Notes under the pieces: model-generated
Told to the model about the DNA's origin: nothing
Databases searched by the model: none
Seen by the model: the letters and a program-made list of their open reading frames with translations, nothing else
Made by a program: the position numbers and the translations under genes
Part shown: one piece after another, positions 1 to 64,000 of the stretch
Numbering within the stretch: position 1 is the stretch's first letter
How the letters are laid out: the number at the start of each line of letters is the position of its first letter
Virus record (IMG/VR): IMGVR_UViG_3300034157_000066
Direction: 5' to 3' (one strand)
Source of the DNA: a virus
Taxonomy: Duplodnaviria; Heunggongvirae; Uroviricota; Caudoviricetes
DNA length: 64,000 nt

Positions 1-396
1 TGTTGTGGAAATAAAGTTCTTATTAATGGCCCTATTTATCTTTTAATACATGATGAAGAAGCCAAATATTGTTCTATAAAACTTTTCGATAGTTTAGAAG
101 ATTTTCAAGCTAATACTTTTTTTTATGATCAAGATTACCTCGACATACGACATGCAGAATGGGAAAAAGAGTGGGATGCTGCACAAGAAAAACTTAGACA
201 AGACCCAAATCACATTCCACACTGCAGTATTCATATTACTGAATTTATAAAACAGTTAGGTAAGCCAAGGGTCGATCAGAAATATAATAAATCTGGTGAA
301 TACCAGTTAACACAAGCTTATATTGATGGTTCAATTACCAAAGAAGAATTTATATTACTGGGCGATATTACAGAGACTTATGCTAGCTTGCAATGA
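1..396 (+). CDS. SUKH/SMI1-like family A protein, 5'-truncated by window edge
   Basis: Frame 1 reads CCGNKVLINGPIYLLIHDEE...KLFDSLEDF...QAYIDGSITKEEFILL to TGA at 394-396; clear paralog of 10905-12970 and 15144. Confidence 0.8.
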   Translation, partial: CCGNKVLINGPIYLLIHDEEAKYCSIKLFDSLEDFQANTFFYDQDYLDIRHAEWEKEWDAAQEKLRQDPNHIPHCSIHITEFIKQLGKPRVDQKYNKSGEYQLTQAYIDGSITKEEFILLGDITETYASLQ

Positions 397-465
397 TTTA
401 TTTGAATTTAAATACATATAATGTAAAATACTATTATATTAACATGGTTTTTGTGAAGGCTTAAA

Positions 466-1077
466 ATGACATTGATTGTAACAGGAATGATTGGCGAATA
501 TGCTTTTATAGCAGCGGACAGAAAAAGACCCCCTGTTTATGATTTGAAAAAAACAAAAACGGAATCCAGAATATTAAGGGTGAATAATGTTTTTCTTGTT
601 GGCTCTTGTAATATAGATATAGCAAAAAAATACAACAAATATTTTTCAAAAATCGCTAAAAACAATCCCGATGATCTAACTGACAAAGCTCTCCATTTAA
701 AGTATTTTGAAGCAATGTCAGATTGTGAACGTGTCAACTATTTTCTTTTGTTCAGAACTACATCTAATCAAATCTATCATACGTTGTATTCTCAAACTGG
801 TGAGACTTCTCATGAAGTTCATACACTTAATATGCGTAAAGATCGTAATGATGTTTTTTGTCTTATTCCACCATTTGATTTGGATGGTGAAGCTGTTCAA
901 GATAGATTAAATTATCTAGTTTCTATAATGCCCGATAAATCATTAAATTCTATTACTAATGTACTTAAACAATTATATACTGAATGTAGTCATATTTCTC
1001 CGTTTGTTATGTCCGGCTTTCATTTCGCTGTCTTACATCAAACAGAACCTGATGTATTCAAGTTTATTGACAATTAA
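466..1077 (+). CDS. putative Ntn-hydrolase (HslV/proteasome beta-like) peptidase
   Basis: N-terminus MTLIV...IAADR resembles Thr1-nucleophile Ntn peptidases; similarity by eye only. Confidence 0.45.
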   Translation: MTLIVTGMIGEYAFIAADRKRPPVYDLKKTKTESRILRVNNVFLVGSCNIDIAKKYNKYFSKIAKNNPDDLTDKALHLKYFEAMSDCERVNYFLLFRTTSNQIYHTLYSQTGETSHEVHTLNMRKDRNDVFCLIPPFDLDGEAVQDRLNYLVSIMPDKSLNSITNVLKQLYTECSHISPFVMSGFHFAVLHQTEPDVFKFIDN

Positions 1078-1157
1078 GTCAATATTTAAAATCAACTAAC
1101 TTTAAATAAGTTTGCTTTATGTTATAATGATAATATCGAATAATATTGCAAAAAATC

Positions 1158-2999
1158 ATGACATTAAGAGACAACTTAAGAACAATTTCATTATTAAAAC
1201 ATTTACGATTTACTGATACTGTAAGGGATAACACCTTTGGAAATACGTACTTAAACTATAATGAAATGACTTTTATCCCCTATTTACATAATAATAAAGC
1301 CAACAGAGTTGTTACTAAAGGTCCATCTATTAAGGATTCAATTGACAAAGTGGCTGTCTTTATAAAAACTATACAAGAAACTGATCTTAACTCGTTAACT
1401 ACGCCGTTCGACGTTAATAAGTATTCATCCAGTATTGCTATCAATGTTAACGATAATAAAAACATTAGTTCGCACACATCATTACAAGCTGAAATCAATG
1501 GAGCTTGGATTGACTTCTACTGTTATGGTCAAGATAAATCAGTGAAAAAAGATCCATCTGCCATTAACAAATTTGAAGATCAACGTGAACTCATCAATCA
1601 AGTGGCAAAAGATTTAGATGCTAAACACAATGAATTCAACCGTTTTCTTTTGTTTTACTACACTTTGTCTGAACAACTACCTAAATCCATGTTACATGAA
1701 GAAGACCGATTGTATGTTGTGGCTTCGATCAATAAGTATGCAGAACAAATGCCTGATATTAACGAATTGACATCCTTATATGAGCAATACAATGATTTAA
1801 ATGCGGCATTATTGAAAGACATTAAAGAAAACTTGATAGCACTCAATCCAGACACTTTCGTTACAAAGGCTGATGCTTTCATTGCCAAAGAATTACAACA
1901 TCAAGAAAACAATTCAGTCGAGAATTTTTTGGCTACAAAAATGTTCTCAGATCAGTTGCTTGCCACAGTCGAGTTCACGGCAGCTCAAAAAATAGAGAAA
2001 GCCTTCGTATTTGATGATAACAGTATTGCCTACAAACGAAACAACCAGTATCACACCATCAAGGACAATGATGGACTCGCTGCATTCATCAGTGATATTC
2101 ACCATGAAGGATTAGCCTTCATGCTCAGAAAAAAGCCTAAAACTATAAGCTTCTTCCAGACCAAATTGAAAGAAGATTCTGAATATGGCAACTCTATCAA
2201 AGCAGCCTCTTCTTTCTTAGAACATTCTCAAATATTAAAGCAATACAACTTTGATTTAAACAGCTTTGCTGATAAGAGTTTTGAATTGATTGATGACACC
2301 ATTAACAACTTGGTCTACAAGAACAAAATTAAACAGTTCGCTTATAGTATTTTGAGTGCTAAATATAAACACCACTTCAATGAAGAGACTGAACCTTATT
2401 TCAAAGCACTTTTTGATAACGATGTGACAACTTCACAGTTACAAACATTTGTGGGTAAAAAATTAGCAGCAATTAATTCAAACGAAGATGTAATTTCTAT
2501 GTTGAATGGCATTCTTAATCATGTGGATGGCTTTACTCAAGAGGCATTAACTGAGAAGTTAGAATCATTCGGTATACAAAAAATTCATGATGCTAATAAT
2601 GTGGTCACATTTGAAGTGACAGATTATGAACAATGTAAAGCATTAGGCACAACCTCTTGGTGTATTGTTCGTGATGAAGATTATTTCGATCAGTATGTGA
2701 CGGACAGAAAAAACAATCAATACATTATTTACGATTTCAATAAATTATCAACCGACATTGAGTCAATGGTTGGATTTACAGTGGATAAGACTGGTAATGT
2801 TTATGCTGAACACTGGAAGGATGACTCTGCGATAGGCCGCTACAACAAAGCAGATAGCCTTGTTGCTATCCAGACAGATACTATTTACAAAAATCAGAAC
2901 CGACATACACTATCAGAAGAAACTATTGCTGATATGGAAGATATTCTTGGTATTAAGAATGTCAAACAAACTAAACATTTAAAAATGAGATTTTCATGA
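1158..2999 (+). CDS. hypothetical protein with PcfJ-like WC motif and basic C-terminal tail
   Basis: Long ORF; LGTTSWCIVRDEDYFDQY motif; ends KQTKHLKMRFS; ATG 1158 chosen over TTG 1146. Confidence 0.7.
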   Translation: MTLRDNLRTISLLKHLRFTDTVRDNTFGNTYLNYNEMTFIPYLHNNKANRVVTKGPSIKDSIDKVAVFIKTIQETDLNSLTTPFDVNKYSSSIAINVNDNKNISSHTSLQAEINGAWIDFYCYGQDKSVKKDPSAINKFEDQRELINQVAKDLDAKHNEFNRFLLFYYTLSEQLPKSMLHEEDRLYVVASINKYAEQMPDINELTSLYEQYNDLNAALLKDIKENLIALNPDTFVTKADAFIAKELQHQENNSVENFLATKMFSDQLLATVEFTAAQKIEKAFVFDDNSIAYKRNNQYHTIKDNDGLAAFISDIHHEGLAFMLRKKPKTISFFQTKLKEDSEYGNSIKAASSFLEHSQILKQYNFDLNSFADKSFELIDDTINNLVYKNKIKQFAYSILSAKYKHHFNEETEPYFKALFDNDVTTSQLQTFVGKKLAAINSNEDVISMLNGILNHVDGFTQEALTEKLESFGIQKIHDANNVVTFEVTDYEQCKALGTTSWCIVRDEDYFDQYVTDRKNNQYIIYDFNKLSTDIESMVGFTVDKTGNVYAEHWKDDSAIGRYNKADSLVAIQTDTIYKNQNRHTLSEETIADMEDILGIKNVKQTKHLKMRFS

Positions 3000-4381
3000 A
3001 AAAAGCAACTAAAGAAGAATTTATAGACTTATTAAATGATTTCAAATCAAAAAACAACATTGAAGATAACCGCTTTGATTATTATGCCACTTTCAAGTTC
3101 TATAAATCAACATTTCTTGATAATTTCTATGATATGTCGCTGGTTAAAACCGATTCTGATGAGCACCCTATTATGATTAGTCACTCTAACCGCAATTTAT
3201 TGGTTATGGACGATGAAAGTCATAAATTTATGGAGTTTGACTCACCTAATCGCCCAGAATTTGTTCCCATTATTAAAGACAAAAATATTGAACAGATACA
3301 GGAACTCATGAACATATTGGATGACAGCCGCAGCTTTAAAGAATTCGTAGAACCTGCATTCAAATTTTTAGATAATCTTAACAATTTTTCAAAGCTTGCA
3401 AAAGGTGTTTCCTCTATTAAAATTATAGAACTGTTTGATGGTTTAAAAGAGGCATTGAGTAAAGAAGTTGTCAGTGAAACATCACTTCGTCATTACCTTG
3501 ACGGATTAATTGATCAGTTAGCCACTTCATTATACATCGGGAATGAACTCACCACTTATCAGTTGACTCATTTGTTTAGAATTAGGACTACGGAAGATCC
3601 TGACACCATTATGAATACTTTATATGAACGCTTTGATAAATATTTCGATTTATTTAAAATTCAGCAATCGTTGATTATTGGTAGACTCTTAAATGCTGAA
3701 ACAGAAGCCGAAGTACTCAACAAGCCATTGCTTAATCAGTTCATAGAAGAAGCCAAGATAACCCACCCAGAATGGTTTAAGTCGTTTGATGAATCGTTAA
3801 CCCACTGTATGACCGATGACAACGCTATCAGGTTCTCAGGTGTTCCTTTGGCGACTGCTACGGCTGACTTTGACCTTATTGAGCCTAAATCTTTTATGGC
3901 GACTGCCTACCCAAGCTATACTGATGGGTATTCTCATATTTCTAATAGATTTATTGAAGCTGAATTAAACTTTGTTCATTTGTATGGGGACAATGTTTTC
4001 TTTAAAGCTTACTATCACAATCTCCATATAGAGACAGAAAACAAATTGACTTATTGCAAGGGTGTGGATTCTGATGTGGCATTTTGTATCAAGAACTCAG
4101 ATAGACAAGCATTCGTATTGCCAGTACTGGATTACTTGGATAAAAACAATATTATTATCGATCTATCAAAAGACAGTACTCTTTATCATTATATTAATAA
4201 GGAGGACTTAGTGGAACTTGTTAAAGCTGAGTATCCTAATCTTATTTTAATCCATCATGATTTAGGGTTTAAAAAGATAGGAGCCATTTTTCAATCGAAG
4301 TCATTCCAAGAGGCATTGGACAACTATCATAAAGATGAGCCAACATTGATTAAACCGCTTAAAAACAAACCTACATTTTAA
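2996..4381 (+). CDS. hypothetical protein, basic C-terminal tail
   Basis: 461 aa; ATGA overlap with upstream gene; ends LIKPLKNKPTF. Confidence 0.8.
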   Translation: MKKATKEEFIDLLNDFKSKNNIEDNRFDYYATFKFYKSTFLDNFYDMSLVKTDSDEHPIMISHSNRNLLVMDDESHKFMEFDSPNRPEFVPIIKDKNIEQIQELMNILDDSRSFKEFVEPAFKFLDNLNNFSKLAKGVSSIKIIELFDGLKEALSKEVVSETSLRHYLDGLIDQLATSLYIGNELTTYQLTHLFRIRTTEDPDTIMNTLYERFDKYFDLFKIQQSLIIGRLLNAETEAEVLNKPLLNQFIEEAKITHPEWFKSFDESLTHCMTDDNAIRFSGVPLATATADFDLIEPKSFMATAYPSYTDGYSHISNRFIEAELNFVHLYGDNVFFKAYYHNLHIETENKLTYCKGVDSDVAFCIKNSDRQAFVLPVLDYLDKNNIIIDLSKDSTLYHYINKEDLVELVKAEYPNLILIHHDLGFKKIGAIFQSKSFQEALDNYHKDEPTLIKPLKNKPTF

Positions 4382-4384
4382 ATT

Positions 4385-4810
4385 ATGTTGAAAGATCTAA
4401 TTAAGAAATACTCACTGGATGTCGATTTGTATTTTTCAGAATTGATTGATGTCATCATTTACTATGATTTAAATGAAATGGATGATTCAGCTTATGAAAT
4501 CGTTGGATTTATTGAAGAACTTAATAATAATAGAATATTTGAATTACTTTTAAGCGATTTAAGGAACCGAAAATCCAGTGACTTTCATGTTTATTTTTAC
4601 TGTAAACTATGGTGGGCATTAATCTATGAGCAGAATGAAAAGATTATTAATAGGATTGTTAAAGCAGTTAAAGAAAATAACAATATTATGCTCCATGACT
4701 TCTTAATTCAATCTTTGAAACAGGTAAATGATATTGATGATGACGATGATGTTGAAAATACAAATAAATTATACATAGAAGCAATTTTAGAAAAAATACA
4801 TAAAATTTGA
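4385..4810 (+). CDS. acidic immunity-like protein (paralog of 5741-6175)
   Basis: Shares LIDxIxYYD, FELLLSDLxNRKxSDF and YFYCxLWxALIxEQ with 5741. Confidence 0.7.
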   Translation: MLKDLIKKYSLDVDLYFSELIDVIIYYDLNEMDDSAYEIVGFIEELNNNRIFELLLSDLRNRKSSDFHVYFYCKLWWALIYEQNEKIINRIVKAVKENNNIMLHDFLIQSLKQVNDIDDDDDVENTNKLYIEAILEKIHKI

Positions 4811-4818
4811 GGTTAAAA

Positions 4819-5643
4819 ATGATTAATATAAAAAAGGTTGCAAAGAAACTAAATTTAACAATTAAAGATAGTGATATTTTAATTTTTAAAAATTTACAGG
4901 CTGGCAATATTTCTAGTGATCCTATTTCTTATATCTTTGATGATTATCCTGACTCCGTTGTATTCAAAGAAATTTACAGTACAGAAAAAATTATAACAGA
5001 AACATTTGAATATAATGAAAAATTAATAGATTCTGACATTCCATTAATTCCAACGCATTGCTTTATTTTGGGTGAAGATATTGGTAATGATCCTATTATC
5101 TATAACTCTATTACAGGACAACTATTGTTTGCTTGTGAACTTACTTGGTATGAGCCAGTTGAAATACTTAATACAATAGAAAGGCTTCCAGAACTTTTAA
5201 AAGCTGTTAGTGATTTTGATTATTTTGCTGTAATTAATAAAATTGAATTAAGTAAATTTAATTTATCTGACATTGATTCTTTATTAGCTTCTTTGAATAT
5301 AATAAAAACTGATGAACTGGTTCATTTTCTTTTGTCCTTAAATGTAGGAACAATGGGGGAGCGTAAATATTTTAAATACTTTCAAAATGGCACAGAATTA
5401 CAAACATTTATATCTTTAATTTATAGTAAATCTTTAATAATTGAAAAAACAAAAAAATACAGAAATAATACATTAAATTCGCCCTTTATAATTTCTGGAA
5501 CTCGTAAATTTTTAGTGTTTGGTGAAGAAATTGGTGGTTTTTCTATTGGATTAGATTTAAAAACTTATTCTATTTTCATAATTGAATATGAACCGACTCT
5601 TGCATTTAAAGATATTAATAGTTTCTTGAATTTTGTTAATTAA
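4819..5643 (+). CDS. tandem SUKH/SMI1-KNR4-like domain protein
   Basis: Two motifs ILGEDIGNDPIIYNS..GQL and VFGEEIGGFSIGLDL...FKDINSFL; GAGG RBS before ATG 4819. Confidence 0.6.
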   Translation: MINIKKVAKKLNLTIKDSDILIFKNLQAGNISSDPISYIFDDYPDSVVFKEIYSTEKIITETFEYNEKLIDSDIPLIPTHCFILGEDIGNDPIIYNSITGQLLFACELTWYEPVEILNTIERLPELLKAVSDFDYFAVINKIELSKFNLSDIDSLLASLNIIKTDELVHFLLSLNVGTMGERKYFKYFQNGTELQTFISLIYSKSLIIEKTKKYRNNTLNSPFIISGTRKFLVFGEEIGGFSIGLDLKTYSIFIIEYEPTLAFKDINSFLNFVN

Positions 5644-5740
5644 CTATGATTTCTGTTGTTGAATTTAAAGGTGACTTCTTTTCATTATCAAGATATGAAA
5701 TAATTACATCAAACTTTGTATAAAAAATTATAGGTGAAAC

Positions 5741-6175
5741 ATGAAAAAACCAAATGAAAAACAAATCAAAAAACATTTATTGAATGTCGATGAACATTTT
5801 CATGGTTTGATTGATGCTATTGTGTATTATGATTCAAAAGGCATGGATGATTGGGCTACTGATATTATTGGAGCGATTGAGGGAAAATCTCTTGTTGAAA
5901 CATTTGAATTACTATTAAGTGATTTAAAAAATAGAAAAAAAAGTGATTTTGATGCTTATTTTTATTGCACTCTTTGGTTGGCTCTCATTAATGAGCAAGA
6001 TGAAGAAATTACAAACATGTTTATTCATGAAATTAAAGAAGAAAAAAATAAAGATCTTCAATATTTTTTAAGTTATTCTCTTGAAAAAATGGAAAAAGAT
6101 CCTGACCCTGATGCTGAGTTTGTTGACGTTGACACCGTTGCTTACATAAAAAATATTTTAGATCAATCTATTTAA
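5741..6175 (+). CDS. acidic immunity-like protein (paralog of 4385-4810)
   Basis: Paralogy as above; AGGTG RBS. Confidence 0.7.
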   Translation: MKKPNEKQIKKHLLNVDEHFHGLIDAIVYYDSKGMDDWATDIIGAIEGKSLVETFELLLSDLKNRKKSDFDAYFYCTLWLALINEQDEEITNMFIHEIKEEKNKDLQYFLSYSLEKMEKDPDPDAEFVDVDTVAYIKNILDQSI

Positions 6176-6235
6176 AAGTTAATGATTTATCTAGTGATTT
6201 ATGATATAATGCTTTTTCTAATGAAGAGGTTTTTT

Positions 6236-6637
6236 ATGAAATTTGAGCTAACTCCTGTTGAGCAAGATATTGCTCCACGTTTTGAAATCAATATTGAATA
6301 CATTCATGGTGCTACTGACTATACTGTACGTCATGACACAGCTATTGTTCCAAGTGGAGATTTAAACGATCTCGAAAAATACATAGCTCGCTTTAATGAA
6401 CTTAGAGACATGGTTGAAGCAAACCGATCAGAAGGCGTTGAATATCCAGTAGAGTACAGAGCCGACTTTGAAGATTACTTCGCCAGTTTTGATGTTGACG
6501 GTCTTGATAATGTTTCCATTGATTTAATTAATGATGAAACCAATGATGACTTTGATTGTTTTGCCCGAATGGCTATCAATAAAATTGTTTACTACAATGA
6601 ACATGGTGTTAAGTTTGATGTAAAATGGACAGATTGA
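6236..6637 (+). CDS. hypothetical acidic protein
   Basis: GAGG RBS before ATG 6236; upstream TATAAT. Confidence 0.8.
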   Translation: MKFELTPVEQDIAPRFEINIEYIHGATDYTVRHDTAIVPSGDLNDLEKYIARFNELRDMVEANRSEGVEYPVEYRADFEDYFASFDVDGLDNVSIDLINDETNDDFDCFARMAINKIVYYNEHGVKFDVKWTD

Positions 6638-6704
6638 CTTAACAACACAATTCAGTCTATAATGCCAGCAGGATTTTTACTATTAGAATGAAGGTGACGA
6701 CATA

Positions 6705-7664
6705 ATGTTCGCAGACTATATCGAAAATATTCAATACGCATCTTCCGATTACAGGAAGCGTGATCGATTTCTTGTTAAAAATGTCGTTATCCAACTTCCT
6801 TATTTGTCTCCAAAACATTTCGTTGACTACTCCACAAATCCTTCAAAAGTTTTAGAAGAATTTATGAAGCCTAATCTCGAATCTCCTAGTGAGTATCTAT
6901 TCTTTTCAGATTTTATAAGCAAAGATTCCGTTTACACTATTTATAAGATAAAAAGAGAACATTCGATTGCTGCACTTACAGATTATCTTGAGGAAACCTT
7001 TCAAACAGCTAAGCAGGATGACTTGATCATTCGAACACAATTGTCAGCTTCTTTCGAAAAAATTTTTGATGGTTTATTTGTTGGGGAAACCTTTAAAAAC
7101 CGATTTCTGAGTGATTTAAAGACGAAAAGCGTTTCTACTGATTTTTCTGTTTCTGGGTCTTTATCCCCTGAACGATTTATTATAAAATCGGGTCATTATT
7201 TTGTGAATATAAATATTAGGTTTACTCCAGAACATGAATCTTTTTTAAGAAAAGTTTTAAACATAACCACCAATGTTGAACTCTTATATAGAGGTTATGT
7301 ATACTTTAATTCTGATTACACTGTAAAAGAGTTTCAATTTAAATTGTTTTCATCCACTGATCTTCATCATGAACATTTTGAGTATACTCGAAAATCATTT
7401 TCATATGGGTTTATTACCACTGAAAAAAGAGCAAAGCCTTATGCCTACGATCAAAAGCCTAAATTATTTTTCAAGGTCTTTAATTCAGATGAGTATAAAT
7501 CCACCTTATATCAACTTCTAAAATTTCAGAATGATTCAGAAACGCTTACCAAATATTCAGAATTATTTCCAGAACTGTATAGGCCATCGGCTTATGACTT
7601 CTCTACTCTATCTATGGATGATTGGGATACTCGTTTGATTCTTCAAGACATGATTGATATTTAA
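6705..7664 (+). CDS. PSAYDF-family protein with C-terminal DMxxI tag
   Basis: Ends FPELYRPSAYDF...LILQDMIDI; C-terminus shared with 13667 and 22800. Confidence 0.8.
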   Translation: MFADYIENIQYASSDYRKRDRFLVKNVVIQLPYLSPKHFVDYSTNPSKVLEEFMKPNLESPSEYLFFSDFISKDSVYTIYKIKREHSIAALTDYLEETFQTAKQDDLIIRTQLSASFEKIFDGLFVGETFKNRFLSDLKTKSVSTDFSVSGSLSPERFIIKSGHYFVNINIRFTPEHESFLRKVLNITTNVELLYRGYVYFNSDYTVKEFQFKLFSSTDLHHEHFEYTRKSFSYGFITTEKRAKPYAYDQKPKLFFKVFNSDEYKSTLYQLLKFQNDSETLTKYSELFPELYRPSAYDFSTLSMDDWDTRLILQDMIDI

Positions 7665-7717
7665 TGATTATATAATTCATTACTATTAAATAACAAAGAA
7701 AGAGGCTTCTGCCTCTT

Positions 7718-8821
7718 TTATTTTATTTTTATAATCCTTGCGTCATAACGGCTTTTCTGATCATCTGGATCTTCCCCATATATAATATCTTCATTTAAAA
7801 ACTTTGAATGGCATATAAATTCATCATTTACTTGAATTTTTTTAATGTTTTCTTCTACTTCTAATAATAATTCATTATTTAAATCATCTAAACATTTTCC
7901 ATAAGAACTTTTTTTATTGATATTATTAAATCTAATTCTCATAAAATCTCTTAACTTTTCGACCTGTTCATATTTAATTCGTCTTACATCATCTAATATG
8001 TTTTTGTCTATCTCATCTAAATGTTTGTGGATATATTTTATTTTAATTGGTGATATTGTTGATATATCACGATATTCATCTTCGGTAACATCTGTATTAT
8101 TACAAAAATTTAATAATCTAAAACCGTTTCGTTTACTTAATCGAATGAAATCATAAAAATGCCAATTAGATTTTTCATATTTTTCGCTGTTATTTCTTTT
8201 AAGTTTTATAATGTCTGCTGTAATTACATTTATATATTTTTCAAATGGAGTGTCTTTTTGTAAACTATTCATTAAGTGTTGTTCAACTACATTTATTTTA
8301 TCAGCATGTGTTTCATTATATTTTATTATATTCTTATAATCTTCGCCATCTATCAGAGATGATGCTTCTTTAATTATTTTTTCATCGTTTGTATTAATAA
8401 TGAATGACGATTTATATAAATCCTCAAATTTATGAAATAGTTCAAATTTTATCTCTATTTGATAATGATAGTTATACATTTTTTTCATCTCTGCTATTTC
8501 TAATATATCAGCATCATTGAATAAGTTTATATTGTCTATGAACAAAAAAGGTAAGTTATATCTTATATAATAAAAAATGAAAGATTTTATTATACTTTTA
8601 TTTTTTTCTAAGTCTTCATTTTGAACTAATATATTCATAAAACCAAATAGCTTCAGTGTGTGATGTTGGATAATAAATTCATTTAAGTCCATTTCTTTAA
8701 TAACAGGAACAACTTTTGAAAAATCTAGTAATCTTGTAAAATGTTCACTATGATCATTTAATAATCTTGCTTCCATTGAAAATGTTTCTTTTATTTTTTT
8801 TAACATCATTTTAATATTCAT
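7718..8821 (-). CDS. hypothetical very AT-rich protein
   Basis: Long ORF; GGAG RBS favours ATG 8821 over 8833. Confidence 0.75.
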   Translation of the reverse strand: MNIKMMLKKIKETFSMEARLLNDHSEHFTRLLDFSKVVPVIKEMDLNEFIIQHHTLKLFGFMNILVQNEDLEKNKSIIKSFIFYYIRYNLPFLFIDNINLFNDADILEIAEMKKMYNYHYQIEIKFELFHKFEDLYKSSFIINTNDEKIIKEASSLIDGEDYKNIIKYNETHADKINVVEQHLMNSLQKDTPFEKYINVITADIIKLKRNNSEKYEKSNWHFYDFIRLSKRNGFRLLNFCNNTDVTEDEYRDISTISPIKIKYIHKHLDEIDKNILDDVRRIKYEQVEKLRDFMRIRFNNINKKSSYGKCLDDLNNELLLEVEENIKKIQVNDEFICHSKFLNEDIIYGEDPDDQKSRYDARIIKIK

Positions 8822-8962
8822 ATGCACTCCCATTATTTACTAAATTAGTATACTTGCTCTAATATTCAAGTCAATGTGATTAAGTGTCTTTATATATGAT
8901 AGTTTTTAATGAATCTTTGTTAACTATTCAGATAAGTGGTAGAGTTCGAAATCCTTAATTTA

Positions 8963-8991
8963 TTGACGTGATGTTGTTGTTTTAGTATACT
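8963..8991 (+). promoter_or_regulatory. sigma70-type promoter
   Basis: TTGACG-17 bp-TATACT upstream of 9018. Confidence 0.8.
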
Positions 8992-9017
8992 TCAGCAAAT
9001 TATTAGAGGTGTCAACT

Positions 9018-9794
9018 ATGCAAACAACCAAGAGAGCGTCATTTTATACTGATATTTCAAAGCAGCAAGAATTCATAGCCCGGTTGAATGCGATTCTAAA
9101 TGAACCTGACAGCAGTATTTCAAACTGTTACCTCACTCGTTCGACATCTGATCGCTATTGTTTGTTTATTACGCCTTTTAATGCTCAGTATGACTTTACG
9201 ACCATCACGTTTGATTTTTGCAACTTCTTTTCAAACTCTCCAGTCAAAGATGACGCCTTCTACAATCGGTATGTGGATCAAGGTCTTTCAAAAGCTGATG
9301 TTGATCGCCTAAGTGATTTGCTGGATGAATTCGCCTTTGATAACTCCTATGAAGGTCTGTTCTTTGCTTCTAAGTTCTTTGAGCCTGAATTGAACCCGTT
9401 AAAGGTTAATAGCATCTATTTCAAGTTTACTGCCAATGAAGAAGATCGCCTTGAAATGATCGATGGTAAAAAACTTGAAAAACATTATTCGGTGGCTAAC
9501 CGTCAAAATCTGGCTTATGAATTGAGCCGAGATAACAGCATTGATTTGAATGCTAACCTCATCAAGTGTAATACCTACAGCTTCTCACAATACAAAAAAT
9601 TGGATTTCTGCCTGAAGGAAATCAAGAAAAATAATGGTAACTATCCAGTTATAGAAAAATTCGTTGTTGTTCAGTATCGTGATCTTGAATACTACAATAG
9701 CTATATTCAGAGTGTTTTTGCACTTGTTGATGATGAGTTGGTTGAAGTTGACATTAAAGACATTGTAAACACTGCAGAAGCAGAAGAAGACTAA
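9018..9794 (+). CDS. hypothetical protein
   Basis: GAGG RBS, strong promoter; ATG 9018. Confidence 0.8.
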   Translation: MQTTKRASFYTDISKQQEFIARLNAILNEPDSSISNCYLTRSTSDRYCLFITPFNAQYDFTTITFDFCNFFSNSPVKDDAFYNRYVDQGLSKADVDRLSDLLDEFAFDNSYEGLFFASKFFEPELNPLKVNSIYFKFTANEEDRLEMIDGKKLEKHYSVANRQNLAYELSRDNSIDLNANLIKCNTYSFSQYKKLDFCLKEIKKNNGNYPVIEKFVVVQYRDLEYYNSYIQSVFALVDDELVEVDIKDIVNTAEAEED

Positions 9795-9815
9795 TATTAA
9801 TTATAGGAGATACAC

Positions 9816-10019
9816 ATGAGCAATAAACTGATTTACATTGTTAACTATTTAAATGCACATAAGCAAGATTCTACTAAAATTCCTGAGCATACTCGACGGG
9901 CAATGGTAGTCAGCTCTATTGTAACCATTTCTCCAACTGAAAATGATAATGTTCTTTTGTTGAATGAAAAGTTCTATGTTCTTAAAGTTGATTTATGCCA
10001 GTTTTTTGAATATCAGTAA
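9816..10019 (+). CDS. hypothetical protein
   Basis: AGGAG RBS, operonic position. Confidence 0.7.
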   Translation: MSNKLIYIVNYLNAHKQDSTKIPEHTRRAMVVSSIVTISPTENDNVLLLNEKFYVLKVDLCQFFEYQ

Positions 10020-10066
10020 CTCAACAACTCATTGATCTTAAAATTTTACAAAAACCTAACGAGAGG

Positions 10067-10417
10067 ATGAACCTGATGAACCTTAAAAATGATTTTTACT
10101 ACACCGTACTTAAAGATACCGAAAACGATGACATTGTTCTTCATATGGTGACCAAGAAAACATGGGATACTGAAGCTCTTATGGATCATCCTGATTTCTT
10201 GGAAGAATATTCTAGACAATTTACGTTGCCGGGATACATCTTTGAAGTGTCAGGTATGAATGGTGATGATTGTCTTGATATCGTTGACCGTGTAGATGGG
10301 AAACCAGTCGATGGTCAGCAATTGTTGAATGATTTGAAATCGAATGGCTATACAGTCAATGATGATTTTGGTAAACATCTTGAACATTCATCCGATGGCT
10401 ATTTCGTAAAAGTATAA
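10067..10417 (+). CDS. hypothetical acidic protein
   Basis: GAGG RBS; followed by terminator. Confidence 0.75.
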   Translation: MNLMNLKNDFYYTVLKDTENDDIVLHMVTKKTWDTEALMDHPDFLEEYSRQFTLPGYIFEVSGMNGDDCLDIVDRVDGKPVDGQQLLNDLKSNGYTVNDDFGKHLEHSSDGYFVKV

Positions 10418-10438
10418 AAAGAGGCTCCGGCCTCTTTT

Positions 10439-10783
10439 TTAATGCCCGCTTGTTTTAGAGAACATGTTGATGATAATGACACCTGTCACAATGAACGCAA
10501 TCCCCGTCATCGCTGGCACATCTATTTTCTGGTTAAATACAAATAGCCCTATTATTGCAGTTGCAACGATACCCACACCAGCCCATATAGCGTAAGCAAT
10601 GCCCAATGGAACGACTTTAAGGGATTGTGATAGACAATATAAGGAAGTCACAAAAAAGACCGCCATAAAGGCCGTAGGAATGAGCTTGCTGAACTGTTCG
10701 CTTTTGTTTAATAAGGTGGTTCCGATAAGTTCGCAGATAATTGCAGAAGTTAAATAGAGGTATGCTACATAGATTGGATTCAT
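10439..10783 (-). CDS. emrE: SMR family (EmrE/QacE-type) small multidrug efflux transporter
   Basis: Four TM segments; conserved TM1 Glu (ICELIGTTL), PLGIAYAIWAGVG and C-terminal His, as in EmrE. Confidence 0.9.
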   Translation of the reverse strand: MNPIYVAYLYLTSAIICELIGTTLLNKSEQFSKLIPTAFMAVFFVTSLYCLSQSLKVVPLGIAYAIWAGVGIVATAIIGLFVFNQKIDVPAMTGIAFIVTGVIIINMFSKTSGH

Positions 10784-10904
10784 GATAATGTCTAAAGTTT
10801 AATCATAATAGTATATATTTTGGCAAAATATTGTCAAACATCATTTAATTGAATTTTGAAAAATTTAAATAGTGTATTATATTAAAAAAATAAACAGAGA
10901 ATTA

Positions 10905-11381
10905 ATGATGATTGAACAGTATTTCGATTTAACAGTTAAAACCAAAGATTTAGGTAATTTGTCTTTTTATTTTTATTTACTTGATAAACCATATAAGAAT
11001 GTTATCGCAGAAGATGATTTTGGGAATAAAATAATAAATGACGATTCAGGTATTTTACTTTATGTTCATGACGCTGATGAAAGCATTGACCATGTAAAAT
11101 TATTTGACAATTTAGAACTTTTCTACAAGAAAACTAATTTTCATGAAAATGATAAAAGATTTGAAGATGATGACGAGCCATTAATATATAACGAATATAA
11201 TCCAAAAGATATTGAACCATGCTCTATTTATATTAGTGAATTTATCAAGACACTAGGCATAAAAAGACTTTTACCAAAGTATAAAGAAGGATCTTATTAC
11301 AATATATCACAAGCTTATATTGATGGTTCAATCACAAAAGATGAATTTATATTATTATCAAACTTAGATTTATATATATGA
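10905..11381 (+). CDS. SUKH/SMI1-like family A protein
   Basis: VIAEDDFGNKII...LYVHD...KLFDNLELF plus conserved C-terminal module. Confidence 0.7.
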   Translation: MMIEQYFDLTVKTKDLGNLSFYFYLLDKPYKNVIAEDDFGNKIINDDSGILLYVHDADESIDHVKLFDNLELFYKKTNFHENDKRFEDDDEPLIYNEYNPKDIEPCSIYISEFIKTLGIKRLLPKYKEGSYYNISQAYIDGSITKDEFILLSNLDLYI

Positions 11382-11869
11382 GTTATAAATATTTTGATAT
11401 TACAATAAAAAATGACAATTTAGGTGAAATATTTTTTACATTCTATCTCACTACAATAAAATCGAATGGAATTATTGGAAAAGATGATTGTAGTAATGAA
11501 ATAATTCATGATAATACTGGTGTTTTTATCTATATAAATGATGCTGAAGCTGATCATGATTATATAAAATTATTTGATAATTTAGATGATTTTTACAAAA
11601 ACACAGAAATTTATGATCAATCTGAATATGATAAAAGAAATTTAGCTAATGAATATGAAGATGAAGATGAAGATGAAGATGACCTTGTGCCTGCATGTTC
11701 TATGTTGATTAGTAAATTTGTGAAAACTTTAGGTGGTAAAAGACTTATAGACAAATATAAAGAAGGATCTTATTACAATGTGACTCAAGCTTATATTGAT
11801 GGAACGATAACAGATGATGAGTTTAAAATGTTAACTACTTTGGGCATGATAGTAAAAGTCAATAAATAA
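11378..11869 (+). CDS. SUKH/SMI1-like family A protein
   Basis: Paralog; ATGA overlap; acidic EDEDEDEDD linker. Confidence 0.7.
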   Translation: MSYKYFDITIKNDNLGEIFFTFYLTTIKSNGIIGKDDCSNEIIHDNTGVFIYINDAEADHDYIKLFDNLDDFYKNTEIYDQSEYDKRNLANEYEDEDEDEDDLVPACSMLISKFVKTLGGKRLIDKYKEGSYYNVTQAYIDGTITDDEFKMLTTLGMIVKVNK

Positions 11870-11934
11870 AAAAACATGAGGTGGAGCTTCTGTTCTAAGA
11901 TATTCAATAAAATCTGTGAAGGTGCCATAACATT

Positions 11935-12402
11935 ATGAAAAAATATTTTAATTTAACTGTTGATAATTCTTTTTTGGGTAAAAGAAATTTTCTTTTCCAT
12001 ATTCTTAACCCACTAGTTGATGGTATTATTGCGGAGGATGATTGCAGCAACTCAATAATAGAAACTAATGAAGGCATATTTCTTTATATTCATGAGGAAG
12101 ATGAAGATAACGATCATGTTAAACTATTTAATAATTTAGAAGATTTCTATAAGAATCTAGAGATTTATGATCAAGATGAATTTAATAGGCGTTATATTAG
12201 CAATATTGATGAAAGTGAAAAGAATCAATATAATCCAGATGATAGTTTACCATGCTCTATTTATATCAGTAAATTTGTTGAGCATTTAGGTGGAAAAAGA
12301 ATTATTCCAAAATATAAGGAAGGTGCTTATTACAATATATCGCAAGCTTATATTGATGGAACAATAACAAAAGAAGAGTTTATATTGTTATCTCACTTAT
12401 AA
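11935..12402 (+). CDS. SUKH/SMI1-like family A protein
   Basis: IIAEDDCSNSII...KLFNNLEDF; conserved C-terminal module. Confidence 0.7.
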   Translation: MKKYFNLTVDNSFLGKRNFLFHILNPLVDGIIAEDDCSNSIIETNEGIFLYIHEEDEDNDHVKLFNNLEDFYKNLEIYDQDEFNRRYISNIDESEKNQYNPDDSLPCSIYISKFVEHLGGKRIIPKYKEGAYYNISQAYIDGTITKEEFILLSHL

Positions 12403-12493
12403 GTGAACTTTTGAATTTAAATAAAAATACATGAATGTGGAGTAAAAAATCTGATGATATTCAATCCATGCTTAAAAGAATATTGAGGTTAAC

Positions 12494-12970
12494 ATGATAG
12501 ATAGAAAATATTTTACCATTGTTGTTGAAAATGAATTGAATTCATTTGAGGCTGATTTTGAATTGATCCATTTATTGAACACTGCCTATGTAGTAATAAT
12601 AGCTGAAGATTCAGATGGTAATTATATTATATTGAAAGATAATTCAGTGTATCTATTCATTCATGACTCACATGACCAGTATGTTAAACTGTTTGATGAC
12701 TTAAATTCCTTTTACAGTAATACTGTATTTTATGACAATGTTGAATTAGAAAAAAGAACAAATGATTTTAACAAAGAGTATAGAAAAGAATATCCATATG
12801 AACCAAATAAGTTACATGATTATCTTATTCTGACTAGTAAATTTGTAGAGCAATTGGGTGGAAAAAGAATTATTCCAAAATATAAGGAAGGATCTTATTA
12901 CAATATATCACAAGCTTATATTGATGGAACACTAACAGACGATGAATTTAGAATATTGTCACATTTATGA
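12494..12970 (+). CDS. SUKH/SMI1-like family A protein
   Basis: IIAEDSDGNYIILKDNSVYLFIHD...LFDDLNSF is close to the SMI1/KNR4 consensus. Confidence 0.75.
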   Translation: MIDRKYFTIVVENELNSFEADFELIHLLNTAYVVIIAEDSDGNYIILKDNSVYLFIHDSHDQYVKLFDDLNSFYSNTVFYDNVELEKRTNDFNKEYRKEYPYEPNKLHDYLILTSKFVEQLGGKRIIPKYKEGSYYNISQAYIDGTLTDDEFRILSHL

Positions 12971-13134
12971 ACTAACCCGCCCAGAAGGAAAGGGTTTTGT
13001 ATTTTTTATATTGACTTCTACATGATAAAAGAATGATTTAAACCTTGTTTATTGAATGAATGAAGAGGCTCCGGCCTCTTTTTTGTTGTTTTAAATTTAA
13101 TGGTATACTATTAACATATAATCAAAGTTAATGT

Positions 13135-13611
13135 ATGAAAATAGACATAAATTTAATTAGAAGTGATGAATATAAAAAAATAATAAATGATTTTGTAAAA
13201 CCATATTCTAGAAAGATGCTTATCTCTATTTCCGAATTTCCTTTTGATGAGAAAGGATATTATTTAGAAAAAATGAAAAATAAACCATCAATTAATAATT
13301 TCAATTTAATAAAAAAAATAGATGTTATATATGATATAGATCAATATATATATGGAATTCTAAATTTAAACAATATTGGCTATATTGTTTCTGTAGATAA
13401 TGAATTTACTATTTCAGTTGCTGGCACCACTGAATCTAATTGGCTATGGGGAATGTTCTTTTCAAATGACTATATTGATAAATTTGAAATATTTATGAAA
13501 GAGTGTAACGATAAACTAGGTATTGAAATAAAACAACTTGATTTTGAAAAAAATTCACAAATTGAAGAAAATATATTAAAACCTTTGATTTTGGGGAATT
13601 GGAAATCATAA
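13135..13611 (+). CDS. hypothetical AT-rich protein (possible immunity protein)
   Basis: Own promoter and terminator; immunity call rests on context only. Confidence 0.65.
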   Translation: MKIDINLIRSDEYKKIINDFVKPYSRKMLISISEFPFDEKGYYLEKMKNKPSINNFNLIKKIDVIYDIDQYIYGILNLNNIGYIVSVDNEFTISVAGTTESNWLWGMFFSNDYIDKFEIFMKECNDKLGIEIKQLDFEKNSQIEENILKPLILGNWKS

Positions 13612-13666
13612 TATAATGTATAATAAAAAAGAGGCTGCTGCCTCTTTTTTTATCTCTAAAAAAAAA

Positions 13667-14359
13667 TTACACCAGCAACATATCAATCATGCCAAGGCGA
13701 GACACGTAGTCATATGAATTGAAATCATACGCTGATGGTATATGCAATTCTGGCATGACTTCTTTTAACATGGTGTTGTCTTTGTTAAATTGCATATTCA
13801 GAAGAAATAATTCGTCTTCTTCACTGCATAGACGTTGACTATCTTTTTTCATGACATTGGATGATATTCTTTTAGTTTTAGTGTCATAAAAGCTTTCATG
13901 TACATCACAAACTATCATTTTACATTTTGAATCATAGATTAATTTCAGAAATAATTGATTATATCTATTACCTTTAACTACATAATTAAATTTAAATACA
14001 ATATCAAGAACTTCTTGATTGTTGTCAAAGGTGATAACACAATTAGCTGGGTCTTTAATTTCATTGTTACCTAAATAGAACTTGAATGGCTGTTCAAATT
14101 CTTTAAGCGTGATGGTTGATGGTGGAATACGCTTACCTTTCATCGGTGTCTCAAATTTAAATGAGAATTGTTCATTAAATTGTATGTCTCGATAAGCAAG
14201 ACAATCCATAATCTGATCTGCGAGTTGATCACCCAAATTAAAATGCTCGATAATTTTAACCGTTTTGGTAGCTACTTTTACTCGTATCCGTTGAAATTCA
14301 TCTTGCCCACCTTTCTTTACTGGTGGATCATTCCGTTTGGCTCTCATCGTGTTTGACAT
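13667..14359 (-). CDS. PSAYDF-family protein with C-terminal DM tag
   Basis: Ends MPELHIPSAYDFNSYDYVSRLGMIDMLLV. Confidence 0.8.
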   Translation of the reverse strand: MSNTMRAKRNDPPVKKGGQDEFQRIRVKVATKTVKIIEHFNLGDQLADQIMDCLAYRDIQFNEQFSFKFETPMKGKRIPPSTITLKEFEQPFKFYLGNNEIKDPANCVITFDNNQEVLDIVFKFNYVVKGNRYNQLFLKLIYDSKCKMIVCDVHESFYDTKTKRISSNVMKKDSQRLCSEEDELFLLNMQFNKDNTMLKEVMPELHIPSAYDFNSYDYVSRLGMIDMLLV

Positions 14360-14479
14360 AGAAAAACCTATTAATATTTATGGACTTTAATATTATCATA
14401 TTGACTTAAAAATATCAACATATCTTGACTAAAAGTTATTTTTACTATATTGTAATGACATCTAATAGGAGTAATTTAC

Positions 14480-15103
14480 ATGTCCGTAGTTGACCTTACA
14501 TTCAAAACTTTTGAAACAGTGCTACAACCTGTCTGCTGGGTTAAACATGTGGCTTACTCGCTAGGTTCTCTTAAAAAAGAGGTTTGCTCCTTTTTGAACA
14601 GCTATTATCAGGTGGATACTTTTAATCCAGATGATTATGGTGTGCGTGCCTATATTTTTGGTGGTTTCTACATCTACAACAAAAAGACCAAAGAAGTTGT
14701 TGCGAGCAGTCCAGACATGAAATCGAAATTTCTTGAAATCAAGTTGGATAAAATGCAATCCAAAGAATTCCCTAAAAGTCAGTTAGCCGAACTCAATAAA
14801 TTTTTTACTGTAGATGAGAATATCTCTCTGTGGCATGTTGACAGTAAAATTGATCAAATTAGACACACCATTACATTAAATCCACACAAAACAAAAGAAG
14901 ATAGTCTTGAAGATGATGAAACGGTTTATACGGATATTTGCATTATCAAACGAGGTGATGATACCGTGACCAGTCTCTATAAAGAACTGTATGATTTTAG
15001 TTTTATGCATGGTAATCGCCTTAGCTTGGTGAATTATGCCAACAATTATAAAATTGAAGACATCTTTAATGACATTCTGAGAGCAAAGAACGCTCTTTCA
15101 TAA
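14480..15103 (+). CDS. hypothetical protein
   Basis: AGGAG RBS; 207 aa. Confidence 0.8.
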   Translation: MSVVDLTFKTFETVLQPVCWVKHVAYSLGSLKKEVCSFLNSYYQVDTFNPDDYGVRAYIFGGFYIYNKKTKEVVASSPDMKSKFLEIKLDKMQSKEFPKSQLAELNKFFTVDENISLWHVDSKIDQIRHTITLNPHKTKEDSLEDDETVYTDICIIKRGDDTVTSLYKELYDFSFMHGNRLSLVNYANNYKIEDIFNDILRAKNALS

Positions 15104-15143
15104 GTGTGTCATTAATGCTGCAACAAAATAAAGGATTTATGCA

Positions 15144-15614
15144 ATGACAGATAAATATTTCGATATAACTATTAAAAATGATGATTTAGGTGAGAGATCT
15201 TATACATTTTATTTCATTGAAAATCCATTTAATAATGTTATTGCAAAAGACGATTGCAGCAATACAATAATCAGTGATAGCTCAGGAGTTTTTATCTATG
15301 TTAATGATGCGGATGAGGATCAGAACTATATTAAATTATTTGATAATTTAGACGAATTTTATTCAAGTATTGTTATTTACGATCAAGTTGAGTTTGAAAA
15401 ACGTTTGGATGATATTGATTATGAACCGTATGATCAAAATAGAATTCCCTTACACTCTATGCTTATCAGTGAATTCGTTAAAGCATTAGGTGGTAAACGA
15501 ATTAACAATAAATATAAAGAAGGTTCTTATTATAATGTAACTAAAGCTTATACTGATGGGACATTAACCGAACAAGAGTTTAAAATGCTAATTACTTTTG
15601 GTATGTTTACATAG
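15144..15614 (+). CDS. SUKH/SMI1-like family A protein
   Basis: Closest to 11378; conserved C-terminal module. Confidence 0.7.
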   Translation: MTDKYFDITIKNDDLGERSYTFYFIENPFNNVIAKDDCSNTIISDSSGVFIYVNDADEDQNYIKLFDNLDEFYSSIVIYDQVEFEKRLDDIDYEPYDQNRIPLHSMLISEFVKALGGKRINNKYKEGSYYNVTKAYTDGTLTEQEFKMLITFGMFT

Positions 15615-15714
15615 TTAATAATTTTATTACAAAAGAGGCTCGTGTCTCTTTTTTGTTGTCTTCATTTTGACATTGTGGTAAAATACAGCTTCAATTCATA
15701 CACAGGTCATCACC

Positions 15715-16062
15715 ATGAGCATTGATATTAATTACCAAGATTGGAATTCAGCAGAAGAATGCCTTCAATGGCTCTTTGCTAACCATTCTGACATGCACTG
15801 CTACGGCGGTTTGCATGTCTGGCAAGAATCCTTTGCCACCCTAGGTGGTGGTATGTTGGCGGGTGGTTTTCAACACCTTCATCCAGAAATGCTGGTTGGT
15901 CGTGTTTATTCCGTCCGTTTCTCTGACCGTTCCGTTGCTGTTTGCTACCACGATGAGGTTTTTGCTGTAGAAATTCCTAATAGGATTAACACCTTGAAAA
16001 CACGGCGTGTTATTCTTCGGCTCCCCACAATTACACAAGAAATCGAAACGCCACTTGAATAA
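15715..16062 (+). CDS. hypothetical protein (paralog of 16116)
   Basis: Shares WNSAEECL, LGGG and GRVYxVxFxD. Confidence 0.75.
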   Translation: MSIDINYQDWNSAEECLQWLFANHSDMHCYGGLHVWQESFATLGGGMLAGGFQHLHPEMLVGRVYSVRFSDRSVAVCYHDEVFAVEIPNRINTLKTRRVILRLPTITQEIETPLE

Positions 16063-16115
16063 AAAGGCATTTTTTGATATACTCACAGCCTACCAAACAG
16101 ATTAGGTGTAAAGAC

Positions 16116-16427
16116 ATGTCTAAGTTCAACGTTTACCCACACGAATGGAACTCAGCCGAAGAATGTCTTGACCATTTCTTTAAAGACAATAACAGCGTAC
16201 ACCTTTACAAAGAGTATCATGCTCTGGGTGGTGGTAAAGCAGGCAGTTATGGTTTTATAGCTCAGAAACAGCTTGAAGGTCGTGTCTATACAGTTTTCTT
16301 TCTCGATAGCTACCTTGCCATTCATTTTCATGACACCGTTTTTATTCGTGATGTCAAAAACAGAATCCCCCACAACACCTTGAATTCGCATTGTGTTCAT
16401 GTTCGTCTTACGATTCCTAACAACTGA
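16116..16427 (+). CDS. hypothetical protein (paralog of 15715)
   Basis: Paralogy fixes ATG 16116 as the start. Confidence 0.75.
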   Translation: MSKFNVYPHEWNSAEECLDHFFKDNNSVHLYKEYHALGGGKAGSYGFIAQKQLEGRVYTVFFLDSYLAIHFHDTVFIRDVKNRIPHNTLNSHCVHVRLTIPNN

Positions 16428-16547
16428 AAAACACTTGAAATCGTGGTTCTCTTTTGGTATAATGAATCTAACACGGCCATCATTTGGATTATTTTTTAAC
16501 TTGTTCAACTTGATGGTTCTTTATTTATACCTCATAGGAATCATTCC

Positions 16548-16865
16548 ATGACCTCTAATATCGTCCTTGCCATCGGCTATACTTGCCCATCCAACAGCAA
16601 CCTTGCTCAATATGCCCCAGACAGCGTTAAAGTTTGGCATCAAGGCGACAATGCTTTTGTGGGCATGACTGTCGTTAATGATCTGACTGATCTTCTTGAT
16701 GTCTCCAATCTCGACAAGGACGCTATCAAGTCTCAGTTTGACAGCTACCGTAAAATCGTTCAATCAGTAGCCGGTGAAGGTAAATGGAAGTCTCTGGATG
16801 ACCGCCATGACTGGTTTGAGTTGTTCAACTCTGGCGAACCACAGATTGTTGCGTTGGCAGTTTAA
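16548..16865 (+). CDS. hypothetical protein
   Basis: AGGA RBS; terminator follows. Confidence 0.75.
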   Translation: MTSNIVLAIGYTCPSNSNLAQYAPDSVKVWHQGDNAFVGMTVVNDLTDLLDVSNLDKDAIKSQFDSYRKIVQSVAGEGKWKSLDDRHDWFELFNSGEPQIVALAV

Positions 16866-16966
16866 TTTTTTTCTTCCATTAAAAAAGGGGCTTCGGCCTC
16901 TTTTTTGTTGCTGTTTTTATGTTTTTTTGATATACTAATCATCTGTTAAATTCTTGGAGTTCATGT

Positions 16967-17503
16967 ATGACACCTATTAAAATTGTTGAAAAACTTGATG
17001 AAGCCACTGTTCAACGTGTGCTTGATGGTTCTGCGACTCTGGCTGAATTCAATAGTTTAAAACCGCTTATTACAGATCGATTGAATTATGTTGTTCGAAA
17101 AATTGTTGAACTCAGTAATCTCAGATTAGATTGGTGGGACTTTAACAACTTGGGTGAAAGCAAGGAAGATGATGGCTTCTTCGATCCTAATGCTTATTCA
17201 CAGTCGGTTGGTATTGTTATAGAGTGTTATGGAACCTCTTACAAAAACATTTCTTTTGATAAATATGAAGAAAAAATTCCAGTTGAGTTCATTTGGACTG
17301 ACTTTGAAGAGCAAGTTGCCAAAGAATTTGAAGACTTCAAAAACAACATTGATGTCAATGCTATTCATGCGGCTAATAAAGCATTTGAAGCAAAGCAAGC
17401 CCTCGATTGTATCATTGCTTCGGTTAAAACGAAGTTAACACCAGAAGAACTTTCATATATCGAATTTAGAATTCCAAAAGATGCGAAGAAACATCAAAAA
17501 TAA
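16967..17503 (+). CDS. hypothetical protein
   Basis: GGAG RBS; terminator follows. Confidence 0.8.
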   Translation: MTPIKIVEKLDEATVQRVLDGSATLAEFNSLKPLITDRLNYVVRKIVELSNLRLDWWDFNNLGESKEDDGFFDPNAYSQSVGIVIECYGTSYKNISFDKYEEKIPVEFIWTDFEEQVAKEFEDFKNNIDVNAIHAANKAFEAKQALDCIIASVKTKLTPEELSYIEFRIPKDAKKHQK

Positions 17504-17793
17504 ATATAATCAATATTAAACGAAAGAGGCTTATGCCTCTTTTTTGTTAATTTAAAGTATGTAAAATGAACTACACTTCAAGCGAAACAATTAAAGCAAT
17601 TTTTTGGTGTTATTTTTTTTATAAAATAAATTATAAAAACTTTAATAAAAATATATAAAAAACTATTATTTCAATACAACAATAAATTATTATTCAATAG
17701 AATATTTAAATATTTTTTACTTAATACCATTTTATTGTTTGTACTAATATGGTAATATTTACTTAAATATAATAATTATAAGGTATAAAATAA

Positions 17794-19350
17794 ATGAAGT
17801 TTATGAAATTGACAGTATTGTCATTAGCCATTATGACAGCCACTGGCACTTATGCTGAATATCAAGTTCTTGTTAAACTTGAACCAGAACACATCAACAT
17901 TGATGATTATGAAGTTGATGGAAATATAACACTTACAAAATCAACCATCAATCGTGGAGAATCATCTTCCATAGCATGGACATATACTTATGCGAATGAA
18001 ATTAATATTAATGGTGTCGGTAACTATACTGAAAAGTCTTCTTCTGTTATAGTTAACCCACTTGTCAGCACAAATTATGTCATCAATATTAAGAATGGGG
18101 CTAAAACAAAAGTAGAGCACTTAAACCTTACTGTTATCCAACCTATTCAAGACATCACATTTGATTCTGACACTTACAGAATTGGTTATGGTAAATCAGC
18201 TAAGCTTAGCTGGAATGTTTTAAATACGTCAGGTGTTAGCATATCACCATTGGGGCCACAATCAGATAGTGGTGTGTTCTCTGTTACACCTTTAAGTGAT
18301 ACAACTTATACACTGACTGCGAATGGCTATGATGGACTTGCTGCTAAAACAAAATCACTTAACATTACCGTAGTGCCAGACGCTGTTATTCAATCTTTCA
18401 CGGCTGATAAAACAAGTGTGACCAAAGGTGATTCTGTTAACTTCTCTTGGAATTCAACCAATCCAGAAGCCATTAAATTTAATGGTGAATCACTCAGTGC
18501 ATCAGCAACCACTAAAAATGTTGTCATGACTACAGTGGGTTCTTCTAATTACAAGTTAGATGTTGAGAGTTTAAGTGGTGCATCTGTTAGTGATACTGTT
18601 TCTGTTAACGTTCTTGATGTTCCAGTTGTGGGTACCATTAATAAACCAGCTACCAATGTATTTGCAAATGCTGCTTACACCACATCATGGACAGGCACTG
18701 GCGTTTCATCTTACAAACTATCAAGTAACAATGCTACATCAGGTGTTCCAGTAGCAGGTGTAACGCTTGGGGCAGCAACAAGTTATTCAATTACACCCAC
18801 TGCAGCCGGTACTTACACCTATACGTTAACTGGTGCGAACGCACTTAATTCCACTGCGAACAACACGTTCTCAATGACTGTTGAAGCCGATCCAACGTTG
18901 GGTGGTTTCTTAGTGAATGGTTCGACTGCGATTTCAGTGACAACCAACGCTGCTCTTAGCTTTACAAACTCAGGTTTGAGTGCTGGTTCAGCATTCCAAG
19001 GTAGAAGTGGTGCTTCCGATGTTGGATTACCGGGTACCGCTTCGGCAGGTGCAGGCGTCAGCACTTATTCGGCGGCGGCTAAGAAGACTTTGAATGGTAT
19101 TACCCGATACAGTGCTAATAGATCGGTAACAGTCACAACAGTTGCTCCGGGGCCAGTGTGTGAAGATATTTGGGGTTACAGCTACTGGAGTGAGACTGAA
19201 TATGAAGGTTCTGGTTATGAGTTGAGTGTTTACTGGAGAGGCGTTGCAAAATACAGTGGATATCGTTCAGGTAGTGGTGGTTCTCTGGTCGGTAACGATG
19301 GTAAAACATATGCTCAATCTGGTGATCGTGGCGTTTGTAAAATGAACTAA
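17794..19350 (+). CDS. secreted fibre/adhesin-like protein: signal peptide, Ig/PKD-like repeats, Cys-closed tip
   Basis: Sec signal ending TYA-EYQVLVKL; Thr/Ser-rich beta repeats (FTADKTSVTKGDSVNFSW); tip C...C rich in W/Y/G. Confidence 0.7.
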   Translation: MKFMKLTVLSLAIMTATGTYAEYQVLVKLEPEHINIDDYEVDGNITLTKSTINRGESSSIAWTYTYANEININGVGNYTEKSSSVIVNPLVSTNYVINIKNGAKTKVEHLNLTVIQPIQDITFDSDTYRIGYGKSAKLSWNVLNTSGVSISPLGPQSDSGVFSVTPLSDTTYTLTANGYDGLAAKTKSLNITVVPDAVIQSFTADKTSVTKGDSVNFSWNSTNPEAIKFNGESLSASATTKNVVMTTVGSSNYKLDVESLSGASVSDTVSVNVLDVPVVGTINKPATNVFANAAYTTSWTGTGVSSYKLSSNNATSGVPVAGVTLGAATSYSITPTAAGTYTYTLTGANALNSTANNTFSMTVEADPTLGGFLVNGSTAISVTTNAALSFTNSGLSAGSAFQGRSGASDVGLPGTASAGAGVSTYSAAAKKTLNGITRYSANRSVTVTTVAPGPVCEDIWGYSYWSETEYEGSGYELSVYWRGVAKYSGYRSGSGGSLVGNDGKTYAQSGDRGVCKMN

Positions 19351-19457
19351 AATAAATTAACATAGTTGTCAATTAAAGCAATTCTTCGGAGTTGCTTTTT
19401 TTTGTTTGTTAATTTCTAAATAATGAGTATAATAATATTACAAATACTAGAGTTTAT

Positions 19458-20258
19458 ATGTTAAAAGTTTCTTTCTTAATTCCCGCTTATAATGTCCAAG
19501 ATACACTTCCAGCATTGGTTCATAAATTGTTAAAACAGGCAGGTGACGTTTATCCACTTGAATTGGTTATCAGTGAAGATGATGGATTCTCATATAGAAC
19601 GATATTACCAGAAGATAACCGTATTGTTTATGCGGTTAAAGGTTTTAAATCAAGACCGGGACCAGCCAGAACAAGAGCACTTGAAGCCGCTACTGGTTCT
19701 CATATTTCTGTTCTGGACGCTGATGATGATGTTTCCGATGATTATTTGATGAAAATTTACACCACTTTAAAAACCTACAATGTGTTTGCTATTCAAACTG
19801 TATACAAAAAAGATGGCATGGTTGTTCGTTTATTTGATGAAAAAATGTTAACCGTTGATAATTTCATTAATTTCTATGGCAGTATTCATACGATTGCACC
19901 GAAACATTGGACGACTAAATATTTCAATATCACCGCTCAGGATGTGTTAGCGACATTAAATGTCATATTAAGAAACAATGGAATTGTTCCAGTGATAGAT
20001 GCTCAATACATTCTTAACATTCATGATGAATCTTATTGTTCACTTAATCTCTCAATTTTTAATGATACTTATAAACAAGGTATTAGTGAGAGTGTTAAAA
20101 TTGCAAAAGAATTAAAAAATGAAAAACTTGCTCCATTGATTAAGCGTATGTATCAAGCTAGATTGGAAATGGGAATATTGTTTGATAAGGAAGTTCAAGA
20201 CCATGAATACACTAATTACCATCAATTCATTCTTAATGTTTTAAAGAAAACACAATGA
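19458..20258 (+). CDS. GT2 (GT-A fold) glycosyltransferase
   Basis: VSFLIPAYN, VISEDDG, GPARTRALEAATG and LDADD (DxD) motifs. Confidence 0.85.
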   Translation: MLKVSFLIPAYNVQDTLPALVHKLLKQAGDVYPLELVISEDDGFSYRTILPEDNRIVYAVKGFKSRPGPARTRALEAATGSHISVLDADDDVSDDYLMKIYTTLKTYNVFAIQTVYKKDGMVVRLFDEKMLTVDNFINFYGSIHTIAPKHWTTKYFNITAQDVLATLNVILRNNGIVPVIDAQYILNIHDESYCSLNLSIFNDTYKQGISESVKIAKELKNEKLAPLIKRMYQARLEMGILFDKEVQDHEYTNYHQFILNVLKKTQ

Positions 20259-20602
20259 AAGATTACTCAATATATTTAAAACCTACCATACATGGCCCAG
20301 TTGACAGCGAAGTTATTCCTTTTGTTATTGATGGATTCGAATCTGAAACAACGATTTCTTTTATCTATAACAATGAAGAAACCATTCAAAAAACTCAACT
20401 GTTTAATGATATGAATCACTCTTATGGTTTTCCTTTATTCGATATTCATCACATTGTGATTGCAGAAGATATAGGCGGTTCTCCTATTATTTTAGATGCT
20501 ATTTCTGGTAGAGTCTATTTATCTTGGTTTGATTTTGATGGTGAATTGGCTTTATTATTTGAAGATTTAGAGTTGTTTTATAATTCATTACTATTGATAT
20601 AA
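20255..20602 (+). CDS. SMI1/KNR4 (SUKH) family protein
   Basis: IVIAEDIGGSPIILDAISGRVYLSWFD...LFEDLELF; ATGA overlap with GT2. Confidence 0.75.
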   Translation: MKDYSIYLKPTIHGPVDSEVIPFVIDGFESETTISFIYNNEETIQKTQLFNDMNHSYGFPLFDIHHIVIAEDIGGSPIILDAISGRVYLSWFDFDGELALLFEDLELFYNSLLLI

Positions 20603-20628
20603 AAAAGAGGCCGTTGCCTCCTTTATTT

Positions 20629-21129
20629 TTAGAAATTGTTCGCTTCTTTTACAGCTTCCATTTCTATCATTTCTTTTTTATTAATGTTATTTAGTTTTTC
20701 GTCAGTTAATATTATTAACATCTCCTTATTAACTAGGCCAGTACATCCAATAAAAAGAGATTTATTATTTTTCTGAATCGCATAAAATGTATTAGGATAG
20801 TCTTTTCCGATTGTAAATTCACCAAATCTTTTTGATAAAATGCCAGCGATAATTTCAGCTTCGGCATTACAATTTTCATTAGATTCCTTTAATGCTGCCA
20901 CATTATAAATTTTTTTCGTAGTTGGTGTATACACTGCTATTGCTTTTGTGAAACCTTTAAAGTCAATTGTATAAGCTGCTGTGTTTTTATCTTCATAATT
21001 CTTTATTATTTTCTCACTTTTTTGGTCTACTTCACTACCTAATTCAATATCAAATATTTTATCAATATTTTCAGCATAAACTTGTGAACTTAATAACAAC
21101 ATCGAACTTAAAATTATCTTTTTTAACAT
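20629..21129 (-). CDS. secreted hypothetical protein
   Basis: Signal peptide MLKKIILSSMLLLSSQVYA; Cys pair. Confidence 0.75.
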   Translation of the reverse strand: MLKKIILSSMLLLSSQVYAENIDKIFDIELGSEVDQKSEKIIKNYEDKNTAAYTIDFKGFTKAIAVYTPTTKKIYNVAALKESNENCNAEAEIIAGILSKRFGEFTIGKDYPNTFYAIQKNNKSLFIGCTGLVNKEMLIILTDEKLNNINKKEMIEMEAVKEANNF

Positions 21130-21277
21130 TTTTAATCTTCTTGTTTATTATTTATATTTTAATATCTTATTAATTTATTGTCAAACCATATAAAATTTTA
21201 CTAATATTTTCATAAGGTTGTTGCAATTTCCATCATCATTTGCTACGATTGTCTAACTATTAGGAGATAGAGAATAC

Positions 21278-22678
21278 ATGAGTAAACACAATTTCAATTT
21301 TTCAGAAGTTTCTGCTGTTAGCGAAGTCCCAAAAGCGGTTGAAGTCGTAGTCAGCACTTATCAATCCTCAGAAGATGGTCCGATTATCCATGAATCCATT
21401 CCCGTTGACATTCATCGTTACCTTGATGAAGAAAATTTCAGCGTTCAACATGGTTCTGTGTTCTATGTCATGCTGCATGTCAAAGCGGATGATAAATCCA
21501 TCGCTAAAAAAGTGACTACTGCTATTGCTGGTTTGCCAAAACATCTCACTAAGGTATCGGTTCTTGCTGATGTCGGTTGTTTGAAACAGTTTACTGCAGC
21601 TCTGCTGGTGGCGACTGCTCAACATTGGACAGCGAAATCCGAACAAAAAGCAAAACAACCAAAAGACGTTACCATTGTCTATGAAGGTGATGAACCTCTT
21701 GGTGAATTGAACGACCAAATTCAGTTAGGTAAAGCACTCGCATTGGCTCAGGCAACCAAGATTCGCCTTATTGAAATGCCTTCCAATTATCTCACGCCTA
21801 CTGCTTTGCTTCAAGAAGCCAAGAACATCATGGCATCGAGCCAAAAGGTCACTCTTTCTGTTGTCAGTGGTAAAGACTTGGAAGAAGAAGGATACGGCTC
21901 GCTTTACGCGGTTTCGAAAGGTTCTGTCGAAGAAGGTCATTTGATCACTCTTGAGTATAATGGCGGTGTCAAAGGTGAAGCCCCTATTGTGCTGGTAGGT
22001 AAAGGTTTGACGTTTGACTCAGGTGGTATTTCTATCAAGCCATCCCGTGGTATGGGTCGCATGAAAGGTGACATGGGGGGTGCAGCTACCGTTCTTGCAT
22101 CGTTGATTTATGCGATTGAAACCAATGTGAAGAAAAACATTGTGGCGATCATTGCAACGTGTGAAAACATGCCAGATGCTGCTGCTCTGAAACCGGGTGA
22201 TGTGATTACCGCTAAAAATGGTAAGACCATTGAAGTGGAAGATACAGACGCAGAAGGTCGTTTGGTGTTGGCTGACGCTCTTTGCCATGCTCAAACCTTT
22301 AATGGTGCTGTAACCATCGACTTTGCGACACTAACAGGTGCTGTGATTGCGGCTATCGGCCATGTTCACACTGGCTTGTTCACTGAAAGTGATGAGTGGG
22401 CTGAAACCCTTCTTGCGGCGGGTAAAGCTTCTGGTGATACAGCGTGGCGTTTGCCTATGGGTGATGAGTATAATCATTTTCTTGAAAGCTCTGTTGCCGA
22501 TTTGAACAACCTTTGCTTGGGTCAGGGTGCAGGAGCTACCAACGGTGCTATATTCTTGCGTGAGTTCGCTCCCAAAGAAAACTGGATTCACCTTGATATT
22601 GCGGGCACCAGCGATCACAACGGTGGTACCGGAAGACCAGTAGGATTGATGTCGCATTTCTTGGACACATTCCGTTAA
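21278..22678 (+). CDS. pepA: M17 leucyl aminopeptidase (PepA/PepB family)
   Basis: LVGKGLTFDSGG, IKP, MKGDMGGAA, TDAEGRLVLADAL and WIHLDIAG; all metal ligands present. Confidence 0.9.
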   Translation: MSKHNFNFSEVSAVSEVPKAVEVVVSTYQSSEDGPIIHESIPVDIHRYLDEENFSVQHGSVFYVMLHVKADDKSIAKKVTTAIAGLPKHLTKVSVLADVGCLKQFTAALLVATAQHWTAKSEQKAKQPKDVTIVYEGDEPLGELNDQIQLGKALALAQATKIRLIEMPSNYLTPTALLQEAKNIMASSQKVTLSVVSGKDLEEEGYGSLYAVSKGSVEEGHLITLEYNGGVKGEAPIVLVGKGLTFDSGGISIKPSRGMGRMKGDMGGAATVLASLIYAIETNVKKNIVAIIATCENMPDAAALKPGDVITAKNGKTIEVEDTDAEGRLVLADALCHAQTFNGAVTIDFATLTGAVIAAIGHVHTGLFTESDEWAETLLAAGKASGDTAWRLPMGDEYNHFLESSVADLNNLCLGQGAGATNGAIFLREFAPKENWIHLDIAGTSDHNGGTGRPVGLMSHFLDTFR

Positions 22679-22799
22679 TCGAAATTGACGTATTCAAAAG
22701 AGCCTTCATGGCTCTTTTTTCTTTTCCACTCTTATAAAATTGATTAATATTGTTTTTTGTGGTATTATCACAATCCATTAAATTAAAAGGTGTTCTCAT

Positions 22800-23495
22800 A
22801 TGTTAAATTCCTGTATTCAAGAACTTGCAATAGAACCAAAAGATAATGTTGGGCCAGCAGAGATACAAATTCAGAAATCAAAAATTGTTGAAAATGCTAG
22901 TAAAGTCATTGAAACCTTTAAAGTTTCCTCAATGCTTTCTGAACACCTTTATTTTTGTCTCATTGATAACAATTCTTATTTTGATGAAAGATTTTCATTC
23001 CTTGTTGATTACTCAAAAGATGAAGGTGTCAAAGGTGAATCTGCATTGATCTTGAAAGATGTTGGCAATGTTTTTAACTTGAAATTAGGTTATATTCAAG
23101 AATCGAAAAAAGGCTCCAGCATTAAAATTGAATTTGACAACAATCAGAATATTAAACATGTTATTTTTTCCCTTCATTTAAATGTTAGAAACAATAGATT
23201 TGACGCCACAGAAATTCAATTTATTTGTGATGGCTCATTGAAGTTGTTTGATTATAAATACACATCTATCCTCGTTGACCCGACAACAAAATCATTAGTT
23301 AGACATCAAATTGTTAAAGATGAAAAAACTTTACTTGATTTATCGGATGAAGTTTTCTTTATTAACATGAAGATCAATAATAAAAATGAGGTGCTTGCTG
23401 ATTTGTTGCCAGAACTTTTCATACCTTCTGCGTATGATTTCAATAGTTTTGATTTCCAATCTCGTTTTGAAATGATTGATATGGTTCTTTATTGA
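22800..23495 (+). CDS. PSAYDF-family protein with C-terminal DM tag
   Basis: Ends LPELFIPSAYDFNSFDFQSRFEMIDMVLY. Confidence 0.8.
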   Translation: MLNSCIQELAIEPKDNVGPAEIQIQKSKIVENASKVIETFKVSSMLSEHLYFCLIDNNSYFDERFSFLVDYSKDEGVKGESALILKDVGNVFNLKLGYIQESKKGSSIKIEFDNNQNIKHVIFSLHLNVRNNRFDATEIQFICDGSLKLFDYKYTSILVDPTTKSLVRHQIVKDEKTLLDLSDEVFFINMKINNKNEVLADLLPELFIPSAYDFNSFDFQSRFEMIDMVLY

Positions 23496-23522
23496 TTGAA
23501 CTTTTGATGAACAAAAGAGCCT

Positions 23523-23951
23523 TTATAGGCTCTTTTTCTTTTGTGGTGTAAAAATCTTTTGCTTCATGTGATGAAGTTCTTTTCTTTCTAGTATCAGTGC
23601 ATCTGGATTACTATCGTCTACAATAATCCAGTCAAAGAATAATAAGATGACCAATCGCTCTTTATCTTCTGGTTCATAGTGCAAGTTATGTTTTTCTTTT
23701 TCAAGATATTCAGCAACTTCTGTATAGTTTTTAAACTTCCATTTTTTCTGCTTGCTTTCGATTGTTTTTTTTCTTTCAAACACGCCCATCATTTTTAATA
23801 TAATTAGAAGTACAATAATTTCAATGACAACCAGCACCCAATTAATTGATTGATGTAACAAAAAATCATTTGCAATACCAAAGGCAGCTCCTATTGCATA
23901 GACAACCAAACCTAAAAATATTAATAAATCTAACATTATCATTTTAATCAC
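23523..23951 (-). CDS. membrane hypothetical protein
   Basis: Two N-terminal hydrophobic segments; GGAG RBS. Confidence 0.7.
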   Translation of the reverse strand: MIKMIMLDLLIFLGLVVYAIGAAFGIANDFLLHQSINWVLVVIEIIVLLIILKMMGVFERKKTIESKQKKWKFKNYTEVAEYLEKEKHNLHYEPEDKERLVILLFFDWIIVDDSNPDALILERKELHHMKQKIFTPQKKKSL

Positions 23952-24008
23952 TCCTTCTTGGTACCTATATCTTATAATGATACTCGGTTAAATCAACTTT
24001 TATTTTCT

Positions 24009-24037
24009 TTGACTTTTATTGTTATTTATATTATAAT
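24009..24037 (+). promoter_or_regulatory. sigma70-type promoter
   Basis: TTGACT-17 bp-TATAAT. Confidence 0.8.
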
Positions 24038-24077
24038 CCGAACGGTTTAATCAATATTTATTTAATTGGAGGCTTTG

Positions 24078-24857
24078 ATGGATTTGAAACTTTTCATAAA
24101 AAAAACAATGACATTTAGCCACAATGTTTTATTCAATTACACTGGTTTGTTGAGTGTCTTGTTTTTTGCTATCAGCTATTTCTCATTCACTTATTTTCAA
24201 AATGAACACATTCACTTGGTTTATTACACATTGTTACTTACACCTATTTTCTATGGTTTTGCCTTCATTTACCAATTAGGACTATTTGTAAAAAACAAAA
24301 TCACACTTGAAGGTCATGTTTTTAAAAATCTCTTAGAAAATCTTCATCCCGGTCGAGAAAAAGCCTTTTACGATAACTTTTTCCCACTTTTCTTAATTAT
24401 GTGTTTATCATCTTTTTATTGTTTAGGTTTAATATTTTTTCCACGATTCATAGAATCAATTAGCCTTCTTTATCAAAAGCCTTTTGACAACTTTGCTTCA
24501 AGTTTTCTTTTATTTAGTATTTCTAGTTTTTATGTTTTTATTAGTTGTTTGGCTTTTAAAATATTACAAAAAGGTAATCTATTATTGTCAGAATCAATTT
24601 CTGTTAAAAATGAATACTGTTCAAAGCATGAAATCTCTGCACAAGATTCTTCTGATATGATGTTTACTCTTTATGATGGTAACGTTATTAATGTATTGTT
24701 TGATGATCTAATTGTTAATGTTAAAAAGGATGAAGCTATTTACAAAAAGAAAAAATACAAGCATACCGCATTAAACAGTTATCTCAACGAAACGGGATTA
24801 ACCCTCAAAGAATTATCACCGTCAGACTGGGTAGTTGTGGATTTTATGTCCATTTGA
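24078..24857 (+). CDS. membrane protein with C-terminal D-F-M-x-I tag
   Basis: About four TM segments; GGAGG RBS; ends SDWVVVDFMSI. Confidence 0.8.
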   Translation: MDLKLFIKKTMTFSHNVLFNYTGLLSVLFFAISYFSFTYFQNEHIHLVYYTLLLTPIFYGFAFIYQLGLFVKNKITLEGHVFKNLLENLHPGREKAFYDNFFPLFLIMCLSSFYCLGLIFFPRFIESISLLYQKPFDNFASSFLLFSISSFYVFISCLAFKILQKGNLLLSESISVKNEYCSKHEISAQDSSDMMFTLYDGNVINVLFDDLIVNVKKDEAIYKKKKYKHTALNSYLNETGLTLKELSPSDWVVVDFMSI

Positions 24858-24896
24858 TGGTATAATCCATTCATTACTTTAAGGTGGTGTGACTCT

Positions 24897-25595
24897 ATGT
24901 TTAGACTTCCCAATTTGATGAAGGAAAAAGAGCGAGAAATCGACTATCTCAGTCGGTTGTCCGTTCATCCACGCTGCACACTGAAAACTACCAAAGAAGT
25001 TCAACGCATTCTAGTCGATTTTATTCAGCGGAATAAACTTGATCTCAATGGTCAAACAGGACGGCGTTATGTGACGTTCAGGGAACATGGGTTTGAGGAA
25101 TCCTTCATTGGTGGTTTTGGTTCTCGCCATCAAATTGCCCACCTTATTATTGATAAAGAATTCAACATCAAAGATCATGCTGCGACAAACTTTATCAATA
25201 TTGTCAAACTGTATGAAAAGATTGACATGGATGCAATATTAACAGAAGAATGTGTGACTTTTTCTTTGAAAGAAGGTTACACCAAACTTGAAGATGTCGA
25301 ATACGTTGAATTTGTTTACAATGCCTGTATTTCTAACGACAAATGGTATTACCCAGAATCAAAGATCCTTGTTCGCCATTACCTTGATGGAGCAGAACCT
25401 TCGTTCTCAATGGTAGACCGTGAAGACATTGATATGGATCTGCTTATTACCTTAACAACCTCTCTCACTAGATTTAATGATATCCTTCCACCATTCATTG
25501 AAAGTCACAAAGAAGCTTTTTGTGCAAAGCTCGGGATTGATAGCACTGATTTTAGCGATGACACAAATATGCTTATTCAGATGATGGATGTTTGA
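24897..25595 (+). CDS. hypothetical protein with C-terminal MMDV tag
   Basis: Ends DDTNMLIQMMDV. Confidence 0.8.
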   Translation: MFRLPNLMKEKEREIDYLSRLSVHPRCTLKTTKEVQRILVDFIQRNKLDLNGQTGRRYVTFREHGFEESFIGGFGSRHQIAHLIIDKEFNIKDHAATNFINIVKLYEKIDMDAILTEECVTFSLKEGYTKLEDVEYVEFVYNACISNDKWYYPESKILVRHYLDGAEPSFSMVDREDIDMDLLITLTTSLTRFNDILPPFIESHKEAFCAKLGIDSTDFSDDTNMLIQMMDV

Positions 25596-25645
25596 TTTTC
25601 ATTGAATAATCTGTTAGAATACAGGATATTTAAGGAGATTAAACT

Positions 25646-25876
25646 ATGTTGAATTCTGTTGCAGATGTCGCCGCTTTTGCGGAATCAATGGGCAAAGACT
25701 ACCATTACAATGGTGTGCTTGCTTTGATGGAAAAGGATCGCATTCTTCCATTCTACGAAAGTAAGTCACTTGAAGTCTACAAAGGTGTTGGTAAGGATTA
25801 TGGTTGGTCGGAAGCTCTTTGCGAAATCTTTGATGCTTATGTTGAAAAACATGGCGATCAGGAGCTGACTGATTAA
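25646..25876 (+). CDS. hypothetical protein
   Basis: AAGGAG RBS; terminator follows. Confidence 0.75.
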   Translation: MLNSVADVAAFAESMGKDYHYNGVLALMEKDRILPFYESKSLEVYKGVGKDYGWSEALCEIFDAYVEKHGDQELTD

Positions 25877-25987
25877 TTCGTTTTGTATTTGTCATTAAAT
25901 AAGAGGCTTCGGCCTCTTTTTTTGTTGCCTAAAATTCTTGTTTTTGTTATAATGGCTTCAATAATTTTTAACTTGATGGATATTAAA

Positions 25988-26563
25988 ATGTTCAAAAATA
26001 TCATTGCAATAGCCTTGTTGATCATCACCGCTACGTTGGCCGGTTGCTCGGGTAATCCACAATATGGCCCGCTGACTTCCATCAATGCTGATAAATCGGT
26101 AGACATTGGCTCCTATGTCCAGTGGAATGATGAGTATGCTGTTACGGCTAAGCATGTTAAAAATGTAAAGAACGTTGCTTATGTCTCCAAACAATATGAC
26201 TTGGTATTCTTCAAGCATAAGTCGTCAGCACCTTTGAAATGGGCTGATACGAAAGTCAATGAACCGCTAGTTTCCAAAGGTTTTCCTTTCTTCCCACAAC
26301 GACTAAAAGAAAATGTTGTTTCTGCTAACAATGTCAACGTCAATCTCACTTTGGATAACGTGCCGCATTATTTCTTGATGGACGCTCAACTGGTGGGTGG
26401 TATGTCAGGTGGCCCAGTGTTTAATCAATATAACGAAGTGGTTGGTATTAACATTGGTTACACAAACAAACGTTATAATATTGACCATAAAGAACAAGTT
26501 TACTCGATTTACCTCTCACACCAAGGCATTCAGCAAGAATGGAATAAATTTGTTTCACAATAA
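25988..26563 (+). CDS. trypsin-like (S1) serine protease lipoprotein
   Basis: Lipobox LAGC; triad motifs TAKH, YDL, GGMSGGPV. Confidence 0.8.
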   Translation: MFKNIIAIALLIITATLAGCSGNPQYGPLTSINADKSVDIGSYVQWNDEYAVTAKHVKNVKNVAYVSKQYDLVFFKHKSSAPLKWADTKVNEPLVSKGFPFFPQRLKENVVSANNVNVNLTLDNVPHYFLMDAQLVGGMSGGPVFNQYNEVVGINIGYTNKRYNIDHKEQVYSIYLSHQGIQQEWNKFVSQ

Positions 26564-26673
26564 TTAATGTCGCTATGGTTAACTATTCAGAAACCTCTTC
26601 ATTGAGGTTTTTTTGTTGCTATTTTTCTAATAAACCTGTATAATCCTTTTATTAATTTGGAGCGTTCTCGCTT

Positions 26674-26982
26674 ATGAAGATTTATATTGTCAATAAAGAC
26701 ACATTGGTAGCCTTGGAATTAGGTGACCTGTATTACATTACAGAAGAATCTGAATTTGAAGAATATACTAGCCAAGAACTTCTTGGCAATCTTTGCAATC
26801 AGACAGCAGAAATCACAGCTCGCATTAAAAAAGCATTACTTGATTTTGGTGTAGCCGACAATGAGATGATTTTTGGCCCAAAAGATTACATTATTAAGTC
26901 GCCATCCTCTGAGTTCTTTCTCTATTGTGAAGATACTATTCAGGATAATTTTACCGTTATACCGCTTTTGGAACAAAAATAA
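26674..26982 (+). CDS. hypothetical protein
   Basis: Follows TATAAT promoter. Confidence 0.7.
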   Translation: MKIYIVNKDTLVALELGDLYYITEESEFEEYTSQELLGNLCNQTAEITARIKKALLDFGVADNEMIFGPKDYIIKSPSSEFFLYCEDTIQDNFTVIPLLEQK

Positions 26983-27000
26983 TATTATTGGAGGTAACCT

Positions 27001-27240
27001 ATGCATAATAATGATTCAACTGATAACAACAATCGACCACCACAGCGAGATCGGTCTGGTCGTCGGAATCGGAATCCATTACCTAGTCAAATTCCTGTAC
27101 CACCTCCCGAAGCACCCGTGGCACATTCGAAAAAAAGTCCTTCTTTTTCAACATTGAAAAATATTGTTATGGACACTGAAAGTCTTACAGCAGAACAAAA
27201 ACTTGAACTGATTGACAAGATCAGTGATTTGTACACTTAA
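27001..27240 (+). CDS. Pro-rich hypothetical protein (paralog of 27261)
   Basis: Shared C-terminus SPxFxTLKNIxMDxESLxxEQKLxLIDKISxLY. Confidence 0.75.
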   Translation: MHNNDSTDNNNRPPQRDRSGRRNRNPLPSQIPVPPPEAPVAHSKKSPSFSTLKNIVMDTESLTAEQKLELIDKISDLYT

Positions 27241-27260
27241 TTATTGAAATGGAGCAACCT

Positions 27261-27533
27261 ATGTCAGCAAAAGAACCAACACCGTACCCTGATAATTTGA
27301 AAAGACGTGGTGACAATCGCCCTGATCATGAATGTTTTACTAACGTCAATCCACCTGCACCAGCTAATTGTCGCCCGCTTAAAGCACCCGTCGCTCCACC
27401 ACGACCACCTAAACCTTATGCAGAGCATTCACCCACATTTTTGACATTGAAAAATATCATTATGGATGACGAAAGCCTTTCTCCCGAACAGAAACTTGGG
27501 TTGATCGACAAAATTAGTGAATTATATAGATAG
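27261..27533 (+). CDS. Pro-rich hypothetical protein (paralog of 27001)
   Basis: GGAG RBS before ATG 27261. Confidence 0.75.
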   Translation: MSAKEPTPYPDNLKRRGDNRPDHECFTNVNPPAPANCRPLKAPVAPPRPPKPYAEHSPTFLTLKNIIMDDESLSPEQKLGLIDKISELYR

Positions 27534-27592
27534 GTTGCCAACTACCTTCATTTAAGCTATACTGTTAGCTATTAAATTGTTGAGGTTTCATC

Positions 27593-28084
27593 ATGGATCA
27601 GTTAGCTTATTTGAAAAAAAGCATTCTTGTTTTTGGCATTTTGTTTGTGGCTTGCCTTGCTTGCATTTATGGTTCTTATCGTTTGCATGATTATGGTGAA
27701 TACCGGACTCACAAAGAAACTCGACATGCTCGCATGATTGATGTCTTTGACGAGCACTCTCATTATAAAGGGCAGGATTACTATTACACTTATGGCTACT
27801 TTGTTGATCGTGAGTCTGGTAATCATTTTACTGATGATATTACTGAAACAACTTTCAAATCTTTTAAAAACAATGGCAACAAAGGGATTGAAACCAGTTG
27901 GCCTTACAGTATTGACAAGACAGAACAAACATCAAAAGGTGATTTCGCATTGATAGTTGGATTTCTTGGCATGATTTTTTTCACTTGCTTTGGGGTGTTC
28001 AATGCGTCTCAATTGATTATGGCTATCCATCGACGTAGCGAGTTGAAAGAAAAATTAACAGTGTTCAACAAAAAAAGCCCTTGA
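27593..28084 (+). CDS. two-TM membrane protein (paralog of 30366)
   Basis: N- and C-terminal TM; GYFxDxExxxxF shared with 30366. Confidence 0.7.
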   Translation: MDQLAYLKKSILVFGILFVACLACIYGSYRLHDYGEYRTHKETRHARMIDVFDEHSHYKGQDYYYTYGYFVDRESGNHFTDDITETTFKSFKNNGNKGIETSWPYSIDKTEQTSKGDFALIVGFLGMIFFTCFGVFNASQLIMAIHRRSELKEKLTVFNKKSP

Positions 28085-28109
28085 TGGGCTTTTTTGTTAA
28101 TCAATACCA

Positions 28110-29987
28110 TTAAATAGGTGGTGGCCCGATGTTCACTGCAATCGTCTGCGTGGCTTTTACTCCACTCAGTGATGTGGCAGTTAATGTGTAGACTATAACG
28201 CCTTGAACCTGTGGTGTAATCACACCTTCACCACCCGTAGTCACTGCTGTGCTCACACCTGAACCTGTGACTGAGCCTGTCAATTTGTAATCAACGGTAT
28301 TAGTCCCCGACCAGTAGACAATGAATGGCACGTATTGTTGACCTGTTGTTGGACCTGTGAACGATGTGATAACGGGTGGTGCTGCTACCGTAATCGTTAC
28401 TGTTCTTGTAGCTGAACGTGTCACTCCATTTAATGTTTTAGCATTTGTTAACGTATAAACATAGCTTCCATTTGTGGCGGGAGCTGTTACTACTGTTGAA
28501 CTTCCTGAAACGACGCCTACGGATCTATCTATAGAGACGATTTCAGCATTACTTATGTTCCAAGATAATGTAAACGTATTGTTTGGACCCACAGCCGAGG
28601 CTGACGTTGTGAAACTGCTGATGGTCGGATCAGCAACCACTGCAACATCTATTTTTTTCGTCACTGTTGTTCCAGCCGCATTTTTTGCAGTGATTGTATA
28701 GGTATAATCGCCTGTTGATGTGGGTGTAATATTTCGACTGGTGCTTGTTCCCATATCAATAGTCGAACTGATACCTGACCCAGAACCACCACTGCTTTTA
28801 ATGGTGTAGTTAGTCGATCCTGTTGCGGTAAATGACAATGTAAAAGCAGTATTTCTAAATACTGTATTAGGGGCTGTTAACGTCACTATCACGGGAGCTG
28901 GTAGTAACACTGATACAGCAATACCTTTGGTTACTGAGCGGCCAGCAGGGTTTGTTGCTACCATTATGAAGTTAGTTGTTCCTGATGTTGCATTGCTCAT
29001 TATTGTCATAGCACCTCCTGTTTTTGGGGCACCATTGATTACATATGTTGATACGCCATCATCAACCCATGTAAAATCTAATTGTGTGTTAGGTGATACA
29101 GTTAAACCACAGCAAATACTATTGGCATAGAACGCATCCAGTGATGGTATATTATAGACATCCACCGTTCTTTCTTGATTGATTACTAATCCGTTAAAAC
29201 TGGTGACTTCTAACTTGTAGTTGAAATTTCCAGCAGTCCCAAATGGTACTGCCCGAGAACCTACAGCAGATTCATTTCCACCATTTAATTTTACAATCGT
29301 AGAATCGCTGACATCCCAATTAAAGTTGGCTATATCGCCCACACTGACTTTTGTTTTATCCACAGTGAAACTATTAATCACTGCAGTGGATTCAACTTCG
29401 ATTGTAACCGTCTTGGTGATGTTGGGTTGACCTGCATAACCATAAGCAATGAGTGTATACGTTGCTGTTTGAGTGGGTGTTATACTGTAACTTGTATTGG
29501 TGTAATCTGTTTTACTCAGTAACCCTACTATTTCTATAAATTCTACGTTTTCTGTATTCCATATTAAATTAACAGTGTCGCCTTTACCTATTTTTAATGA
29601 ACTAGCACTAAAATCAGCCGTAGGTGGCGGTTGGTTAACACTGATTGTTATTTGTTGTGTGGTTGTTTCTCCACCATGTTTGATTATAACCGTGTAGGTG
29701 GTTGTTACGTTAGGTGATAGGAGGAAAGCTCCTGACTTATTGCTTGATGTATATATTGAGTAACCTTGAATACTTATTTCTTCTAAATCATTGTAATTCC
29801 AGTTTAGCAAGGATGAATTTCCACGATTTATAACGTTTGGTGTCACTTTTAAATCTCTTACTGTTTGCGTTGGACCGTCTATTATGTCTGCGAATTCCTC
29901 TTGTGGCAATGGTATCACGACTGTATATTCTGCGGAAGCTATTCCAGTTGACATCATCATCAATAAGGTTATTATTTTTTTATTCAT
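28110..29987 (-). CDS. secreted Ig/PKD-repeat fibre/adhesin-like protein
   Basis: Signal ending ASA-EYTVVIPL; repeated PxIxSFT...TLSW/NW beta modules; no Cys-closed tip. Confidence 0.7.
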   Translation of the reverse strand: MNKKIITLLMMMSTGIASAEYTVVIPLPQEEFADIIDGPTQTVRDLKVTPNVINRGNSSLLNWNYNDLEEISIQGYSIYTSSNKSGAFLLSPNVTTTYTVIIKHGGETTTQQITISVNQPPPTADFSASSLKIGKGDTVNLIWNTENVEFIEIVGLLSKTDYTNTSYSITPTQTATYTLIAYGYAGQPNITKTVTIEVESTAVINSFTVDKTKVSVGDIANFNWDVSDSTIVKLNGGNESAVGSRAVPFGTAGNFNYKLEVTSFNGLVINQERTVDVYNIPSLDAFYANSICCGLTVSPNTQLDFTWVDDGVSTYVINGAPKTGGAMTIMSNATSGTTNFIMVATNPAGRSVTKGIAVSVLLPAPVIVTLTAPNTVFRNTAFTLSFTATGSTNYTIKSSGGSGSGISSTIDMGTSTSRNITPTSTGDYTYTITAKNAAGTTVTKKIDVAVVADPTISSFTTSASAVGPNNTFTLSWNISNAEIVSIDRSVGVVSGSSTVVTAPATNGSYVYTLTNAKTLNGVTRSATRTVTITVAAPPVITSFTGPTTGQQYVPFIVYWSGTNTVDYKLTGSVTGSGVSTAVTTGGEGVITPQVQGVIVYTLTATSLSGVKATQTIAVNIGPPPI

Positions 29988-30096
29988 GATATATAAAAGA
30001 TGTTATACTTATTATATATATTATAGTATAAATATCCGATATCAATGGGCTACTTTTAGTTTTTTTATAAATTATCCTCTAAAAACAACAAAAAGC

Positions 30097-30125
30097 TTTA
30101 CAGCATTGTGTTTTTTTGATATTAT
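30097..30125 (+). promoter_or_regulatory. sigma70-type promoter
   Basis: TTTACA-17 bp-TATTAT. Confidence 0.65.
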
Positions 30126-30131
30126 TGTGTT

Positions 30132-30267
30132 GTTGAAATGTTTGGCCAAACGAACAAGGATACTGGTGGTGCAATGGTGCGGGCACTGTAAAATCCAGAA
30201 ATCTATCCGGGGTACGATTCCATACGCACCGCCAATTCTATATCAAGAGGCTTCGGCCTCTTTTTTT
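30132..30267 (+). ncRNA. putative structured small RNA with degenerate tRNA-like 3' part
   Basis: Promoter and terminator flank about 135 nt; GGTACGATTCC T-loop-like segment, ...CACCGCCA, stems GGATA/TATCC and CTGG/CCAG; no complete cloverleaf. Confidence 0.4.
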
Positions 30268-30310
30268 ATTTGTTTAAAGGATTATATTTATTTTCTTATC
30301 AAAGTAATTG

Positions 30311-30339
30311 TTGACGATTTTACAGTTTTTTAGTATAAT
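30311..30339 (+). promoter_or_regulatory. sigma70-type promoter
   Basis: TTGACG-17 bp-TATAAT. Confidence 0.8.
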
Positions 30340-30365
30340 CGTTGCACATGTTTAATTAGGTTTTA

Positions 30366-30806
30366 ATGATGAAAATGAACAAATTTATTCCCGTTATCTT
30401 GGGTGTCATTGTTATTTTGACACTGCTTTCTAGCTATTTAATGTATGTTGAATCAGGTAAGCGAACTGCATTGACTGTACGTGACGTTACTTTGTATGAC
30501 ACTTCTGTCACTTCTTACAAGGTAAAAAGCAACACTGTTGTTAATACAAAAGGTTACTTCTTGGATAAGGAAACTAACCTTAAATTTACAGCATCTATTC
30601 AAGACAAGTTGTATCGTGAATTCCAAGAAGGCAAAAGTAAACCTATTGATCTTCAAAGAGAATTCAACCTTGATACGATTGAAGACACTTCTGATGGACC
30701 TACTTTAAAATTTATGGCTTTTGTTTTAATTCTTTTGCTTGTGTGGTCTGCGGGCACTGTCATTATTATTAATCGACAAACGAAAAACAAAAAAGAAACC
30801 GACTAG
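30366..30806 (+). CDS. two-TM membrane protein (paralog of 27593)
   Basis: Topology and motif shared with 27593. Confidence 0.75.
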   Translation: MMKMNKFIPVILGVIVILTLLSSYLMYVESGKRTALTVRDVTLYDTSVTSYKVKSNTVVNTKGYFLDKETNLKFTASIQDKLYREFQEGKSKPIDLQREFNLDTIEDTSDGPTLKFMAFVLILLLVWSAGTVIIINRQTKNKKETD

Positions 30807-30884
30807 CACAAGAGTTTATCTCTTTACATTAAATCTGTTTTTTGATAGAATAGTGTCATCTAATCAATAGCAAGGAACATCAAC

Positions 30885-31073
30885 ATGACAAACAAGACAA
30901 TCACCGAAAAAGCAAAGCTTCTGCTGGTTGAATCAATTCAGCGTGATTTAGCCAGTGAACATGATGAACAGCATAGCTTTGCTGCTTATGGTTTTGTGGG
31001 TGTCTATAATATGAATGAGGAACAGCTTCTGGCCTTGTTCACTGTTCATGGCATCAATCCTTACGAGGTATAA
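30885..31073 (+). CDS. hypothetical protein
   Basis: AAGGA RBS. Confidence 0.7.
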   Translation: MTNKTITEKAKLLLVESIQRDLASEHDEQHSFAAYGFVGVYNMNEEQLLALFTVHGINPYEV

Positions 31074-31076
31074 GCT

Positions 31077-31355
31077 ATGATTAATTGTGTAACATTACGT
31101 GATTCATCTGGTCGAATCAAAACGTTTTCCAAGAACCAAGATTTTTCAGCATATGAAAAACACAAATGGAGCCTTGGCATGGGTGCTGATGGTAAAATGA
31201 TTACTTATCTGCTTATTGCACAAGATTCTTTAATGACTTTGAGTTTTGGTCATCGAGATAGTTTTATGGCTATCCATATTTTTGCAGGTGATTACTTTAC
31301 CTTGGAAGAAGAAGGTTCTCCGGCTGTGAATCCATTAACACCGTTGGGTCTTTAA
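31077..31355 (+). CDS. hypothetical protein
   Basis: GAGG RBS, operonic. Confidence 0.7.
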   Translation: MINCVTLRDSSGRIKTFSKNQDFSAYEKHKWSLGMGADGKMITYLLIAQDSLMTLSFGHRDSFMAIHIFAGDYFTLEEEGSPAVNPLTPLGL

Positions 31356-31357
31356 AT

Positions 31358-31504
31358 ATGACTACAAGCTCAGTGACAGTGCCTAATCACTCATCACAGT
31401 CTGAATGGACATTTTTGATGAATTTGCGGTTTAGCGAAGTCTGTATTGTGGCGGCAAAAGTATCGCTGTATCATCATTTGTGCAAACAATACAATATCAA
31501 ATAA
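31358..31504 (+). CDS. possible 48-aa small protein
   Basis: MTTSSVTVPNHSS...KQYNIK fills the gap before a UUCG terminator; weak RBS. Confidence 0.35.
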   Translation: MTTSSVTVPNHSSQSEWTFLMNLRFSEVCIVAAKVSLYHHLCKQYNIK

Positions 31505-31601
31505 GTCTTTTGTTTAAATCAGTCAACTTCGGTTGGCTTTTTTTTTGACTAAATTTAAATAAATTTTATAATAATAATAATATTAACCTACCACTCACTA
31601 C

Positions 31602-32201
31602 ATGCAATTAACCAGACAAGAACTTTTAGAAAAAGTTAAACAAGCTGTTATTAAACTTAATGATGTTAACTTTATCAACCAAGTCATCAATAATCAACCT
31701 GCCACTTTTAATAATACGTTCTGGTCAAAGAATATGGGTTATTCATTAGTACCGTTTGGATTAGAGATAATGGGTGTTAAAGGTTCTAAATACCTCAGAA
31801 AAAGACCTATGTTGTTTACTTACCTTTATCAATACAATTTGATCAATGATGACATCACCCAAGTTATAGAACACACCAAAACTGGAACACCCAATAATAT
31901 TCAATATATTTATAAGAAGGATCATTCTACTATCGGTTTAAAAGTGGACAGTCATAACATAGGTATTAGTTTAACTGAGGTTATTTCTGATAATGGTTGT
32001 TTTGTGTCTGCTTTGAGAGTGGATAACTATAATCGTTTTTGGTATAACGAATATGTCTATGTTGATGGAAAAGTTAAACATATTTTGTGTGACGCTTACA
32101 ACTGCTCTACTGACACCCTTGAATTGGAATATGTAGACAACACGGTTAGCCGTGTCTATGTTGTTAATAATGGAATAACTCGCAACTTCTACGAAATCTA
32201 A
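31602..32201 (+). CDS. hypothetical protein
   Basis: 199 aa after TATAAT. Confidence 0.75.
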   Translation: MQLTRQELLEKVKQAVIKLNDVNFINQVINNQPATFNNTFWSKNMGYSLVPFGLEIMGVKGSKYLRKRPMLFTYLYQYNLINDDITQVIEHTKTGTPNNIQYIYKKDHSTIGLKVDSHNIGISLTEVISDNGCFVSALRVDNYNRFWYNEYVYVDGKVKHILCDAYNCSTDTLELEYVDNTVSRVYVVNNGITRNFYEI

Positions 32202-32285
32202 TAATCTCATTTTTGTTGAGCTGTTTTTCTTGCCATCACTCTGTTTTTTTGTTATAATCCATGCAATTAAACAGAGAACATTATC

Positions 32286-32705
32286 ATGAAATCCACCCGA
32301 CTTCTCAATGCCCTTGATAGCTTCCAATCTTATCAGGCACTCAAAAAAGACATGGAAGATATTTTTACCCAAGTCACACTTGATCCAGTGAAAGACAAAG
32401 TTGAGATTGCTTATATCAATCGTGAAATCTCTTGCTTTGTCAGCTCTATGGAAATTGAGCAAGAAGACTTTAACAAAATTTGTGGTTTTGATGTGGATCT
32501 GGAAAAAATTGACCAACGTGATCTTCTTGACCTCTTGAAAGAACTGCAAGACGAAGAAAAACACCTTTCCGGTATGGCTGCTGCTTGGGAGTCTGATGAC
32601 GCTTGCGAAGCGGCTTGCAATGACCCCGGCCTGCAGTATGAACAAGGTGAAAAAGTTGAACAGCTTTGGGCCGACTTTGACAACACTTACAACAAAACTA
32701 ATTGA
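32286..32705 (+). CDS. hypothetical acidic protein
   Basis: Promoter plus AGAG RBS. Confidence 0.75.
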   Translation: MKSTRLLNALDSFQSYQALKKDMEDIFTQVTLDPVKDKVEIAYINREISCFVSSMEIEQEDFNKICGFDVDLEKIDQRDLLDLLKELQDEEKHLSGMAAAWESDDACEAACNDPGLQYEQGEKVEQLWADFDNTYNKTN

Positions 32706-32720
32706 TAGGAGCTTTATTGT

Positions 32721-33020
32721 ATGAAAAAACTTATTTTGGCTTTGGTTGTTGCTGGTTGCTCTATTTCAGTTCAAGCAAAAGATACTTATGATGTCACTGG
32801 TAATTATATCCTTCCTGCCGACATGGCTGACTGTAAAATTTATAAAATGATGGATGGTGTTTTTGCTCCCATCCTTTTTGTAACCAAATGTCCGATGTCT
32901 AAAACATCCACTACGTTTACTCAAAAAAATCCAACCAATACCATTCTTGAGTATAGTGATGACGATCAAGAATCAACAGTTATTCAAATGAATGGTAAGC
33001 GGTATATGGAAATCAAATAA
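32721..33020 (+). CDS. small secreted protein
   Basis: Signal peptide ending VQA; Cys pair; AGGAG RBS. Confidence 0.75.
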   Translation: MKKLILALVVAGCSISVQAKDTYDVTGNYILPADMADCKIYKMMDGVFAPILFVTKCPMSKTSTTFTQKNPTNTILEYSDDDQESTVIQMNGKRYMEIK

Positions 33021-33130
33021 CCTTTTGGTGGTTATAGAAGGAGCTTCGGCTCCTTTTTTTTTCAATAATATTTGTTTTGATTAAATTGCTCATTTGTGTT
33101 AAAATACACCAAATACAGGAGAAATGAATT

Positions 33131-33391
33131 ATGCCACCAATTAAGTATTTGGTTAACGACAAATCTCGTATGTGCTCCATGACAATGGGTGCAAAAGAAT
33201 ACGCTGATAACGTCAAGGCTGGTTTTCGAGAAGTCACAGCAGAAGAACAAGATGCTTTCCGTGCTGAAACGAAAGCTTTGAAAGAACAAAAGAAACCAAG
33301 TAAAGCCAAGGGCAAAAAAGCTGCTGGTGGTTTGGTTATTAACGCGACGGCGGCTGAACTCGCTAAACTGGTTGAAGACTTTAATAAATAA
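33131..33391 (+). CDS. hypothetical protein
   Basis: AGGAG RBS. Confidence 0.75.
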   Translation: MPPIKYLVNDKSRMCSMTMGAKEYADNVKAGFREVTAEEQDAFRAETKALKEQKKPSKAKGKKAAGGLVINATAAELAKLVEDFNK

Positions 33392-33421
33392 TTGAAACTT
33401 TGATAGACGGAGTATAAACAA

Positions 33422-33634
33422 TTGTCAGAATATCAAGATAGTGGACTTACCAAGCCTGAACGATATAGCATGTCTCGAAATCAGGTTAATCAAGACTTTG
33501 ATAAAAAGATTGAAAACAAATCATTTTTCACTTCTAAAACTTCTATTCAAGAAGAACGTGAAATAGCACTTAAAAAAGTTCATGATCAATATTGGGGCAG
33601 TGGCAATCGTGGTGGAAGCTTCTGTACTGAATAA
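33422..33634 (+). CDS. small KSFF-repeat family protein ending YWGSGNRGGSFCTE
   Basis: TTG start with GGAG RBS; paralog of 33668. Confidence 0.7.
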   Translation: MSEYQDSGLTKPERYSMSRNQVNQDFDKKIENKSFFTSKTSIQEEREIALKKVHDQYWGSGNRGGSFCTE

Positions 33635-33667
33635 TTACAATATACAAATTCATAAGAGGATAATTAA

Positions 33668-33877
33668 ATGGCAGAATCGCATCCAGAACTAGGTTTGAGT
33701 AAACAAGATTTTTATCGTATGTCTAAACATGAAGTTAATCAAGAGTTTGATAAAAAACTTGCAAATAAATCATTTTTTGACTCCAAAAAGTCAATTGAAG
33801 CTGACCGTGAAAAAGCCTTAAAAGGTGTCCATGATCAGTATTGGGGTGGTGGCGGTGGCGGTGGTTTCTGTGACTAA
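33668..33877 (+). CDS. small KSFF-repeat family protein ending YWGGGGGGGFCD
   Basis: AAGGA RBS; paralog of 33422. Confidence 0.75.
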   Translation: MAESHPELGLSKQDFYRMSKHEVNQEFDKKLANKSFFDSKKSIEADREKALKGVHDQYWGGGGGGGFCD

Positions 33878-33977
33878 ACTAGGTTAATACTTTCAAAATA
33901 AAGACACTTCGGTGTCTTTATTGTTGACTACGACTTTATTTATGTTATTTTTTAAAGTCACACAAACAGGAGTTTCT

Positions 33978-34370
33978 ATGTCAAAAGAACAGGATAAAAA
34001 CACACCGTTTCAACATACATTTTATAATAAATCTGTTTTACTTATCAACCGTCATTACGATAATGAGTTGTTGACAAAATCTTTTTTCACATCAAAAAAG
34101 TCTATTGAAAGATCGCGATTGCTTGAATTGCAGGATCTGCAACAAAATCTAGAAAGTCTACAAAAGAAATCAATGATAGTACCGATTATAGATATTGCTA
34201 CTGGACGAGCTGGCACTTATCAAGCTTCAGTTAAGATTATAAATGATCATTTTGACAAAAAACTGTTGAAAAAATCTTTATTTTCGTCTACAATAGCTAT
34301 TCAAATGGCTCGTAAGATAGAGCTAGAAAAGATTGAAAATAAGTTTTTCAATAAACAACTTCGCAACTAA
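33978..34370 (+). CDS. protein with two KSFF-repeat units
   Basis: AGGAG RBS at ATG 33978; KSFFTSKKSIE and KKSLFSSTIAI units. Confidence 0.7.
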   Translation: MSKEQDKNTPFQHTFYNKSVLLINRHYDNELLTKSFFTSKKSIERSRLLELQDLQQNLESLQKKSMIVPIIDIATGRAGTYQASVKIINDHFDKKLLKKSLFSSTIAIQMARKIELEKIENKFFNKQLRN

Positions 34371-34398
34371 TCTAAAAGCCAATCAGATAGGTGTATTG

Positions 34399-34863
34399 AT
34401 GAACCATTATGTTATCTCTCAGCATGAGTCCTACGAATACGAAGGCACTAATAGTGTTCCAGTGGCTATTCGTCATTGCGATGAGTTGGATGTGATTGCA
34501 GAAGTGGCTATTCTTAATGCGAATGTGACCACTGCACAGGGTGATTTGGTCAGTCATTATTACACTTATCATGAAGTTCCGTTGAGCGGTTTCGGCACTA
34601 CGTTTGATCTACCTTCTAAAAAGGCTGAATACAATTTGGTGTCATTGCGTAACCGGATGGAATTTGACATTGAGCGTGCTCATGTGTTTTATAATCATGG
34701 CAAAGAAAACATCTTCTGTAGTCGCCATGACACCTTTAAAGCCTACTTTTTGGAAGATCATCGTTGCCGTGAGCGGGCGGTTGGAATTCCATATGAACAA
34801 GTGGAAACGATGTTTGATGAAGTGTTTTCGGCTTATGTCAAACGTGGTATTCGTCTCGTATAA
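34399..34863 (+). CDS. hypothetical protein
   Basis: AGGTG RBS before ATG 34399. Confidence 0.75.
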   Translation: MNHYVISQHESYEYEGTNSVPVAIRHCDELDVIAEVAILNANVTTAQGDLVSHYYTYHEVPLSGFGTTFDLPSKKAEYNLVSLRNRMEFDIERAHVFYNHGKENIFCSRHDTFKAYFLEDHRCRERAVGIPYEQVETMFDEVFSAYVKRGIRLV

Positions 34864-34967
34864 CATCTATTTAATGAACAAGGTCACTTCGGTGACCTTT
34901 TTTCGTTGTTAAACGGTGTTTTTTGGTGTATAATAAGCTCCTATTCATTAATTCAAGGTAAGTAGTA

Positions 34968-35330
34968 ATGTCCAGTAAAACGAAAGCAGGAAAAGGCCAT
35001 TCTATTCCCAACCCAGTGATGTTTGCTGTCACCATTGATACCGATGATGATTTCACGGTAGATGGTGAAACTCATGTAAAACGCAATATCACTGTGACCG
35101 GCAATGGTGATGTGACAGTTAACCTGTCGAAATACTTGTTGGATCTTCACTATGAAGCTAGTGCTCGGAATGCTTTAAAAGTGGACGATTTCAAGAAAAT
35201 GATTCGTAGCCGAGACTTCAAGGACGCTATCCATAAACTGACGTTGCCAAAAGATCATTTTGATTACAGCTCGCGGGTTTCTGCTGGTGGTAATCAGTCC
35301 ATTGTTATCACGTTGGTTGATAACGCTTAA
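34968..35330 (+). CDS. hypothetical protein
   Basis: Promoter plus AAGG RBS. Confidence 0.75.
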   Translation: MSSKTKAGKGHSIPNPVMFAVTIDTDDDFTVDGETHVKRNITVTGNGDVTVNLSKYLLDLHYEASARNALKVDDFKKMIRSRDFKDAIHKLTLPKDHFDYSSRVSAGGNQSIVITLVDNA

Positions 35331-35365
35331 TCAAACCTCATTTTTAACATTGGAGTTCCATTATT

Positions 35366-35884
35366 ATGAACACTAAACGCACTTTGCTGATTAACATGTT
35401 TGACGCTGAACACCATCATCCTTATATGTATCACACCAATTTTGACTTTCTTCGAAAATGTTCCGATGCAGAAATTATTCAGCATCTCCCAAGCCATTTG
35501 GATACAGTGGATTTGAGCCAGTATACGGATCACGGGGCAAAATCTTATCTGCAATTCTTGTATGTGGTTTTTCAGGACGTTCGTCAATCACTTTACAAGG
35601 CTAAAGAAAATGACATCAATCATTTTAAAAATATGTTTACGGAATATTTTAAATATACCGATGAGCAAGATCATTTACTTATTCAACAGGTGTTTGTGGC
35701 TGATCCTGAAAAGATGTTGCAAACTGCTCGTGAATTACTGAATATGTCTGAGCAACCTTGTCAAATTGTGCTTGAAAAAGTATTGGAAAACATTGATGAG
35801 ATTAATGGTTGTTTTATTCTTGACAGCCGTGCCATTGTTGATCTTGATCTGCAATTCCTTAACCGTATTGAAGCTGTTTCCTGA
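35366..35884 (+). CDS. hypothetical protein
   Basis: GGAG RBS. Confidence 0.75.
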   Translation: MNTKRTLLINMFDAEHHHPYMYHTNFDFLRKCSDAEIIQHLPSHLDTVDLSQYTDHGAKSYLQFLYVVFQDVRQSLYKAKENDINHFKNMFTEYFKYTDEQDHLLIQQVFVADPEKMLQTARELLNMSEQPCQIVLEKVLENIDEINGCFILDSRAIVDLDLQFLNRIEAVS

Positions 35885-35913
35885 GAATACATCAACATTT
35901 TATTGAAAAAGTG

Positions 35914-35942
35914 TTGACTGTTTGGGTAAAAGTGGCTATAAT
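35914..35942 (+). promoter_or_regulatory. sigma70-type promoter of tRNA-like operon
   Basis: TTGACT-17 bp-TATAAT. Confidence 0.85.
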
Positions 35943-36065
35943 GGTCATCAACAAGAAGGGGAAACCCATTCTTGATTAGCGGTAAAGAGATATGGATTAT
36001 ATTAGGCTTTATTGCATAATCTGTATCGAGGGTGTGAAAGAAATTTTATACTTCATCTGTTCCAC

Positions 36066-36138
36066 AGAGGTGTATATCAGTTGGTAGATAATCTCCCTAG
36101 CAGGGAGAAGGTCGCGGGTTCAAGTCCCGTCACTGATG
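36066..36138 (+). tRNA. atypical or pseudo tRNA, anticodon AGC (Ala-type), damaged acceptor stem
   Basis: D-stem TATC/GATA, anticodon stem TCTCC/GGAGA with loop CTAGCAG, T-arm GCGGG-TTCAAGT-CCCGT; acceptor mismatches at pairs 2 and 3; no CCA. Confidence 0.6.
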
Positions 36139-36166
36139 TGGATTTAGGCCGAGAGGTCAGGACAAA

Positions 36167-36240
36167 TACGGTGTATATCAGCGGCCTAGATAATCTCTCT
36201 AATCGAGAGAAGGACGTAGGTTCAAATCCTACCACTGTAT
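36167..36240 (+). tRNA. atypical tRNA, anticodon AAT (Ile-type)
   Basis: Full cloverleaf: TACGGTG/CACTGTA, TATC/GATA, TCTCT-CTAATCG-AGAGA, GTAGG-TTCAAAT-CCTAC; C37, G38, U73; no encoded CCA. Confidence 0.75.
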
Positions 36241-36250
36241 TGCAAGAACC

Positions 36251-36279
36251 AAAAAGACTTCTTCGGAAGTCTTTTTTTT
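36251..36279 (+). terminator. intrinsic terminator, UUCG loop
   Basis: AAAAAGACTTC-TTCG-GAAGTCTTTTTTTT. Confidence 0.9.
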
Positions 36280-36351
36280 ATCTTAAAAAATATATTTGCT
36301 ATAACACCTTCGATGGTTTATAATTAAATCCGTTTAAAATTGGAGGTTTCT

Positions 36352-36603
36352 ATGTTTACAGCAGACAAAGCAAGAAAATTGACTACAAATGATCTTGATG
36401 AAAGGATCAAAAGAGAAGTGGATGAATGTGTTCGTTCAGGTCAAAATCATGGTTATCTTCGTATTTACTCGGAAGACTGGTTTTTTGACACCATTGAATA
36501 TGAATTAACCAAACGTGGTTTTCATAGTGTCGAAGTTCCTTCCATTATTTTGAAAGGTGATGTCTATTTTAGTTGGGCAGAAGAAAAATCAGAAGATGAT
36601 TAA
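36352..36603 (+). CDS. hypothetical protein
   Basis: GGAGG RBS before ATG 36352. Confidence 0.75.
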   Translation: MFTADKARKLTTNDLDERIKREVDECVRSGQNHGYLRIYSEDWFFDTIEYELTKRGFHSVEVPSIILKGDVYFSWAEEKSEDD

Positions 36604-36753
36604 TCTTAAATTGCCTTTTTTACAGATTGTGATGTTGTTCTAAGGATTACATCACTTTTTAAAAAGCAAACATCGGTGAGTCGTCACTTCAGTGTTGTCT
36701 TCTATCCTATAATTTGCTATAATCGTGCCTCAAATAAACGAATGAGATAGATC

Positions 36754-37338
36754 ATGAGCCAATCGTTAGCTTATTTCATGCATGACATGATTAATGTTGA
36801 TCGGGATCAATCCATTCAAGTGATTGGTCAGCTTGCACCTATTGATTTGGCTCAAATGACTGACTACTTTCCAGAGTGTGAAGCGATTGGTTGGGATTTC
36901 ACTGAACGCATGAAAAACGTTGGTGTATCAAAAGCTGCTGGTATTGATGTTGATATTTTCGCCAGTGAGGATTTTTTGTCGTTTAATGTCGATGAAGACT
37001 GTCCAGCGTTTGAAAATTTCTTGAATGAACACTATCCAGTGCTAGCAGATGTCAGCAGCACTTACATGTTTTGTGCCGCTTCTTACGCTCAGATGCATGA
37101 TGATTCCAATTTATCTTCTCGTGGGCAGTTGATGTTCATTGTCAGTAACCTGTCGAAGCATTCGTTTATTTCGATTGATGTGGATGGTGTAAAGCACGAA
37201 GTCATTCCAGAAGCCGGGGATATTTTGTTTATGGACATTGCTTGCAGACATGCTCTGTTTCCAAAACAAGTTGATGTCAACAACCTAGATGCTATTCAGC
37301 CACTTAAAATGGCTATGATTTCAATCAATGGATTTTAA
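36754..37338 (+). CDS. putative Fe(II)/2-oxoglutarate dioxygenase-like (DSBH) protein
   Basis: HxD (MHDD) plus distal His (GDILFMDIACRHAL). Confidence 0.45.
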   Translation: MSQSLAYFMHDMINVDRDQSIQVIGQLAPIDLAQMTDYFPECEAIGWDFTERMKNVGVSKAAGIDVDIFASEDFLSFNVDEDCPAFENFLNEHYPVLADVSSTYMFCAASYAQMHDDSNLSSRGQLMFIVSNLSKHSFISIDVDGVKHEVIPEAGDILFMDIACRHALFPKQVDVNNLDAIQPLKMAMISINGF

Positions 37339-37408
37339 ACATTTTACTGTTTTTTGATCATTCATTGTGGTATAATCACTTCGTCAAACACATAAAGGAT
37401 ATTCGATT

Positions 37409-37594
37409 ATGAAAGCTTATGGTCACTCTCGTTCTGATAAACTTGAATGCAAATATGGCTGCTGCACCAGCAAATCTGGCAAAGCCAAAAACTGCCGTAG
37501 TGTTGTAGACCGTGCTAACCGTAAAACTGCCCGTCAATCCGGTATCAAAGAAATCGCTGTGAACATCCGTGAAGCCTCGGTGGTTGAGGATTAA
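37409..37594 (+). CDS. small basic Cys-containing protein
   Basis: AAGGA RBS; CKYGCC, RKTARQ. Confidence 0.7.
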   Translation: MKAYGHSRSDKLECKYGCCTSKSGKAKNCRSVVDRANRKTARQSGIKEIAVNIREASVVED

Positions 37595-37596
37595 TC

Positions 37597-37968
37597 ATGG
37601 ATCTCGACTTCATCGTTAGCCATATTGAAAAAACGCTGACAGATGATTTGTTGAAGCCTGTCTATCGTAAGATGACGGACAGGCATTTGACCACTGGTCA
37701 TTGCTATGCCGCTTCCGAGGCTGCTTTTCACTTGCTTGGTGGTGGTCAATACTGGATGTCGTGTTGTGGGCGTGATGAGTCTGGTGGCACTCATTGGTGG
37801 CTGAAAAACAAAGCTTCTGGTGAAATCCTTGATGTAACTTCTTCTCAATTCACTCACTTCGGCAATATCCCACCTTATGCCAATGGCCGTCCTGTTGGCT
37901 TTCTAACTAAACTCCCCAGCAAACGAGCTGTTGTTATCATTGAACGTCTAAAATCATTGAAAAAATAG
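37597..37968 (+). CDS. hypothetical protein with Cys-His-Asp (papain/transglutaminase-like) motif
   Basis: GHCY, THWWL and ILDVTSSQF. Confidence 0.55.
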   Translation: MDLDFIVSHIEKTLTDDLLKPVYRKMTDRHLTTGHCYAASEAAFHLLGGGQYWMSCCGRDESGGTHWWLKNKASGEILDVTSSQFTHFGNIPPYANGRPVGFLTKLPSKRAVVIIERLKSLKK

Positions 37969-38007
37969 ATTTTTAGTGGTATAATCATGGCATACTCAAT
38001 AGAGATC

Positions 38008-38292
38008 ATGACCATGAAAATTATTGCACGCATTCAACAATCCATCCATGATTACAAAAATCCTTCGGATGAGAAGCTTTTTGCAAAAGCCTACAAACTC
38101 TATCACTTGTTCGCCAGTTATCATCACCTGCAACATACTCGTGGTGGTTATGAAGCGGCTGTTAAAAATAAAAATGACATGTATTCACGTCTTCAATCCA
38201 TTCGTGACATGGATGCGAATGAGGCTCGCACTCATGAAATCAAAGACACCATTGAGGCTTTCAAAAAGCTCAACAAAATTGGCTTTCGCTAA
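38008..38292 (+). CDS. hypothetical protein (paralog of 38300)
   Basis: Shared IHDYKNPSDxKLFxKAxxLYxL. Confidence 0.75.
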   Translation: MTMKIIARIQQSIHDYKNPSDEKLFAKAYKLYHLFASYHHLQHTRGGYEAAVKNKNDMYSRLQSIRDMDANEARTHEIKDTIEAFKKLNKIGFR

Positions 38293-38299
38293 TAGGTGA

Positions 38300-38590
38300 T
38301 TGTTGATGAACATTATCAAACTCATTCAAAAAGCCATTCATGATTACAAAAACCCTTCCGATTCTAAGCTTTTCAACAAAGCTCGAAATCTATATACACT
38401 GTATGTCAGCAACAATATTCGGTATCATGTTGTCTATAAGCACAAAATGTATGGTTCTCAACAAGCGATTGTAACCAGAGATAAAATGTTCGACATGCTG
38501 TGTGCTATTCCTAATATGCCTGCTAATGCGGCTCGCCGTGAAAAATTAGTCGAAATGGTGGCGTTATTCAAGCAATATAACCGTCAGTAG
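38300..38590 (+). CDS. hypothetical protein (paralog of 38008)
   Basis: Paralogy; AGGTG RBS. Confidence 0.75.
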   Translation: MLMNIIKLIQKAIHDYKNPSDSKLFNKARNLYTLYVSNNIRYHVVYKHKMYGSQQAIVTRDKMFDMLCAIPNMPANAARREKLVEMVALFKQYNRQ

Positions 38591-38653
38591 AACTAGACAT
38601 TTCTAAGTTTTTTCGGTATAATTACCCAACTTAATCAATAGGAAGACACTTCA

Positions 38654-39094
38654 ATGACTACTCAAATTAACCCTGAAATCTTGAAATCTTTGGCTCTGAA
38701 TGCAATCGACCGCCTTGAAAAAGACAAACGGATTATCTGCAGTATGCCAAGCTTGATGTCGGCTGTTGATATGGAAATTTTTTATGACAACAAAATCGAA
38801 TCCATTCAGAAATTTCTGAAAGCGTTGTCGTTCACCAACGAAGTTGATATTGAACTGTGTGAACTGCTTGAAAAAGAAGATTATTTGGTCGTTGCACAAT
38901 CCTTTGACAATGAAGTTAAAGCTTTCTCGGAAGCCATGACACTTCTTCACCGTCACCTGCTGACCACTCCGGTTAACCCTGAAAACACCGAAGCTGAAAA
39001 TGACAAGATGAAACCTTACTTTGATCAGCAATGGGCAATGGTTGAGGCAAAACATGAGTTCTACCACCTTTACAACCAAGTTCGATATAACTAA
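38654..39094 (+). CDS. hypothetical protein
   Basis: Promoter, AGGA RBS, terminator. Confidence 0.8.
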   Translation: MTTQINPEILKSLALNAIDRLEKDKRIICSMPSLMSAVDMEIFYDNKIESIQKFLKALSFTNEVDIELCELLEKEDYLVVAQSFDNEVKAFSEAMTLLHRHLLTTPVNPENTEAENDKMKPYFDQQWAMVEAKHEFYHLYNQVRYN

Positions 39095-39161
39095 GCTAAA
39101 CACTAAACAAAAAAACCACCTTCTGGTGGTTTTTTGTTGTCTTCATGTTGGTGATGATTGA

Positions 39162-39989
39162 TTAAATTTCCAGCATGTCATGGATTAAAACAATGTCTCT
39201 TGCCGTGGTGTAGTCGGTGTCATGTTCTTTGTTATACCACTCTACAAAACTGCATTCTAATTCTTGGATATTCATTCTTTTTGAGTTATGCACACTGACT
39301 ATGCCGTATTGTTTCGCTGATAGTTTTCGTTTGATTTTAATATCACTTTTTGAAATTGAGAAAAACAGTTTGCCATAGTTAAAAAAGATATAATAGCCCG
39401 AATCACTGGTAAACACGTTGGCTTCAACATGGCCTAATCTTTGAGTTTCATACTGATCTTGTTCGTGAACGGAATCCAAATATGAAAAAGTTTTAAACAA
39501 TCTATTATTTTCAAATAATAAGTTGTCCACGATTTTTAAGTTGGCGTAGAGGCTTTGTTTTTCTGCGATAATTGAGTGACGATCTAACAAATATTGGTTA
39601 TTTTCAAATTGACGATTAATATTATCATTGATCATATTGTTAATGGCATTGTCATCCACACACTCTTTGAGATTAAATTCATGAGTTACGTTTTCAACAA
39701 GACCTTCAAATCCAGATGTTTTGTAATAGAATGGATAGCCTTTTTTAAAACTAATCTTTAAGGTTTCTCTCGATACAATTAAAGTGACCTCAGTGGCATA
39801 ATCACCTTCGTAAATATTGATAAGGTCATCAGCAATCACTGATAACAGTCTTTTTAATTTCGCAGGACGATCTGGAATATAGAGCACGTCATCAACCAGA
39901 GAAGTGTCTACATTTTTTAATTGGCTGACTGGTATGTCTTCGACCATCCATCCTTTCAATACCAGTGGAACGTTTGTGATTGTTTCCAT
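39162..39989 (-). CDS. hypothetical protein with C-terminal HDMLEI tag (paralog of 39991)
   Basis: Aligns along its length with 39991. Confidence 0.8.
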   Translation of the reverse strand: METITNVPLVLKGWMVEDIPVSQLKNVDTSLVDDVLYIPDRPAKLKRLLSVIADDLINIYEGDYATEVTLIVSRETLKISFKKGYPFYYKTSGFEGLVENVTHEFNLKECVDDNAINNMINDNINRQFENNQYLLDRHSIIAEKQSLYANLKIVDNLLFENNRLFKTFSYLDSVHEQDQYETQRLGHVEANVFTSDSGYYIFFNYGKLFFSISKSDIKIKRKLSAKQYGIVSVHNSKRMNIQELECSFVEWYNKEHDTDYTTARDIVLIHDMLEI

Positions 39990-39990
39990 T

Positions 39991-40809
39991 TTAAATCTCC
40001 ATCATGTCATGAACGATTCGAAGATCTTTAACATCAGTGTATTCAGTCCCATAAATATGATTATAGATTCTTAAAAAGCTTTGTTCTACTTCATCAAATT
40101 TAAAACCATCTTTGGAATTAAAGACTGCTCGACACGTACTTTCTTCTTCTTTTGTTTTAGATGAGCGAATTAATATTCCCATGTCCGTGACAGCAATATA
40201 AAGCCAGCCAAAAGAAACAGTGACCATTGCTCCTTCAGACGTTGTGTTAATGCTGGCTGTTATATTACCCATTGTGTGTTTCTTAATTGGATCTTCATAG
40301 ATTGTTTTCAGGTAAGAAAACTTCTTGACCAGTGTGTTTTCATCAAATAAGAGTTTGTCTATATAGCCTAGATATTTGTAGAACTTCTGTTTTCTTGGAA
40401 CATCAGTAAAGTTCTTTTCGTATAACCAGCTTTTGGAAGTTTCTTCAAATTTATGTCTGATTTCAGAATCAATAGATTGATGAATATCTTTATCATCGGT
40501 GTATTCATACAAAGAAAAATTATACGTGATGTCACTGATTGGCCCACTGCCTTGTTCAAAGATAAATGGATAGCTTTTTTCAAATGAGATATCGACGCTA
40601 CGGTCATCTAAAGCAAAATGGATACCAGTTTCATAATCACCACCATTGATGTTAATAAGATCATCGGCCAATAAATCAAGCAACCGAACCAGATAGGTTT
40701 TATAGGGTTGGCTTAAAAATTTCCCAATGTACATTGTTTCAACATTTTTTAGTCTGCTGATGGCGTAAGTTTCACTCAATCTTGTTTGCAGAACCAATGG
40801 CTCATTCAT
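39991..40809 (-). CDS. hypothetical protein with C-terminal HDMMEI tag (paralog of 39162)
   Basis: Tandem paralog. Confidence 0.8.
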   Translation of the reverse strand: MNEPLVLQTRLSETYAISRLKNVETMYIGKFLSQPYKTYLVRLLDLLADDLININGGDYETGIHFALDDRSVDISFEKSYPFIFEQGSGPISDITYNFSLYEYTDDKDIHQSIDSEIRHKFEETSKSWLYEKNFTDVPRKQKFYKYLGYIDKLLFDENTLVKKFSYLKTIYEDPIKKHTMGNITASINTTSEGAMVTVSFGWLYIAVTDMGILIRSSKTKEEESTCRAVFNSKDGFKFDEVEQSFLRIYNHIYGTEYTDVKDLRIVHDMMEI

Positions 40810-40953
40810 TATCTTTTTTACACCTATAAAAGCAGTTAGACATTTGTTCAGATTATATCATTTATTCGCTTTTTTTACCATCTGTTTTTTAGCTTTCGTT
40901 TCTACTGTTGTTGTGTTATAATGGAGCTTCAAAACATAGCATTCAGGTGACCT

Positions 40954-41346
40954 ATGCTTAAAACAATGCGAATGATAGCTATCCATATTGCAATGGTTTC
41001 AATTATTTTGTCTATTGCGTCTTTCGTCAACTATTATCTACTGGATAACAGTATGGGAAAAGGCGTCTATGCCGCTACTCTGGCAGCTTCGCTGTACTTG
41101 CAAGCGGTTCTCGGTGTTAATATGTTTTGCATGTTGGATAATGTGGATATGCCACTGAATGAAGTGGTTGATCTCAATGCAGCAAATATGTACCTGATTG
41201 GCTTCATTCTTATCACGATGATAACGCTTGCTATCACGTTTAATGCTAATTTTCTGGTGATGTTACTTTGTATGGCAGGCAATGGCATATTGAGTCATCT
41301 TCTTTGTAAAAAGTCTAAGAAAGCAGCACATGATAAGATAAAGTAG
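40954..41346 (+). CDS. four-TM membrane protein
   Basis: Hydrophobic segments; AGGTG RBS. Confidence 0.75.
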   Translation: MLKTMRMIAIHIAMVSIILSIASFVNYYLLDNSMGKGVYAATLAASLYLQAVLGVNMFCMLDNVDMPLNEVVDLNAANMYLIGFILITMITLAITFNANFLVMLLCMAGNGILSHLLCKKSKKAAHDKIK

Positions 41347-41516
41347 TAGTATTAGAATATTAAATATGTTCACAAAAAAAATTGATTTACACTTTTATAC
41401 TATTGCTTATTATTTTCCTTTTTATAGTGTAAATCGTGAAAAGGTGATTTGTAATTTATATTGACTATTTTTTTTTATATTGTATATTTATATTATAATA
41501 ATAAGAATAATAATAT

Positions 41517-42650
41517 ATGAAAAATAAATCAATGGTTCTTTTGTCTCTTTTAACGGTAAGTATTACGCAAGCTACTTATATGGTTAAAGTAAATTTAGGT
41601 GACGAAATAACATTTTATCAATGGACAAACGAATCTCCTGTACTTGGATCTTGGGTCAATTCTGGGGCTATTTATGATTGTTCTAACTGGTCACCTCTTG
41701 TTGAATCCATGACGACTGGCATTTCTTTTACACAAACAGCAACAGATTGCAAGCAAAATCAAACACAAACTGCTCAAGATAGAGAAATTGATACTGTTAC
41801 TGGCACTGTTCGTGATAAAGGACTTCCTTATACTAATACACAACATATTCCAGCGAGTGACACTCGACTAGCGGTTGGAACTTTAGAAACATGGATTGCT
41901 GCATTACCTGAATTTACAGCTTGGGTTGATAACGGTGGTGTTACTAATTGTACAAACTGGTCACCTGCGACTTCAACAGTGACAATCAATCAAGATTTTA
42001 CTCAAACCGCAACTGACTGTACACAAGCTCAAACTCGTTCTAAACAAGATCGTGAACAAGAAACAACCACAGGGGCTTTTAGAAATGTTGGTGCTGTTGT
42101 AACAGAATCCAAAAACCTTGTTGCATCTTCTACTCGATTAGCGAAAGGATCAAAAGAAACATGGGTAGCCATTGCATCTACTTCTACAGCATGGGTTAAT
42201 AATGGTGCATTAACAGGTTGTTCTAACTGGTCACCTGCTACATCAACTGTTCCTGCCAACCAAGGATTTACTCAAACGGCTACAGACTGTAAACAACCAC
42301 AAACTAGCACTAGACAAGATCGTGAACAAGAAACAACAACCTTAGCTATTCGTAATAAAGGTGTTGCAGTTACTGAAAACCAAAACATTACAACAACATC
42401 TACCAGAACAGCTACTGGCACTAAAGTTGCTCAGCAATGTTTGTATGATACTTATAACTATAATTGGTCACATGGTTTTGCTTACACAACTACAATCGTA
42501 TGGGCTGGACAAGTCTTGTTTGACAACTCTTGGACTAGTGAGCTTGGGGCTTATTCTTCTATGGTTATTGGCGGCTTTAAGTATAGTCGTGGTGCAGATG
42601 GTCCTGATTATCCGGGGATGTCTTATTACATTTGTAGAGAGCCTATTTAA
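41517..42650 (+). CDS. secreted fibre/adhesin-like protein with three Cys/Trp/Thr repeats and variable tip
   Basis: Signal ending TQA-TYMVKVNL; 3x CxNWSP...FTQTATDCxQxQT; tip C...YYICREPI. Confidence 0.75.
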   Translation: MKNKSMVLLSLLTVSITQATYMVKVNLGDEITFYQWTNESPVLGSWVNSGAIYDCSNWSPLVESMTTGISFTQTATDCKQNQTQTAQDREIDTVTGTVRDKGLPYTNTQHIPASDTRLAVGTLETWIAALPEFTAWVDNGGVTNCTNWSPATSTVTINQDFTQTATDCTQAQTRSKQDREQETTTGAFRNVGAVVTESKNLVASSTRLAKGSKETWVAIASTSTAWVNNGALTGCSNWSPATSTVPANQGFTQTATDCKQPQTSTRQDREQETTTLAIRNKGVAVTENQNITTTSTRTATGTKVAQQCLYDTYNYNWSHGFAYTTTIVWAGQVLFDNSWTSELGAYSSMVIGGFKYSRGADGPDYPGMSYYICREPI

Positions 42651-42770
42651 AAATTTAGAAAAGTCCAGTGATGGGCTTTTTTACTTACAGCCTTAAACGT
42701 TATAATTTATAAGTTTACAAAAGCCTTGATTTTTGGTATAATGATACCATCTTAAAAAGGTGTAATCGTT

Positions 42771-43496
42771 ATGTCTAAAATCAACAGTAGCAAAAGTAAT
42801 GGCACATTGTTTGAGCAAATCGGCTTGGCGTTCATCGCTACTGCCGGTCAGCCTTACTTTGCCAATAACGGCTACATCGCTACCTCTGACGCAGACATTG
42901 CTCGTTGGGTTGAGAACGACTATGACCTTTTCACTAAATACCTTAAACCAGATGGCTTTCGTCGTGGTTGGGGCGTTCAAGGTAAAATTCACATCGGCAA
43001 CATTCGTATTGACCCAGACTTCTTTGACATGGAGACAGGTAGCCTTTACGAATTCAAATATCAGGAAAGCAGTGGTTCGATGATTGAAAAGCTTTACAAA
43101 AACTTTTTGACCTATCAAGCCATTAAAGATCCTTCGTTCATTGTCCATCATGGCGTAGGTTTCAGTGACCGGTTCTTTTCTTGCTTGAATGAACATCGCC
43201 AGTTCATGAAACACCCTGACTTGACCCAGTTCATTACGTTTAATCAATTTGTTCAAGAAAAACTTGGTTTGTCGATTGACGTGAGTGAGTCTCATATGTC
43301 GATTGCTACTGACAAGGCTGCAACATCGGCTGTTCGTCGCAAGCATGTTAAGTTAAAGGATTACGTTGAACGTGTTGTTTACGACACAAAAAGCAACAAG
43401 GAAATTGCTCGCTTCAAAACTCTGCAACTGCTTGAAGACGCATCGAATGATGGCTTCAAGGATGACAATTTCTTTAAAAAATGCTCTTTCAACTAA
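42771..43496 (+). CDS. putative PD-(D/E)XK nuclease
   Basis: IDPDFFD...YEFKYQESSGSMIEKL. Confidence 0.5.
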   Translation: MSKINSSKSNGTLFEQIGLAFIATAGQPYFANNGYIATSDADIARWVENDYDLFTKYLKPDGFRRGWGVQGKIHIGNIRIDPDFFDMETGSLYEFKYQESSGSMIEKLYKNFLTYQAIKDPSFIVHHGVGFSDRFFSCLNEHRQFMKHPDLTQFITFNQFVQEKLGLSIDVSESHMSIATDKAATSAVRRKHVKLKDYVERVVYDTKSNKEIARFKTLQLLEDASNDGFKDDNFFKKCSFN

Positions 43497-43509
43497 TTAG
43501 GAACTTTTT

Positions 43510-43797
43510 ATGACTGCCTTGCAAACTGCTGAATTGATTGAGTCACCGTTTATGAAAGTGAACAAAGGTCTGGAAATTGTGGGCAACTGGCCTAAGCATA
43601 TTCGTGCATTGGCTGATGGCACTGCTGTTGAAGAACTTCGTTGTGCTTGTTTTTACTACATCCATAAAAAGACGCCGAAATTGCAGTCTGAAATTATGAC
43701 TGATGACATTACTGACAGTGTAATTAACGTTATCAATATTATTGAAAAATTGGCTAATGAAATCCTTGGCAGAGACGGGCCAATTGTGGTAGAATAA
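43510..43797 (+). CDS. hypothetical protein
   Basis: AGGA RBS, operonic. Confidence 0.7.
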   Translation: MTALQTAELIESPFMKVNKGLEIVGNWPKHIRALADGTAVEELRCACFYYIHKKTPKLQSEIMTDDITDSVINVINIIEKLANEILGRDGPIVVE

Positions 43798-43829
43798 CCT
43801 ATCTTAAACAAACCAGCGAGATTAAAACA

Positions 43830-44213
43830 ATGGAACTCACTTTGAAAGCCATTCAAATTGCAAAAGACGCCCATGAGTCGGTTGTCACTGCACAAAAGAC
43901 TTACAAAAGAACTCAGGGGCTTATTCGTGAAGCTATCGCTGCTGAACACCCTCTCAGTTCGTTGATTGGGAAAGACTACATTTACACCAGAGCTATGTGG
44001 GGCACTCCCAACAAAGGCGTTACTGATGCGGAATACCTTAAACAACACGAGCATATGCAAGCCTATCAGCTTGAGTTTGGTGACAATCCAGAAAACCATT
44101 ATGGTTTTGAACAAGGTGCCATTTACGCTTGTTATGTGTGTCTGGAACATGATTCCAGTTTTGACGAAGAACATCCAGAATTTTGGGAACTCTTGTTCGT
44201 CAAAGTCAACTAA
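43830..44213 (+). CDS. hypothetical protein
   Basis: Operonic; UUCG terminator follows. Confidence 0.75.
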   Translation: MELTLKAIQIAKDAHESVVTAQKTYKRTQGLIREAIAAEHPLSSLIGKDYIYTRAMWGTPNKGVTDAEYLKQHEHMQAYQLEFGDNPENHYGFEQGAIYACYVCLEHDSSFDEEHPEFWELLFVKVN

Positions 44214-44314
44214 CACGGCTACATCGTATAAGGCATCCTTCGGGGTGCCTTTTTTATTGAATACTGTTTCTATTTGTGGTATAATAGTCCATCTTAACGA
44301 AAAGAGTATTTGCC

Positions 44315-44830
44315 ATGCATAATGACAGCACGCTCATGTATTGCTTATTGCTACTTGCTGTGTTTGCTTTTGTGATTTACCACGTAGGTATGCACAGAAT
44401 CAATCATGAATTCAAGAATCCTCCCGATACAGGTGATTGGGTCAACTTCTTTGATGAATACAAAGACATGATGTCTTCTATTATCCAAGGTCCGCTGCAG
44501 TATGCTGATAGCTGGCTTGGCCGACATGTCATTTACAAATACCTCGATGACAAAGCAACCGTTAATGGTCGTAAAATTGATTGTTGTTCAGTTAAAATCA
44601 AGTTTATGTTGAAAACCTACAAAGATGGTCGCCGGGAAATTCATGCTGACACTGAAAGCCATTACGGCAAACCAGAATTTTACAATGGTGAAGTTCATGA
44701 AAATTATGATGTGGGTGGCAAAAGTTTTGTCGCGGATGTGAATAACTTTAATCAGATGTGGAAAGAAATCCTTGAATATCATTTTTCTGTCAAACTTGAT
44801 GGAAAGACTGACAAAATCAAGATTTCTTGA
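44315..44830 (+). CDS. hypothetical protein with N-terminal TM anchor
   Basis: Own promoter and terminator. Confidence 0.75.
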   Translation: MHNDSTLMYCLLLLAVFAFVIYHVGMHRINHEFKNPPDTGDWVNFFDEYKDMMSSIIQGPLQYADSWLGRHVIYKYLDDKATVNGRKIDCCSVKIKFMLKTYKDGRREIHADTESHYGKPEFYNGEVHENYDVGGKSFVADVNNFNQMWKEILEYHFSVKLDGKTDKIKIS

Positions 44831-44919
44831 ATAACCTTCATTTAAAAGCATCCTTCGGGATGTTTTTTTTGCTTATTTTTTAATGATGTGTTATTATCAG
44901 GCATTATTGGAGAAATCAT

Positions 44920-45141
44920 ATGTCAGTATTAACGTTACGAGTGGTTAAAGGTGGCTCAATAGGTTCAATAGACACGTTCAAAGTTCAACAGCGGAAGTTC
45001 ATTTTCTGGGTTGATTTTAAAGAAGGTGGCGTTGTTCGCACGTTCGACAGTCTCGTTTTGGCGAATATGTATGCTCAATTGAAAGCACGGTCAATGAAAG
45101 GCAAGTTTATTGATCGCAAAATAAAAAGCAATGTGGTATAA
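44920..45141 (+). CDS. hypothetical protein
   Basis: GGAG RBS. Confidence 0.7.
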   Translation: MSVLTLRVVKGGSIGSIDTFKVQQRKFIFWVDFKEGGVVRTFDSLVLANMYAQLKARSMKGKFIDRKIKSNVV

Positions 45142-45165
45142 TAGGTCATTCTTACGGAGAACGAC

Positions 45166-45663
45166 ATGAAATACATTAAAATTAAAGACACTGTTGTTGT
45201 TTTTGACGAAGTGACCAATCACGGTTTTATGGCTCGATTGTTGGGTGACGAAGAAGATGTTCAGTCAGCCGGTTTTGTCAAAGTGTTCCCTACCTCGGGT
45301 AACACCATCCGTCTCAGTGTGGGTGGACGAAGCAACACCTTGAAAATCGACTCCAATCCTGCTGACAAAGCTATTGTTGAAGAACACTTTAAAATGTCGG
45401 CTGACAGTCCTGTTAACTTTATCAGCACAGAAGACACGTTTATTCTTTTTCCAATGAATGCACCCTTTGATGTGGTTGATGCCATGAAGACCATCTGGCC
45501 CGGTGCTGAATTCGTTCATGGTCAACTGTCTTTTGAAACCGTTGAAAGTGATGACTTCCGTTATAACTCGGGCTATAAGGCTGTTCCGAAGTTTTCAAAT
45601 GTTGTAGGCACTGTCAGCAATGACCTGATGTTTACCATTGATTTCAATATTCGGGCAGATTAA
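45166..45663 (+). CDS. hypothetical protein
   Basis: Promoter plus GGAG RBS. Confidence 0.8.
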   Translation: MKYIKIKDTVVVFDEVTNHGFMARLLGDEEDVQSAGFVKVFPTSGNTIRLSVGGRSNTLKIDSNPADKAIVEEHFKMSADSPVNFISTEDTFILFPMNAPFDVVDAMKTIWPGAEFVHGQLSFETVESDDFRYNSGYKAVPKFSNVVGTVSNDLMFTIDFNIRAD

Positions 45664-45736
45664 TCTGCCTTTTTCTATACATCAAGCTCATTTAATGGTA
45701 TAATTGAGCCATCTTAAATAACATAGGTATTTCGAT

Positions 45737-46015
45737 ATGGCTTTCTTCAGTGTTATCAAGCAAGTTGAGTTTAAAACCGTTCAAGATGTTTTGAAATCGG
45801 CTCCTTTTGCTGTTCGGCCACGAATGGATAAAGGTGATATTGCTTTGTTTATATACTTTGAAGATGCTCATAAAAATATGATTGAAATTGGATCGATTAC
45901 TCTTTCTGTTGCTTTCATGGCTGACAAGGAAAATTTTGGCGGAAAAACCATCGAAGAATGGATTGCTGATCATGCAGATGAAGTCATTCCATCGGGTGTT
46001 TTCAAAAATAATTAA
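45737..46015 (+). CDS. hypothetical protein
   Basis: Promoter, AGG RBS, UUCG terminator. Confidence 0.75.
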   Translation: MAFFSVIKQVEFKTVQDVLKSAPFAVRPRMDKGDIALFIYFEDAHKNMIEIGSITLSVAFMADKENFGGKTIEEWIADHADEVIPSGVFKNN

Positions 46016-46209
46016 AAAAAGATAAGTTTCCACCTTAATCAAACCAGCTTCGGCTGGTTTTTTACTGGTCACAGAAAAAGTTACGGGTTTACCTGTCACT
46101 TTAAATCAAATTAATTACCTCATTTTTGCTTATAAACGCTTTTTGAGAATGATTAGCATTATTGACAAATACAAATATTGTGATAGTATATGACCAACAA
46201 ACAGAGGGT

Positions 46210-46569
46210 ATGTATATGAAAAATAACAATTTATTAATCGCTGCAGTTTTACCAATTGTTTATGGTGCTTACAAATATTACACTGACAAAGACTTTAAAG
46301 CTAAAGTAACAACCAATTTAGATAAAATTTATAATTCAGTTGATAATGGAGCACAAAAGTTGAAAAGACGTGTAGGGCACGCAGAAATAGAGCTTAAATC
46401 ATTTTTCAATGAAGCCTATGATGAGTTAAAGCTTACAGATGAGCAAATCGAAGACATTCACGAGGTCTTGAACAATAAAACGTCTGGTCTTGTGAATCGC
46501 GTCAAAAAGCTTCTTAACGAAGAGCAGAGAAAAATTTATGAATCTTCATTACACACATTGAAAAAGTGA
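46210..46569 (+). CDS. YtxH-like membrane-anchored helical protein
   Basis: N-terminal hydrophobic LLIAAVLPIVYGAY then charged helical region; family call tentative. Confidence 0.5.
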   Translation: MYMKNNNLLIAAVLPIVYGAYKYYTDKDFKAKVTTNLDKIYNSVDNGAQKLKRRVGHAEIELKSFFNEAYDELKLTDEQIEDIHEVLNNKTSGLVNRVKKLLNEEQRKIYESSLHTLKK

Positions 46570-46681
46570 ATATTCATATATAACAGAGGTCGTAATAACC
46601 TTTTGGACGGCTGTTCATAAACGATTGTATCCATCTACAATTGATTACAAAAAATAAACTTTCCTTTGGAGGCAAAATTCT

Positions 46682-46825
46682 ATGAATACACAACAGAATC
46701 AATCTCAAAATAAAAATGAACAAGGTAAGCAAAATCTGAAACAACCACAACCACAAACTGGGACTAAGCAAACACAGGCAAAACCTGCCGAGAAGGCACA
46801 AAGTCCTACTCAAAAACATAAGTAG
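46682..46825 (+). CDS. 47-aa Gln/Lys-rich disordered peptide
   Basis: GGAGG RBS; MNTQQNQSQNKNEQGKQNLKQPQPQTGTKQTQAKPAEKAQSPTQKHK; too short for the ORF track. Confidence 0.7.
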   Translation: MNTQQNQSQNKNEQGKQNLKQPQPQTGTKQTQAKPAEKAQSPTQKHK

Positions 46826-47234
46826 GACATAAATAAGTGTTAACCCTATGACCTTCGGGCCACAATCAAAGTCTATTACTATGTAGACTTAAGAAAGAAA
46901 ACTATTTGAAATTTCAAATACACGAAAACCCAGTTATTCTGGGTTTTTTTGTGTGGCAATGAATATATATTTTTACGGGTTTTTGTATGTGACGGTTTAT
47001 TTTTATAATACGGAATTATGTCACTTCTTGTTTTTTTTGTAGAAATAAATTATTTTACAACAATAATAACCCAAAAAAACCTTAATAAAGCTATTAATCT
47101 CCATTAAAAATAACATAATTAAAAAATTCCTCGTTTTAAATATATTAATTAATTATAAAATTTAAAAAAACAGTCTATATTAATAGTATTATATGTGGTA
47201 TTATAGTATTAATACAACAACAATATATATAGAT

Positions 47235-48368
47235 ATGAAAAAAACAATAATACTTTCATTATCAGCCTTAGCAGTAAGTGTTTCACAAGCTGCGTATATG
47301 GTAAAAGTTAACTTAGGCGAAGAAGTCACCTTTTTTCAATGGGCTGCTGAACAACCAGTTCTAGGACCGTGGGTTAATTCTGGCTCAGTTTATGACTGTT
47401 CTAACTGGTCACCGGACCCTTCAACTATTACTGTTAACATGCCTTTTATACAAACAGCGACTGATTGTAAACAAAATCAAGAACAAACTGCTCAAGATAG
47501 AGAAATTGATACCGTTTCTGGTACCGTGCGTGATAGTGGCGATCCTTATGTCAATACTCAATATATTACAGTAGGCAATACTCGTGCTGCAGTAGGCTTG
47601 TTAGAATCATGGATAGCTGCATTACCTGAATTTACATCTTGGGTTGATAATGGTGCATTAACAGGTTGTTCAAACTGGTCACCTGCGACTTCAACAGTGA
47701 CAATCAATCAAGATTTTACTCAAACCGCAACTGACTGTACACAAGCTCAAACTCGTTCTAAACAAGACCGTGAACAAGAAACAACCACAGGAGCTTTTAG
47801 AAATGTTGGTGCTGTTGTAACAGAATCAAAAAACCTTGTTGCATCTTCTACTCGATTAGCGAAAGGAGCAAAAGAAACATGGGTAGCCATTGCTTCTACT
47901 TCTACAGCTTGGGTTAATAATGGTGCATTAACAGGTTGTTCTAACTGGTCACCAGCTACATCAACTGTCAATGCTAACCAAGCGTTTACTCAGACAGCTA
48001 CAGACTGTAAACAACCACAAACAAGCACTAGACAAGATCGTGAGCAAGAAACAACAACCTTAGCTATTCGTAATAAAGGCGTTGCGGTTACTGAAAACCA
48101 AAATCTCACTACATCATCTACTAGATCAGCTATTGGTACTAAATCTTCTACTATATGTCGTTTTAATGAAGTAACAGACAATGTAACGAATTATGGCTCT
48201 ATTGCTAGCTACTCATTCACATGGGATGGCGAGTGGTTTTATATGGGCGATGGTGGTCCAGTGTTAAATTATAATGGTTATAGATATACTATTTCATCCT
48301 TTGTAAAAACTGTATATTCTACTTATCTTCAAACTCATTACTATACTATATGTAGAACACCTCTATAA
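47235..48368 (+). CDS. secreted fibre/adhesin-like protein, paralog of 41517 with a different tip
   Basis: Signal ending SQA-AYMVKVNL; same repeats; tip C...YTICRTPL. Confidence 0.75.
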   Translation: MKKTIILSLSALAVSVSQAAYMVKVNLGEEVTFFQWAAEQPVLGPWVNSGSVYDCSNWSPDPSTITVNMPFIQTATDCKQNQEQTAQDREIDTVSGTVRDSGDPYVNTQYITVGNTRAAVGLLESWIAALPEFTSWVDNGALTGCSNWSPATSTVTINQDFTQTATDCTQAQTRSKQDREQETTTGAFRNVGAVVTESKNLVASSTRLAKGAKETWVAIASTSTAWVNNGALTGCSNWSPATSTVNANQAFTQTATDCKQPQTSTRQDREQETTTLAIRNKGVAVTENQNLTTSSTRSAIGTKSSTICRFNEVTDNVTNYGSIASYSFTWDGEWFYMGDGGPVLNYNGYRYTISSFVKTVYSTYLQTHYYTICRTPL

Positions 48369-48621
48369 TTTAACTAAAAAGAAACAAAGCCCGAAAGGGC
48401 TTTTTCTTTGCCTTTAACTATATTTTATGATGTTGTATAAAACGGATTCTTACTAATGCCAACACATAAACTAAAACGGATTAATACACACAAAAAAGTG
48501 CCTAAAAAAACACGTCCATTATTTTTCATATTATGATAATATTTATATTTACTTAATTTAATTGATTATTTTAAAACTTAAATAAGACAACTCTTGATAT
48601 TCATTTTGGCTTACTTTATGT

Positions 48622-50139
48622 TTGTTATTTACATGTTATTATAGTATTAGAATGATAATTAATGATGAGCCTATTATGACAGATATTAAAATGTTAATGA
48701 TTGAAAACCTTGTTACAGGTCAGTTAACCAACTTTTCACCCATGACAATAGATCAAAGTATTAATCAATTAAAAAATCAAGAACGTTTAAATAATGAGAT
48801 TAGTACTCTCTTTGACAACATTTCGCCCACTGATAGATTTGTTATTCAAGGTTCCTTTCAAAAACCAGTAGACACCATTAAAGAGCTTCAGTTATCCTCG
48901 ATTTCCACTGGGCTTGTCGCTCTTGCTACTCAAGAACTTGAATTTGCCAATCATGGATCAGATTATGTTAGTTTGTCACTTATAAAAAAGGCTTATGATA
49001 AGTTTGACGACAATGTAGCATTATCAGAAAAAGGACAGGCGTTACTTAATAAATATAACTTACAACCTAGTCAACTTACAGCATTTGATTCAGATGAGTT
49101 AATGAACAATATTAAAAAAAGTCAACAAAACTTGTCAGTTAGTTACCTTACACAAAAAACTAATACATTCATGATACATGCTCTCCCGTCCTTTAAACCA
49201 GAAGATAACAGTCCATTGAGTGGGGTTAATTCACCACAACAAAAAATTGAAATATTACGATCAGTTAATCCTGAAATTTCTTGTTCTACGTTTAAAAGTG
49301 GAATCACCCACATTGGACAAGATTTTGGCGGTACCGGTATAGGTGTCATTATTTCATCTGGTATGGTTAAAATGGCTTCATCTTCTGATATGGGATCGCG
49401 TGTTGATTCTAATGGTGAGCGATCCGCTCTTGGTCAGTCTGCTGTCTCACAATTAGAAGTAGAAGAAGTCTTCAACAACCGGGTCAGTGGAGAAGGATAC
49501 AATGAAGTTATTGTAAAAAATCCTATCATTGCTGGTGTTTACATCAATTTGGACAATCAAGAATATGATGATCAAAAACGTACTTTTGCACAAAAACTAA
49601 ATCCAGAGCATGTATTTCAAATAGCCAAACATTTGAAAACGATGGCTAATGACGACTTTAAAAGTTTGCCTATTTATACCATATATAATGGGGAAATTAG
49701 AGAGTCACAATTAAACATAACAGCACTTAGCCGATTTTTACCAGAAGCTTTAAAAGGTGATGTTGCAAAATATAATGATGACAAGTATAGAGAAAACCTT
49801 ACCTCAGAAGATATTATGAAAAGAAAAGAATGGAAAAGTTTAACGAATGATGAGTTTGTTGCTATTGCTTATCATCGTGGAGATAGCCTGAACCATAAAG
49901 ATCTTCATCATAAAGGCCAAGAGCATGAATTAACCAATTTAAGAAAATTAGAAATTTTGGATAAACATCAACATTCGTTGAAAGGTGATTTAGCCGCACT
50001 CAAAACAAATGATAGACGATTAGATAATGTAGAAGAATATTTGAATGTGAATTTATCATCACTTGATAATTTGAATCATCAGAAATCTGTTGATTACATT
50101 CCAAGCTATCAACATAAGCACAAAAACAAGATAAATTAA
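48622..50139 (+). CDS. hypothetical protein, possible ADP-ribosyltransferase-like core; basic C-terminal tail
   Basis: IHAL, ISCSTF and GYNEV in ART-like order; start uncertain (ATG 48652 or 48676 likelier). Confidence 0.4.
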   Translation: MLFTCYYSIRMIINDEPIMTDIKMLMIENLVTGQLTNFSPMTIDQSINQLKNQERLNNEISTLFDNISPTDRFVIQGSFQKPVDTIKELQLSSISTGLVALATQELEFANHGSDYVSLSLIKKAYDKFDDNVALSEKGQALLNKYNLQPSQLTAFDSDELMNNIKKSQQNLSVSYLTQKTNTFMIHALPSFKPEDNSPLSGVNSPQQKIEILRSVNPEISCSTFKSGITHIGQDFGGTGIGVIISSGMVKMASSSDMGSRVDSNGERSALGQSAVSQLEVEEVFNNRVSGEGYNEVIVKNPIIAGVYINLDNQEYDDQKRTFAQKLNPEHVFQIAKHLKTMANDDFKSLPIYTIYNGEIRESQLNITALSRFLPEALKGDVAKYNDDKYRENLTSEDIMKRKEWKSLTNDEFVAIAYHRGDSLNHKDLHHKGQEHELTNLRKLEILDKHQHSLKGDLAALKTNDRRLDNVEEYLNVNLSSLDNLNHQKSVDYIPSYQHKHKNKIN

Positions 50140-50333
50140 TGAATCCTGTTTTGATGTAGACTTTTTTAGGTTGATTTTCTCGTATAATTGAGCCGTCTTA
50201 ATGATAATGTGTCTCTTTATGCTTAATTCAGGTGTAAAACTGCCTGCAGACGTTCAAGAGCAACTGGATAAATCGTTTGATAAAGCCAATGGCGATTATT
50301 TCCACAAAATAACCCATTAATTGAAAAAAGTGC

Positions 50334-50362
50334 TTTACACAAAACCCGATTTTCGCTATACT
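50334..50362 (+). promoter_or_regulatory. sigma70-type promoter of micro-cassette copy 1
   Basis: TTTACA-17 bp-TATACT. Confidence 0.85.
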
Positions 50363-50396
50363 CATCCTACACAAACAGAAGCAACGGAGAAACACC

Positions 50397-50537
50397 ATGA
50401 CTCAAGTAGCACTGACCAAAGAACAAGAAATCGACCAAGCCTACGCTCAAATGCAGGCTCAGGAACGCCAAGCCAAAGAAGCTGCTTGGAAGCAAGCAGA
50501 CAAAGAGCTGGAACATCAGAAACCATCGTCGGTTTAA
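50397..50537 (+). CDS. 46-aa helical peptide, triplicated cassette copy 1
   Basis: MTQVALTKEQEIDQAYAQMQAQERQAKEAAWKQADKELEHQKPSSV; GGAG RBS. Confidence 0.85.
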   Translation: MTQVALTKEQEIDQAYAQMQAQERQAKEAAWKQADKELEHQKPSSV

Positions 50538-50633
50538 CCTAACCACAAAATAAAAGCGGCCTTCGGGTCGCTTTTTTCATTTCTTTATTTTATTTTTTTT
50601 GATATACTATAATTAATTAACATTCAAGTATAT

Positions 50634-51443
50634 ATGAAAATAGTTTATAATAAAGCTATAAAAGCTACAGAAAACCTCCATACGATAACCTATGACCATG
50701 AACTCACGACGTTGGAAAAATATGTAGAAATAACAGCAGAATTATCATCGGTTGATAACAAGGCAGAATTAGTCTCATCTTGGCTTGTGCTTTCATCAGC
50801 GATTTTCGGTGCATTAATTTTTGTCAATATCCTTTTAGCTTTCTTTACTAATAATGATTCGCTAGATTTGGATTCCTCTCTCTTTCTTTATGGCTGTCTA
50901 TGTATATTGGCATTAACAGCTAAAGATTCATTATACCTTCTATTGGTTCTAAATATTACAAAATCAAAACTGACAATGAGAGATAAATTAAGTAAGATTG
51001 AAAAACATCATCTTGTTTCTGGTCCATACTTGATGTTGACTAAATGTATTATTTTTATTTTAAGTGTACTGTTGTTGTTTAGTTTTGTTGCTTATTTTAC
51101 AAATTATCTTCCGCATCCTTTTTTAACTTCTTTATTTATTTACTTGGCATTGCTTACGGCTATCAATGTTGTCAGAAAGAATATCCATTTTATCTTTCAT
51201 ATTTCATTTGCTGTTCTTACAGCTTTATTATGCGTTTATAATATCTTTTTACTTGCAGATCTAAGACATGAAGAAGAAAATCAATATAATGAATCTCAAG
51301 CTCAATCTGATATAGAAAGCGAAAGTGATGATAGTGCTGAAAATATTCGAGACTTTATTCACAGTGGTATGTATGAAATGATGCAAGAACAAGAACGTAG
51401 AAATGACTTAGTATATAAACCTGATCCGTTACCAACAAAATAA
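50634..51443 (+). CDS. multi-TM membrane protein (paralog of 51547)
   Basis: About five TM segments; acidic C-terminus. Confidence 0.8.
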   Translation: MKIVYNKAIKATENLHTITYDHELTTLEKYVEITAELSSVDNKAELVSSWLVLSSAIFGALIFVNILLAFFTNNDSLDLDSSLFLYGCLCILALTAKDSLYLLLVLNITKSKLTMRDKLSKIEKHHLVSGPYLMLTKCIIFILSVLLLFSFVAYFTNYLPHPFLTSLFIYLALLTAINVVRKNIHFIFHISFAVLTALLCVYNIFLLADLRHEEENQYNESQAQSDIESESDDSAENIRDFIHSGMYEMMQEQERRNDLVYKPDPLPTK

Positions 51444-51546
51444 AAGATCGATATATTAAAAATATGTCCATAAAAAAACAAGCCTCGCAGGGCTTTTTTC
51501 TTTTATATGTTTTGCTATAATATAATTAATTAACATTCAATTATAT

Positions 51547-52323
51547 ATGAAAATTCGTAATGAAAATATAATCAATAAACTTAAAAAAAGTCAACACAAA
51601 GCGTCCCAAGAAGAAAAACATGATGAAATAAAATTAAAAAAATATGAAGAATTAAAAGCTGATTTATGTCCTATGGAAGACATATCAGACATGATTTACA
51701 CTTGGTTTTTGGTTTCATTTAGCATTATAGGTGTTATTATCTTTTTAGATGTTTTCTTATCTTTTTTTAGTGACAGAACAGAATTTAATATTGATTTTTC
51801 AACAATGCCCTATATTATTTCATCTATTTTCATTTTAGCCGCCAGTGTATTTTTTATGTTCTATTTGAATTCAAAAATAACACAATCTGATTTAACGCTT
51901 GATGAAAAAATAGATAAACTTGAAAATAACAAACTTGTTTCTGGTTTAAATTTGACGTTTGTTAAAGTCATGATATTTAATTTGTTTATTTTATTGTTAT
52001 TTAGTTTTTATTGCTATTTTGATTCTGAAATCAAAAATCCTTTTGGAAATTCTTTTATTATTTATTTATTGCTTATGATATTTGTCAATATCGTTAAAAA
52101 GAATGTTTCTTTTTTCTATCACATTATTTTTGCGATTATAAGTTTCATATTGTATATTTTTAATTACATTGCATTTGGTGACCTATCTTATGCAGAAGAC
52201 TACAACGAAGAAGACACTCATCAAACTCAAGCGGTTGATCCTGATGAAAAGATTAATTTTGATGAATACAGAAATAACGAAGATGATGTTGAACCCGAGC
52301 AAAAACTGGAAAAAACAGAGTAA
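51547..52323 (+). CDS. multi-TM membrane protein (paralog of 50634)
   Basis: Same topology; near-identical leader ATAATTAATTAACATTCAAxTATATATGAAAAT. Confidence 0.8.
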   Translation: MKIRNENIINKLKKSQHKASQEEKHDEIKLKKYEELKADLCPMEDISDMIYTWFLVSFSIIGVIIFLDVFLSFFSDRTEFNIDFSTMPYIISSIFILAASVFFMFYLNSKITQSDLTLDEKIDKLENNKLVSGLNLTFVKVMIFNLFILLLFSFYCYFDSEIKNPFGNSFIIYLLLMIFVNIVKKNVSFFYHIIFAIISFILYIFNYIAFGDLSYAEDYNEEDTHQTQAVDPDEKINFDEYRNNEDDVEPEQKLEKTE

Positions 52324-52402
52324 ATAAAAAGACCTTCGGGTCTTTTTTCTTGCCTAAAACCTATGGATTTGGTATAATAGTCCTCTAATTCAGGAGATTG
52401 TT

Positions 52403-53137
52403 ATGATTATCGACCCAGTTGTTAAAAATGATTATTCCGACAATCTGTTGAAAATGTCTTATACGTTTTCGATGGAAGGCCATTCATCAGTCATTTCCTT
52501 GCGTGAAGGTGATTTGGTTGCCTTCATGCAAAAATACACTCCAGAAATTGATGTTGAAGCGTTTAAAGCCTCATCAATCAAGCGAATGCTCAACACCCAG
52601 CGTTACGACTTGCGGGTAAAAATTCGTTACATGCTCGATAAGGTGATGGAACCTGTTTTTTGTGTATCTCTTTACGACATGTCATTTTCTGATAGTGATT
52701 TTTTCTCGATTGACGGATTTAAAGATTTCATAGAAGAAAACAAATTTCCAGAATTCTTTGAAATGGCTGAAAGCATCATTGACACCATTTACAAAGATGG
52801 TGCCCACTACATCACCCGCAACATTGATTTTAAAGACCGCTTCTGGTCGTTTGATACTGGTGCCGTTGTCGAGACTGAATATCACTCGTTTACGTTGAAA
52901 GAAAAGGCCATTGAAGCGATTGCTGCTCACATTCGTCAAGATGTTGAATTGAATGGTGAAGCAACCTTGGAAAAAGCTGAGAAATCCGCCCAACTGGAAT
53001 ACATGCCCATGTCGTTTGATAGCTTTAAAATTCAGTGGCCGATGGATTTAGAGCTTTTAAAACAAAGTGATTTGAGTTATAATACACTCAGTAAATTTCT
53101 CCACAAATACAATCTGCCAAAAAAAATAGAGGTCTAA
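52403..53137 (+). CDS. hypothetical protein (paralog of 53139)
   Basis: Shared VxxLxxxDLxxFMxxxxPEIDxExF and LYDxSFxxS. Confidence 0.8.
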   Translation: MIIDPVVKNDYSDNLLKMSYTFSMEGHSSVISLREGDLVAFMQKYTPEIDVEAFKASSIKRMLNTQRYDLRVKIRYMLDKVMEPVFCVSLYDMSFSDSDFFSIDGFKDFIEENKFPEFFEMAESIIDTIYKDGAHYITRNIDFKDRFWSFDTGAVVETEYHSFTLKEKAIEAIAAHIRQDVELNGEATLEKAEKSAQLEYMPMSFDSFKIQWPMDLELLKQSDLSYNTLSKFLHKYNLPKKIEV

Positions 53138-53138
53138 C

Positions 53139-53879
53139 ATGCACATCAGTAAACAGCTTCAAGTTCCTTATGTAGTCGAGATTGCCTCGCTTTGCTATTC
53201 GATTACATTGAACAACCGTTCTGTTGTGGTGCTGAAAGGTGCTGACCTTATCAACTTCATGGAAATTCATGTTCCAGAAATTGACATGGAACCTTATGCT
53301 GCTTTTGCGACTGAATACCTTAAACGCCGTCAATCTAGCGAGCTTCACAGTGCGTTGCGTTATGCAATTAACCCAATAACCGAAGAACATTTCTATTCGG
53401 CATTGTATGACCTGTCTTTTGACATGTCGGAAAACAGCAGTGATGGGCCACGTTTTGTTGAGTTCAAAGAACAGAGCATGGATAGCTTCTTGGGAGCCGT
53501 ATCTGGCCTTTACGAGAGTGTAAAGAACCAATCGAAACCGTGTTTCAAGCCTGTTGAGCCTGTTTCTGGTGCGGTGGGTGGTAAATGGTCTTTTGACAAT
53601 GGCACCATGACACTGGCTGATGATGAATTGGTGATGACGCTGACTGAACAGACTGTCCAGCAGATGGCCGAGCATTTTAAGCGTGACTTCGTTGTGAATG
53701 GTCAAGAGAACTTGAAATCGTTTGAAAATGGCATCATTAATCGTCATGAATATATTTCTTTGGAATATTTTCTTGAACATTTTGAACAAGATGTTGAAAA
53801 ATTCAAAGCTGATGGCATGACCTTTGAAGGCTTTGTTGAATTGATGACCAGCTATAAAATTTGCGATAAATATGAATAA
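53139..53879 (+). CDS. hypothetical protein (paralog of 52403)
   Basis: Tandem paralog. Confidence 0.8.
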   Translation: MHISKQLQVPYVVEIASLCYSITLNNRSVVVLKGADLINFMEIHVPEIDMEPYAAFATEYLKRRQSSELHSALRYAINPITEEHFYSALYDLSFDMSENSSDGPRFVEFKEQSMDSFLGAVSGLYESVKNQSKPCFKPVEPVSGAVGGKWSFDNGTMTLADDELVMTLTEQTVQQMAEHFKRDFVVNGQENLKSFENGIINRHEYISLEYFLEHFEQDVEKFKADGMTFEGFVELMTSYKICDKYE

Positions 53880-53947
53880 ATAGCTTTACACAAAACTTGT
53901 TTTTAGCTATAATAACCCTACACAAACAGCAATATCGGAGAGACACC

Positions 53948-54082
53948 ATGACCCAAGTAGTATTGACCAAAGAGCAAGAAATCGAACAAGCCTACGCTCA
54001 ACTGCAGGCTCAGGAAAAACAAGCCAAAGAAGCTGCTTGGAAACAAGCGGAATCCGACCAAAACAAAGGCAAAGATCTGTAA
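53948..54082 (+). CDS. 44-aa helical peptide, triplicated cassette copy 2
   Basis: Promoter TTTACA(53885)-17-TATAAT(53908); UUCG terminator about 54103-54126. Confidence 0.85.
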   Translation: MTQVVLTKEQEIEQAYAQLQAQEKQAKEAAWKQAESDQNKGKDL

Positions 54083-54207
54083 TCAGGTCTAGCCCACAAA
54101 CTAAAAGCCCTTTCGAGGGCTTTTTTCGTTTCCGATATTGATTAAAACTACCATGTTTTGATATGATATGCTATAATTGATATTCATTGAAAGAGAGTGA
54201 TTAAAAG

Positions 54208-54480
54208 ATGACCACAAAAAAGACATTTATTGTTGTAGACAATGATGAGCATTTGGATGATTTTGACCATCATGCTCTCAATTTCAACCATGAGCGTGAT
54301 GTCGATAAGGTTGCTGGGGTGCTTTTGCGGGATACTCGTAAAGCTCTTGGTTATCTGCCTGTCTTCTATTATGACCGTGAAGGTTATATTACAGGTTTTG
54401 AAGGTTGGGGCGGTGATGAAGGCGAAGTGGCTGTTGTTCCTGATGACGTTGATTTGTCTGAAACCTTTGTGACACTTTAA
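54208..54480 (+). CDS. hypothetical acidic protein
   Basis: Promoter plus GAG RBS. Confidence 0.75.
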   Translation: MTTKKTFIVVDNDEHLDDFDHHALNFNHERDVDKVAGVLLRDTRKALGYLPVFYYDREGYITGFEGWGGDEGEVAVVPDDVDLSETFVTL

Positions 54481-54489
54481 GGTTTAAAT

Positions 54490-54819
54490 ATGACGAAGTA
54501 TCGTTACAGTGCCCGAGCTGGTCAAGAACATGGTCAGGGTGGTCTTGTGGTCAAACTTTATACTGATGAACCCAATACAGAACCTGTTATCACTGTAAAA
54601 GCGTTTGTCACTCAGCTTGAACAAAAAGATGTCATACCTATTTTAGAGCTGACACTAAGCGTTGTTCCTGATGATTCTCATTATTCGGTTATGCATCAAG
54701 AAGCTGTAAGACTTGCGGAGTCTATTGAAAAAGAATTTAAAGCAGGAAAACATAATCCCACTTCGCTTATTCTTTTAGTCCATCAGTCATTAGTTAATGG
54801 CATAGCTGGAGCTATTTAA
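54490..54819 (+). CDS. hypothetical protein
   Basis: AAGG RBS. Confidence 0.75.
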   Translation: MTKYRYSARAGQEHGQGGLVVKLYTDEPNTEPVITVKAFVTQLEQKDVIPILELTLSVVPDDSHYSVMHQEAVRLAESIEKEFKAGKHNPTSLILLVHQSLVNGIAGAI

Positions 54820-54881
54820 TTTTCATTGATTTTTGTCTTTTTTCTTGGTATAATCCATTATCTTATTAAAGGTAACGACTT

Positions 54882-55319
54882 ATGCCTAATCCAGAATTGC
54901 GGTTCACCGGCTTTAAAGACCCTACCGGGCTTGATATTTTTGAAGGTGACTACCTTGTCATTAAACTCAGTGATCTATCCACAGAACAGATTGAAAAACG
55001 TCAACTTGATAAGTTGATGGAACAGTATGACATTCAATACATGCAGGCGTATATTAAGCCTACTGGTCAACTTCGTTATGACATTGAAATTACCTTTGTT
55101 GATTCAAACCATCAAGCTTTAACTGATGTGAAGTATTATTTCGCTCGAGAAAAAAGTGGCATGACCGAAGAAGAGTTTTTTGCTGATTATGGCAAATCGT
55201 CTTCTCTTGATGAAGTCTACACTGTTTTGGTTATGGCACAATTTCAAATGTTTAAAGGCATTATCAAAGACAACCTTTGGTTTAAAGTTCCCGCACTGCA
55301 TGTCATGGAGTCAAAATAA
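54882..55319 (+). CDS. YopX-like N-terminal motif protein
   Basis: FTGFKDPTGLDIFEGDYL matches the YopX signature FTGLKDKNGKEIYEGDI. Confidence 0.55.
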   Translation: MPNPELRFTGFKDPTGLDIFEGDYLVIKLSDLSTEQIEKRQLDKLMEQYDIQYMQAYIKPTGQLRYDIEITFVDSNHQALTDVKYYFAREKSGMTEEEFFADYGKSSSLDEVYTVLVMAQFQMFKGIIKDNLWFKVPALHVMESK

Positions 55320-55783
55320 TGATTGAATCAGGTTTGATCGACAACAATCAAAATCCTATTTGTCAGGGACAGCACTTTCTGTTCACTATTCCTGATGAAG
55401 TCTTGAATAGCAATTTCAGCACGTTTTATGGAAGCCATCTTGGTCAACACATGCAGAAAATCGCTGTTCGCCATTACCTTATCTATGTTATTCCAACGGA
55501 ATTTTTATCTGTTCGTTTGATGACTTGCTTACTGAAAGATGATATGACGCCTGTTACCATTGCCGAAGATGAGAAAGCCTTTGAGCGTGACGCGGCCTAT
55601 TATGCTCATGATGGCATTGATATTGATACTGTTGATAAAAATGAAGTGTGTGTTTCGTATGCCGAAGATGCGTTCACTTTTGTGCGTTATCTTGTAGCAA
55701 AAGGATGGCTAACTTATGAACCTAATCCAGCGGTTGACCTGTCAAAAATTAAAGTCGGATACAAGCATTTTTATTCAGCATAA
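55319..55783 (+). CDS. hypothetical protein, degenerate YopX-like start
   Basis: SGLIDNNQNPICQGQ; TAATG coupling. Confidence 0.65.
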   Translation: MIESGLIDNNQNPICQGQHFLFTIPDEVLNSNFSTFYGSHLGQHMQKIAVRHYLIYVIPTEFLSVRLMTCLLKDDMTPVTIAEDEKAFERDAAYYAHDGIDIDTVDKNEVCVSYAEDAFTFVRYLVAKGWLTYEPNPAVDLSKIKVGYKHFYSA

Positions 55784-55801
55784 TTATAGGAGTTAATTTT
55801 A

Positions 55802-56056
55802 ATGCAACTTAGATATTTACAAACTTATACAGAAGGCTGTAATAGTATTGAGCATGTTTTGGTTGCTCTTGACAAAATCATTCAGACAGAACCTGTGTTT
55901 CAAGAGAAAATTAACGCTTCTGTTAACAGGCCATTACGAATTAAACCTTTGCTACAAGTCACGCTGGTTGATGGTTCAAAACATTTTGTTTCTTCTAAGG
56001 AATTGTTAAGTTTGGTCAAGTTTGAACCTGTCAGCTTTCTTAAAGATGATGAATAG
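55802..56056 (+). CDS. hypothetical protein
   Basis: AGGAG RBS; weak similarity to 61434. Confidence 0.7.
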   Translation: MQLRYLQTYTEGCNSIEHVLVALDKIIQTEPVFQEKINASVNRPLRIKPLLQVTLVDGSKHFVSSKELLSLVKFEPVSFLKDDE

Positions 56057-56150
56057 CTATTAAGACACTCAATGCTTGCTTAAAAAGCATTTTTTTGATA
56101 GAATATCCCCATCGAATGAAATAAATAACATATTCAATAGGTGATAAGCA

Positions 56151-56573
56151 ATGGAAGTTCGACTTCAAGAAAATATTGAATTTAGCACTGCTGCTGATTT
56201 CAATAAGGTGTTGACTAACTTTGAAACCTTGGCGGGCATGTTGGGTAAACGCATGGCACCAACGACGCTTTTCATGATTCCATTTTACTCCATAAATGAT
56301 GAAATTATTTTCGCCACTACCATTATGGGGCAGCGTGAATATATCCGTCATCAGCGGGGCAATCGGAACTTCAAGAATAAAGAAGTGTTGGACTGTTATG
56401 CAATGGTTCATGACTTGCTGGAAAATGATTTGGATACCCTTATCAAAAACCTGTCTCAACCTGAATTAGTAGCTTATGCGTTGGACATCAGCACTGACAT
56501 GATTACTGGTGTGGTTAAGCTGCATAAAGATGGCGTGCCGTATGTGACAGTAACACGACAGTTTTTAGGTTAA
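56151..56573 (+). CDS. hypothetical protein
   Basis: AGGTG RBS. Confidence 0.75.
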   Translation: MEVRLQENIEFSTAADFNKVLTNFETLAGMLGKRMAPTTLFMIPFYSINDEIIFATTIMGQREYIRHQRGNRNFKNKEVLDCYAMVHDLLENDLDTLIKNLSQPELVAYALDISTDMITGVVKLHKDGVPYVTVTRQFLG

Positions 56574-56643
56574 AAAAAGCTTTACAGATAATCCACTTTT
56601 AGATATAATAACCCCACACAAACAGCAATATCGGAGAAATACC

Positions 56644-56778
56644 ATGACCCAAGCAACTATGACCAAAGAACAAGAAATCGACCAAGCCTACGCTCAGATG
56701 AAGGCTCAGGAACAAAAAGCCAAGAATGCCGCATGGGAACAAGCGGAATCCGCCCAGAACAAAGGCAAAGACCTGTAA
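56644..56778 (+). CDS. 44-aa helical peptide, triplicated cassette copy 3
   Basis: MTQATMTKEQEIDQAYAQMKAQEQKAKNAAWEQAESAQNKGKDL; promoter TTTACA(56581)-17-TATAAT(56604); UUCG terminator. Confidence 0.85.
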   Translation: MTQATMTKEQEIDQAYAQMKAQEQKAKNAAWEQAESAQNKGKDL

Positions 56779-56894
56779 CTCGGTTCAGCCAACAAACAAA
56801 AAGCCCTTTCGAGGGCTTTTTTTATGTCTTCATTTTTTATTTACAAAATTCATGTTTTCTGCTATAATCATATTTCTATTACAGGCGACCCATT

Positions 56895-57098
56895 ATGACA
56901 ACTAAAAAATCACTGCTTACAGAAAATCCTGAACTGGCAAAGGCTTTTGACTTGATTGCCAAAGAATGTCTGGATATTGAAACGTTGGAAACTCGCAACA
57001 GCGATTCTCTCGATTTTTATGATTGCTCTGTGTGGAGTATTCGTAATGCGTTGGCACAGGCTTATGCGTTAGGTCAAGCTGCAGGAAAAGCTAAATAA
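56895..57098 (+). CDS. small conserved MGE protein (DUF6900-like)
   Basis: LDIETLETRNSDSLDFYDCSVWSIRNALAQAY motif recalled from prophage/plasmid proteins. Confidence 0.55.
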   Translation: MTTKKSLLTENPELAKAFDLIAKECLDIETLETRNSDSLDFYDCSVWSIRNALAQAYALGQAAGKAK

Positions 57099-57189
57099 CC
57101 TGTAAAAAAAGTTGCTAATTGAGTCGTTTTTTGATATAATAGCTTCATTGAAAAGGCAATAAATACACTCGTTTAACAGAGGGTTCCTT

Positions 57190-57414
57190 ATGTGCAGTAA
57201 AACAGATGCTGATGGTTTTCTGCCTTGCCCATTTTGTGGTGGCACTGAAATTCACATGGAAACATGGAGCCGTCAACGAGGTGAGTGGCTGGGTAAAGTC
57301 ACCAATGAATGCTGTGGTTACACGTTTATTGTGTTGAACGTGGTCGGTTCCACCAAGAAAGAAATGATTGAATTTTACAAAAGACAGTGGAATAAAAGAC
57401 CAGAAAAAGCTTGA
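57190..57414 (+). CDS. Lar-like restriction-alleviation zinc-finger protein
   Basis: LPCPFCGG...CCG...WNKRP pattern of the Lar family. Confidence 0.65.
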   Translation: MCSKTDADGFLPCPFCGGTEIHMETWSRQRGEWLGKVTNECCGYTFIVLNVVGSTKKEMIEFYKRQWNKRPEKA

Positions 57415-57439
57415 TTTGTTGAGATGGATTTGGTAGAAT
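57411..57439 (+). promoter_or_regulatory. sigma70-type promoter of ncRNA unit
   Basis: TTGATT-17 bp-TAGAAT; the -35 overlaps the Lar stop codon. Confidence 0.75.
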
Positions 57440-57444
57440 AGCCA

Positions 57445-57730
57445 CATTGAAACAGAGTAAAGAATTCGGAGCCTGCGTAAAAGTGGGTTGGGTGGCAGCG
57501 GTGTCGCGGGCAAGCCACTAACGAGACATGAGAGAAATCTCTGTCTCACGGTAGAGAGGGGAATTAAAGTGTGGTTTGCTTTGATTAAAACGGCTGGGTG
57601 AGTCGGCTCCTTTCTGCTAACCTGATTAAATGTTACACACTAGTAGAGTGAAGAATTATGGCCCAAGAGGTTATGATTAAAACAGATGGGTGATCTGGCT
57701 TCCTTTGCTAAACCAAATTTAAAAGTTCAT
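57445..57730 (+). ncRNA. unknown structured RNA with two copies of a covarying motif
   Basis: Hairpins GGTGGC/GCCACT and GAGACA-T-GAGA-GAAA-TCTC-TGTCTC; motif copies 57573-57622 and 57669-57714; no SD-led ORF. Confidence 0.65.
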
Positions 57731-57886
57731 ACAGTAGTAGCTCAATGGATGTTTAAAGTAGGCCGCGACTTGCAAGGAGATTCTAGACTCTTTTCTTGAC
57801 GGTTTGGCCGATGATAAACTAGCTTTTCGACAAGCAGAGCGTGCCCACAAGGCAAGGCGTTGGTTCGATTCCAGCCTATTGTACCA
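57731..57886 (+). ncRNA. tRNA-like RNA with 85-nt D-loop insertion, shortened anticodon arm and encoded CCA
   Basis: ACAGTAG/CTATTGT acceptor, GCTC/GAGC D-stem, TGCC-CACAA-GGCA, GTTGG-TTCGATT-CCAGC, A-CCA at 57883-57886. Confidence 0.8.
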
Positions 57887-57893
57887 ACAACCG

Positions 57894-57928
57894 AAAACAA
57901 CTTGTTGAAAGACAGGTTGTTTTTTTTT
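57894..57928 (+). terminator. intrinsic terminator
   Basis: AAAACAACTTG...CAGGTTGTTTTTTTTT. Confidence 0.85.
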
Positions 57929-58028
57929 GCCTAAAATATTTGAATAATCAGAAATTACTTCAAAAAACACTTTCTTTGATTGTTCATATTTGTTATAATA
58001 GACCTTCAATATTTGGAGATACCCGAAA

Positions 58029-58226
58029 ATGATGACTAATACGACTTCTCAAATCAAAGTGGTTAAAAACGAAGGTGACTTCAAGCGGGCAATGGATGCT
58101 GGCTTTGCCATCAACCTGTTCGAATGTTCGGAAACAGAAATGTGGCTTGTCTTGCCAATGGAAAAAGCTGACATGAAAATGCACGCTAAACATCACGGCT
58201 TCACTCCAGTCGCTGTTACTCAATAA
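58029..58226 (+). CDS. hypothetical protein
   Basis: GGAG RBS. Confidence 0.7.
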   Translation: MMTNTTSQIKVVKNEGDFKRAMDAGFAINLFECSETEMWLVLPMEKADMKMHAKHHGFTPVAVTQ

Positions 58227-58251
58227 TTTAACAACACAAGGATATAAGCAA

Positions 58252-58461
58252 ATGGTTGATATTTTGAGCTTGGCCGAAAAGAAAATTTGCATTTGTGGCA
58301 AATGCAAGGCTACTTTGTCTTTCTCGCCGGATGACGTGACTTCTTTTGTTGAACGAAAATACATTGGACAGGCCCAAAAAAAATACTTCCTGATGTGCCC
58401 GAACTGTAATCACAAGATTGTTTCCGCACTGTCGTGGTTTCCTCCTGAATTTTGTGAATAA
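58252..58461 (+). CDS. zinc-ribbon protein
   Basis: CGKC and CPNC pairs; AAGGA RBS. Confidence 0.7.
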   Translation: MVDILSLAEKKICICGKCKATLSFSPDDVTSFVERKYIGQAQKKYFLMCPNCNHKIVSALSWFPPEFCE

Positions 58462-58568
58462 TCGTTAGTAAGAATCGTCCTTTGGGCGATTTTTATTTTC
58501 AATTAATCTTGTTTTTAATCATTTTTTTTGTTATAATTACGTCACTTCATTAAACAGAGAGTAATATT

Positions 58569-58994
58569 ATGAATCCAGTTATCATCAACAGCCCATTGAA
58601 CTCTTACGATGTTGGTCAACGTGATGCGGCTATTTCTGTCATCAACACCAACCTCACAGCCCCCGAATTCGACGCGGTTTTCCGTGACGCCATCAATGAC
58701 TATCTGGAAGGCTGGTTGTCTTTTGAACCAGAAGTCCAACGCACTCTGGCGATTGCACAATCTGTTGAAAATACCGACTCTCATACAGTTGCCCTTACTG
58801 TTTTCAATAATGCATTTATGAAACAGGAAGCTTTTGGTGACGCCAACAAAGTCTTTGAGCATGAAGGCCAGAAACTTTTGCTGACCCACTTCATTGAAAA
58901 CGAAAAGCTGCCCGCAGATTTCTCTGTTATGAGCTTGGCAGAATGGTTGGAAATGAAGACAGAAGAAACCACTACTGGCTTTCAGCCTGAGTAA
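58569..58994 (+). CDS. hypothetical acidic protein
   Basis: Promoter, GAGAG RBS, terminator. Confidence 0.8.
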   Translation: MNPVIINSPLNSYDVGQRDAAISVINTNLTAPEFDAVFRDAINDYLEGWLSFEPEVQRTLAIAQSVENTDSHTVALTVFNNAFMKQEAFGDANKVFEHEGQKLLLTHFIENEKLPADFSVMSLAEWLEMKTEETTTGFQPE

Positions 58995-59147
58995 TTTTTC
59001 ACCGGCTTCAACGTTTTTAAAACCCTAGGTTAAGTGATCTGGGGTTTTTTGTATCTATTAATTTTAGTGTCGAAAACCTCATTTTTGCTTGATTTAAAAT
59101 AGGATCTATCGTATAATACCCCATATCTTAGAACGGAGTTATTACAG

Positions 59148-59441
59148 ATGATTACTAAACAAACAGGCTTCATCATTCTTGGTTCGACTGATTGCTATGA
59201 TTCTCGCAGTGAGAACTTTGTTCAAGGTATTTTCAAGGATGAAGAATCGGCAAAAGCCACTGTTGAACATCATCGCCGTCAGAAATCTGTAGCGTCAAAG
59301 TTCTCAGAAACAGGAAAATATACAGTGAAGCCAGTTGACTATGAACTCATCAATGATGGTCGTATTCTCATCGCTGGTCGGGTTCTGGATAATGATATAT
59401 TCCTGTTGCGTGGCGAAGACGAATATTTTTCTTTTGCCTAA
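59148..59441 (+). CDS. hypothetical protein
   Basis: GGAG RBS. Confidence 0.75.
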   Translation: MITKQTGFIILGSTDCYDSRSENFVQGIFKDEESAKATVEHHRRQKSVASKFSETGKYTVKPVDYELINDGRILIAGRVLDNDIFLLRGEDEYFSFA

Positions 59442-59466
59442 TTAACTTGATTTTGGAGATTTTTAG

Positions 59467-59649
59467 ATGATTACCAACACCGTTGACATCAAAAAACATC
59501 GTCGTATTGGATGGACACTGTGGACAGCTCAGGCCGTTTCTTTGTTTGTTGCCTTTGTGCTGGGCTATGCTCCAGCTTTGATCACCTGTTTGATCTTGGC
59601 TTTGTGGATTGGTTTGCGTAGTGGTGATCGATTCGGTGACGAATACTGA
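59467..59649 (+). CDS. small two-TM membrane protein
   Basis: GGAG RBS; hydrophobic core. Confidence 0.7.
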   Translation: MITNTVDIKKHRRIGWTLWTAQAVSLFVAFVLGYAPALITCLILALWIGLRSGDRFGDEY

Positions 59650-59692
59650 AAAATTCGTTGACAAATCTTTTCGTTTGCACTAACATAGTCTC

Positions 59693-59791
59693 AACAGTGT
59701 TACATCCTATCATGATGATGTCGATCATTGACGGTGTATCCATTATGATTCAAACACCAAAACTCTTATTGGACGCTCTAAGGGTTTTTTT
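59693..59791 (+). ncRNA. putative sRNA unit 1
   Basis: TTGACA(59658)-17-TAACAT promoter; terminator ACTCTTA..TAAGGGT-T7; no SD-led ORF. Confidence 0.5.
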
Positions 59792-59849
59792 GTGTCTAAA
59801 ATTTAAGAAAGTTGTTGTAATATTCGATTCATTTGTGTATAATTGATCT

Positions 59850-59949
59850 TAATCGAGCCATATCCACTGTTGTTAACTTGATTTTCAATACGTTATGGCC
59901 TTCAGCGACAGCAATTCAAACCCTTATAGGACACTTTAAGGGTTTTTTT
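59850..59949 (+). ncRNA. putative sRNA unit 2
   Basis: TTGTAA(59815)-17-TATAAT promoter; terminator ACCCTTA..TAAGGGT-T7; GCCATA/TATGGC stem. Confidence 0.5.
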
Positions 59950-60041
59950 GTGCCTGAAATTTGAGAAATCAATTGTGAGTTTTTTCCATTTGTTGTATAA
60001 TAGCTTTAATCTAATCCATACATGTATTGAGGAATTTATTC

Positions 60042-60449
60042 ATGGCATTCGCTTACTCTGCTGCTTATCTCTCCCAAGGTTCCAATAAACTTTTCGAAGA
60101 TCTTGGCGTAGAAAAAGGTAAACTCCACATGACCACTTGCTTTGACACCACGGCTCAGATGCAGCCTTCTGACAATATTGATATTGTATACAAATCGGCA
60201 TTGATCGCGGCCATCACAGAATGGAATACTCCGAATGGTGTATACGTGGTTGCTGAACTGGATGATTGCTTGTGGAGTTCAATTTTGAATCAGCATTATA
60301 TTTCCCTCGGTGCTGTTGAAGATTTGCCACATAAGCCCCATATCACGTTGATGAAATCATCTTCGCCAGAATTGGTTGAACAGCTTCAGTCACTGGTTGG
60401 TGAAACCGTCTACTTTGACAGTCATACCATTAAAGTAAAAGGACTTTAA
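60042..60449 (+). CDS. acb1: 2H phosphoesterase, Acb1/T4 gp57B-like (candidate anti-CBASS nuclease)
   Basis: Two HxT motifs (KLHMTTCF, KPHITL); AYSAAYLS, WNTPNG and LGAVED align by eye with T4 57B; GAGGA RBS, own promoter 59973-60001. Confidence 0.7.
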   Translation: MAFAYSAAYLSQGSNKLFEDLGVEKGKLHMTTCFDTTAQMQPSDNIDIVYKSALIAAITEWNTPNGVYVVAELDDCLWSSILNQHYISLGAVEDLPHKPHITLMKSSSPELVEQLQSLVGETVYFDSHTIKVKGL

Positions 60450-60499
60450 TTCCAGAAGCTTTTGTGGTCTAATGCTTCATCAAATTTGAGGTTTTCTCC

Positions 60500-61021
60500 A
60501 TGACCGAAAAAACAGTCCGCTTTGTCCATATCTACCATCCAGCCTATTTGGGTGGTGATGTTTATGCGATTAGTCAACCTCATTTGCATGAAACAGCAGA
60601 AAAGTCTGTTAATATGGCTATTAATGGCATGAAAGAAGGTAGACTGATGCATGATTGCGTTCAAGTTGAGTGGACGGCGGATGATGATGAAACGGTTTAT
60701 ACAATCCCCCAAGACTATACGGTTCCAGAAGGTTGTATTGTTCGTTTTATGAACGTGGAGCGACCTAACCATATTCAACCCGATAGTTTTGTGGCAGGTC
60801 AAGTGGGTTTGTATGCCACAGCAGAAGCCGCTAAGGCACAAGCAGAGCGTATTAGTCTTGGCTTCTGGATGGATCGTCATTATGTCGCTGTTGCAGTTCC
60901 TGTTATCTTTAAAGGGCTACCGATGGCTGATGGTTGGGTTAAACATGACCGTGTAAATTACACCGCCGTTCACCGTGAAGAATTGCGTGTGGTTGATATG
61001 ACACCTACACCAAGCTATTAA
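60500..61021 (+). CDS. hypothetical protein
   Basis: GAGG RBS; internal duplication (RFVHIYHP / RFMNVERP). Confidence 0.75.
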   Translation: MTEKTVRFVHIYHPAYLGGDVYAISQPHLHETAEKSVNMAINGMKEGRLMHDCVQVEWTADDDETVYTIPQDYTVPEGCIVRFMNVERPNHIQPDSFVAGQVGLYATAEAAKAQAERISLGFWMDRHYVAVAVPVIFKGLPMADGWVKHDRVNYTAVHREELRVVDMTPTPSY

Positions 61022-61137
61022 AATTCTACAAAAGGAAGTTTTTATAGCCTAATTCCATCTTGGTTTTGGGCTTTTTTCTTTACAATTTCCGCATTGTTTG
61101 GTATAATAGACCTCACAAACCAACGATGAGGTGCAAC

Positions 61138-61254
61138 ATGAAAAATCTTAACGCAACGATTGTTCGTCTTGTTAAAACCTGTAAGTCGGTAAAAAAAGCT
61201 CTCACTCCTGTCCAAGACAGTAGCTACAAATTCAGCCAAAATTATTTCGAGTAA
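61138..61254 (+). CDS. 38-aa small protein
   Basis: GAGGTG RBS after TATAAT promoter. Confidence 0.5.
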   Translation: MKNLNATIVRLVKTCKSVKKALTPVQDSSYKFSQNYFE

Positions 61255-61260
61255 TCATTG

Positions 61261-61425
61261 ATGTCTATTTCTACACATGCCGAAGCCGTGGTCTTGTTGC
61301 AATCTTTGCAAGAACAACTCAATGATCCGGCTCATGCTCTTTGGCTTTCCGAAAATCCTGAATATCTTTCTAGGATTAATGCATTGGTGTCTGAAATTCG
61401 ATCTAAATTAAAAAATAGGAGTTAA
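61261..61425 (+). CDS. 54-aa small protein
   Basis: MSISTHAEAVVLLQSLQEQLND...LKNRS; fills an operon gap. Confidence 0.6.
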   Translation: MSISTHAEAVVLLQSLQEQLNDPAHALWLSENPEYLSRINALVSEIRSKLKNRS

Positions 61426-61433
61426 TATTTACT

Positions 61434-61634
61434 ATGCGTTTAAAACCTAATTTTCTACGAACCGTTGATCCTAAAAATTTCAACAATGCTAATTTTGATG
61501 TAAATGTAATGTCCATTTCAAGTCGCCAACGACTTGATTCTAACTTATCCCTCATTGTTGTTGATGGTCGTGAACATCATGTTTACACCTCTGAATTGAA
61601 AGAGTTAGTTAATCTTCCAGATTCTTATAGCTGA
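61434..61634 (+). CDS. hypothetical protein
   Basis: AGGAG RBS. Confidence 0.7.
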   Translation: MRLKPNFLRTVDPKNFNNANFDVNVMSISSRQRLDSNLSLIVVDGREHHVYTSELKELVNLPDSYS

Positions 61635-61635
61635 T

Positions 61636-62451
61636 ATGACTGACCATCAGAAATCACTCACAGAAGCCTATCGTGAGTTTGGTGAAGACTTGAATAGCTC
61701 TGCCACTGTGGTAGAGCTTCGTCGTATGCGTAATATTAATGCTGACACTATGTTCTATACCTCAACTCGCGTTAGTCATCCTTGTTTTGAAAATGAATTC
61801 AGTGTTACTACCCCTGTGGCTTATCTGAATCGGACTGAACTTTATTTGCCAGCTATTCAGCTTTTCAAAGATATTCAAAAAACAGATTTTTCAAACATTC
61901 ACAATGTTCTGGATGTGGTGCTTACCTCGGGTATTGAATGTTGTATATTTTCGGAAGGTGATCACCAGTTCAAAAGTTATTTGACGATGAAAGATTCATT
62001 TTTTTCAGGTATTCAGTCTTGCTATGATTTTGCGGTAAAACATTATGGGCTTCTTCGCATTCAAGAGCATGAGAAACGTAAACGAATGCTGAGTATGCAT
62101 TTAAATTTTGAACTTGGTGTGTGCCGTGAAGGGGCTTTTGTCCAAGCAAAATTTACGGTTCCTACTCGTTACAAGCCTTTTGACATTATGCTTTATGAGC
62201 TGAACCAAAGATTTTACCTCTCGGTACCGAAAGAATCAAAAGACGTTCAACACCCAGAGAATGAAACGTTTGTTTTTGAGGGTGAACATGCACAAGCTGA
62301 TATCTATAAACTCGTTCATGAGCGGTATAGACATCGTGTCTTTTATTCCAACTTTAAGAAGCAATTTGACCGATATTATGATGATGATATTCAACTAGAT
62401 GGTATTGACTTGTGGTCAACCGTTCAGCTTATGGACGCAATAAAAATGTAG
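61636..62451 (+). CDS. hypothetical protein with C-terminal LMDAIKM tag variant
   Basis: 271 aa, operonic. Confidence 0.8.
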   Translation: MTDHQKSLTEAYREFGEDLNSSATVVELRRMRNINADTMFYTSTRVSHPCFENEFSVTTPVAYLNRTELYLPAIQLFKDIQKTDFSNIHNVLDVVLTSGIECCIFSEGDHQFKSYLTMKDSFFSGIQSCYDFAVKHYGLLRIQEHEKRKRMLSMHLNFELGVCREGAFVQAKFTVPTRYKPFDIMLYELNQRFYLSVPKESKDVQHPENETFVFEGEHAQADIYKLVHERYRHRVFYSNFKKQFDRYYDDDIQLDGIDLWSTVQLMDAIKM

Positions 62452-62457
62452 TCACCA

Positions 62458-62486
62458 TTGACGAAAACAACATTTTGATCTATAAT
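62458..62486 (+). promoter_or_regulatory. sigma70-type promoter
   Basis: TTGACG-17 bp-TATAAT. Confidence 0.85.
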
Positions 62487-62510
62487 TGTCGGACACATTA
62501 GGAGTATAGA

Positions 62511-62993
62511 ATGCAAGAATTGGCATCAGTAATTAAAGAATTTATGTTGAAACGAGGTGAAACCATCTCGGTTGCTGAAAGCCTCACCAGTGGCTATCTG
62601 CAGGCTCATATGTCCGCAGTAGCAGGATCTTCCAAGTATTTCTCGGGTGGTATCACCGCCTACAATATCGACATGAAGGTTAAGTTTTTGAATGTTGATC
62701 GAGCGAACGCTGAAATCTGTGATTGCGTCAGTGAACAAACAGCTATTGAAATGGCGAAAGGTGTTGTTGAACTTTTTGATACTGATTATGGTGTTGCGAC
62801 CACGGGTTATGTGGATAAAGAGAACTCGAAAGGAATGGCCCATGCTTATTTTGCCATCTACTCACGCAGAGATCGCAAATTGCACAGCTTCTTTATGTCT
62901 TGCACCCATTTGGAAGAAAGAACAGCAATTCAGGCATATTTTGCTAGACTTGCGACCGAAAAGTTGGTAAAATTCTTAACAGTTGACCTCTAA
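62511..62993 (+). CDS. pncC: CinA C-terminal domain / PncC NMN deamidase-like protein
   Basis: VAESLTSG (catalytic Ser), AGSSKYF, YNIDMK (Lys), VSEQTAIEMAKG; GP loop divergent. Confidence 0.8.
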   Translation: MQELASVIKEFMLKRGETISVAESLTSGYLQAHMSAVAGSSKYFSGGITAYNIDMKVKFLNVDRANAEICDCVSEQTAIEMAKGVVELFDTDYGVATTGYVDKENSKGMAHAYFAIYSRRDRKLHSFFMSCTHLEERTAIQAYFARLATEKLVKFLTVDL

Positions 62994-63019
62994 CCAATTT
63001 TAAAAAGGCTCTCTTAATC

Positions 63020-63466
63020 ATGCAAACTATCAAAGCAGCAACCAATCAAGAACTGGTTTTGGTACGTGGTCACTCGGGCAGTGGTAAATCCACTTTCGCA
63101 GGTTCTTTTGTTCCTTTCGGCTACAAGCATTTTGAAAACGACAGTTTCTTTGTCGGTGAAGACGGCGTTTACACCTTCGATTTTGCATTCCATCAGGTTG
63201 CCAAGGACGAGTGTGTCAAGAAAGCCGTTCAAGCTTTGCTGGATGGTGAATCGGTGGTGGTGAGCAACACCTTCACCAAAGTGGTTGAAATGGACTCGCT
63301 GGTTTCTTTCGCCAAAGAGTTGGGCATTGATATTCGAATTTTCGAAATGGAAAACGATTATGCCAACACCCACAACGTACCAGAAGCTGTTATTGTCGAA
63401 AAGAAGGCCGCTTTTGAGCCGATTGAGACTGCTTTGAAGGTCAAAGGTGATTATGTAATCGTTTGA
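63020..63466 (+). CDS. P-loop kinase (AAA_33 / polynucleotide-kinase-like)
   Basis: LVLVRGHSGSGKST Walker A, VVVSNTF, HNVP. Confidence 0.8.
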   Translation: MQTIKAATNQELVLVRGHSGSGKSTFAGSFVPFGYKHFENDSFFVGEDGVYTFDFAFHQVAKDECVKKAVQALLDGESVVVSNTFTKVVEMDSLVSFAKELGIDIRIFEMENDYANTHNVPEAVIVEKKAAFEPIETALKVKGDYVIV

Positions 63467-63613
63467 TCGAATACGCTTTAAAATGAGCCTCACAGATGTG
63501 GGGCTTTTTATTTCTCAAAATTATCTTTTTTGGTTAAGCCGTATAGAAAAGAATTGCCTAAAATCTTATTTTTGTGTATAATTGCACCATAAACAAAGAA
63601 AAGGAATAGACAC

Positions 63614-63868
63614 ATGATTCGTTTTGCTCAAATCTATCGGAACAATGATGACAAATGGTTTCTGCAGATTGCCAAGAAATACGATCTCACTGTGGTCGAT
63701 ACTGCTTGGCAAGACAGTGACGAACTGGGTGATGCCTGCTTGACGCCTTCGGTTGACATCGAAGCTGAGATTATTGCTTGTTCCAGTGAAGCTGACGCTA
63801 TGCTTCAGTTGTCGGTTCATTATGCCAACGAATACCACAAGCATACAGCCATCAAAGCTCCTTACTAA
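63614..63868 (+). CDS. hypothetical acidic protein
   Basis: Promoter plus AAGGA RBS. Confidence 0.75.
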   Translation: MIRFAQIYRNNDDKWFLQIAKKYDLTVVDTAWQDSDELGDACLTPSVDIEAEIIACSSEADAMLQLSVHYANEYHKHTAIKAPY

Positions 63869-63899
63869 AACCACGTATACTCAGCAGTGATTATCCAAC

Positions 63900-64000
63900 A
63901 TGGCTAAGAAGATTAAACCAAAGTTTACACTTCCAGAACCACCAAGCGTTGACGTTCTTCGTTTGGAAACGGTTGATGGTTGTGGTATCTACAAGAGTAA
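63900..64000 (+). CDS. hypothetical protein, 3'-truncated by window edge
   Basis: MAKKIKPKFTLPEPPSVDVLRLETVDGCGIYKS runs off the end. Confidence 0.55.
   Translation, partial: MAKKIKPKFTLPEPPSVDVLRLETVDGCGIYKS

What the first reader, a model, noticed from the sequence alone, without database searches (positions are those of the whole stretch)
17794..48368. Modular exported fibre/adhesin system: common N-terminal strand, swappable stalks, variable tips
Seen: four dispersed genes (17794, 28110, 41517, 47235) have Sec signals followed by one mature-start motif: EYQVLVKL, EYTVVIPL, TYMVKVNL and AYMVKVNL. Two have Ig/PKD-like stalks; two have three Cys/Trp/Thr repeats that are loosely thrombospondin-like. 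Three end in a ~65-75 aa W/Y/G-rich domain bracketed by two Cys, with very different sequences. All have long, extremely AT-rich, SD-less upstream regions unlike the other genes. Inference: co-regulated subunits that plug into one surface structure through a donor-strand-like motif and present alternative receptor-binding tips, analogous to PilV tips but without a shufflon.
Basis: partly seen in the sequence, partly recalled or inferred. Interest (0 to 1): 0.8.

Follow-up and report, generated by a model that had tools for sequence, protein, structure and literature searches.

The report
Tagged secreted rod-and-head adhesin cassettes
Four scattered genes on a giant uncultured mobile element encode exported proteins built from a short shared address tag, a stiff rod and a variable binding head. 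They most likely dock on, or leave the cell through, a mating-type (type IVb) pilus, which would give the element a set of alternative sticky tips.

Summary
Four single-gene cassettes (17794, 28110 on the minus strand, 41517, 47235) encode Sec-signal proteins. Each mature N-terminus is xY(T/M/Q)Vx(I/V)xL.

Two have rods of Ig-like domains. Two have rods of three copies of a 90-residue, two-cysteine beta-hairpin repeat that is absent from Pfam. Three end in a small head bracketed by two cysteines and rich in W, Y and G. All four have the longest and most AT-rich upstream regions in the window.

The 90-residue-repeat proteins belong to an undescribed family: 808 clusters at 50% identity among 1.84 billion representatives. 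It occurs on 101 large plasmids, mostly Pseudomonas megaplasmids. None was found in 50,697 phage records, and two scans of IMG/VR confirmed none.

Tag type follows the element, not the cargo. Rods, repeat numbers and heads are shuffled.

In two unrelated backbones (pQBR103 type and Pseudomonas entomophila 6C6), a tagged gene lies directly downstream of a PilV-like minor pilin gene. The tag also resembles the CofJ pilus secretion signal (AFTVNMP).

Best reading (about 0.45): these are pilus-docked or pilus-exported adaptor adhesins. This is inferred, not shown. The donor-strand (chaperone-usher) idea is not supported.

The scan had already reached a similar reading for neighbouring DNA of this genome.

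The parts
17504..17793 (+). Upstream region of P0001: terminator of the preceding gene, then about 250 bp of 12-13% GC DNA with only a weak AAGG before the ATG
17794..19350 (+). P0001, 518 aa. Signal peptide 17794-17856; tag EYQVLVKL 17857-17880; five Ig-like domains 17911-19143; Cys-bracketed W/Y/G-rich head 19159-19347.
   Evidence: orthologs and relatives
28110..29987 (-). P0002, 625 aa. Signal peptide 29931-29987; tag EYTVVIPL 29907-29930; stalk to the C-terminus 28113-29870, read as Ig-like but not folded here; no Cys-bracketed head.
   Evidence: (orthologs P0141-P0143)
29988..30365 (-). Upstream region of P0002, 378 bp and AT-rich near the start codon with no SD. It also holds a possible small tRNA-like gene and terminator on the + strand (30163-30270).
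41347..41516 (+). Upstream region of P0003, 15% GC. Promoter-like TTGACT-16-TATATT at 41461-41488; AT-only leader of about 22 nt without SD.
41517..42650 (+). P0003, 377 aa. Signal peptide 41517-41573; tag TYMVKVNL 41574-41597; three 90-residue repeats 41622-42431; head 42438-42647. The cassette is missing at this position in the syntenic 1.86 Mb relative L093.
46820..47234 (+). Upstream region of P0004, 415 bp. The last 100 bp are 12% GC, the lowest in the window. No SD.
47235..48368 (+). P0004, 377 aa from the Met at 47235. Tag AYMVKVNL 47292-47315; three 90-residue repeats 47340-48149; head 48156-48365. L093 carries a two-repeat ortholog with a different head subtype at the same position.

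Best explanation
The four genes are stand-alone cassettes for exported adaptor adhesins.

Proposed steps:
1. Sec export and signal-peptidase cleavage expose a flexible 8-20 residue N-terminal tag with a near-invariant Tyr at mature position 2.
2. The tag acts like a type IVb pilus secretion signal. It binds the PilV-like minor pilin complex at the tip of the element's thin (mating-type) pilus. The protein is then carried through the secretin and displayed at the tip, or released.
3. The rod (Ig-like beads, or 90-residue disulfide-stapled beta-hairpin repeats) holds a small, probably glycan-binding, head away from the pilus.
4. Several cassettes with different rods and heads give one pilus alternative binding specificities, for example for recipient cell surfaces. 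This would achieve with separate proteins what the R64 shufflon achieves by DNA inversion in PilV.

Shown: the architecture, the modular shuffling, the element-specific tags and the gene linkage to PilV-like genes in relatives.

Inferred: the tag-pilin contact, the export route and the ligand.
For: 1. Tag conservation. Among 72 unique class I N-termini, Ala is at the cleavage site in 71, Tyr at mature +2 in 68 (Phe in 4), Pro in 52 and Leu in 58. The tag is low-confidence and unpacked in both AF2 models.

2. Likeness to a known signal. Known type IVb pilus secretion signals are short flexible N-terminal segments with one essential aromatic residue that bind the minor-pilin trimer (PMC6048534, PMC9565799). 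The CofJ peptide in PDB 5ypz_D reads ...GGAFTVNMPK.... The family consensus is xYTVKIPLE.

3. Tag type follows the element, not the cargo.
- This element and its relatives use YxVx(I/V)PL on both Ig-rod and 90-residue-rod proteins.
- pMPPla107 and pBASL58 use N(I/V)IRxxAP(I/V) on about 10 paralogs with varied tails.
- IncP-2 and pQBR103 plasmids use (S/T)WxxIR..SGSGxSGW.
- In P. huaxiensis the class I tag also heads an unrelated 170-residue protein.

4. Gene linkage.
- In pQBR103 a PilV-like gene is followed on the same strand by a family gene. The same pair occurs in two further Pseudomonas genomes.
- In P. entomophila 6C6 a 578-residue PilV-like gene (N_methyl + Shufflon_N) is followed 60 bp later by a class I tagged gene.
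- 9 of 27 family genes on four megaplasmids lie within 6.5 kb of a prepilin, PilV-like or prepilin-peptidase gene, against 2.0 expected (permutation p about 1e-4).
- All four Pseudomonas megaplasmids carry a PilV-like gene, prepilin peptidase, secretin and prepilins.
- 3 of 6 family-positive Pseudomonas genomes are Shufflon_N-positive, against 22 of 395 family-negative ones.

5. Rods and heads fit adhesins. The Ig rod matches GhpA and MpIBP extenders. The 90-residue repeat best resembles SasG/Aap G5-E and TSR rods. One relative replaces the head with an F5/8 type C, galactose-binding-like domain (27.1 bits against a 28.2 cut-off).

6. Distribution. The family is on 101 plasmid records and was not found in phage collections.
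Against: - No pilin, secretin or pilus ATPase gene lies in this 64 kb window. Pilin genes elsewhere on this element are known only from earlier unchecked notes.
- The tag likeness to CofJ is a six-residue match found after the fact.
- The Vibrio plasmid relative has 9 matched stretches in about five ORFs but no plasmid-borne prepilin, peptidase, secretin or PilV-like gene, and it has a different N-terminus.
- Most pMPPla107 paralogs lie far from its single PilV-like gene.
- Gene pairs on pQBR103-type backbones are not independent of each other.
- pMPCFBP13716 gave no Shufflon_N hit.
- No complex could be modelled and no experiment exists.
- A type II secretion route or a periplasmic role fits the same architecture.
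Confidence: 0.45

Rival explanations
1. Pilus-independent secreted or envelope proteins. The proteins leave through the host type II secretion system, or stay in the periplasm or outer membrane. They act as soluble lectins, aggregation factors or surface-exclusion factors. The conserved N-terminus would be an anchoring or folding strand for another partner.
For: Sec signals and disulfide-stapled repeats show export only. The Vibrio relative lacks plasmid-borne pilus genes. Long relatives fuse the 90-residue repeat to secreted subtilases, so the rod is a general extracellular spacer. No pilus genes lie in the window.
Against: This does not explain why tag type tracks the element rather than the cargo. 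It also does not explain the repeated position directly behind PilV-like genes or the clustering near pilin genes.
Confidence: 0.25
2. The N-terminal strand is a donor strand by which the subunits polymerise, or plug into one fibre, in the manner of chaperone-usher pili.
For: Hydrophobic residues alternate in the tag (Y-V-I/V-L). The tag is not packed against the monomer in the AF2 models.
Against: No usher was found on five carrier plasmids, and no ORF of usher size exists in the window. The Ig domains are modelled as complete sandwiches at pLDDT above 90. The tag classes of other elements (NIIRxxAPI, SWxxIRxSGSG) are not alternating strands.
Confidence: 0.1
3. The shared N-terminus has no address function. 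It is inherited sequence next to the signal-peptidase site, kept for efficient export or cleavage. The proteins are unrelated cargo of a gene family that simply duplicates.
For: The motif lies immediately after the cleavage site. Paralogs arise by duplication.
Against: The same tag sits on proteins with unrelated bodies: Ig rods, 90-residue rods and a 170-residue protein. The residues after it diverge freely. Different elements keep different tags across many paralogs.
Confidence: 0.12
4. Phage-related role. The proteins are virion fibres, receptor-binding proteins or anti-phage decoys of a giant phage.
For: The window looks like a phage early region: small same-strand ORFs with no family matches. 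An ESM Atlas structural neighbour of the P0004 head is a GP38 adhesin cluster (TM 0.61 over 70 residues). A weak profile hit links the Ig rod to a phage tail protein.
Against: Cleavable Sec signals are not expected on tailed-phage virion proteins. There were no matches in 50,697 phage records or in the IMG/VR scan, against 101 plasmid records. Ten of the longer ORFs in the window outside the four cassettes gave no PHROG hit.
Confidence: 0.05

Closest known systems
CofJ (ETEC CFA/III) and TcpF (Vibrio cholerae TCP): exoproteins exported by type IVb pili through an N-terminal pilus secretion signal that binds the minor pilin trimer (PMC6048534, PMC9565799, PMC10120004)
   Same: A Sec signal is followed by a flexible N-terminal segment with one key aromatic residue. 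Signals are lineage-specific. In relatives the gene lies beside a minor pilin gene. The CofJ core AFTVNMP resembles xYTVKIPL.
   Different: The bodies share no sequence or fold similarity. Here there are many paralogs per element, rod-and-head architecture and dispersed single-gene cassettes. The carriers are conjugative-type giant elements rather than a virulence operon. Binding and secretion are untested.
PilV adhesins of IncI (R64) thin pili with the shufflon, and PilV2 of the PAPI-1 conjugative type IVb pilus (PMC5297154, PMC13729200)
   Same: Alternative C-terminal binding tips serve one mating pilus, and PilV-like genes neighbour the family in relatives.
   Different: These proteins are not pilins: they have a Sec signal, not a class III prepilin signal. 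No Rci recombinase or sfx repeats are involved. Diversity comes from separate genes and recombination at the rod-head junction.
SasG/Aap G5-E repeats and thrombospondin type 1 repeats (properdin, THSD7A, BAI1)
   Same: Flat, elongated beta-sheet repeat modules form rods in surface or secreted proteins. These are the best structural matches to the 90-residue repeat.
   Different: The matches are weak (Z at most 5.0, TM below 0.25). The unit is 90 residues with 2 Cys, against about 60 residues with 6 Cys in TSR. There is no Pfam match.
Invasin/intimin and other bead-on-string adhesins (GhpA, MpIBP)
   Same: Strings of Ig-like domains end in a small disulfide-bonded binding head. pQBR103-type members are annotated as Ig-like, and a related Pseudomonas megaplasmid member as invasin domain 3-containing.
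   Different: There is no beta-barrel, type I secretion signal or other anchor. Attachment would have to go through the N-terminal tag.

Membership tests
Type IVb pilus-dependent exoproteins (TcpF/CofJ type) | Cleavable Sec signal peptide | tested here: met
   n-h-c regions and AxA-type sites were read from the sequence. Ala is at -1 in 71 of 72 relatives. No SignalP run was possible.
Type IVb pilus-dependent exoproteins (TcpF/CofJ type) | Flexible N-terminal segment of the mature protein with an essential aromatic residue | tested here: met
   Tyr or Phe is at mature +2 in 72 of 72. pLDDT is below 60 for the tag in both models. Whether the residue is essential was not tested.
Type IVb pilus-dependent exoproteins (TcpF/CofJ type) | Binds the cognate minor pilin trimer, and secretion depends on the pilus | not testable with these tools
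   No multimer modelling and no experiment were available.
Type IVb pilus-dependent exoproteins (TcpF/CofJ type) | Encoded with the pilus genes or the minor pilin | tested here: inconclusive
   Not met in this window, which has no pilin motif. Met in relatives: pQBR103, G137, G307 and P. entomophila L003. Clustering p is about 1e-4.
Type IVb pilus-dependent exoproteins (TcpF/CofJ type) | Homology of the body to TcpF or CofJ | tested here: not met
   A profile search of PDB sequences gave no CofJ or TcpF hit, and neither appeared in the fold searches.
Chaperone-usher pilus subunits | PapD-like chaperone and usher encoded with the subunits | tested here: not met
   PF00577 is absent from 5 carrier plasmids. 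No ORF of usher size is in the window. The chaperone family was not searched.
Chaperone-usher pilus subunits | Incomplete Ig fold completed by a donor strand | tested here: not met
   The Ig domains of P0001 are modelled as complete sandwiches at pLDDT above 90 without using the tag.
Thrombospondin type 1 repeat | About 60-residue three-strand fold with a CWR layer and six Cys; Pfam PF00090 | tested here: inconclusive
   There was no Pfam hit at E up to 1. Fold hits to properdin, THSD7A and BAI1 TSRs are weak (E 1.5e-3; Z 3.0-3.6). The unit here is 90 residues with 2 Cys.
G5/E repeats (SasG, Aap) | Single-layer elongated beta-sheet repeat | tested here: inconclusive
   5dbl_A gave Z 5.0 with 81 residues aligned at rmsd 4.3. 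8deo_A gave Foldseek probability 0.97 but TM 0.14.
Type IV pilins (PilV, shufflon adhesins) | Class III prepilin signal G(F/L)(S/T)L(I/L)E plus a hydrophobic helix | tested here: not met
   No such motif exists in the four proteins or anywhere in the window.

The most novel reading that the evidence does not exclude
Giant conjugative-type elements may vary the specificity of their mating pilus at the protein level. Instead of a DNA shufflon, they would keep a repertoire of separately encoded, Sec-exported rod-and-head adaptors. Each would dock through an element-specific N-terminal tag onto the PilV-like tip pilin. That would be a plug-in adhesin system that evolves by cassette gain and loss and by recombination at the rod-head junction.
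Probability: 0.3. Interest if true: 0.85.

Novelty: new variant of a known kind. Interest (0 to 1): 0.66.

Why it matters
If the tag is a pilus docking or secretion signal, pilus-dependent exoproteins are not a curiosity of two gut pathogens. They would be a widespread, modular device of very large plasmids, including the IncP-2 and pQBR103-type megaplasmids that spread drug resistance in Pseudomonas.

It would explain how such elements choose recipient cells or surfaces. It would also define a new rod-forming repeat domain and a new head domain for Pfam.

pQBR103 in P. fluorescens SBW25 offers a tractable model for testing the idea: a PilV-like gene followed by a tagged gene.

Tried and rejected
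- Pfam and NCBIfam gave nothing above cut-off for the four proteins.
- PHROGs and Pfam on the large neighbouring ORFs found only a PepA-like M17 peptidase and a GT2 glycosyltransferase.
- Megablast of 25 kb against phages found no match. No whole genome is held for the window.
The 1.86 Mb relative contig could not be searched either.
- Scans of viral contigs with P0003, P0001 and the family alignment found no relatives.
- Is the window element a pMPPla107 relative? No. Only the two repeat proteins match that plasmid, and it has 53% GC against 35% here.
- phmmer of the tag region against PDB chains found nothing. The CofJ likeness rests on reading the peptide.
- Head fold: P0003 scored pLDDT 50-77 and P0001 about 40, too poor for a fold call. 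VIA hits at Z about 3.3 (ADAM17 prodomain, AbmU, DUF3224) and the Atlas GP38 neighbour are leads only.
- P0001-type Ig-rod proteins were not found on PLSDB plasmids.
- The possible tRNA-like gene at 30163-30234 folds no better than shuffles (z -1.15).

Full report
WHAT IS THERE

The four ORFs translate cleanly. P0001 (17794-19350, +) has 518 residues and P0002 (28110-29987, -) has 625. P0003 (41517-42650, +) has 377. P0004 is best started at 47235, as in its orthologs, and then also has 377.

Each begins with a standard Sec signal. After the predicted cleavage site come EYQVLVKL, EYTVVIPL, TYMVKVNL and AYMVKVNL. The pattern xYxVx[VI]xL occurs five times in all six frames of the window, and four of those are these N-termini.

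Every gene is its own unit:
- The preceding gene's terminator comes first.
- Then come 170-415 bp of very AT-rich DNA. The last 100 bp are 12-19% GC, ranking 1, 2, 4 and 10 of 102 genes against a median of 30%.
- Three genes have no Shine-Dalgarno sequence.
- A hairpin terminator follows the stop codon of P0001, P0003 and P0004. For P0002 only about 30 nt past the stop were read, so none can be called.

ARCHITECTURE

P0001 is modelled with high confidence as five Ig-like sandwiches between residues 40 and 450. Its best solved matches are bead-on-string adhesin rods: the GhpA grappling hook, titin and the MpIBP extender.

P0003 and P0004 each contain three 90-residue units. Each unit has two cysteines and the core WxNxGxxxxCxNWxP...FxQTATDCxQxQTRxRQxREQE. 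AF2 gives each unit pLDDT above 90 as a short hairpin plus a 23-residue-per-strand hairpin.

The nearest solved folds are SasG/Aap G5-E repeats (Z 5.0) and thrombospondin repeats of properdin, THSD7A and BAI1. All of these matches are weak. No Pfam or NCBIfam model matches, and a family profile finds no solved relative.

Three proteins end in a 59-66 residue segment between two cysteines, with 27-39% W+Y+G. These heads differ greatly in sequence. They still share a W.G...G(G/Y).Y..G...Y.(I/V)C(R/K) skeleton.

In both models the signal and tag are low-confidence and not packed on the body.

A FAMILY, AND REAL SHUFFLING

P0003 has 170 relatives in the word-indexed search. A profile search of 1.84 billion cluster representatives finds 808 at E up to 1e-3 and 294 at E up to 1e-30, with lengths up to 3,139 residues. 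Members carry 1-7 or more repeat units of 90 or 81 residues.

P0001 has 31 relatives, and those with a complete N-terminus carry the same tag. Many end in the same kind of head. Some combine Ig domains with 90-residue units. The head subtype of P0001 recurs on 90-residue-rod proteins P0040 and P0066.

Both architectures occur on the same large contigs of 1.92, 1.84, 1.04 and 0.024 Mb.

Inside the window, the P0003 and P0004 genes are:
- 65-75% identical at the 5' end;
- 92-100% identical across repeats 2 and 3;
- about 45% identical from codon 295, the rod-head junction, onward.

A 20 kb stretch of a 1,859,102 bp metagenomic contig (L093, 35.6% GC) is syntenic with window 36.3-57 kb. It lacks the P0003 cassette. 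At the P0004 position it carries a two-repeat ortholog with another head subtype.

Long relatives fuse the repeat to secreted subtilases. One relative has an F5/8 type C, galactose-binding-like head just under the Pfam cut-off.

WHERE THE FAMILY LIVES

tblastn finds the repeat family on 101 PLSDB records: 91 Pseudomonas, 9 Vibrio and 1 Stutzerimonas. The records listed are 300-970 kb. They include:
- pMPPla107, with about 14 paralogs;
- pBASL58;
- pQBR103;
- IncP-2-type resistance megaplasmids.

No member was found in 50,697 phage records. Scans of IMG/VR with P0003 and with the family alignment confirmed no relative.

Among 401 Pseudomonas species genomes, only 6 carry the family. In P. entomophila and P. 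huaxiensis the genes lie in islands of 36-45% GC within genomes of 65% GC.

Only P0003 and P0004, of all the window's ORFs, match pMPPla107. The window's element is therefore a different, AT-rich lineage that shares this gene family.

THE TAG

Across 72 unique class I N-termini the cleavage-site Ala (71), Tyr (68, otherwise Phe), Pro (52) and Leu (58) are kept, while downstream residues vary.

Other elements use other tags, each shared by all paralogs of that element whatever their tails:
- N(I/V)IRxxAP(I/V) in pMPPla107, pBASL58 and pMPCFBP13716;
- (S/T)WxxIR(I/T)SGSGxSGWQxVVC in pQBR103 and IncP-2 plasmids;
- LLYVQRLKGMVP and FRYNYTL classes in other relatives.

In P. huaxiensis the class I tag, extended to DYMIKIPLEQAQGGSLPSGSI, also heads an unrelated 170-residue protein. 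The tag behaves as a portable, element-specific address.

LINK TO TYPE IVb PILI

I took that as a lead and tested it.

Published work shows that these exoproteins bind the minor-pilin trimer through a short flexible N-terminal signal with one essential aromatic residue. The signals are lineage-specific: FxxxYxSxS, SxGGAFT and YGF. The CofJ peptide in PDB 5ypz_D is SPSSSEGGAFTVNMPKTSTVDDIR. Its bound core AFTVNMP resembles xYTVKIPL.

Genomic tests:
- All four Pseudomonas megaplasmids examined carry PilV-like (Shufflon_N) genes, prepilin peptidase, secretin and prepilins. The Vibrio plasmid carries none.
- 9 of 27 family genes lie within 6.5 kb of such a gene, against 2.0 expected (p about 1e-4).
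- In pQBR103 a PilV-like gene is followed on the same strand by a family gene whose true start restores a signal peptide.
- The same pair occurs in two more Pseudomonas genomes.
- On pBASL58 a family gene sits beside a prepilin peptidase gene.
- On pVIM-24 a family gene sits beside a 365-residue prepilin gene.
- Independently, in P. entomophila 6C6 a 578-residue PilV-like gene is followed after 60 bp by a class I tagged gene.
- No usher gene is present on any of the five plasmids.

READING

The best-supported model is that these are pilus-linked adaptor adhesins. They would be exported by Sec, captured by their tag on the PilV-like tip of the element's thin pilus, and carried out through the secretin. 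They would then present alternative heads on rods of different length.

I put this at about 0.45. The architecture, the shuffling, the tag behaviour and the gene linkage are shown. The contact, the route and the ligand are inferred.

The main rival is a pilus-independent secreted or envelope role (0.25). It is kept alive by three points: the window has no pilus genes, the Vibrio relative has none on its plasmid, and most pMPPla107 paralogs lie far from its PilV-like gene.

The donor-strand idea, a purely inherited N-terminus and a phage role are less likely, for the reasons listed under the rivals.

LIMITS

- I could not read the rest of this element. Statements that it carries pilin genes and is about 1.9 Mb come from earlier unchecked notes. 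My own evidence is the syntenic 1.86 Mb contig.
- Signal peptides were judged by eye, not by SignalP.
- The head domains are poorly modelled.
- Association tests are not corrected for shared ancestry of plasmid backbones.

The scan has already reported this family, with a similar reading, on neighbouring DNA of this genome. It has reported comparable tagged proteins beside pilin genes in other genomes.

Noticed in passing
window 30163-30270 (+): A possible small RNA gene lies in the P0002 upstream region. It has a 9-bp acceptor-like stem, a GGTACGATTCC T-loop-like segment and a CCA-like end, followed by a GC hairpin terminator. ARAGORN and Rfam do not call it, and its fold is no better than shuffles (z -1.15).
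   Followed up: partly
window 36065-36241 (+): Two adjacent tRNA genes have A34 anticodons, Ala(AGC) and Ile(AAT). This is unusual for bacteria. Only the first reaches the Rfam tRNA threshold.
   Followed up: no
window 40954-42650 versus L093 5530-5750: The P0003 cassette and the small membrane-protein gene at 40954-41346 are present in the window. Both are absent from the otherwise syntenic 1.86 Mb relative, so this is a clean cassette indel.
   Followed up: partly
window 20629-21129 (-): A 166-residue protein has a Sec signal (…SSQVYA|ENIDKIF) and the third most AT-rich upstream region in the window, but no class I tag. It may be another exported cassette of a different kind.
   Followed up: no
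window 19458-20258 (+) and 21278-22678 (+): A family 2 glycosyltransferase lies directly downstream of P0001, and a PepA-like M17 aminopeptidase lies nearby. These were the only Pfam matches among the ten other ORFs that were scanned.
   Followed up: no
L002 7946-8452 (Pseudomonas huaxiensis): The class I tag with its PLEQxQGGxLPxGSI extension is fused to an unrelated 170-residue body, 1.5 kb from a family gene. Both lie in a low-GC island that also holds replicase, resolvase and methylase genes.
   Followed up: partly
L089 17800-18981 (pQBR103 166138-166980): The RefSeq start of the 'Ig-like domain-containing protein' appears too short. An upstream Met (MRSLRGCITAAVALFVAAIVPCSQA) restores a signal peptide and the element's N-terminal tag.
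   Followed up: partly
P0195, P0220 (metagenomic relatives): The 90-residue repeat also occurs several times in 1,700-2,000 residue proteins that carry an N-terminal subtilase and He_PIG Ig domains. The repeat is therefore a general extracellular rod module.
   Followed up: partly

Follow-up and report, generated by a model that had tools for sequence, protein, structure and literature searches.

The main finding of this work is a tRNA-shaped RNA gene of 156 bases, located at positions 57731-57886 (+) of the window, a term used here for the whole stretch of 64,000 nucleotides that was analysed, on a giant uncultured phage-like element recovered from sewage and wastewater metagenomes. This RNA is most likely neither a working tRNA nor an intron-bearing tRNA, and we favour, with a probability of about one half, the reading that it is a tRNA-scaffolded effector RNA of the element. 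The RNA and the transcription unit to which it belongs are made up of the following features:

57411..57439 (+): sigma-70-type promoter (TTGATT, 17 nt, TAGAAT, with a TG-extended -10); the -10 box is kept in all relatives
57447..57730 (+): upstream structured RNA module and linker, matching no Rfam family
57731..57750 (+): 5' part of the tRNA-like RNA, with the acceptor 5' strand (57731-37), U8, A9, D-stem and D-loop
57740-43 / 57837-40 (+): D-stem GCTC/GAGC, from sequence and fold
57751-57835 (+): insert of 85 nt, preceded by the D-loop AAUGGAU (G18 and G19 at 57747-48) and followed by A21 (57836)
57751..57819 (+): long irregular hairpin of the insert, from the fold, with a 10-nt apical loop, UUCUAGACUC
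57822..57835 (+): small hairpin of the insert, GCUU-UUCGAC-AAGC, from the alignment of alleles
57836..57858 (+): A21 to the variable region, with the D-stem 3' strand, G57841, the anticodon-arm analogue and the variable region AGGC
57842-54 (+): anticodon-arm analogue UGCC-CACAA-GGCA, 4 bp with a 5-nt loop
57859-75 (+): T-arm GUUGG-UUCGAUU-CCAGC, from sequence and fold
57876-82 (+): acceptor 3' strand CUAUUGU, then A73 (57883) and an encoded CCA (57884-86)
57893..57932 (+): strong intrinsic terminator (14-pair stem, 57893-57924, and T run), conserved in relatives, 6 nt past the CCA

The acceptor stem ACAGTAG/CTATTGT has 7 bp including one G.U (G4.U69) and is followed by TA (U8, A9). Deletion of 57751-57835 leaves a 71-nt cloverleaf, and the D-arm restored by this deletion, TAGCTCAATGGATAGAGC, is letter-identical to that of ordinary phage tRNA genes (L001, L008, L009). 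In the MFE fold of the 156 nt, the cloverleaf is accompanied by both hairpins of the insert, the long one and the small GCUU/AAGC one; as a whole, the RNA is no more stable than shuffled sequences (z -0.48). Sequence, cloverleaf and fold therefore agree with the initial annotation, which had described a tRNA-like RNA with a precise 85-nt insertion at position 20/21 of the D-loop. No call was made at 57731-57886 either by ARAGORN or by Rfam, at the gathering threshold or at E up to 10. Under default settings ARAGORN identified the insert-deleted forms of three relatives as tRNA-Ile(aat), and it left the insert-deleted form of the window uncalled because the loop there has 5 nt. A covariance model (R1), built from three relatives only and not from the window, gave the window copy a score of 166.5 bits; when the insert was skipped, true tRNAs were matched too, namely the tRNA-Ile(AAT) gene at 36168 in the window (E 0.0013) and the T4 tRNA-Thr (E 1.8e-7). 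These cross-matches indicate that the body is that of a generic class I elongator tRNA. Like a canonical tRNA, it has a proper acceptor stem, D-stem, T-arm and elbow nucleotides (U8, A14, G18G19, U54-U55-C56, A58), and it departs from one in lacking a 7-nt loop with U33 on a 5-bp anticodon stem and in lacking nucleotide 26. In all 12 full-length alleles U8, A14, G18G19, A21, U54-U55-C56, A58, the acceptor stem, A73 and CCA are kept, the only change at the acceptor end being U or C at position 69.

Such constancy of the acceptor stem (bar U/C at 69), of A73 and of the encoded CCA would be permissive for a charged tRNA mimic, that is, an RNA whose CCA end is aminoacylated by an anticodon-ignoring synthetase and which serves as a dedicated amino-acid donor or carries its arm into EF-Tu or the ribosome. 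The CCA is encoded here and not in the two ordinary tRNA genes of the element, which also speaks for charging. Nevertheless, this seems improbable to us, since the G3:U70 pair that constitutes the AlaRS element and the long variable arm of SerRS substrates are both absent, the insert occupies the D-loop that LeuRS reads, and no synthetase or transferase genes were found within the window. The anticodon is required by IleRS, so that the varying anticodon described below rules out recognition of the IleRS type. As for other RNA classes, ARAGORN detected no tmRNA, and the tRNA-like RNA differs from tmRNA by its A3:U70 pair and by an extra domain that lies in the D-loop instead of replacing the anticodon arm; there was likewise no Rfam match to Y RNA and no TROVE (Ro60) match among the window proteins scanned with Pfam.

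Relatives were gathered through exact look-ups of the neighbouring Lar-like protein and of the members of its cluster. In total, R1 located 50 copies of the RNA, three of them cut by contig ends, which represent 12 distinct full-length alleles and come from independent JGI, ENA (including global sewage assemblies) and Logan contigs. Because the 50 copies lie on independent contigs, the RNA is no assembly artefact, which the initial annotation had named as one way in which its reading could fail. Other searches were negative: the whole unit, used as a DNA query, matched nothing in the phage collection, scanning IMG/VR for the pattern of an interrupted D-arm gave 0 matches or only false positives (two adjacent tRNA genes), insert-pattern scans, two of metagenome contigs and one of genome contigs, returned 0 matches, and R1 found no copy in the 437-kb relative G001 or in G002.

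The distribution of changes among the relatives is uneven. When eight distinct full-length alleles were aligned (alignment A5), the 5' part had 2 variable columns out of 20 and the 3' part 20 out of 57, against 10 out of 89 in the insert, where all ten were at the base or junctions; the insert is thus conserved in homologs and shows none of the random decay that had also been considered at the outset. Between the window and L020, L021 and L022 the insert is 93-94% identical, the 5' part 100% and the 3' part 80-91%, with flanking genes at 71-83% and identical codons at 49-63% of conserved residues. The upstream RNA, at 81-87% identity between the window and the L020-L022 and L069 lineages, also stays below the insert. 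At the divergence of the neighbouring spacer, the probability of 5 or fewer differences in 85 nt is 3e-4. With L069, the window shares 153 of the 156 positions (98%) of the tRNA-like RNA, the flanks being 74-87% identical. The comparison with L017, a near-identical genome, gives the reverse picture, with flanks 97-100% identical and a tRNA-like allele only ~89% identical; since the flanks are nearly the same and the allele has diverged, alleles have been exchanged by recombination. All tRNA-like alleles are 89% or more similar to one another and they have been moved between lineages by recombination, so that part of what appears to be conservation could reflect recent spread and not long purifying selection. 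Indels of one and two bases between alleles disrupt any reading frame, and a coding function is therefore excluded on either strand. A mutation hot-spot in the 3' half was considered and rejected, given that the SNP density there, among 17 close relatives, is at background level and not above that of the neighbouring DNA.

These data bear on the simplest explanation, that of a disrupted tRNA pseudogene under neutral drift. An anticodon loop too short to decode in the window and the silence of ARAGORN and Rfam are what such a relic would display. We consider this reading hardly credible, and it is contradicted by the conservation data, because the tRNA-like RNA is conserved far over its flanks in all comparisons but that with L017 (the near-identical genome with a swapped allele), undergoes compensatory changes, has its own promoter and terminator and is present on 50 contigs.

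The insert measures 82-85 nt across alleles. Its long hairpin is predicted to comprise the helices GUUUA/UAAAC, GU/AU, GGCCG/UGGCC, GACU/GGUU and CAAGGAGA/UUUUCUUG, and these 69 nt alone are more stable than shuffled sequences (z -2.44; 3/200 shuffles). Since 7 of the 25 pairs are G.U, the hairpin exists only in the RNA of the + strand, matching the direction of the promoter and the terminator. A core of 47 nt (57762-57808), made of stems, internal loops and the apical loop UUCUAGACUC, is invariant among all full-length alleles, against an identity of only 72-87% in the flanking genes; L025, truncated by a contig end, carries a single C to U change within it. The basal helix is maintained by differing pairs in three allele types (GUUUA/UAAAC; GGUU/AACC; GUUUAA/UUAAAC with GUA/UAU), of which GGUU/AACC represents a one-step register shift that results from two changes and leaves the architecture unchanged. 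A paired one-base indel makes the small hairpin differ in length, from 4 bp in the window and in L069 to 3 bp (GCU/AGC) in every other allele. The invariance of the core and the compensation of the basal helix bear out the earlier proposal of a conserved structured cargo domain in the D-loop. Covariation of the insert in homologs, which had been suggested as a check, was found at the base and in the small hairpin and was lacking in 21 of the 25 pairs of the long hairpin, which do not vary and are neutral as to the fold; the case for the fold of the insert thus comes from prediction and from compensation confined to the base.

Several further properties were considered for the insert. Further copies of it were found neither in the window nor in the loci, so that a mobile element was dismissed, and no target complementary to the apical loop stood above chance within the window. 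A hammerhead-like CUGAUGA was rejected as not conserved. Some alleles contain GAUAAACCG, which equals the 3' end of the type I-E CRISPR repeat; since this motif belongs to the variable base of the insert and Rfam gave no match to a CRISPR-DR family, mimicry of a CRISPR repeat was discarded and the likeness was treated as a coincidence. Pairing of an upstream GUCGCGG with CCGCGAC of the insert (7 nt) was also set aside, there being no covariation either way: the sole variant (C to U in L025) gives a G.U pair, and the genomes without the tRNA-like part differ at the site.

The anticodon arm is the most variable region among the alleles. Most of them have a 7-nt loop, CUAAUAA or CUAAUCG, with the anticodon AAU, and the 5-nt loop CACAA, 2 nt shorter, occurs in three lineages (window/L016/L065; L055-L059 with L061-L063, eight full-length contigs; and L069), which makes it a strongly conserved form and not a one-off defect. 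According to the ARAGORN drawings, every allele lacks nucleotide 26 and has a stem of only four pairs, Watson-Crick or wobble, to which a G.A pair is added. The stem covaries (UGCC/GGCA, UGCU/AGCA, UGCU/GGCA, UGCC/GGUA, GCCU/GGGC). As the relatives show, the ancestral loop is CUAAUAA or CUAAUCG; its AAU anticodon, together with A1:U72 and A73, makes the ancestral identity Ile-type, and the initial annotation's description of the arm as Val-like is not upheld by the relatives. A loop of 7 or 5 nt, a 4-bp stem with a G.A and the lack of nucleotide 26 argue that decoding is not the conserved function of this RNA, and decoding by it is unlikely.

It might still be asked whether the RNA is the precursor of a tRNA-Ile(AAU) from which the D-loop insert is removed by an endonuclease and a ligase of the phage or the host, close to the protein-spliced intron put forward in the initial annotation. 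The precise deletion that restores a textbook D-arm, the 7-nt CUAAUAA/CUAAUCG loop of most alleles, the Rnl1-type ligase encoded by relatives of the element and the "enigmatic", highly conserved introns of Lak megaphage tRNAs (PMC6784885) would all be in keeping with it. Nonetheless, the 4-bp anticodon stem and the lack of nucleotide 26 extend to all alleles, and the 5-nt loop is strongly conserved in the window allele and two other lineages. When the predicted folds were inspected by eye, no bulge-helix-bulge (BHB) or relaxed HBh' motif, with both junctions in 3-nt bulges around a 4-bp helix, was seen at the insert junctions: the first bases of the insert pair within it, with its far strand (GUUUA/UAAAC), and not with the start of the 3' part, and the 3' junction comes after a closed hairpin. 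No intron or ribozyme family of Rfam (group I/II, small self-cleaving) matched within 57200-58100 at E up to 10. The search for an endonuclease or RtcB that had been recommended found none within the 64-kb window, nor was any Rnl1 ligase encoded there, and in the relatives that have Rnl1 the ligase replaces the RNA unit and does not accompany it. Furthermore, a spliced decoder would be expected to show the reverse of what is seen here, where conservation is higher in the insert than in the would-be exon and lowest in the anticodon arm, which is defective. Hence, splicing is in our opinion very unlikely.

The RNA is the 3' module of a stretch that contains no ORF from promoter to terminator. 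The final codons of the Lar-like gene (57190-57414) extend into the promoter. The conserved multi-helix part of the upstream RNA spans ~57465-57627, with a hairpin, GATTAAAAC-GGCTGGGTGAGTCGGCT, at 57583-57610; in the window lineage only, a duplication of ~90 nt (~57636-57727) adds a second copy of this hairpin at 57675-57703. The linker ends in ...AAAAGTTCAT, with U at position -1 to the tRNA-like part. Within one unit the tRNA-like module always lies 3' of the conserved upstream RNA, and the latter is an independent module, occurring without the tRNA-like part in L010 (a 437-kb IMG/VR contig), where a different, non-tRNA-like RNA comes next, and in L018, where a gene follows directly. By analogy with mascRNA, which has this role for MALAT1, such an arrangement could mean that the tRNA-like part is only a processing signal or 3' cap, RNase P setting the 3' end of the upstream RNA and the 156-nt product being a by-product. 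The constant position of the module and the independence of the upstream RNA, with other 3' partners or none, would suit this explanation, which we regard as improbable, given that a mere handle for RNase P could dispense with the 85-nt insert, which is nonetheless the segment conserved best, and that L010 and L018 do without any tRNA-like module.

The genes around the unit are small and mostly of no assigned function. A Lar-like zinc-ribbon gene directly precedes it, and Acb1-like (below the cut-off of Pfam), CinA/PncC and AAA_33 kinase genes lie downstream, a neighbourhood that suggests a role in host takeover or counter-defence. The element looks like a giant phage, judging from sigma-70 promoters before small genes, a protein of the T4 Y00F family just outside the window and a window protein (17794-19350) that resembles a virion structural protein of T4-like cyanophages. 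Two genes, of 65 aa (58029-58226) and 69 aa (58252-58461), are always found downstream of the RNA and are missing from the 437-kb relative that lacks it, an observation that concerns one genome and serves as a lead only. In more distant relatives (L026-L032, from a 498-kb contig), the gene that immediately follows the Lar-like gene encodes a T4 Rnl1-type RNA ligase; it takes the place of the RNA unit and does not stand alongside it.

It is known that phage tRNAs counter anticodon nucleases, as the T5 tRNA-Lys does against PARIS. The tRNA-like RNA could accordingly be a decoy or inhibitor of a tRNA-binding enzyme, its body luring a tRNA-targeting defence nuclease of the host, or another tRNA-handling enzyme, its arm blocking or trapping the enzyme and its changing anticodon arm tracking the enemy. 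The counter-defence-like neighbourhood, the occupation, in relatives, of the slot after the Lar-like gene by a ligase of a tRNA-repair enzyme family, the focus of variation on an anticodon arm whose stem is still paired, and the swapping of alleles between otherwise near-identical genomes are all compatible with this possibility, to which we give limited credence. An arm with 4 bp and a 5-nt loop imitates a real anticodon arm poorly, the SNP density of the 3' half among the 17 close contigs is no higher than in the neighbouring DNA, and a decoy leaves the invariance of the 47-nt hairpin, loop included, unexplained. The two maintained classes of anticodon arm and the Rnl1 swap at the slot do point to a tRNA-centred conflict.

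The favoured reading, that of a tRNA-scaffolded effector RNA, starts from what was observed, namely the anatomy, the conservation pattern, the compensatory changes and the absence of intron signatures, and from these we infer transcription, RNase P and 3' processing, a binding partner and a biological role. The sigma-70 promoter (57411) would give a transcript of ~480 nt that ends at the terminator (57893-57932), and the 3' module would fold into an L-shaped tRNA body. Host RNase P would then cut at 57730/57731, with U at -1, and 3' exonucleases would trim the RNA to the encoded CCA, so that a stable 156-nt RNA is released from the upstream structured RNA. The insert adjoins the elbow and might hinder RNase P, which reads the elbow. 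The tRNA body would be responsible for processing, folding and stability, and possibly for access to tRNA-binding machinery; the working part would be the invariant hairpin, which projects from position 20/21 of the D-loop beside the intact G18G19/T-loop elbow and probably binds a sequence-specific partner, a protein or another RNA. As the D-loop naturally varies in length at 20/21, an arm placed there can spare the G18G19/T-loop elbow, and since any short hairpin would do as the anticodon arm, this arm can vary freely. According to this proposal, the RNA would neither decode nor be spliced. A more ambitious version, which we advance tentatively and consider rather unlikely as a whole, would see here a new class of phage RNA that uses a complete tRNA body as a delivery vehicle into tRNA-specific machinery, perhaps a synthetase, EF-Tu, the ribosome or a tRNA-targeting immune nuclease, to present the invariant 47-nt hairpin, with two classes of anticodon arm (the AAU 7-nt loop and the CACAA 5-nt loop) that might be aimed at different partners.

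Comparison with known systems shows which parts of this architecture have precedents. Compared with an Ile-type tRNA (RF00005), the phage RNA shares the acceptor stem, D-stem, T-arm, elbow nucleotides, A1:U72, A73 and CCA, and differs by its 85-nt D-loop insert, by a 4-bp anticodon stem and, in the window, by a 5-nt loop. The tRNA cluster of T4 encodes RNAC (species 1 RNA; NC_000866 70908-71046, 139 nt), a stable RNA whose function is still unknown (PMC3014915, PMC9697503). The fold of RNAC computed here (z -4.57) has a terminal stem, with U.U mismatches, that joins the 5' and 3' ends, a canonical T-arm, CCGGG-UUCGAAU-CCCGG, by this stem, a non-canonical "anticodon" hairpin with a 6-nt loop and a ~60-nt hairpin at the position of the D-arm, so that in this model RNAC appears to be tRNA-shaped and non-decoding, with an oversized arm on the D side. 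The likeness to our RNA lies in being phage-encoded and made with tRNA-type transcripts and in the general architecture only. Unlike our RNA, in RNAC the whole D-arm is a long hairpin, with no proper D-stem and no G18G19 next to a loop insert, and CCA is not encoded; R1 gave no match to rnaC, there is no sequence similarity, and RNAC has no family in Rfam. Y RNAs of the YrlA type, some of them phage-encoded, contain a tRNA-like domain on which tRNA enzymes act, as in RNase P cleavage and CCA addition (Chen et al., 2014; PMC4201824). There, the two ends of the RNA form the stem that binds Ro60, and this stem departs from the tRNA-like domain at the position of the anticodon stem, whereas the ends of the phage RNA form a normal acceptor stem, its extra domain is in the D-loop and the Pfam scans of the window turned up no Ro60/TROVE gene.

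The tRNAs of Lak megaphages carry "enigmatic", highly conserved introns without a known mechanism of splicing (Devoto et al., 2019; PMC6784885); these inserts, found with the eukaryote settings of tRNAscan, have identical sequences across cohorts (PMC6784885). Those settings imply the usual position in the anticodon loop, and the tRNAs concerned have assignable anticodons, in contrast to the phage RNA, with its D-loop insert and defective anticodon arm; huge uncultured phages are involved in both cases. In MALAT1, with its mascRNA, and in the TMERs of gammaherpesvirus 68, a tRNA-like module within a longer transcript recruits tRNA-processing enzymes, by which the parts are released (PMC8457004, PMC4337559); these systems are eukaryotic, and their extra hairpins lie outside the tRNA-like fold and not in the D-loop. 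A search of Rfam 15 and of the literature returned no large, sequence-invariant D-loop domain in a complete, CCA-ending tRNA body. Mimics of tRNA as such were already known, and it is the invariant domain borne by the D-loop that constitutes the new aspect. Should the arm prove to be an effector, the RNA would be the equivalent in nature of the engineered "tRNA scaffold" with which recombinant RNAs are expressed and would offer giant phages a new RNA-based route to act on their hosts. It also provides a comparative handle on a 50-year-old question, the role of phage stable RNAs such as T4 RNAC.

The site directly after the Lar-like gene, which in the window is held by the ORF-less unit ending in the tRNA-like RNA, is occupied in a group of relatives (L026-L032, Lar-like protein at 82% identity) by a gene for an RNA ligase.
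e.g. L026 2840-3982, T4 Rnl1-type RNA ligase (PF09511), 380 aa, present in L026-L032
The presence of this ligase in the place of the RNA unit suggests that the slot is a swappable cargo site of tRNA-related character. Within the RNA unit itself, the module lying 5' of the tRNA-like RNA is a conserved family of its own, found at the following positions:
Window 57447-57627, upstream structured RNA
L010 (the 437-kb relative) 3250-3435, the same RNA
L018 (another relative) 6330-6560, minus strand, the same RNA
This RNA had no match among Rfam families; it is characterised by GGAGCCUGCGUAAAAGUGGGUUGGGU... together with a hairpin, GAUUAAAAC-GGYUGGGUGARYCGGCU, and its 3' partner differs, three kinds having been seen. 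In the lineage of the window, about 90 nt including the hairpin are doubled, the second hairpin copy being located at 57675-57703.

Several genes of interest follow the RNA unit in the window:
58029-58226, plus strand, 65-aa protein, phrog_14851
58252-58461, plus strand, 69-aa protein, faint zinc-finger matches below Pfam's cut-offs
60027-60449, plus strand, Acb1-like protein (E 2e-4, under Pfam's cut-off)
62511-62993, plus strand, CinA/PncC
63020-63466, plus strand, AAA_33 P-loop kinase
The first two come after the tRNA-like RNA in nearly all sufficiently long contigs, and both are missing from the 437-kb relative (98% complete by CheckV), which itself lacks this RNA; it is possible that their products are its partners. 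The remaining three all lie within 6 kb downstream, surroundings that look like nucleotide or RNA-end processing with a counter-defence character. One of the carrier contigs is very large (L070, JGI 3300028584, 1,851,360 bp), with its locus copy at 1,840,171-1,845,398, about 6-11 kb from the contig end, and further contigs in the cluster table measure 1.07-1.92 Mb. Contigs of this size may be host chromosomes into which the element has integrated, or else chimeras or concatemers.

The D-loop insert of the tRNA-like RNA carries an invariant apical loop:
Window 57781-57790, UUCUAGACUC, 10 nt
As this loop contains the 6-nt palindrome UCUAGA, loop-loop dimerisation of the RNA could be conceived from its sequence, a lead only, since such a palindrome is expected by chance in about 8% of 10-nt loops (rough estimate).

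The window also encodes two ordinary tRNAs:
36065-36241, plus strand, tRNA-Ala(AGC) and tRNA-Ile(AAT), own unit ending in a terminator
Both have A34, which is unusual among bacterial tRNAs, as well as D-stems made of A/U only, and neither encodes CCA. Rfam detects only the first, tRNA-Ala(AGC), and misses tRNA-Ile(AAT), which has C at position 37 and shares its loop, CTAATCG, with some alleles of the tRNA-like RNA.

Among known systems, the comparison was made with the species 1 RNA of phage T4, which is not in any Rfam family:
L068 (T4 locus) 1409-1547, minus strand, rnaC (species 1 RNA)
Its predicted fold is tRNA-shaped (z -4.57): the T-arm is canonical, and a long hairpin takes the position of the D-arm.
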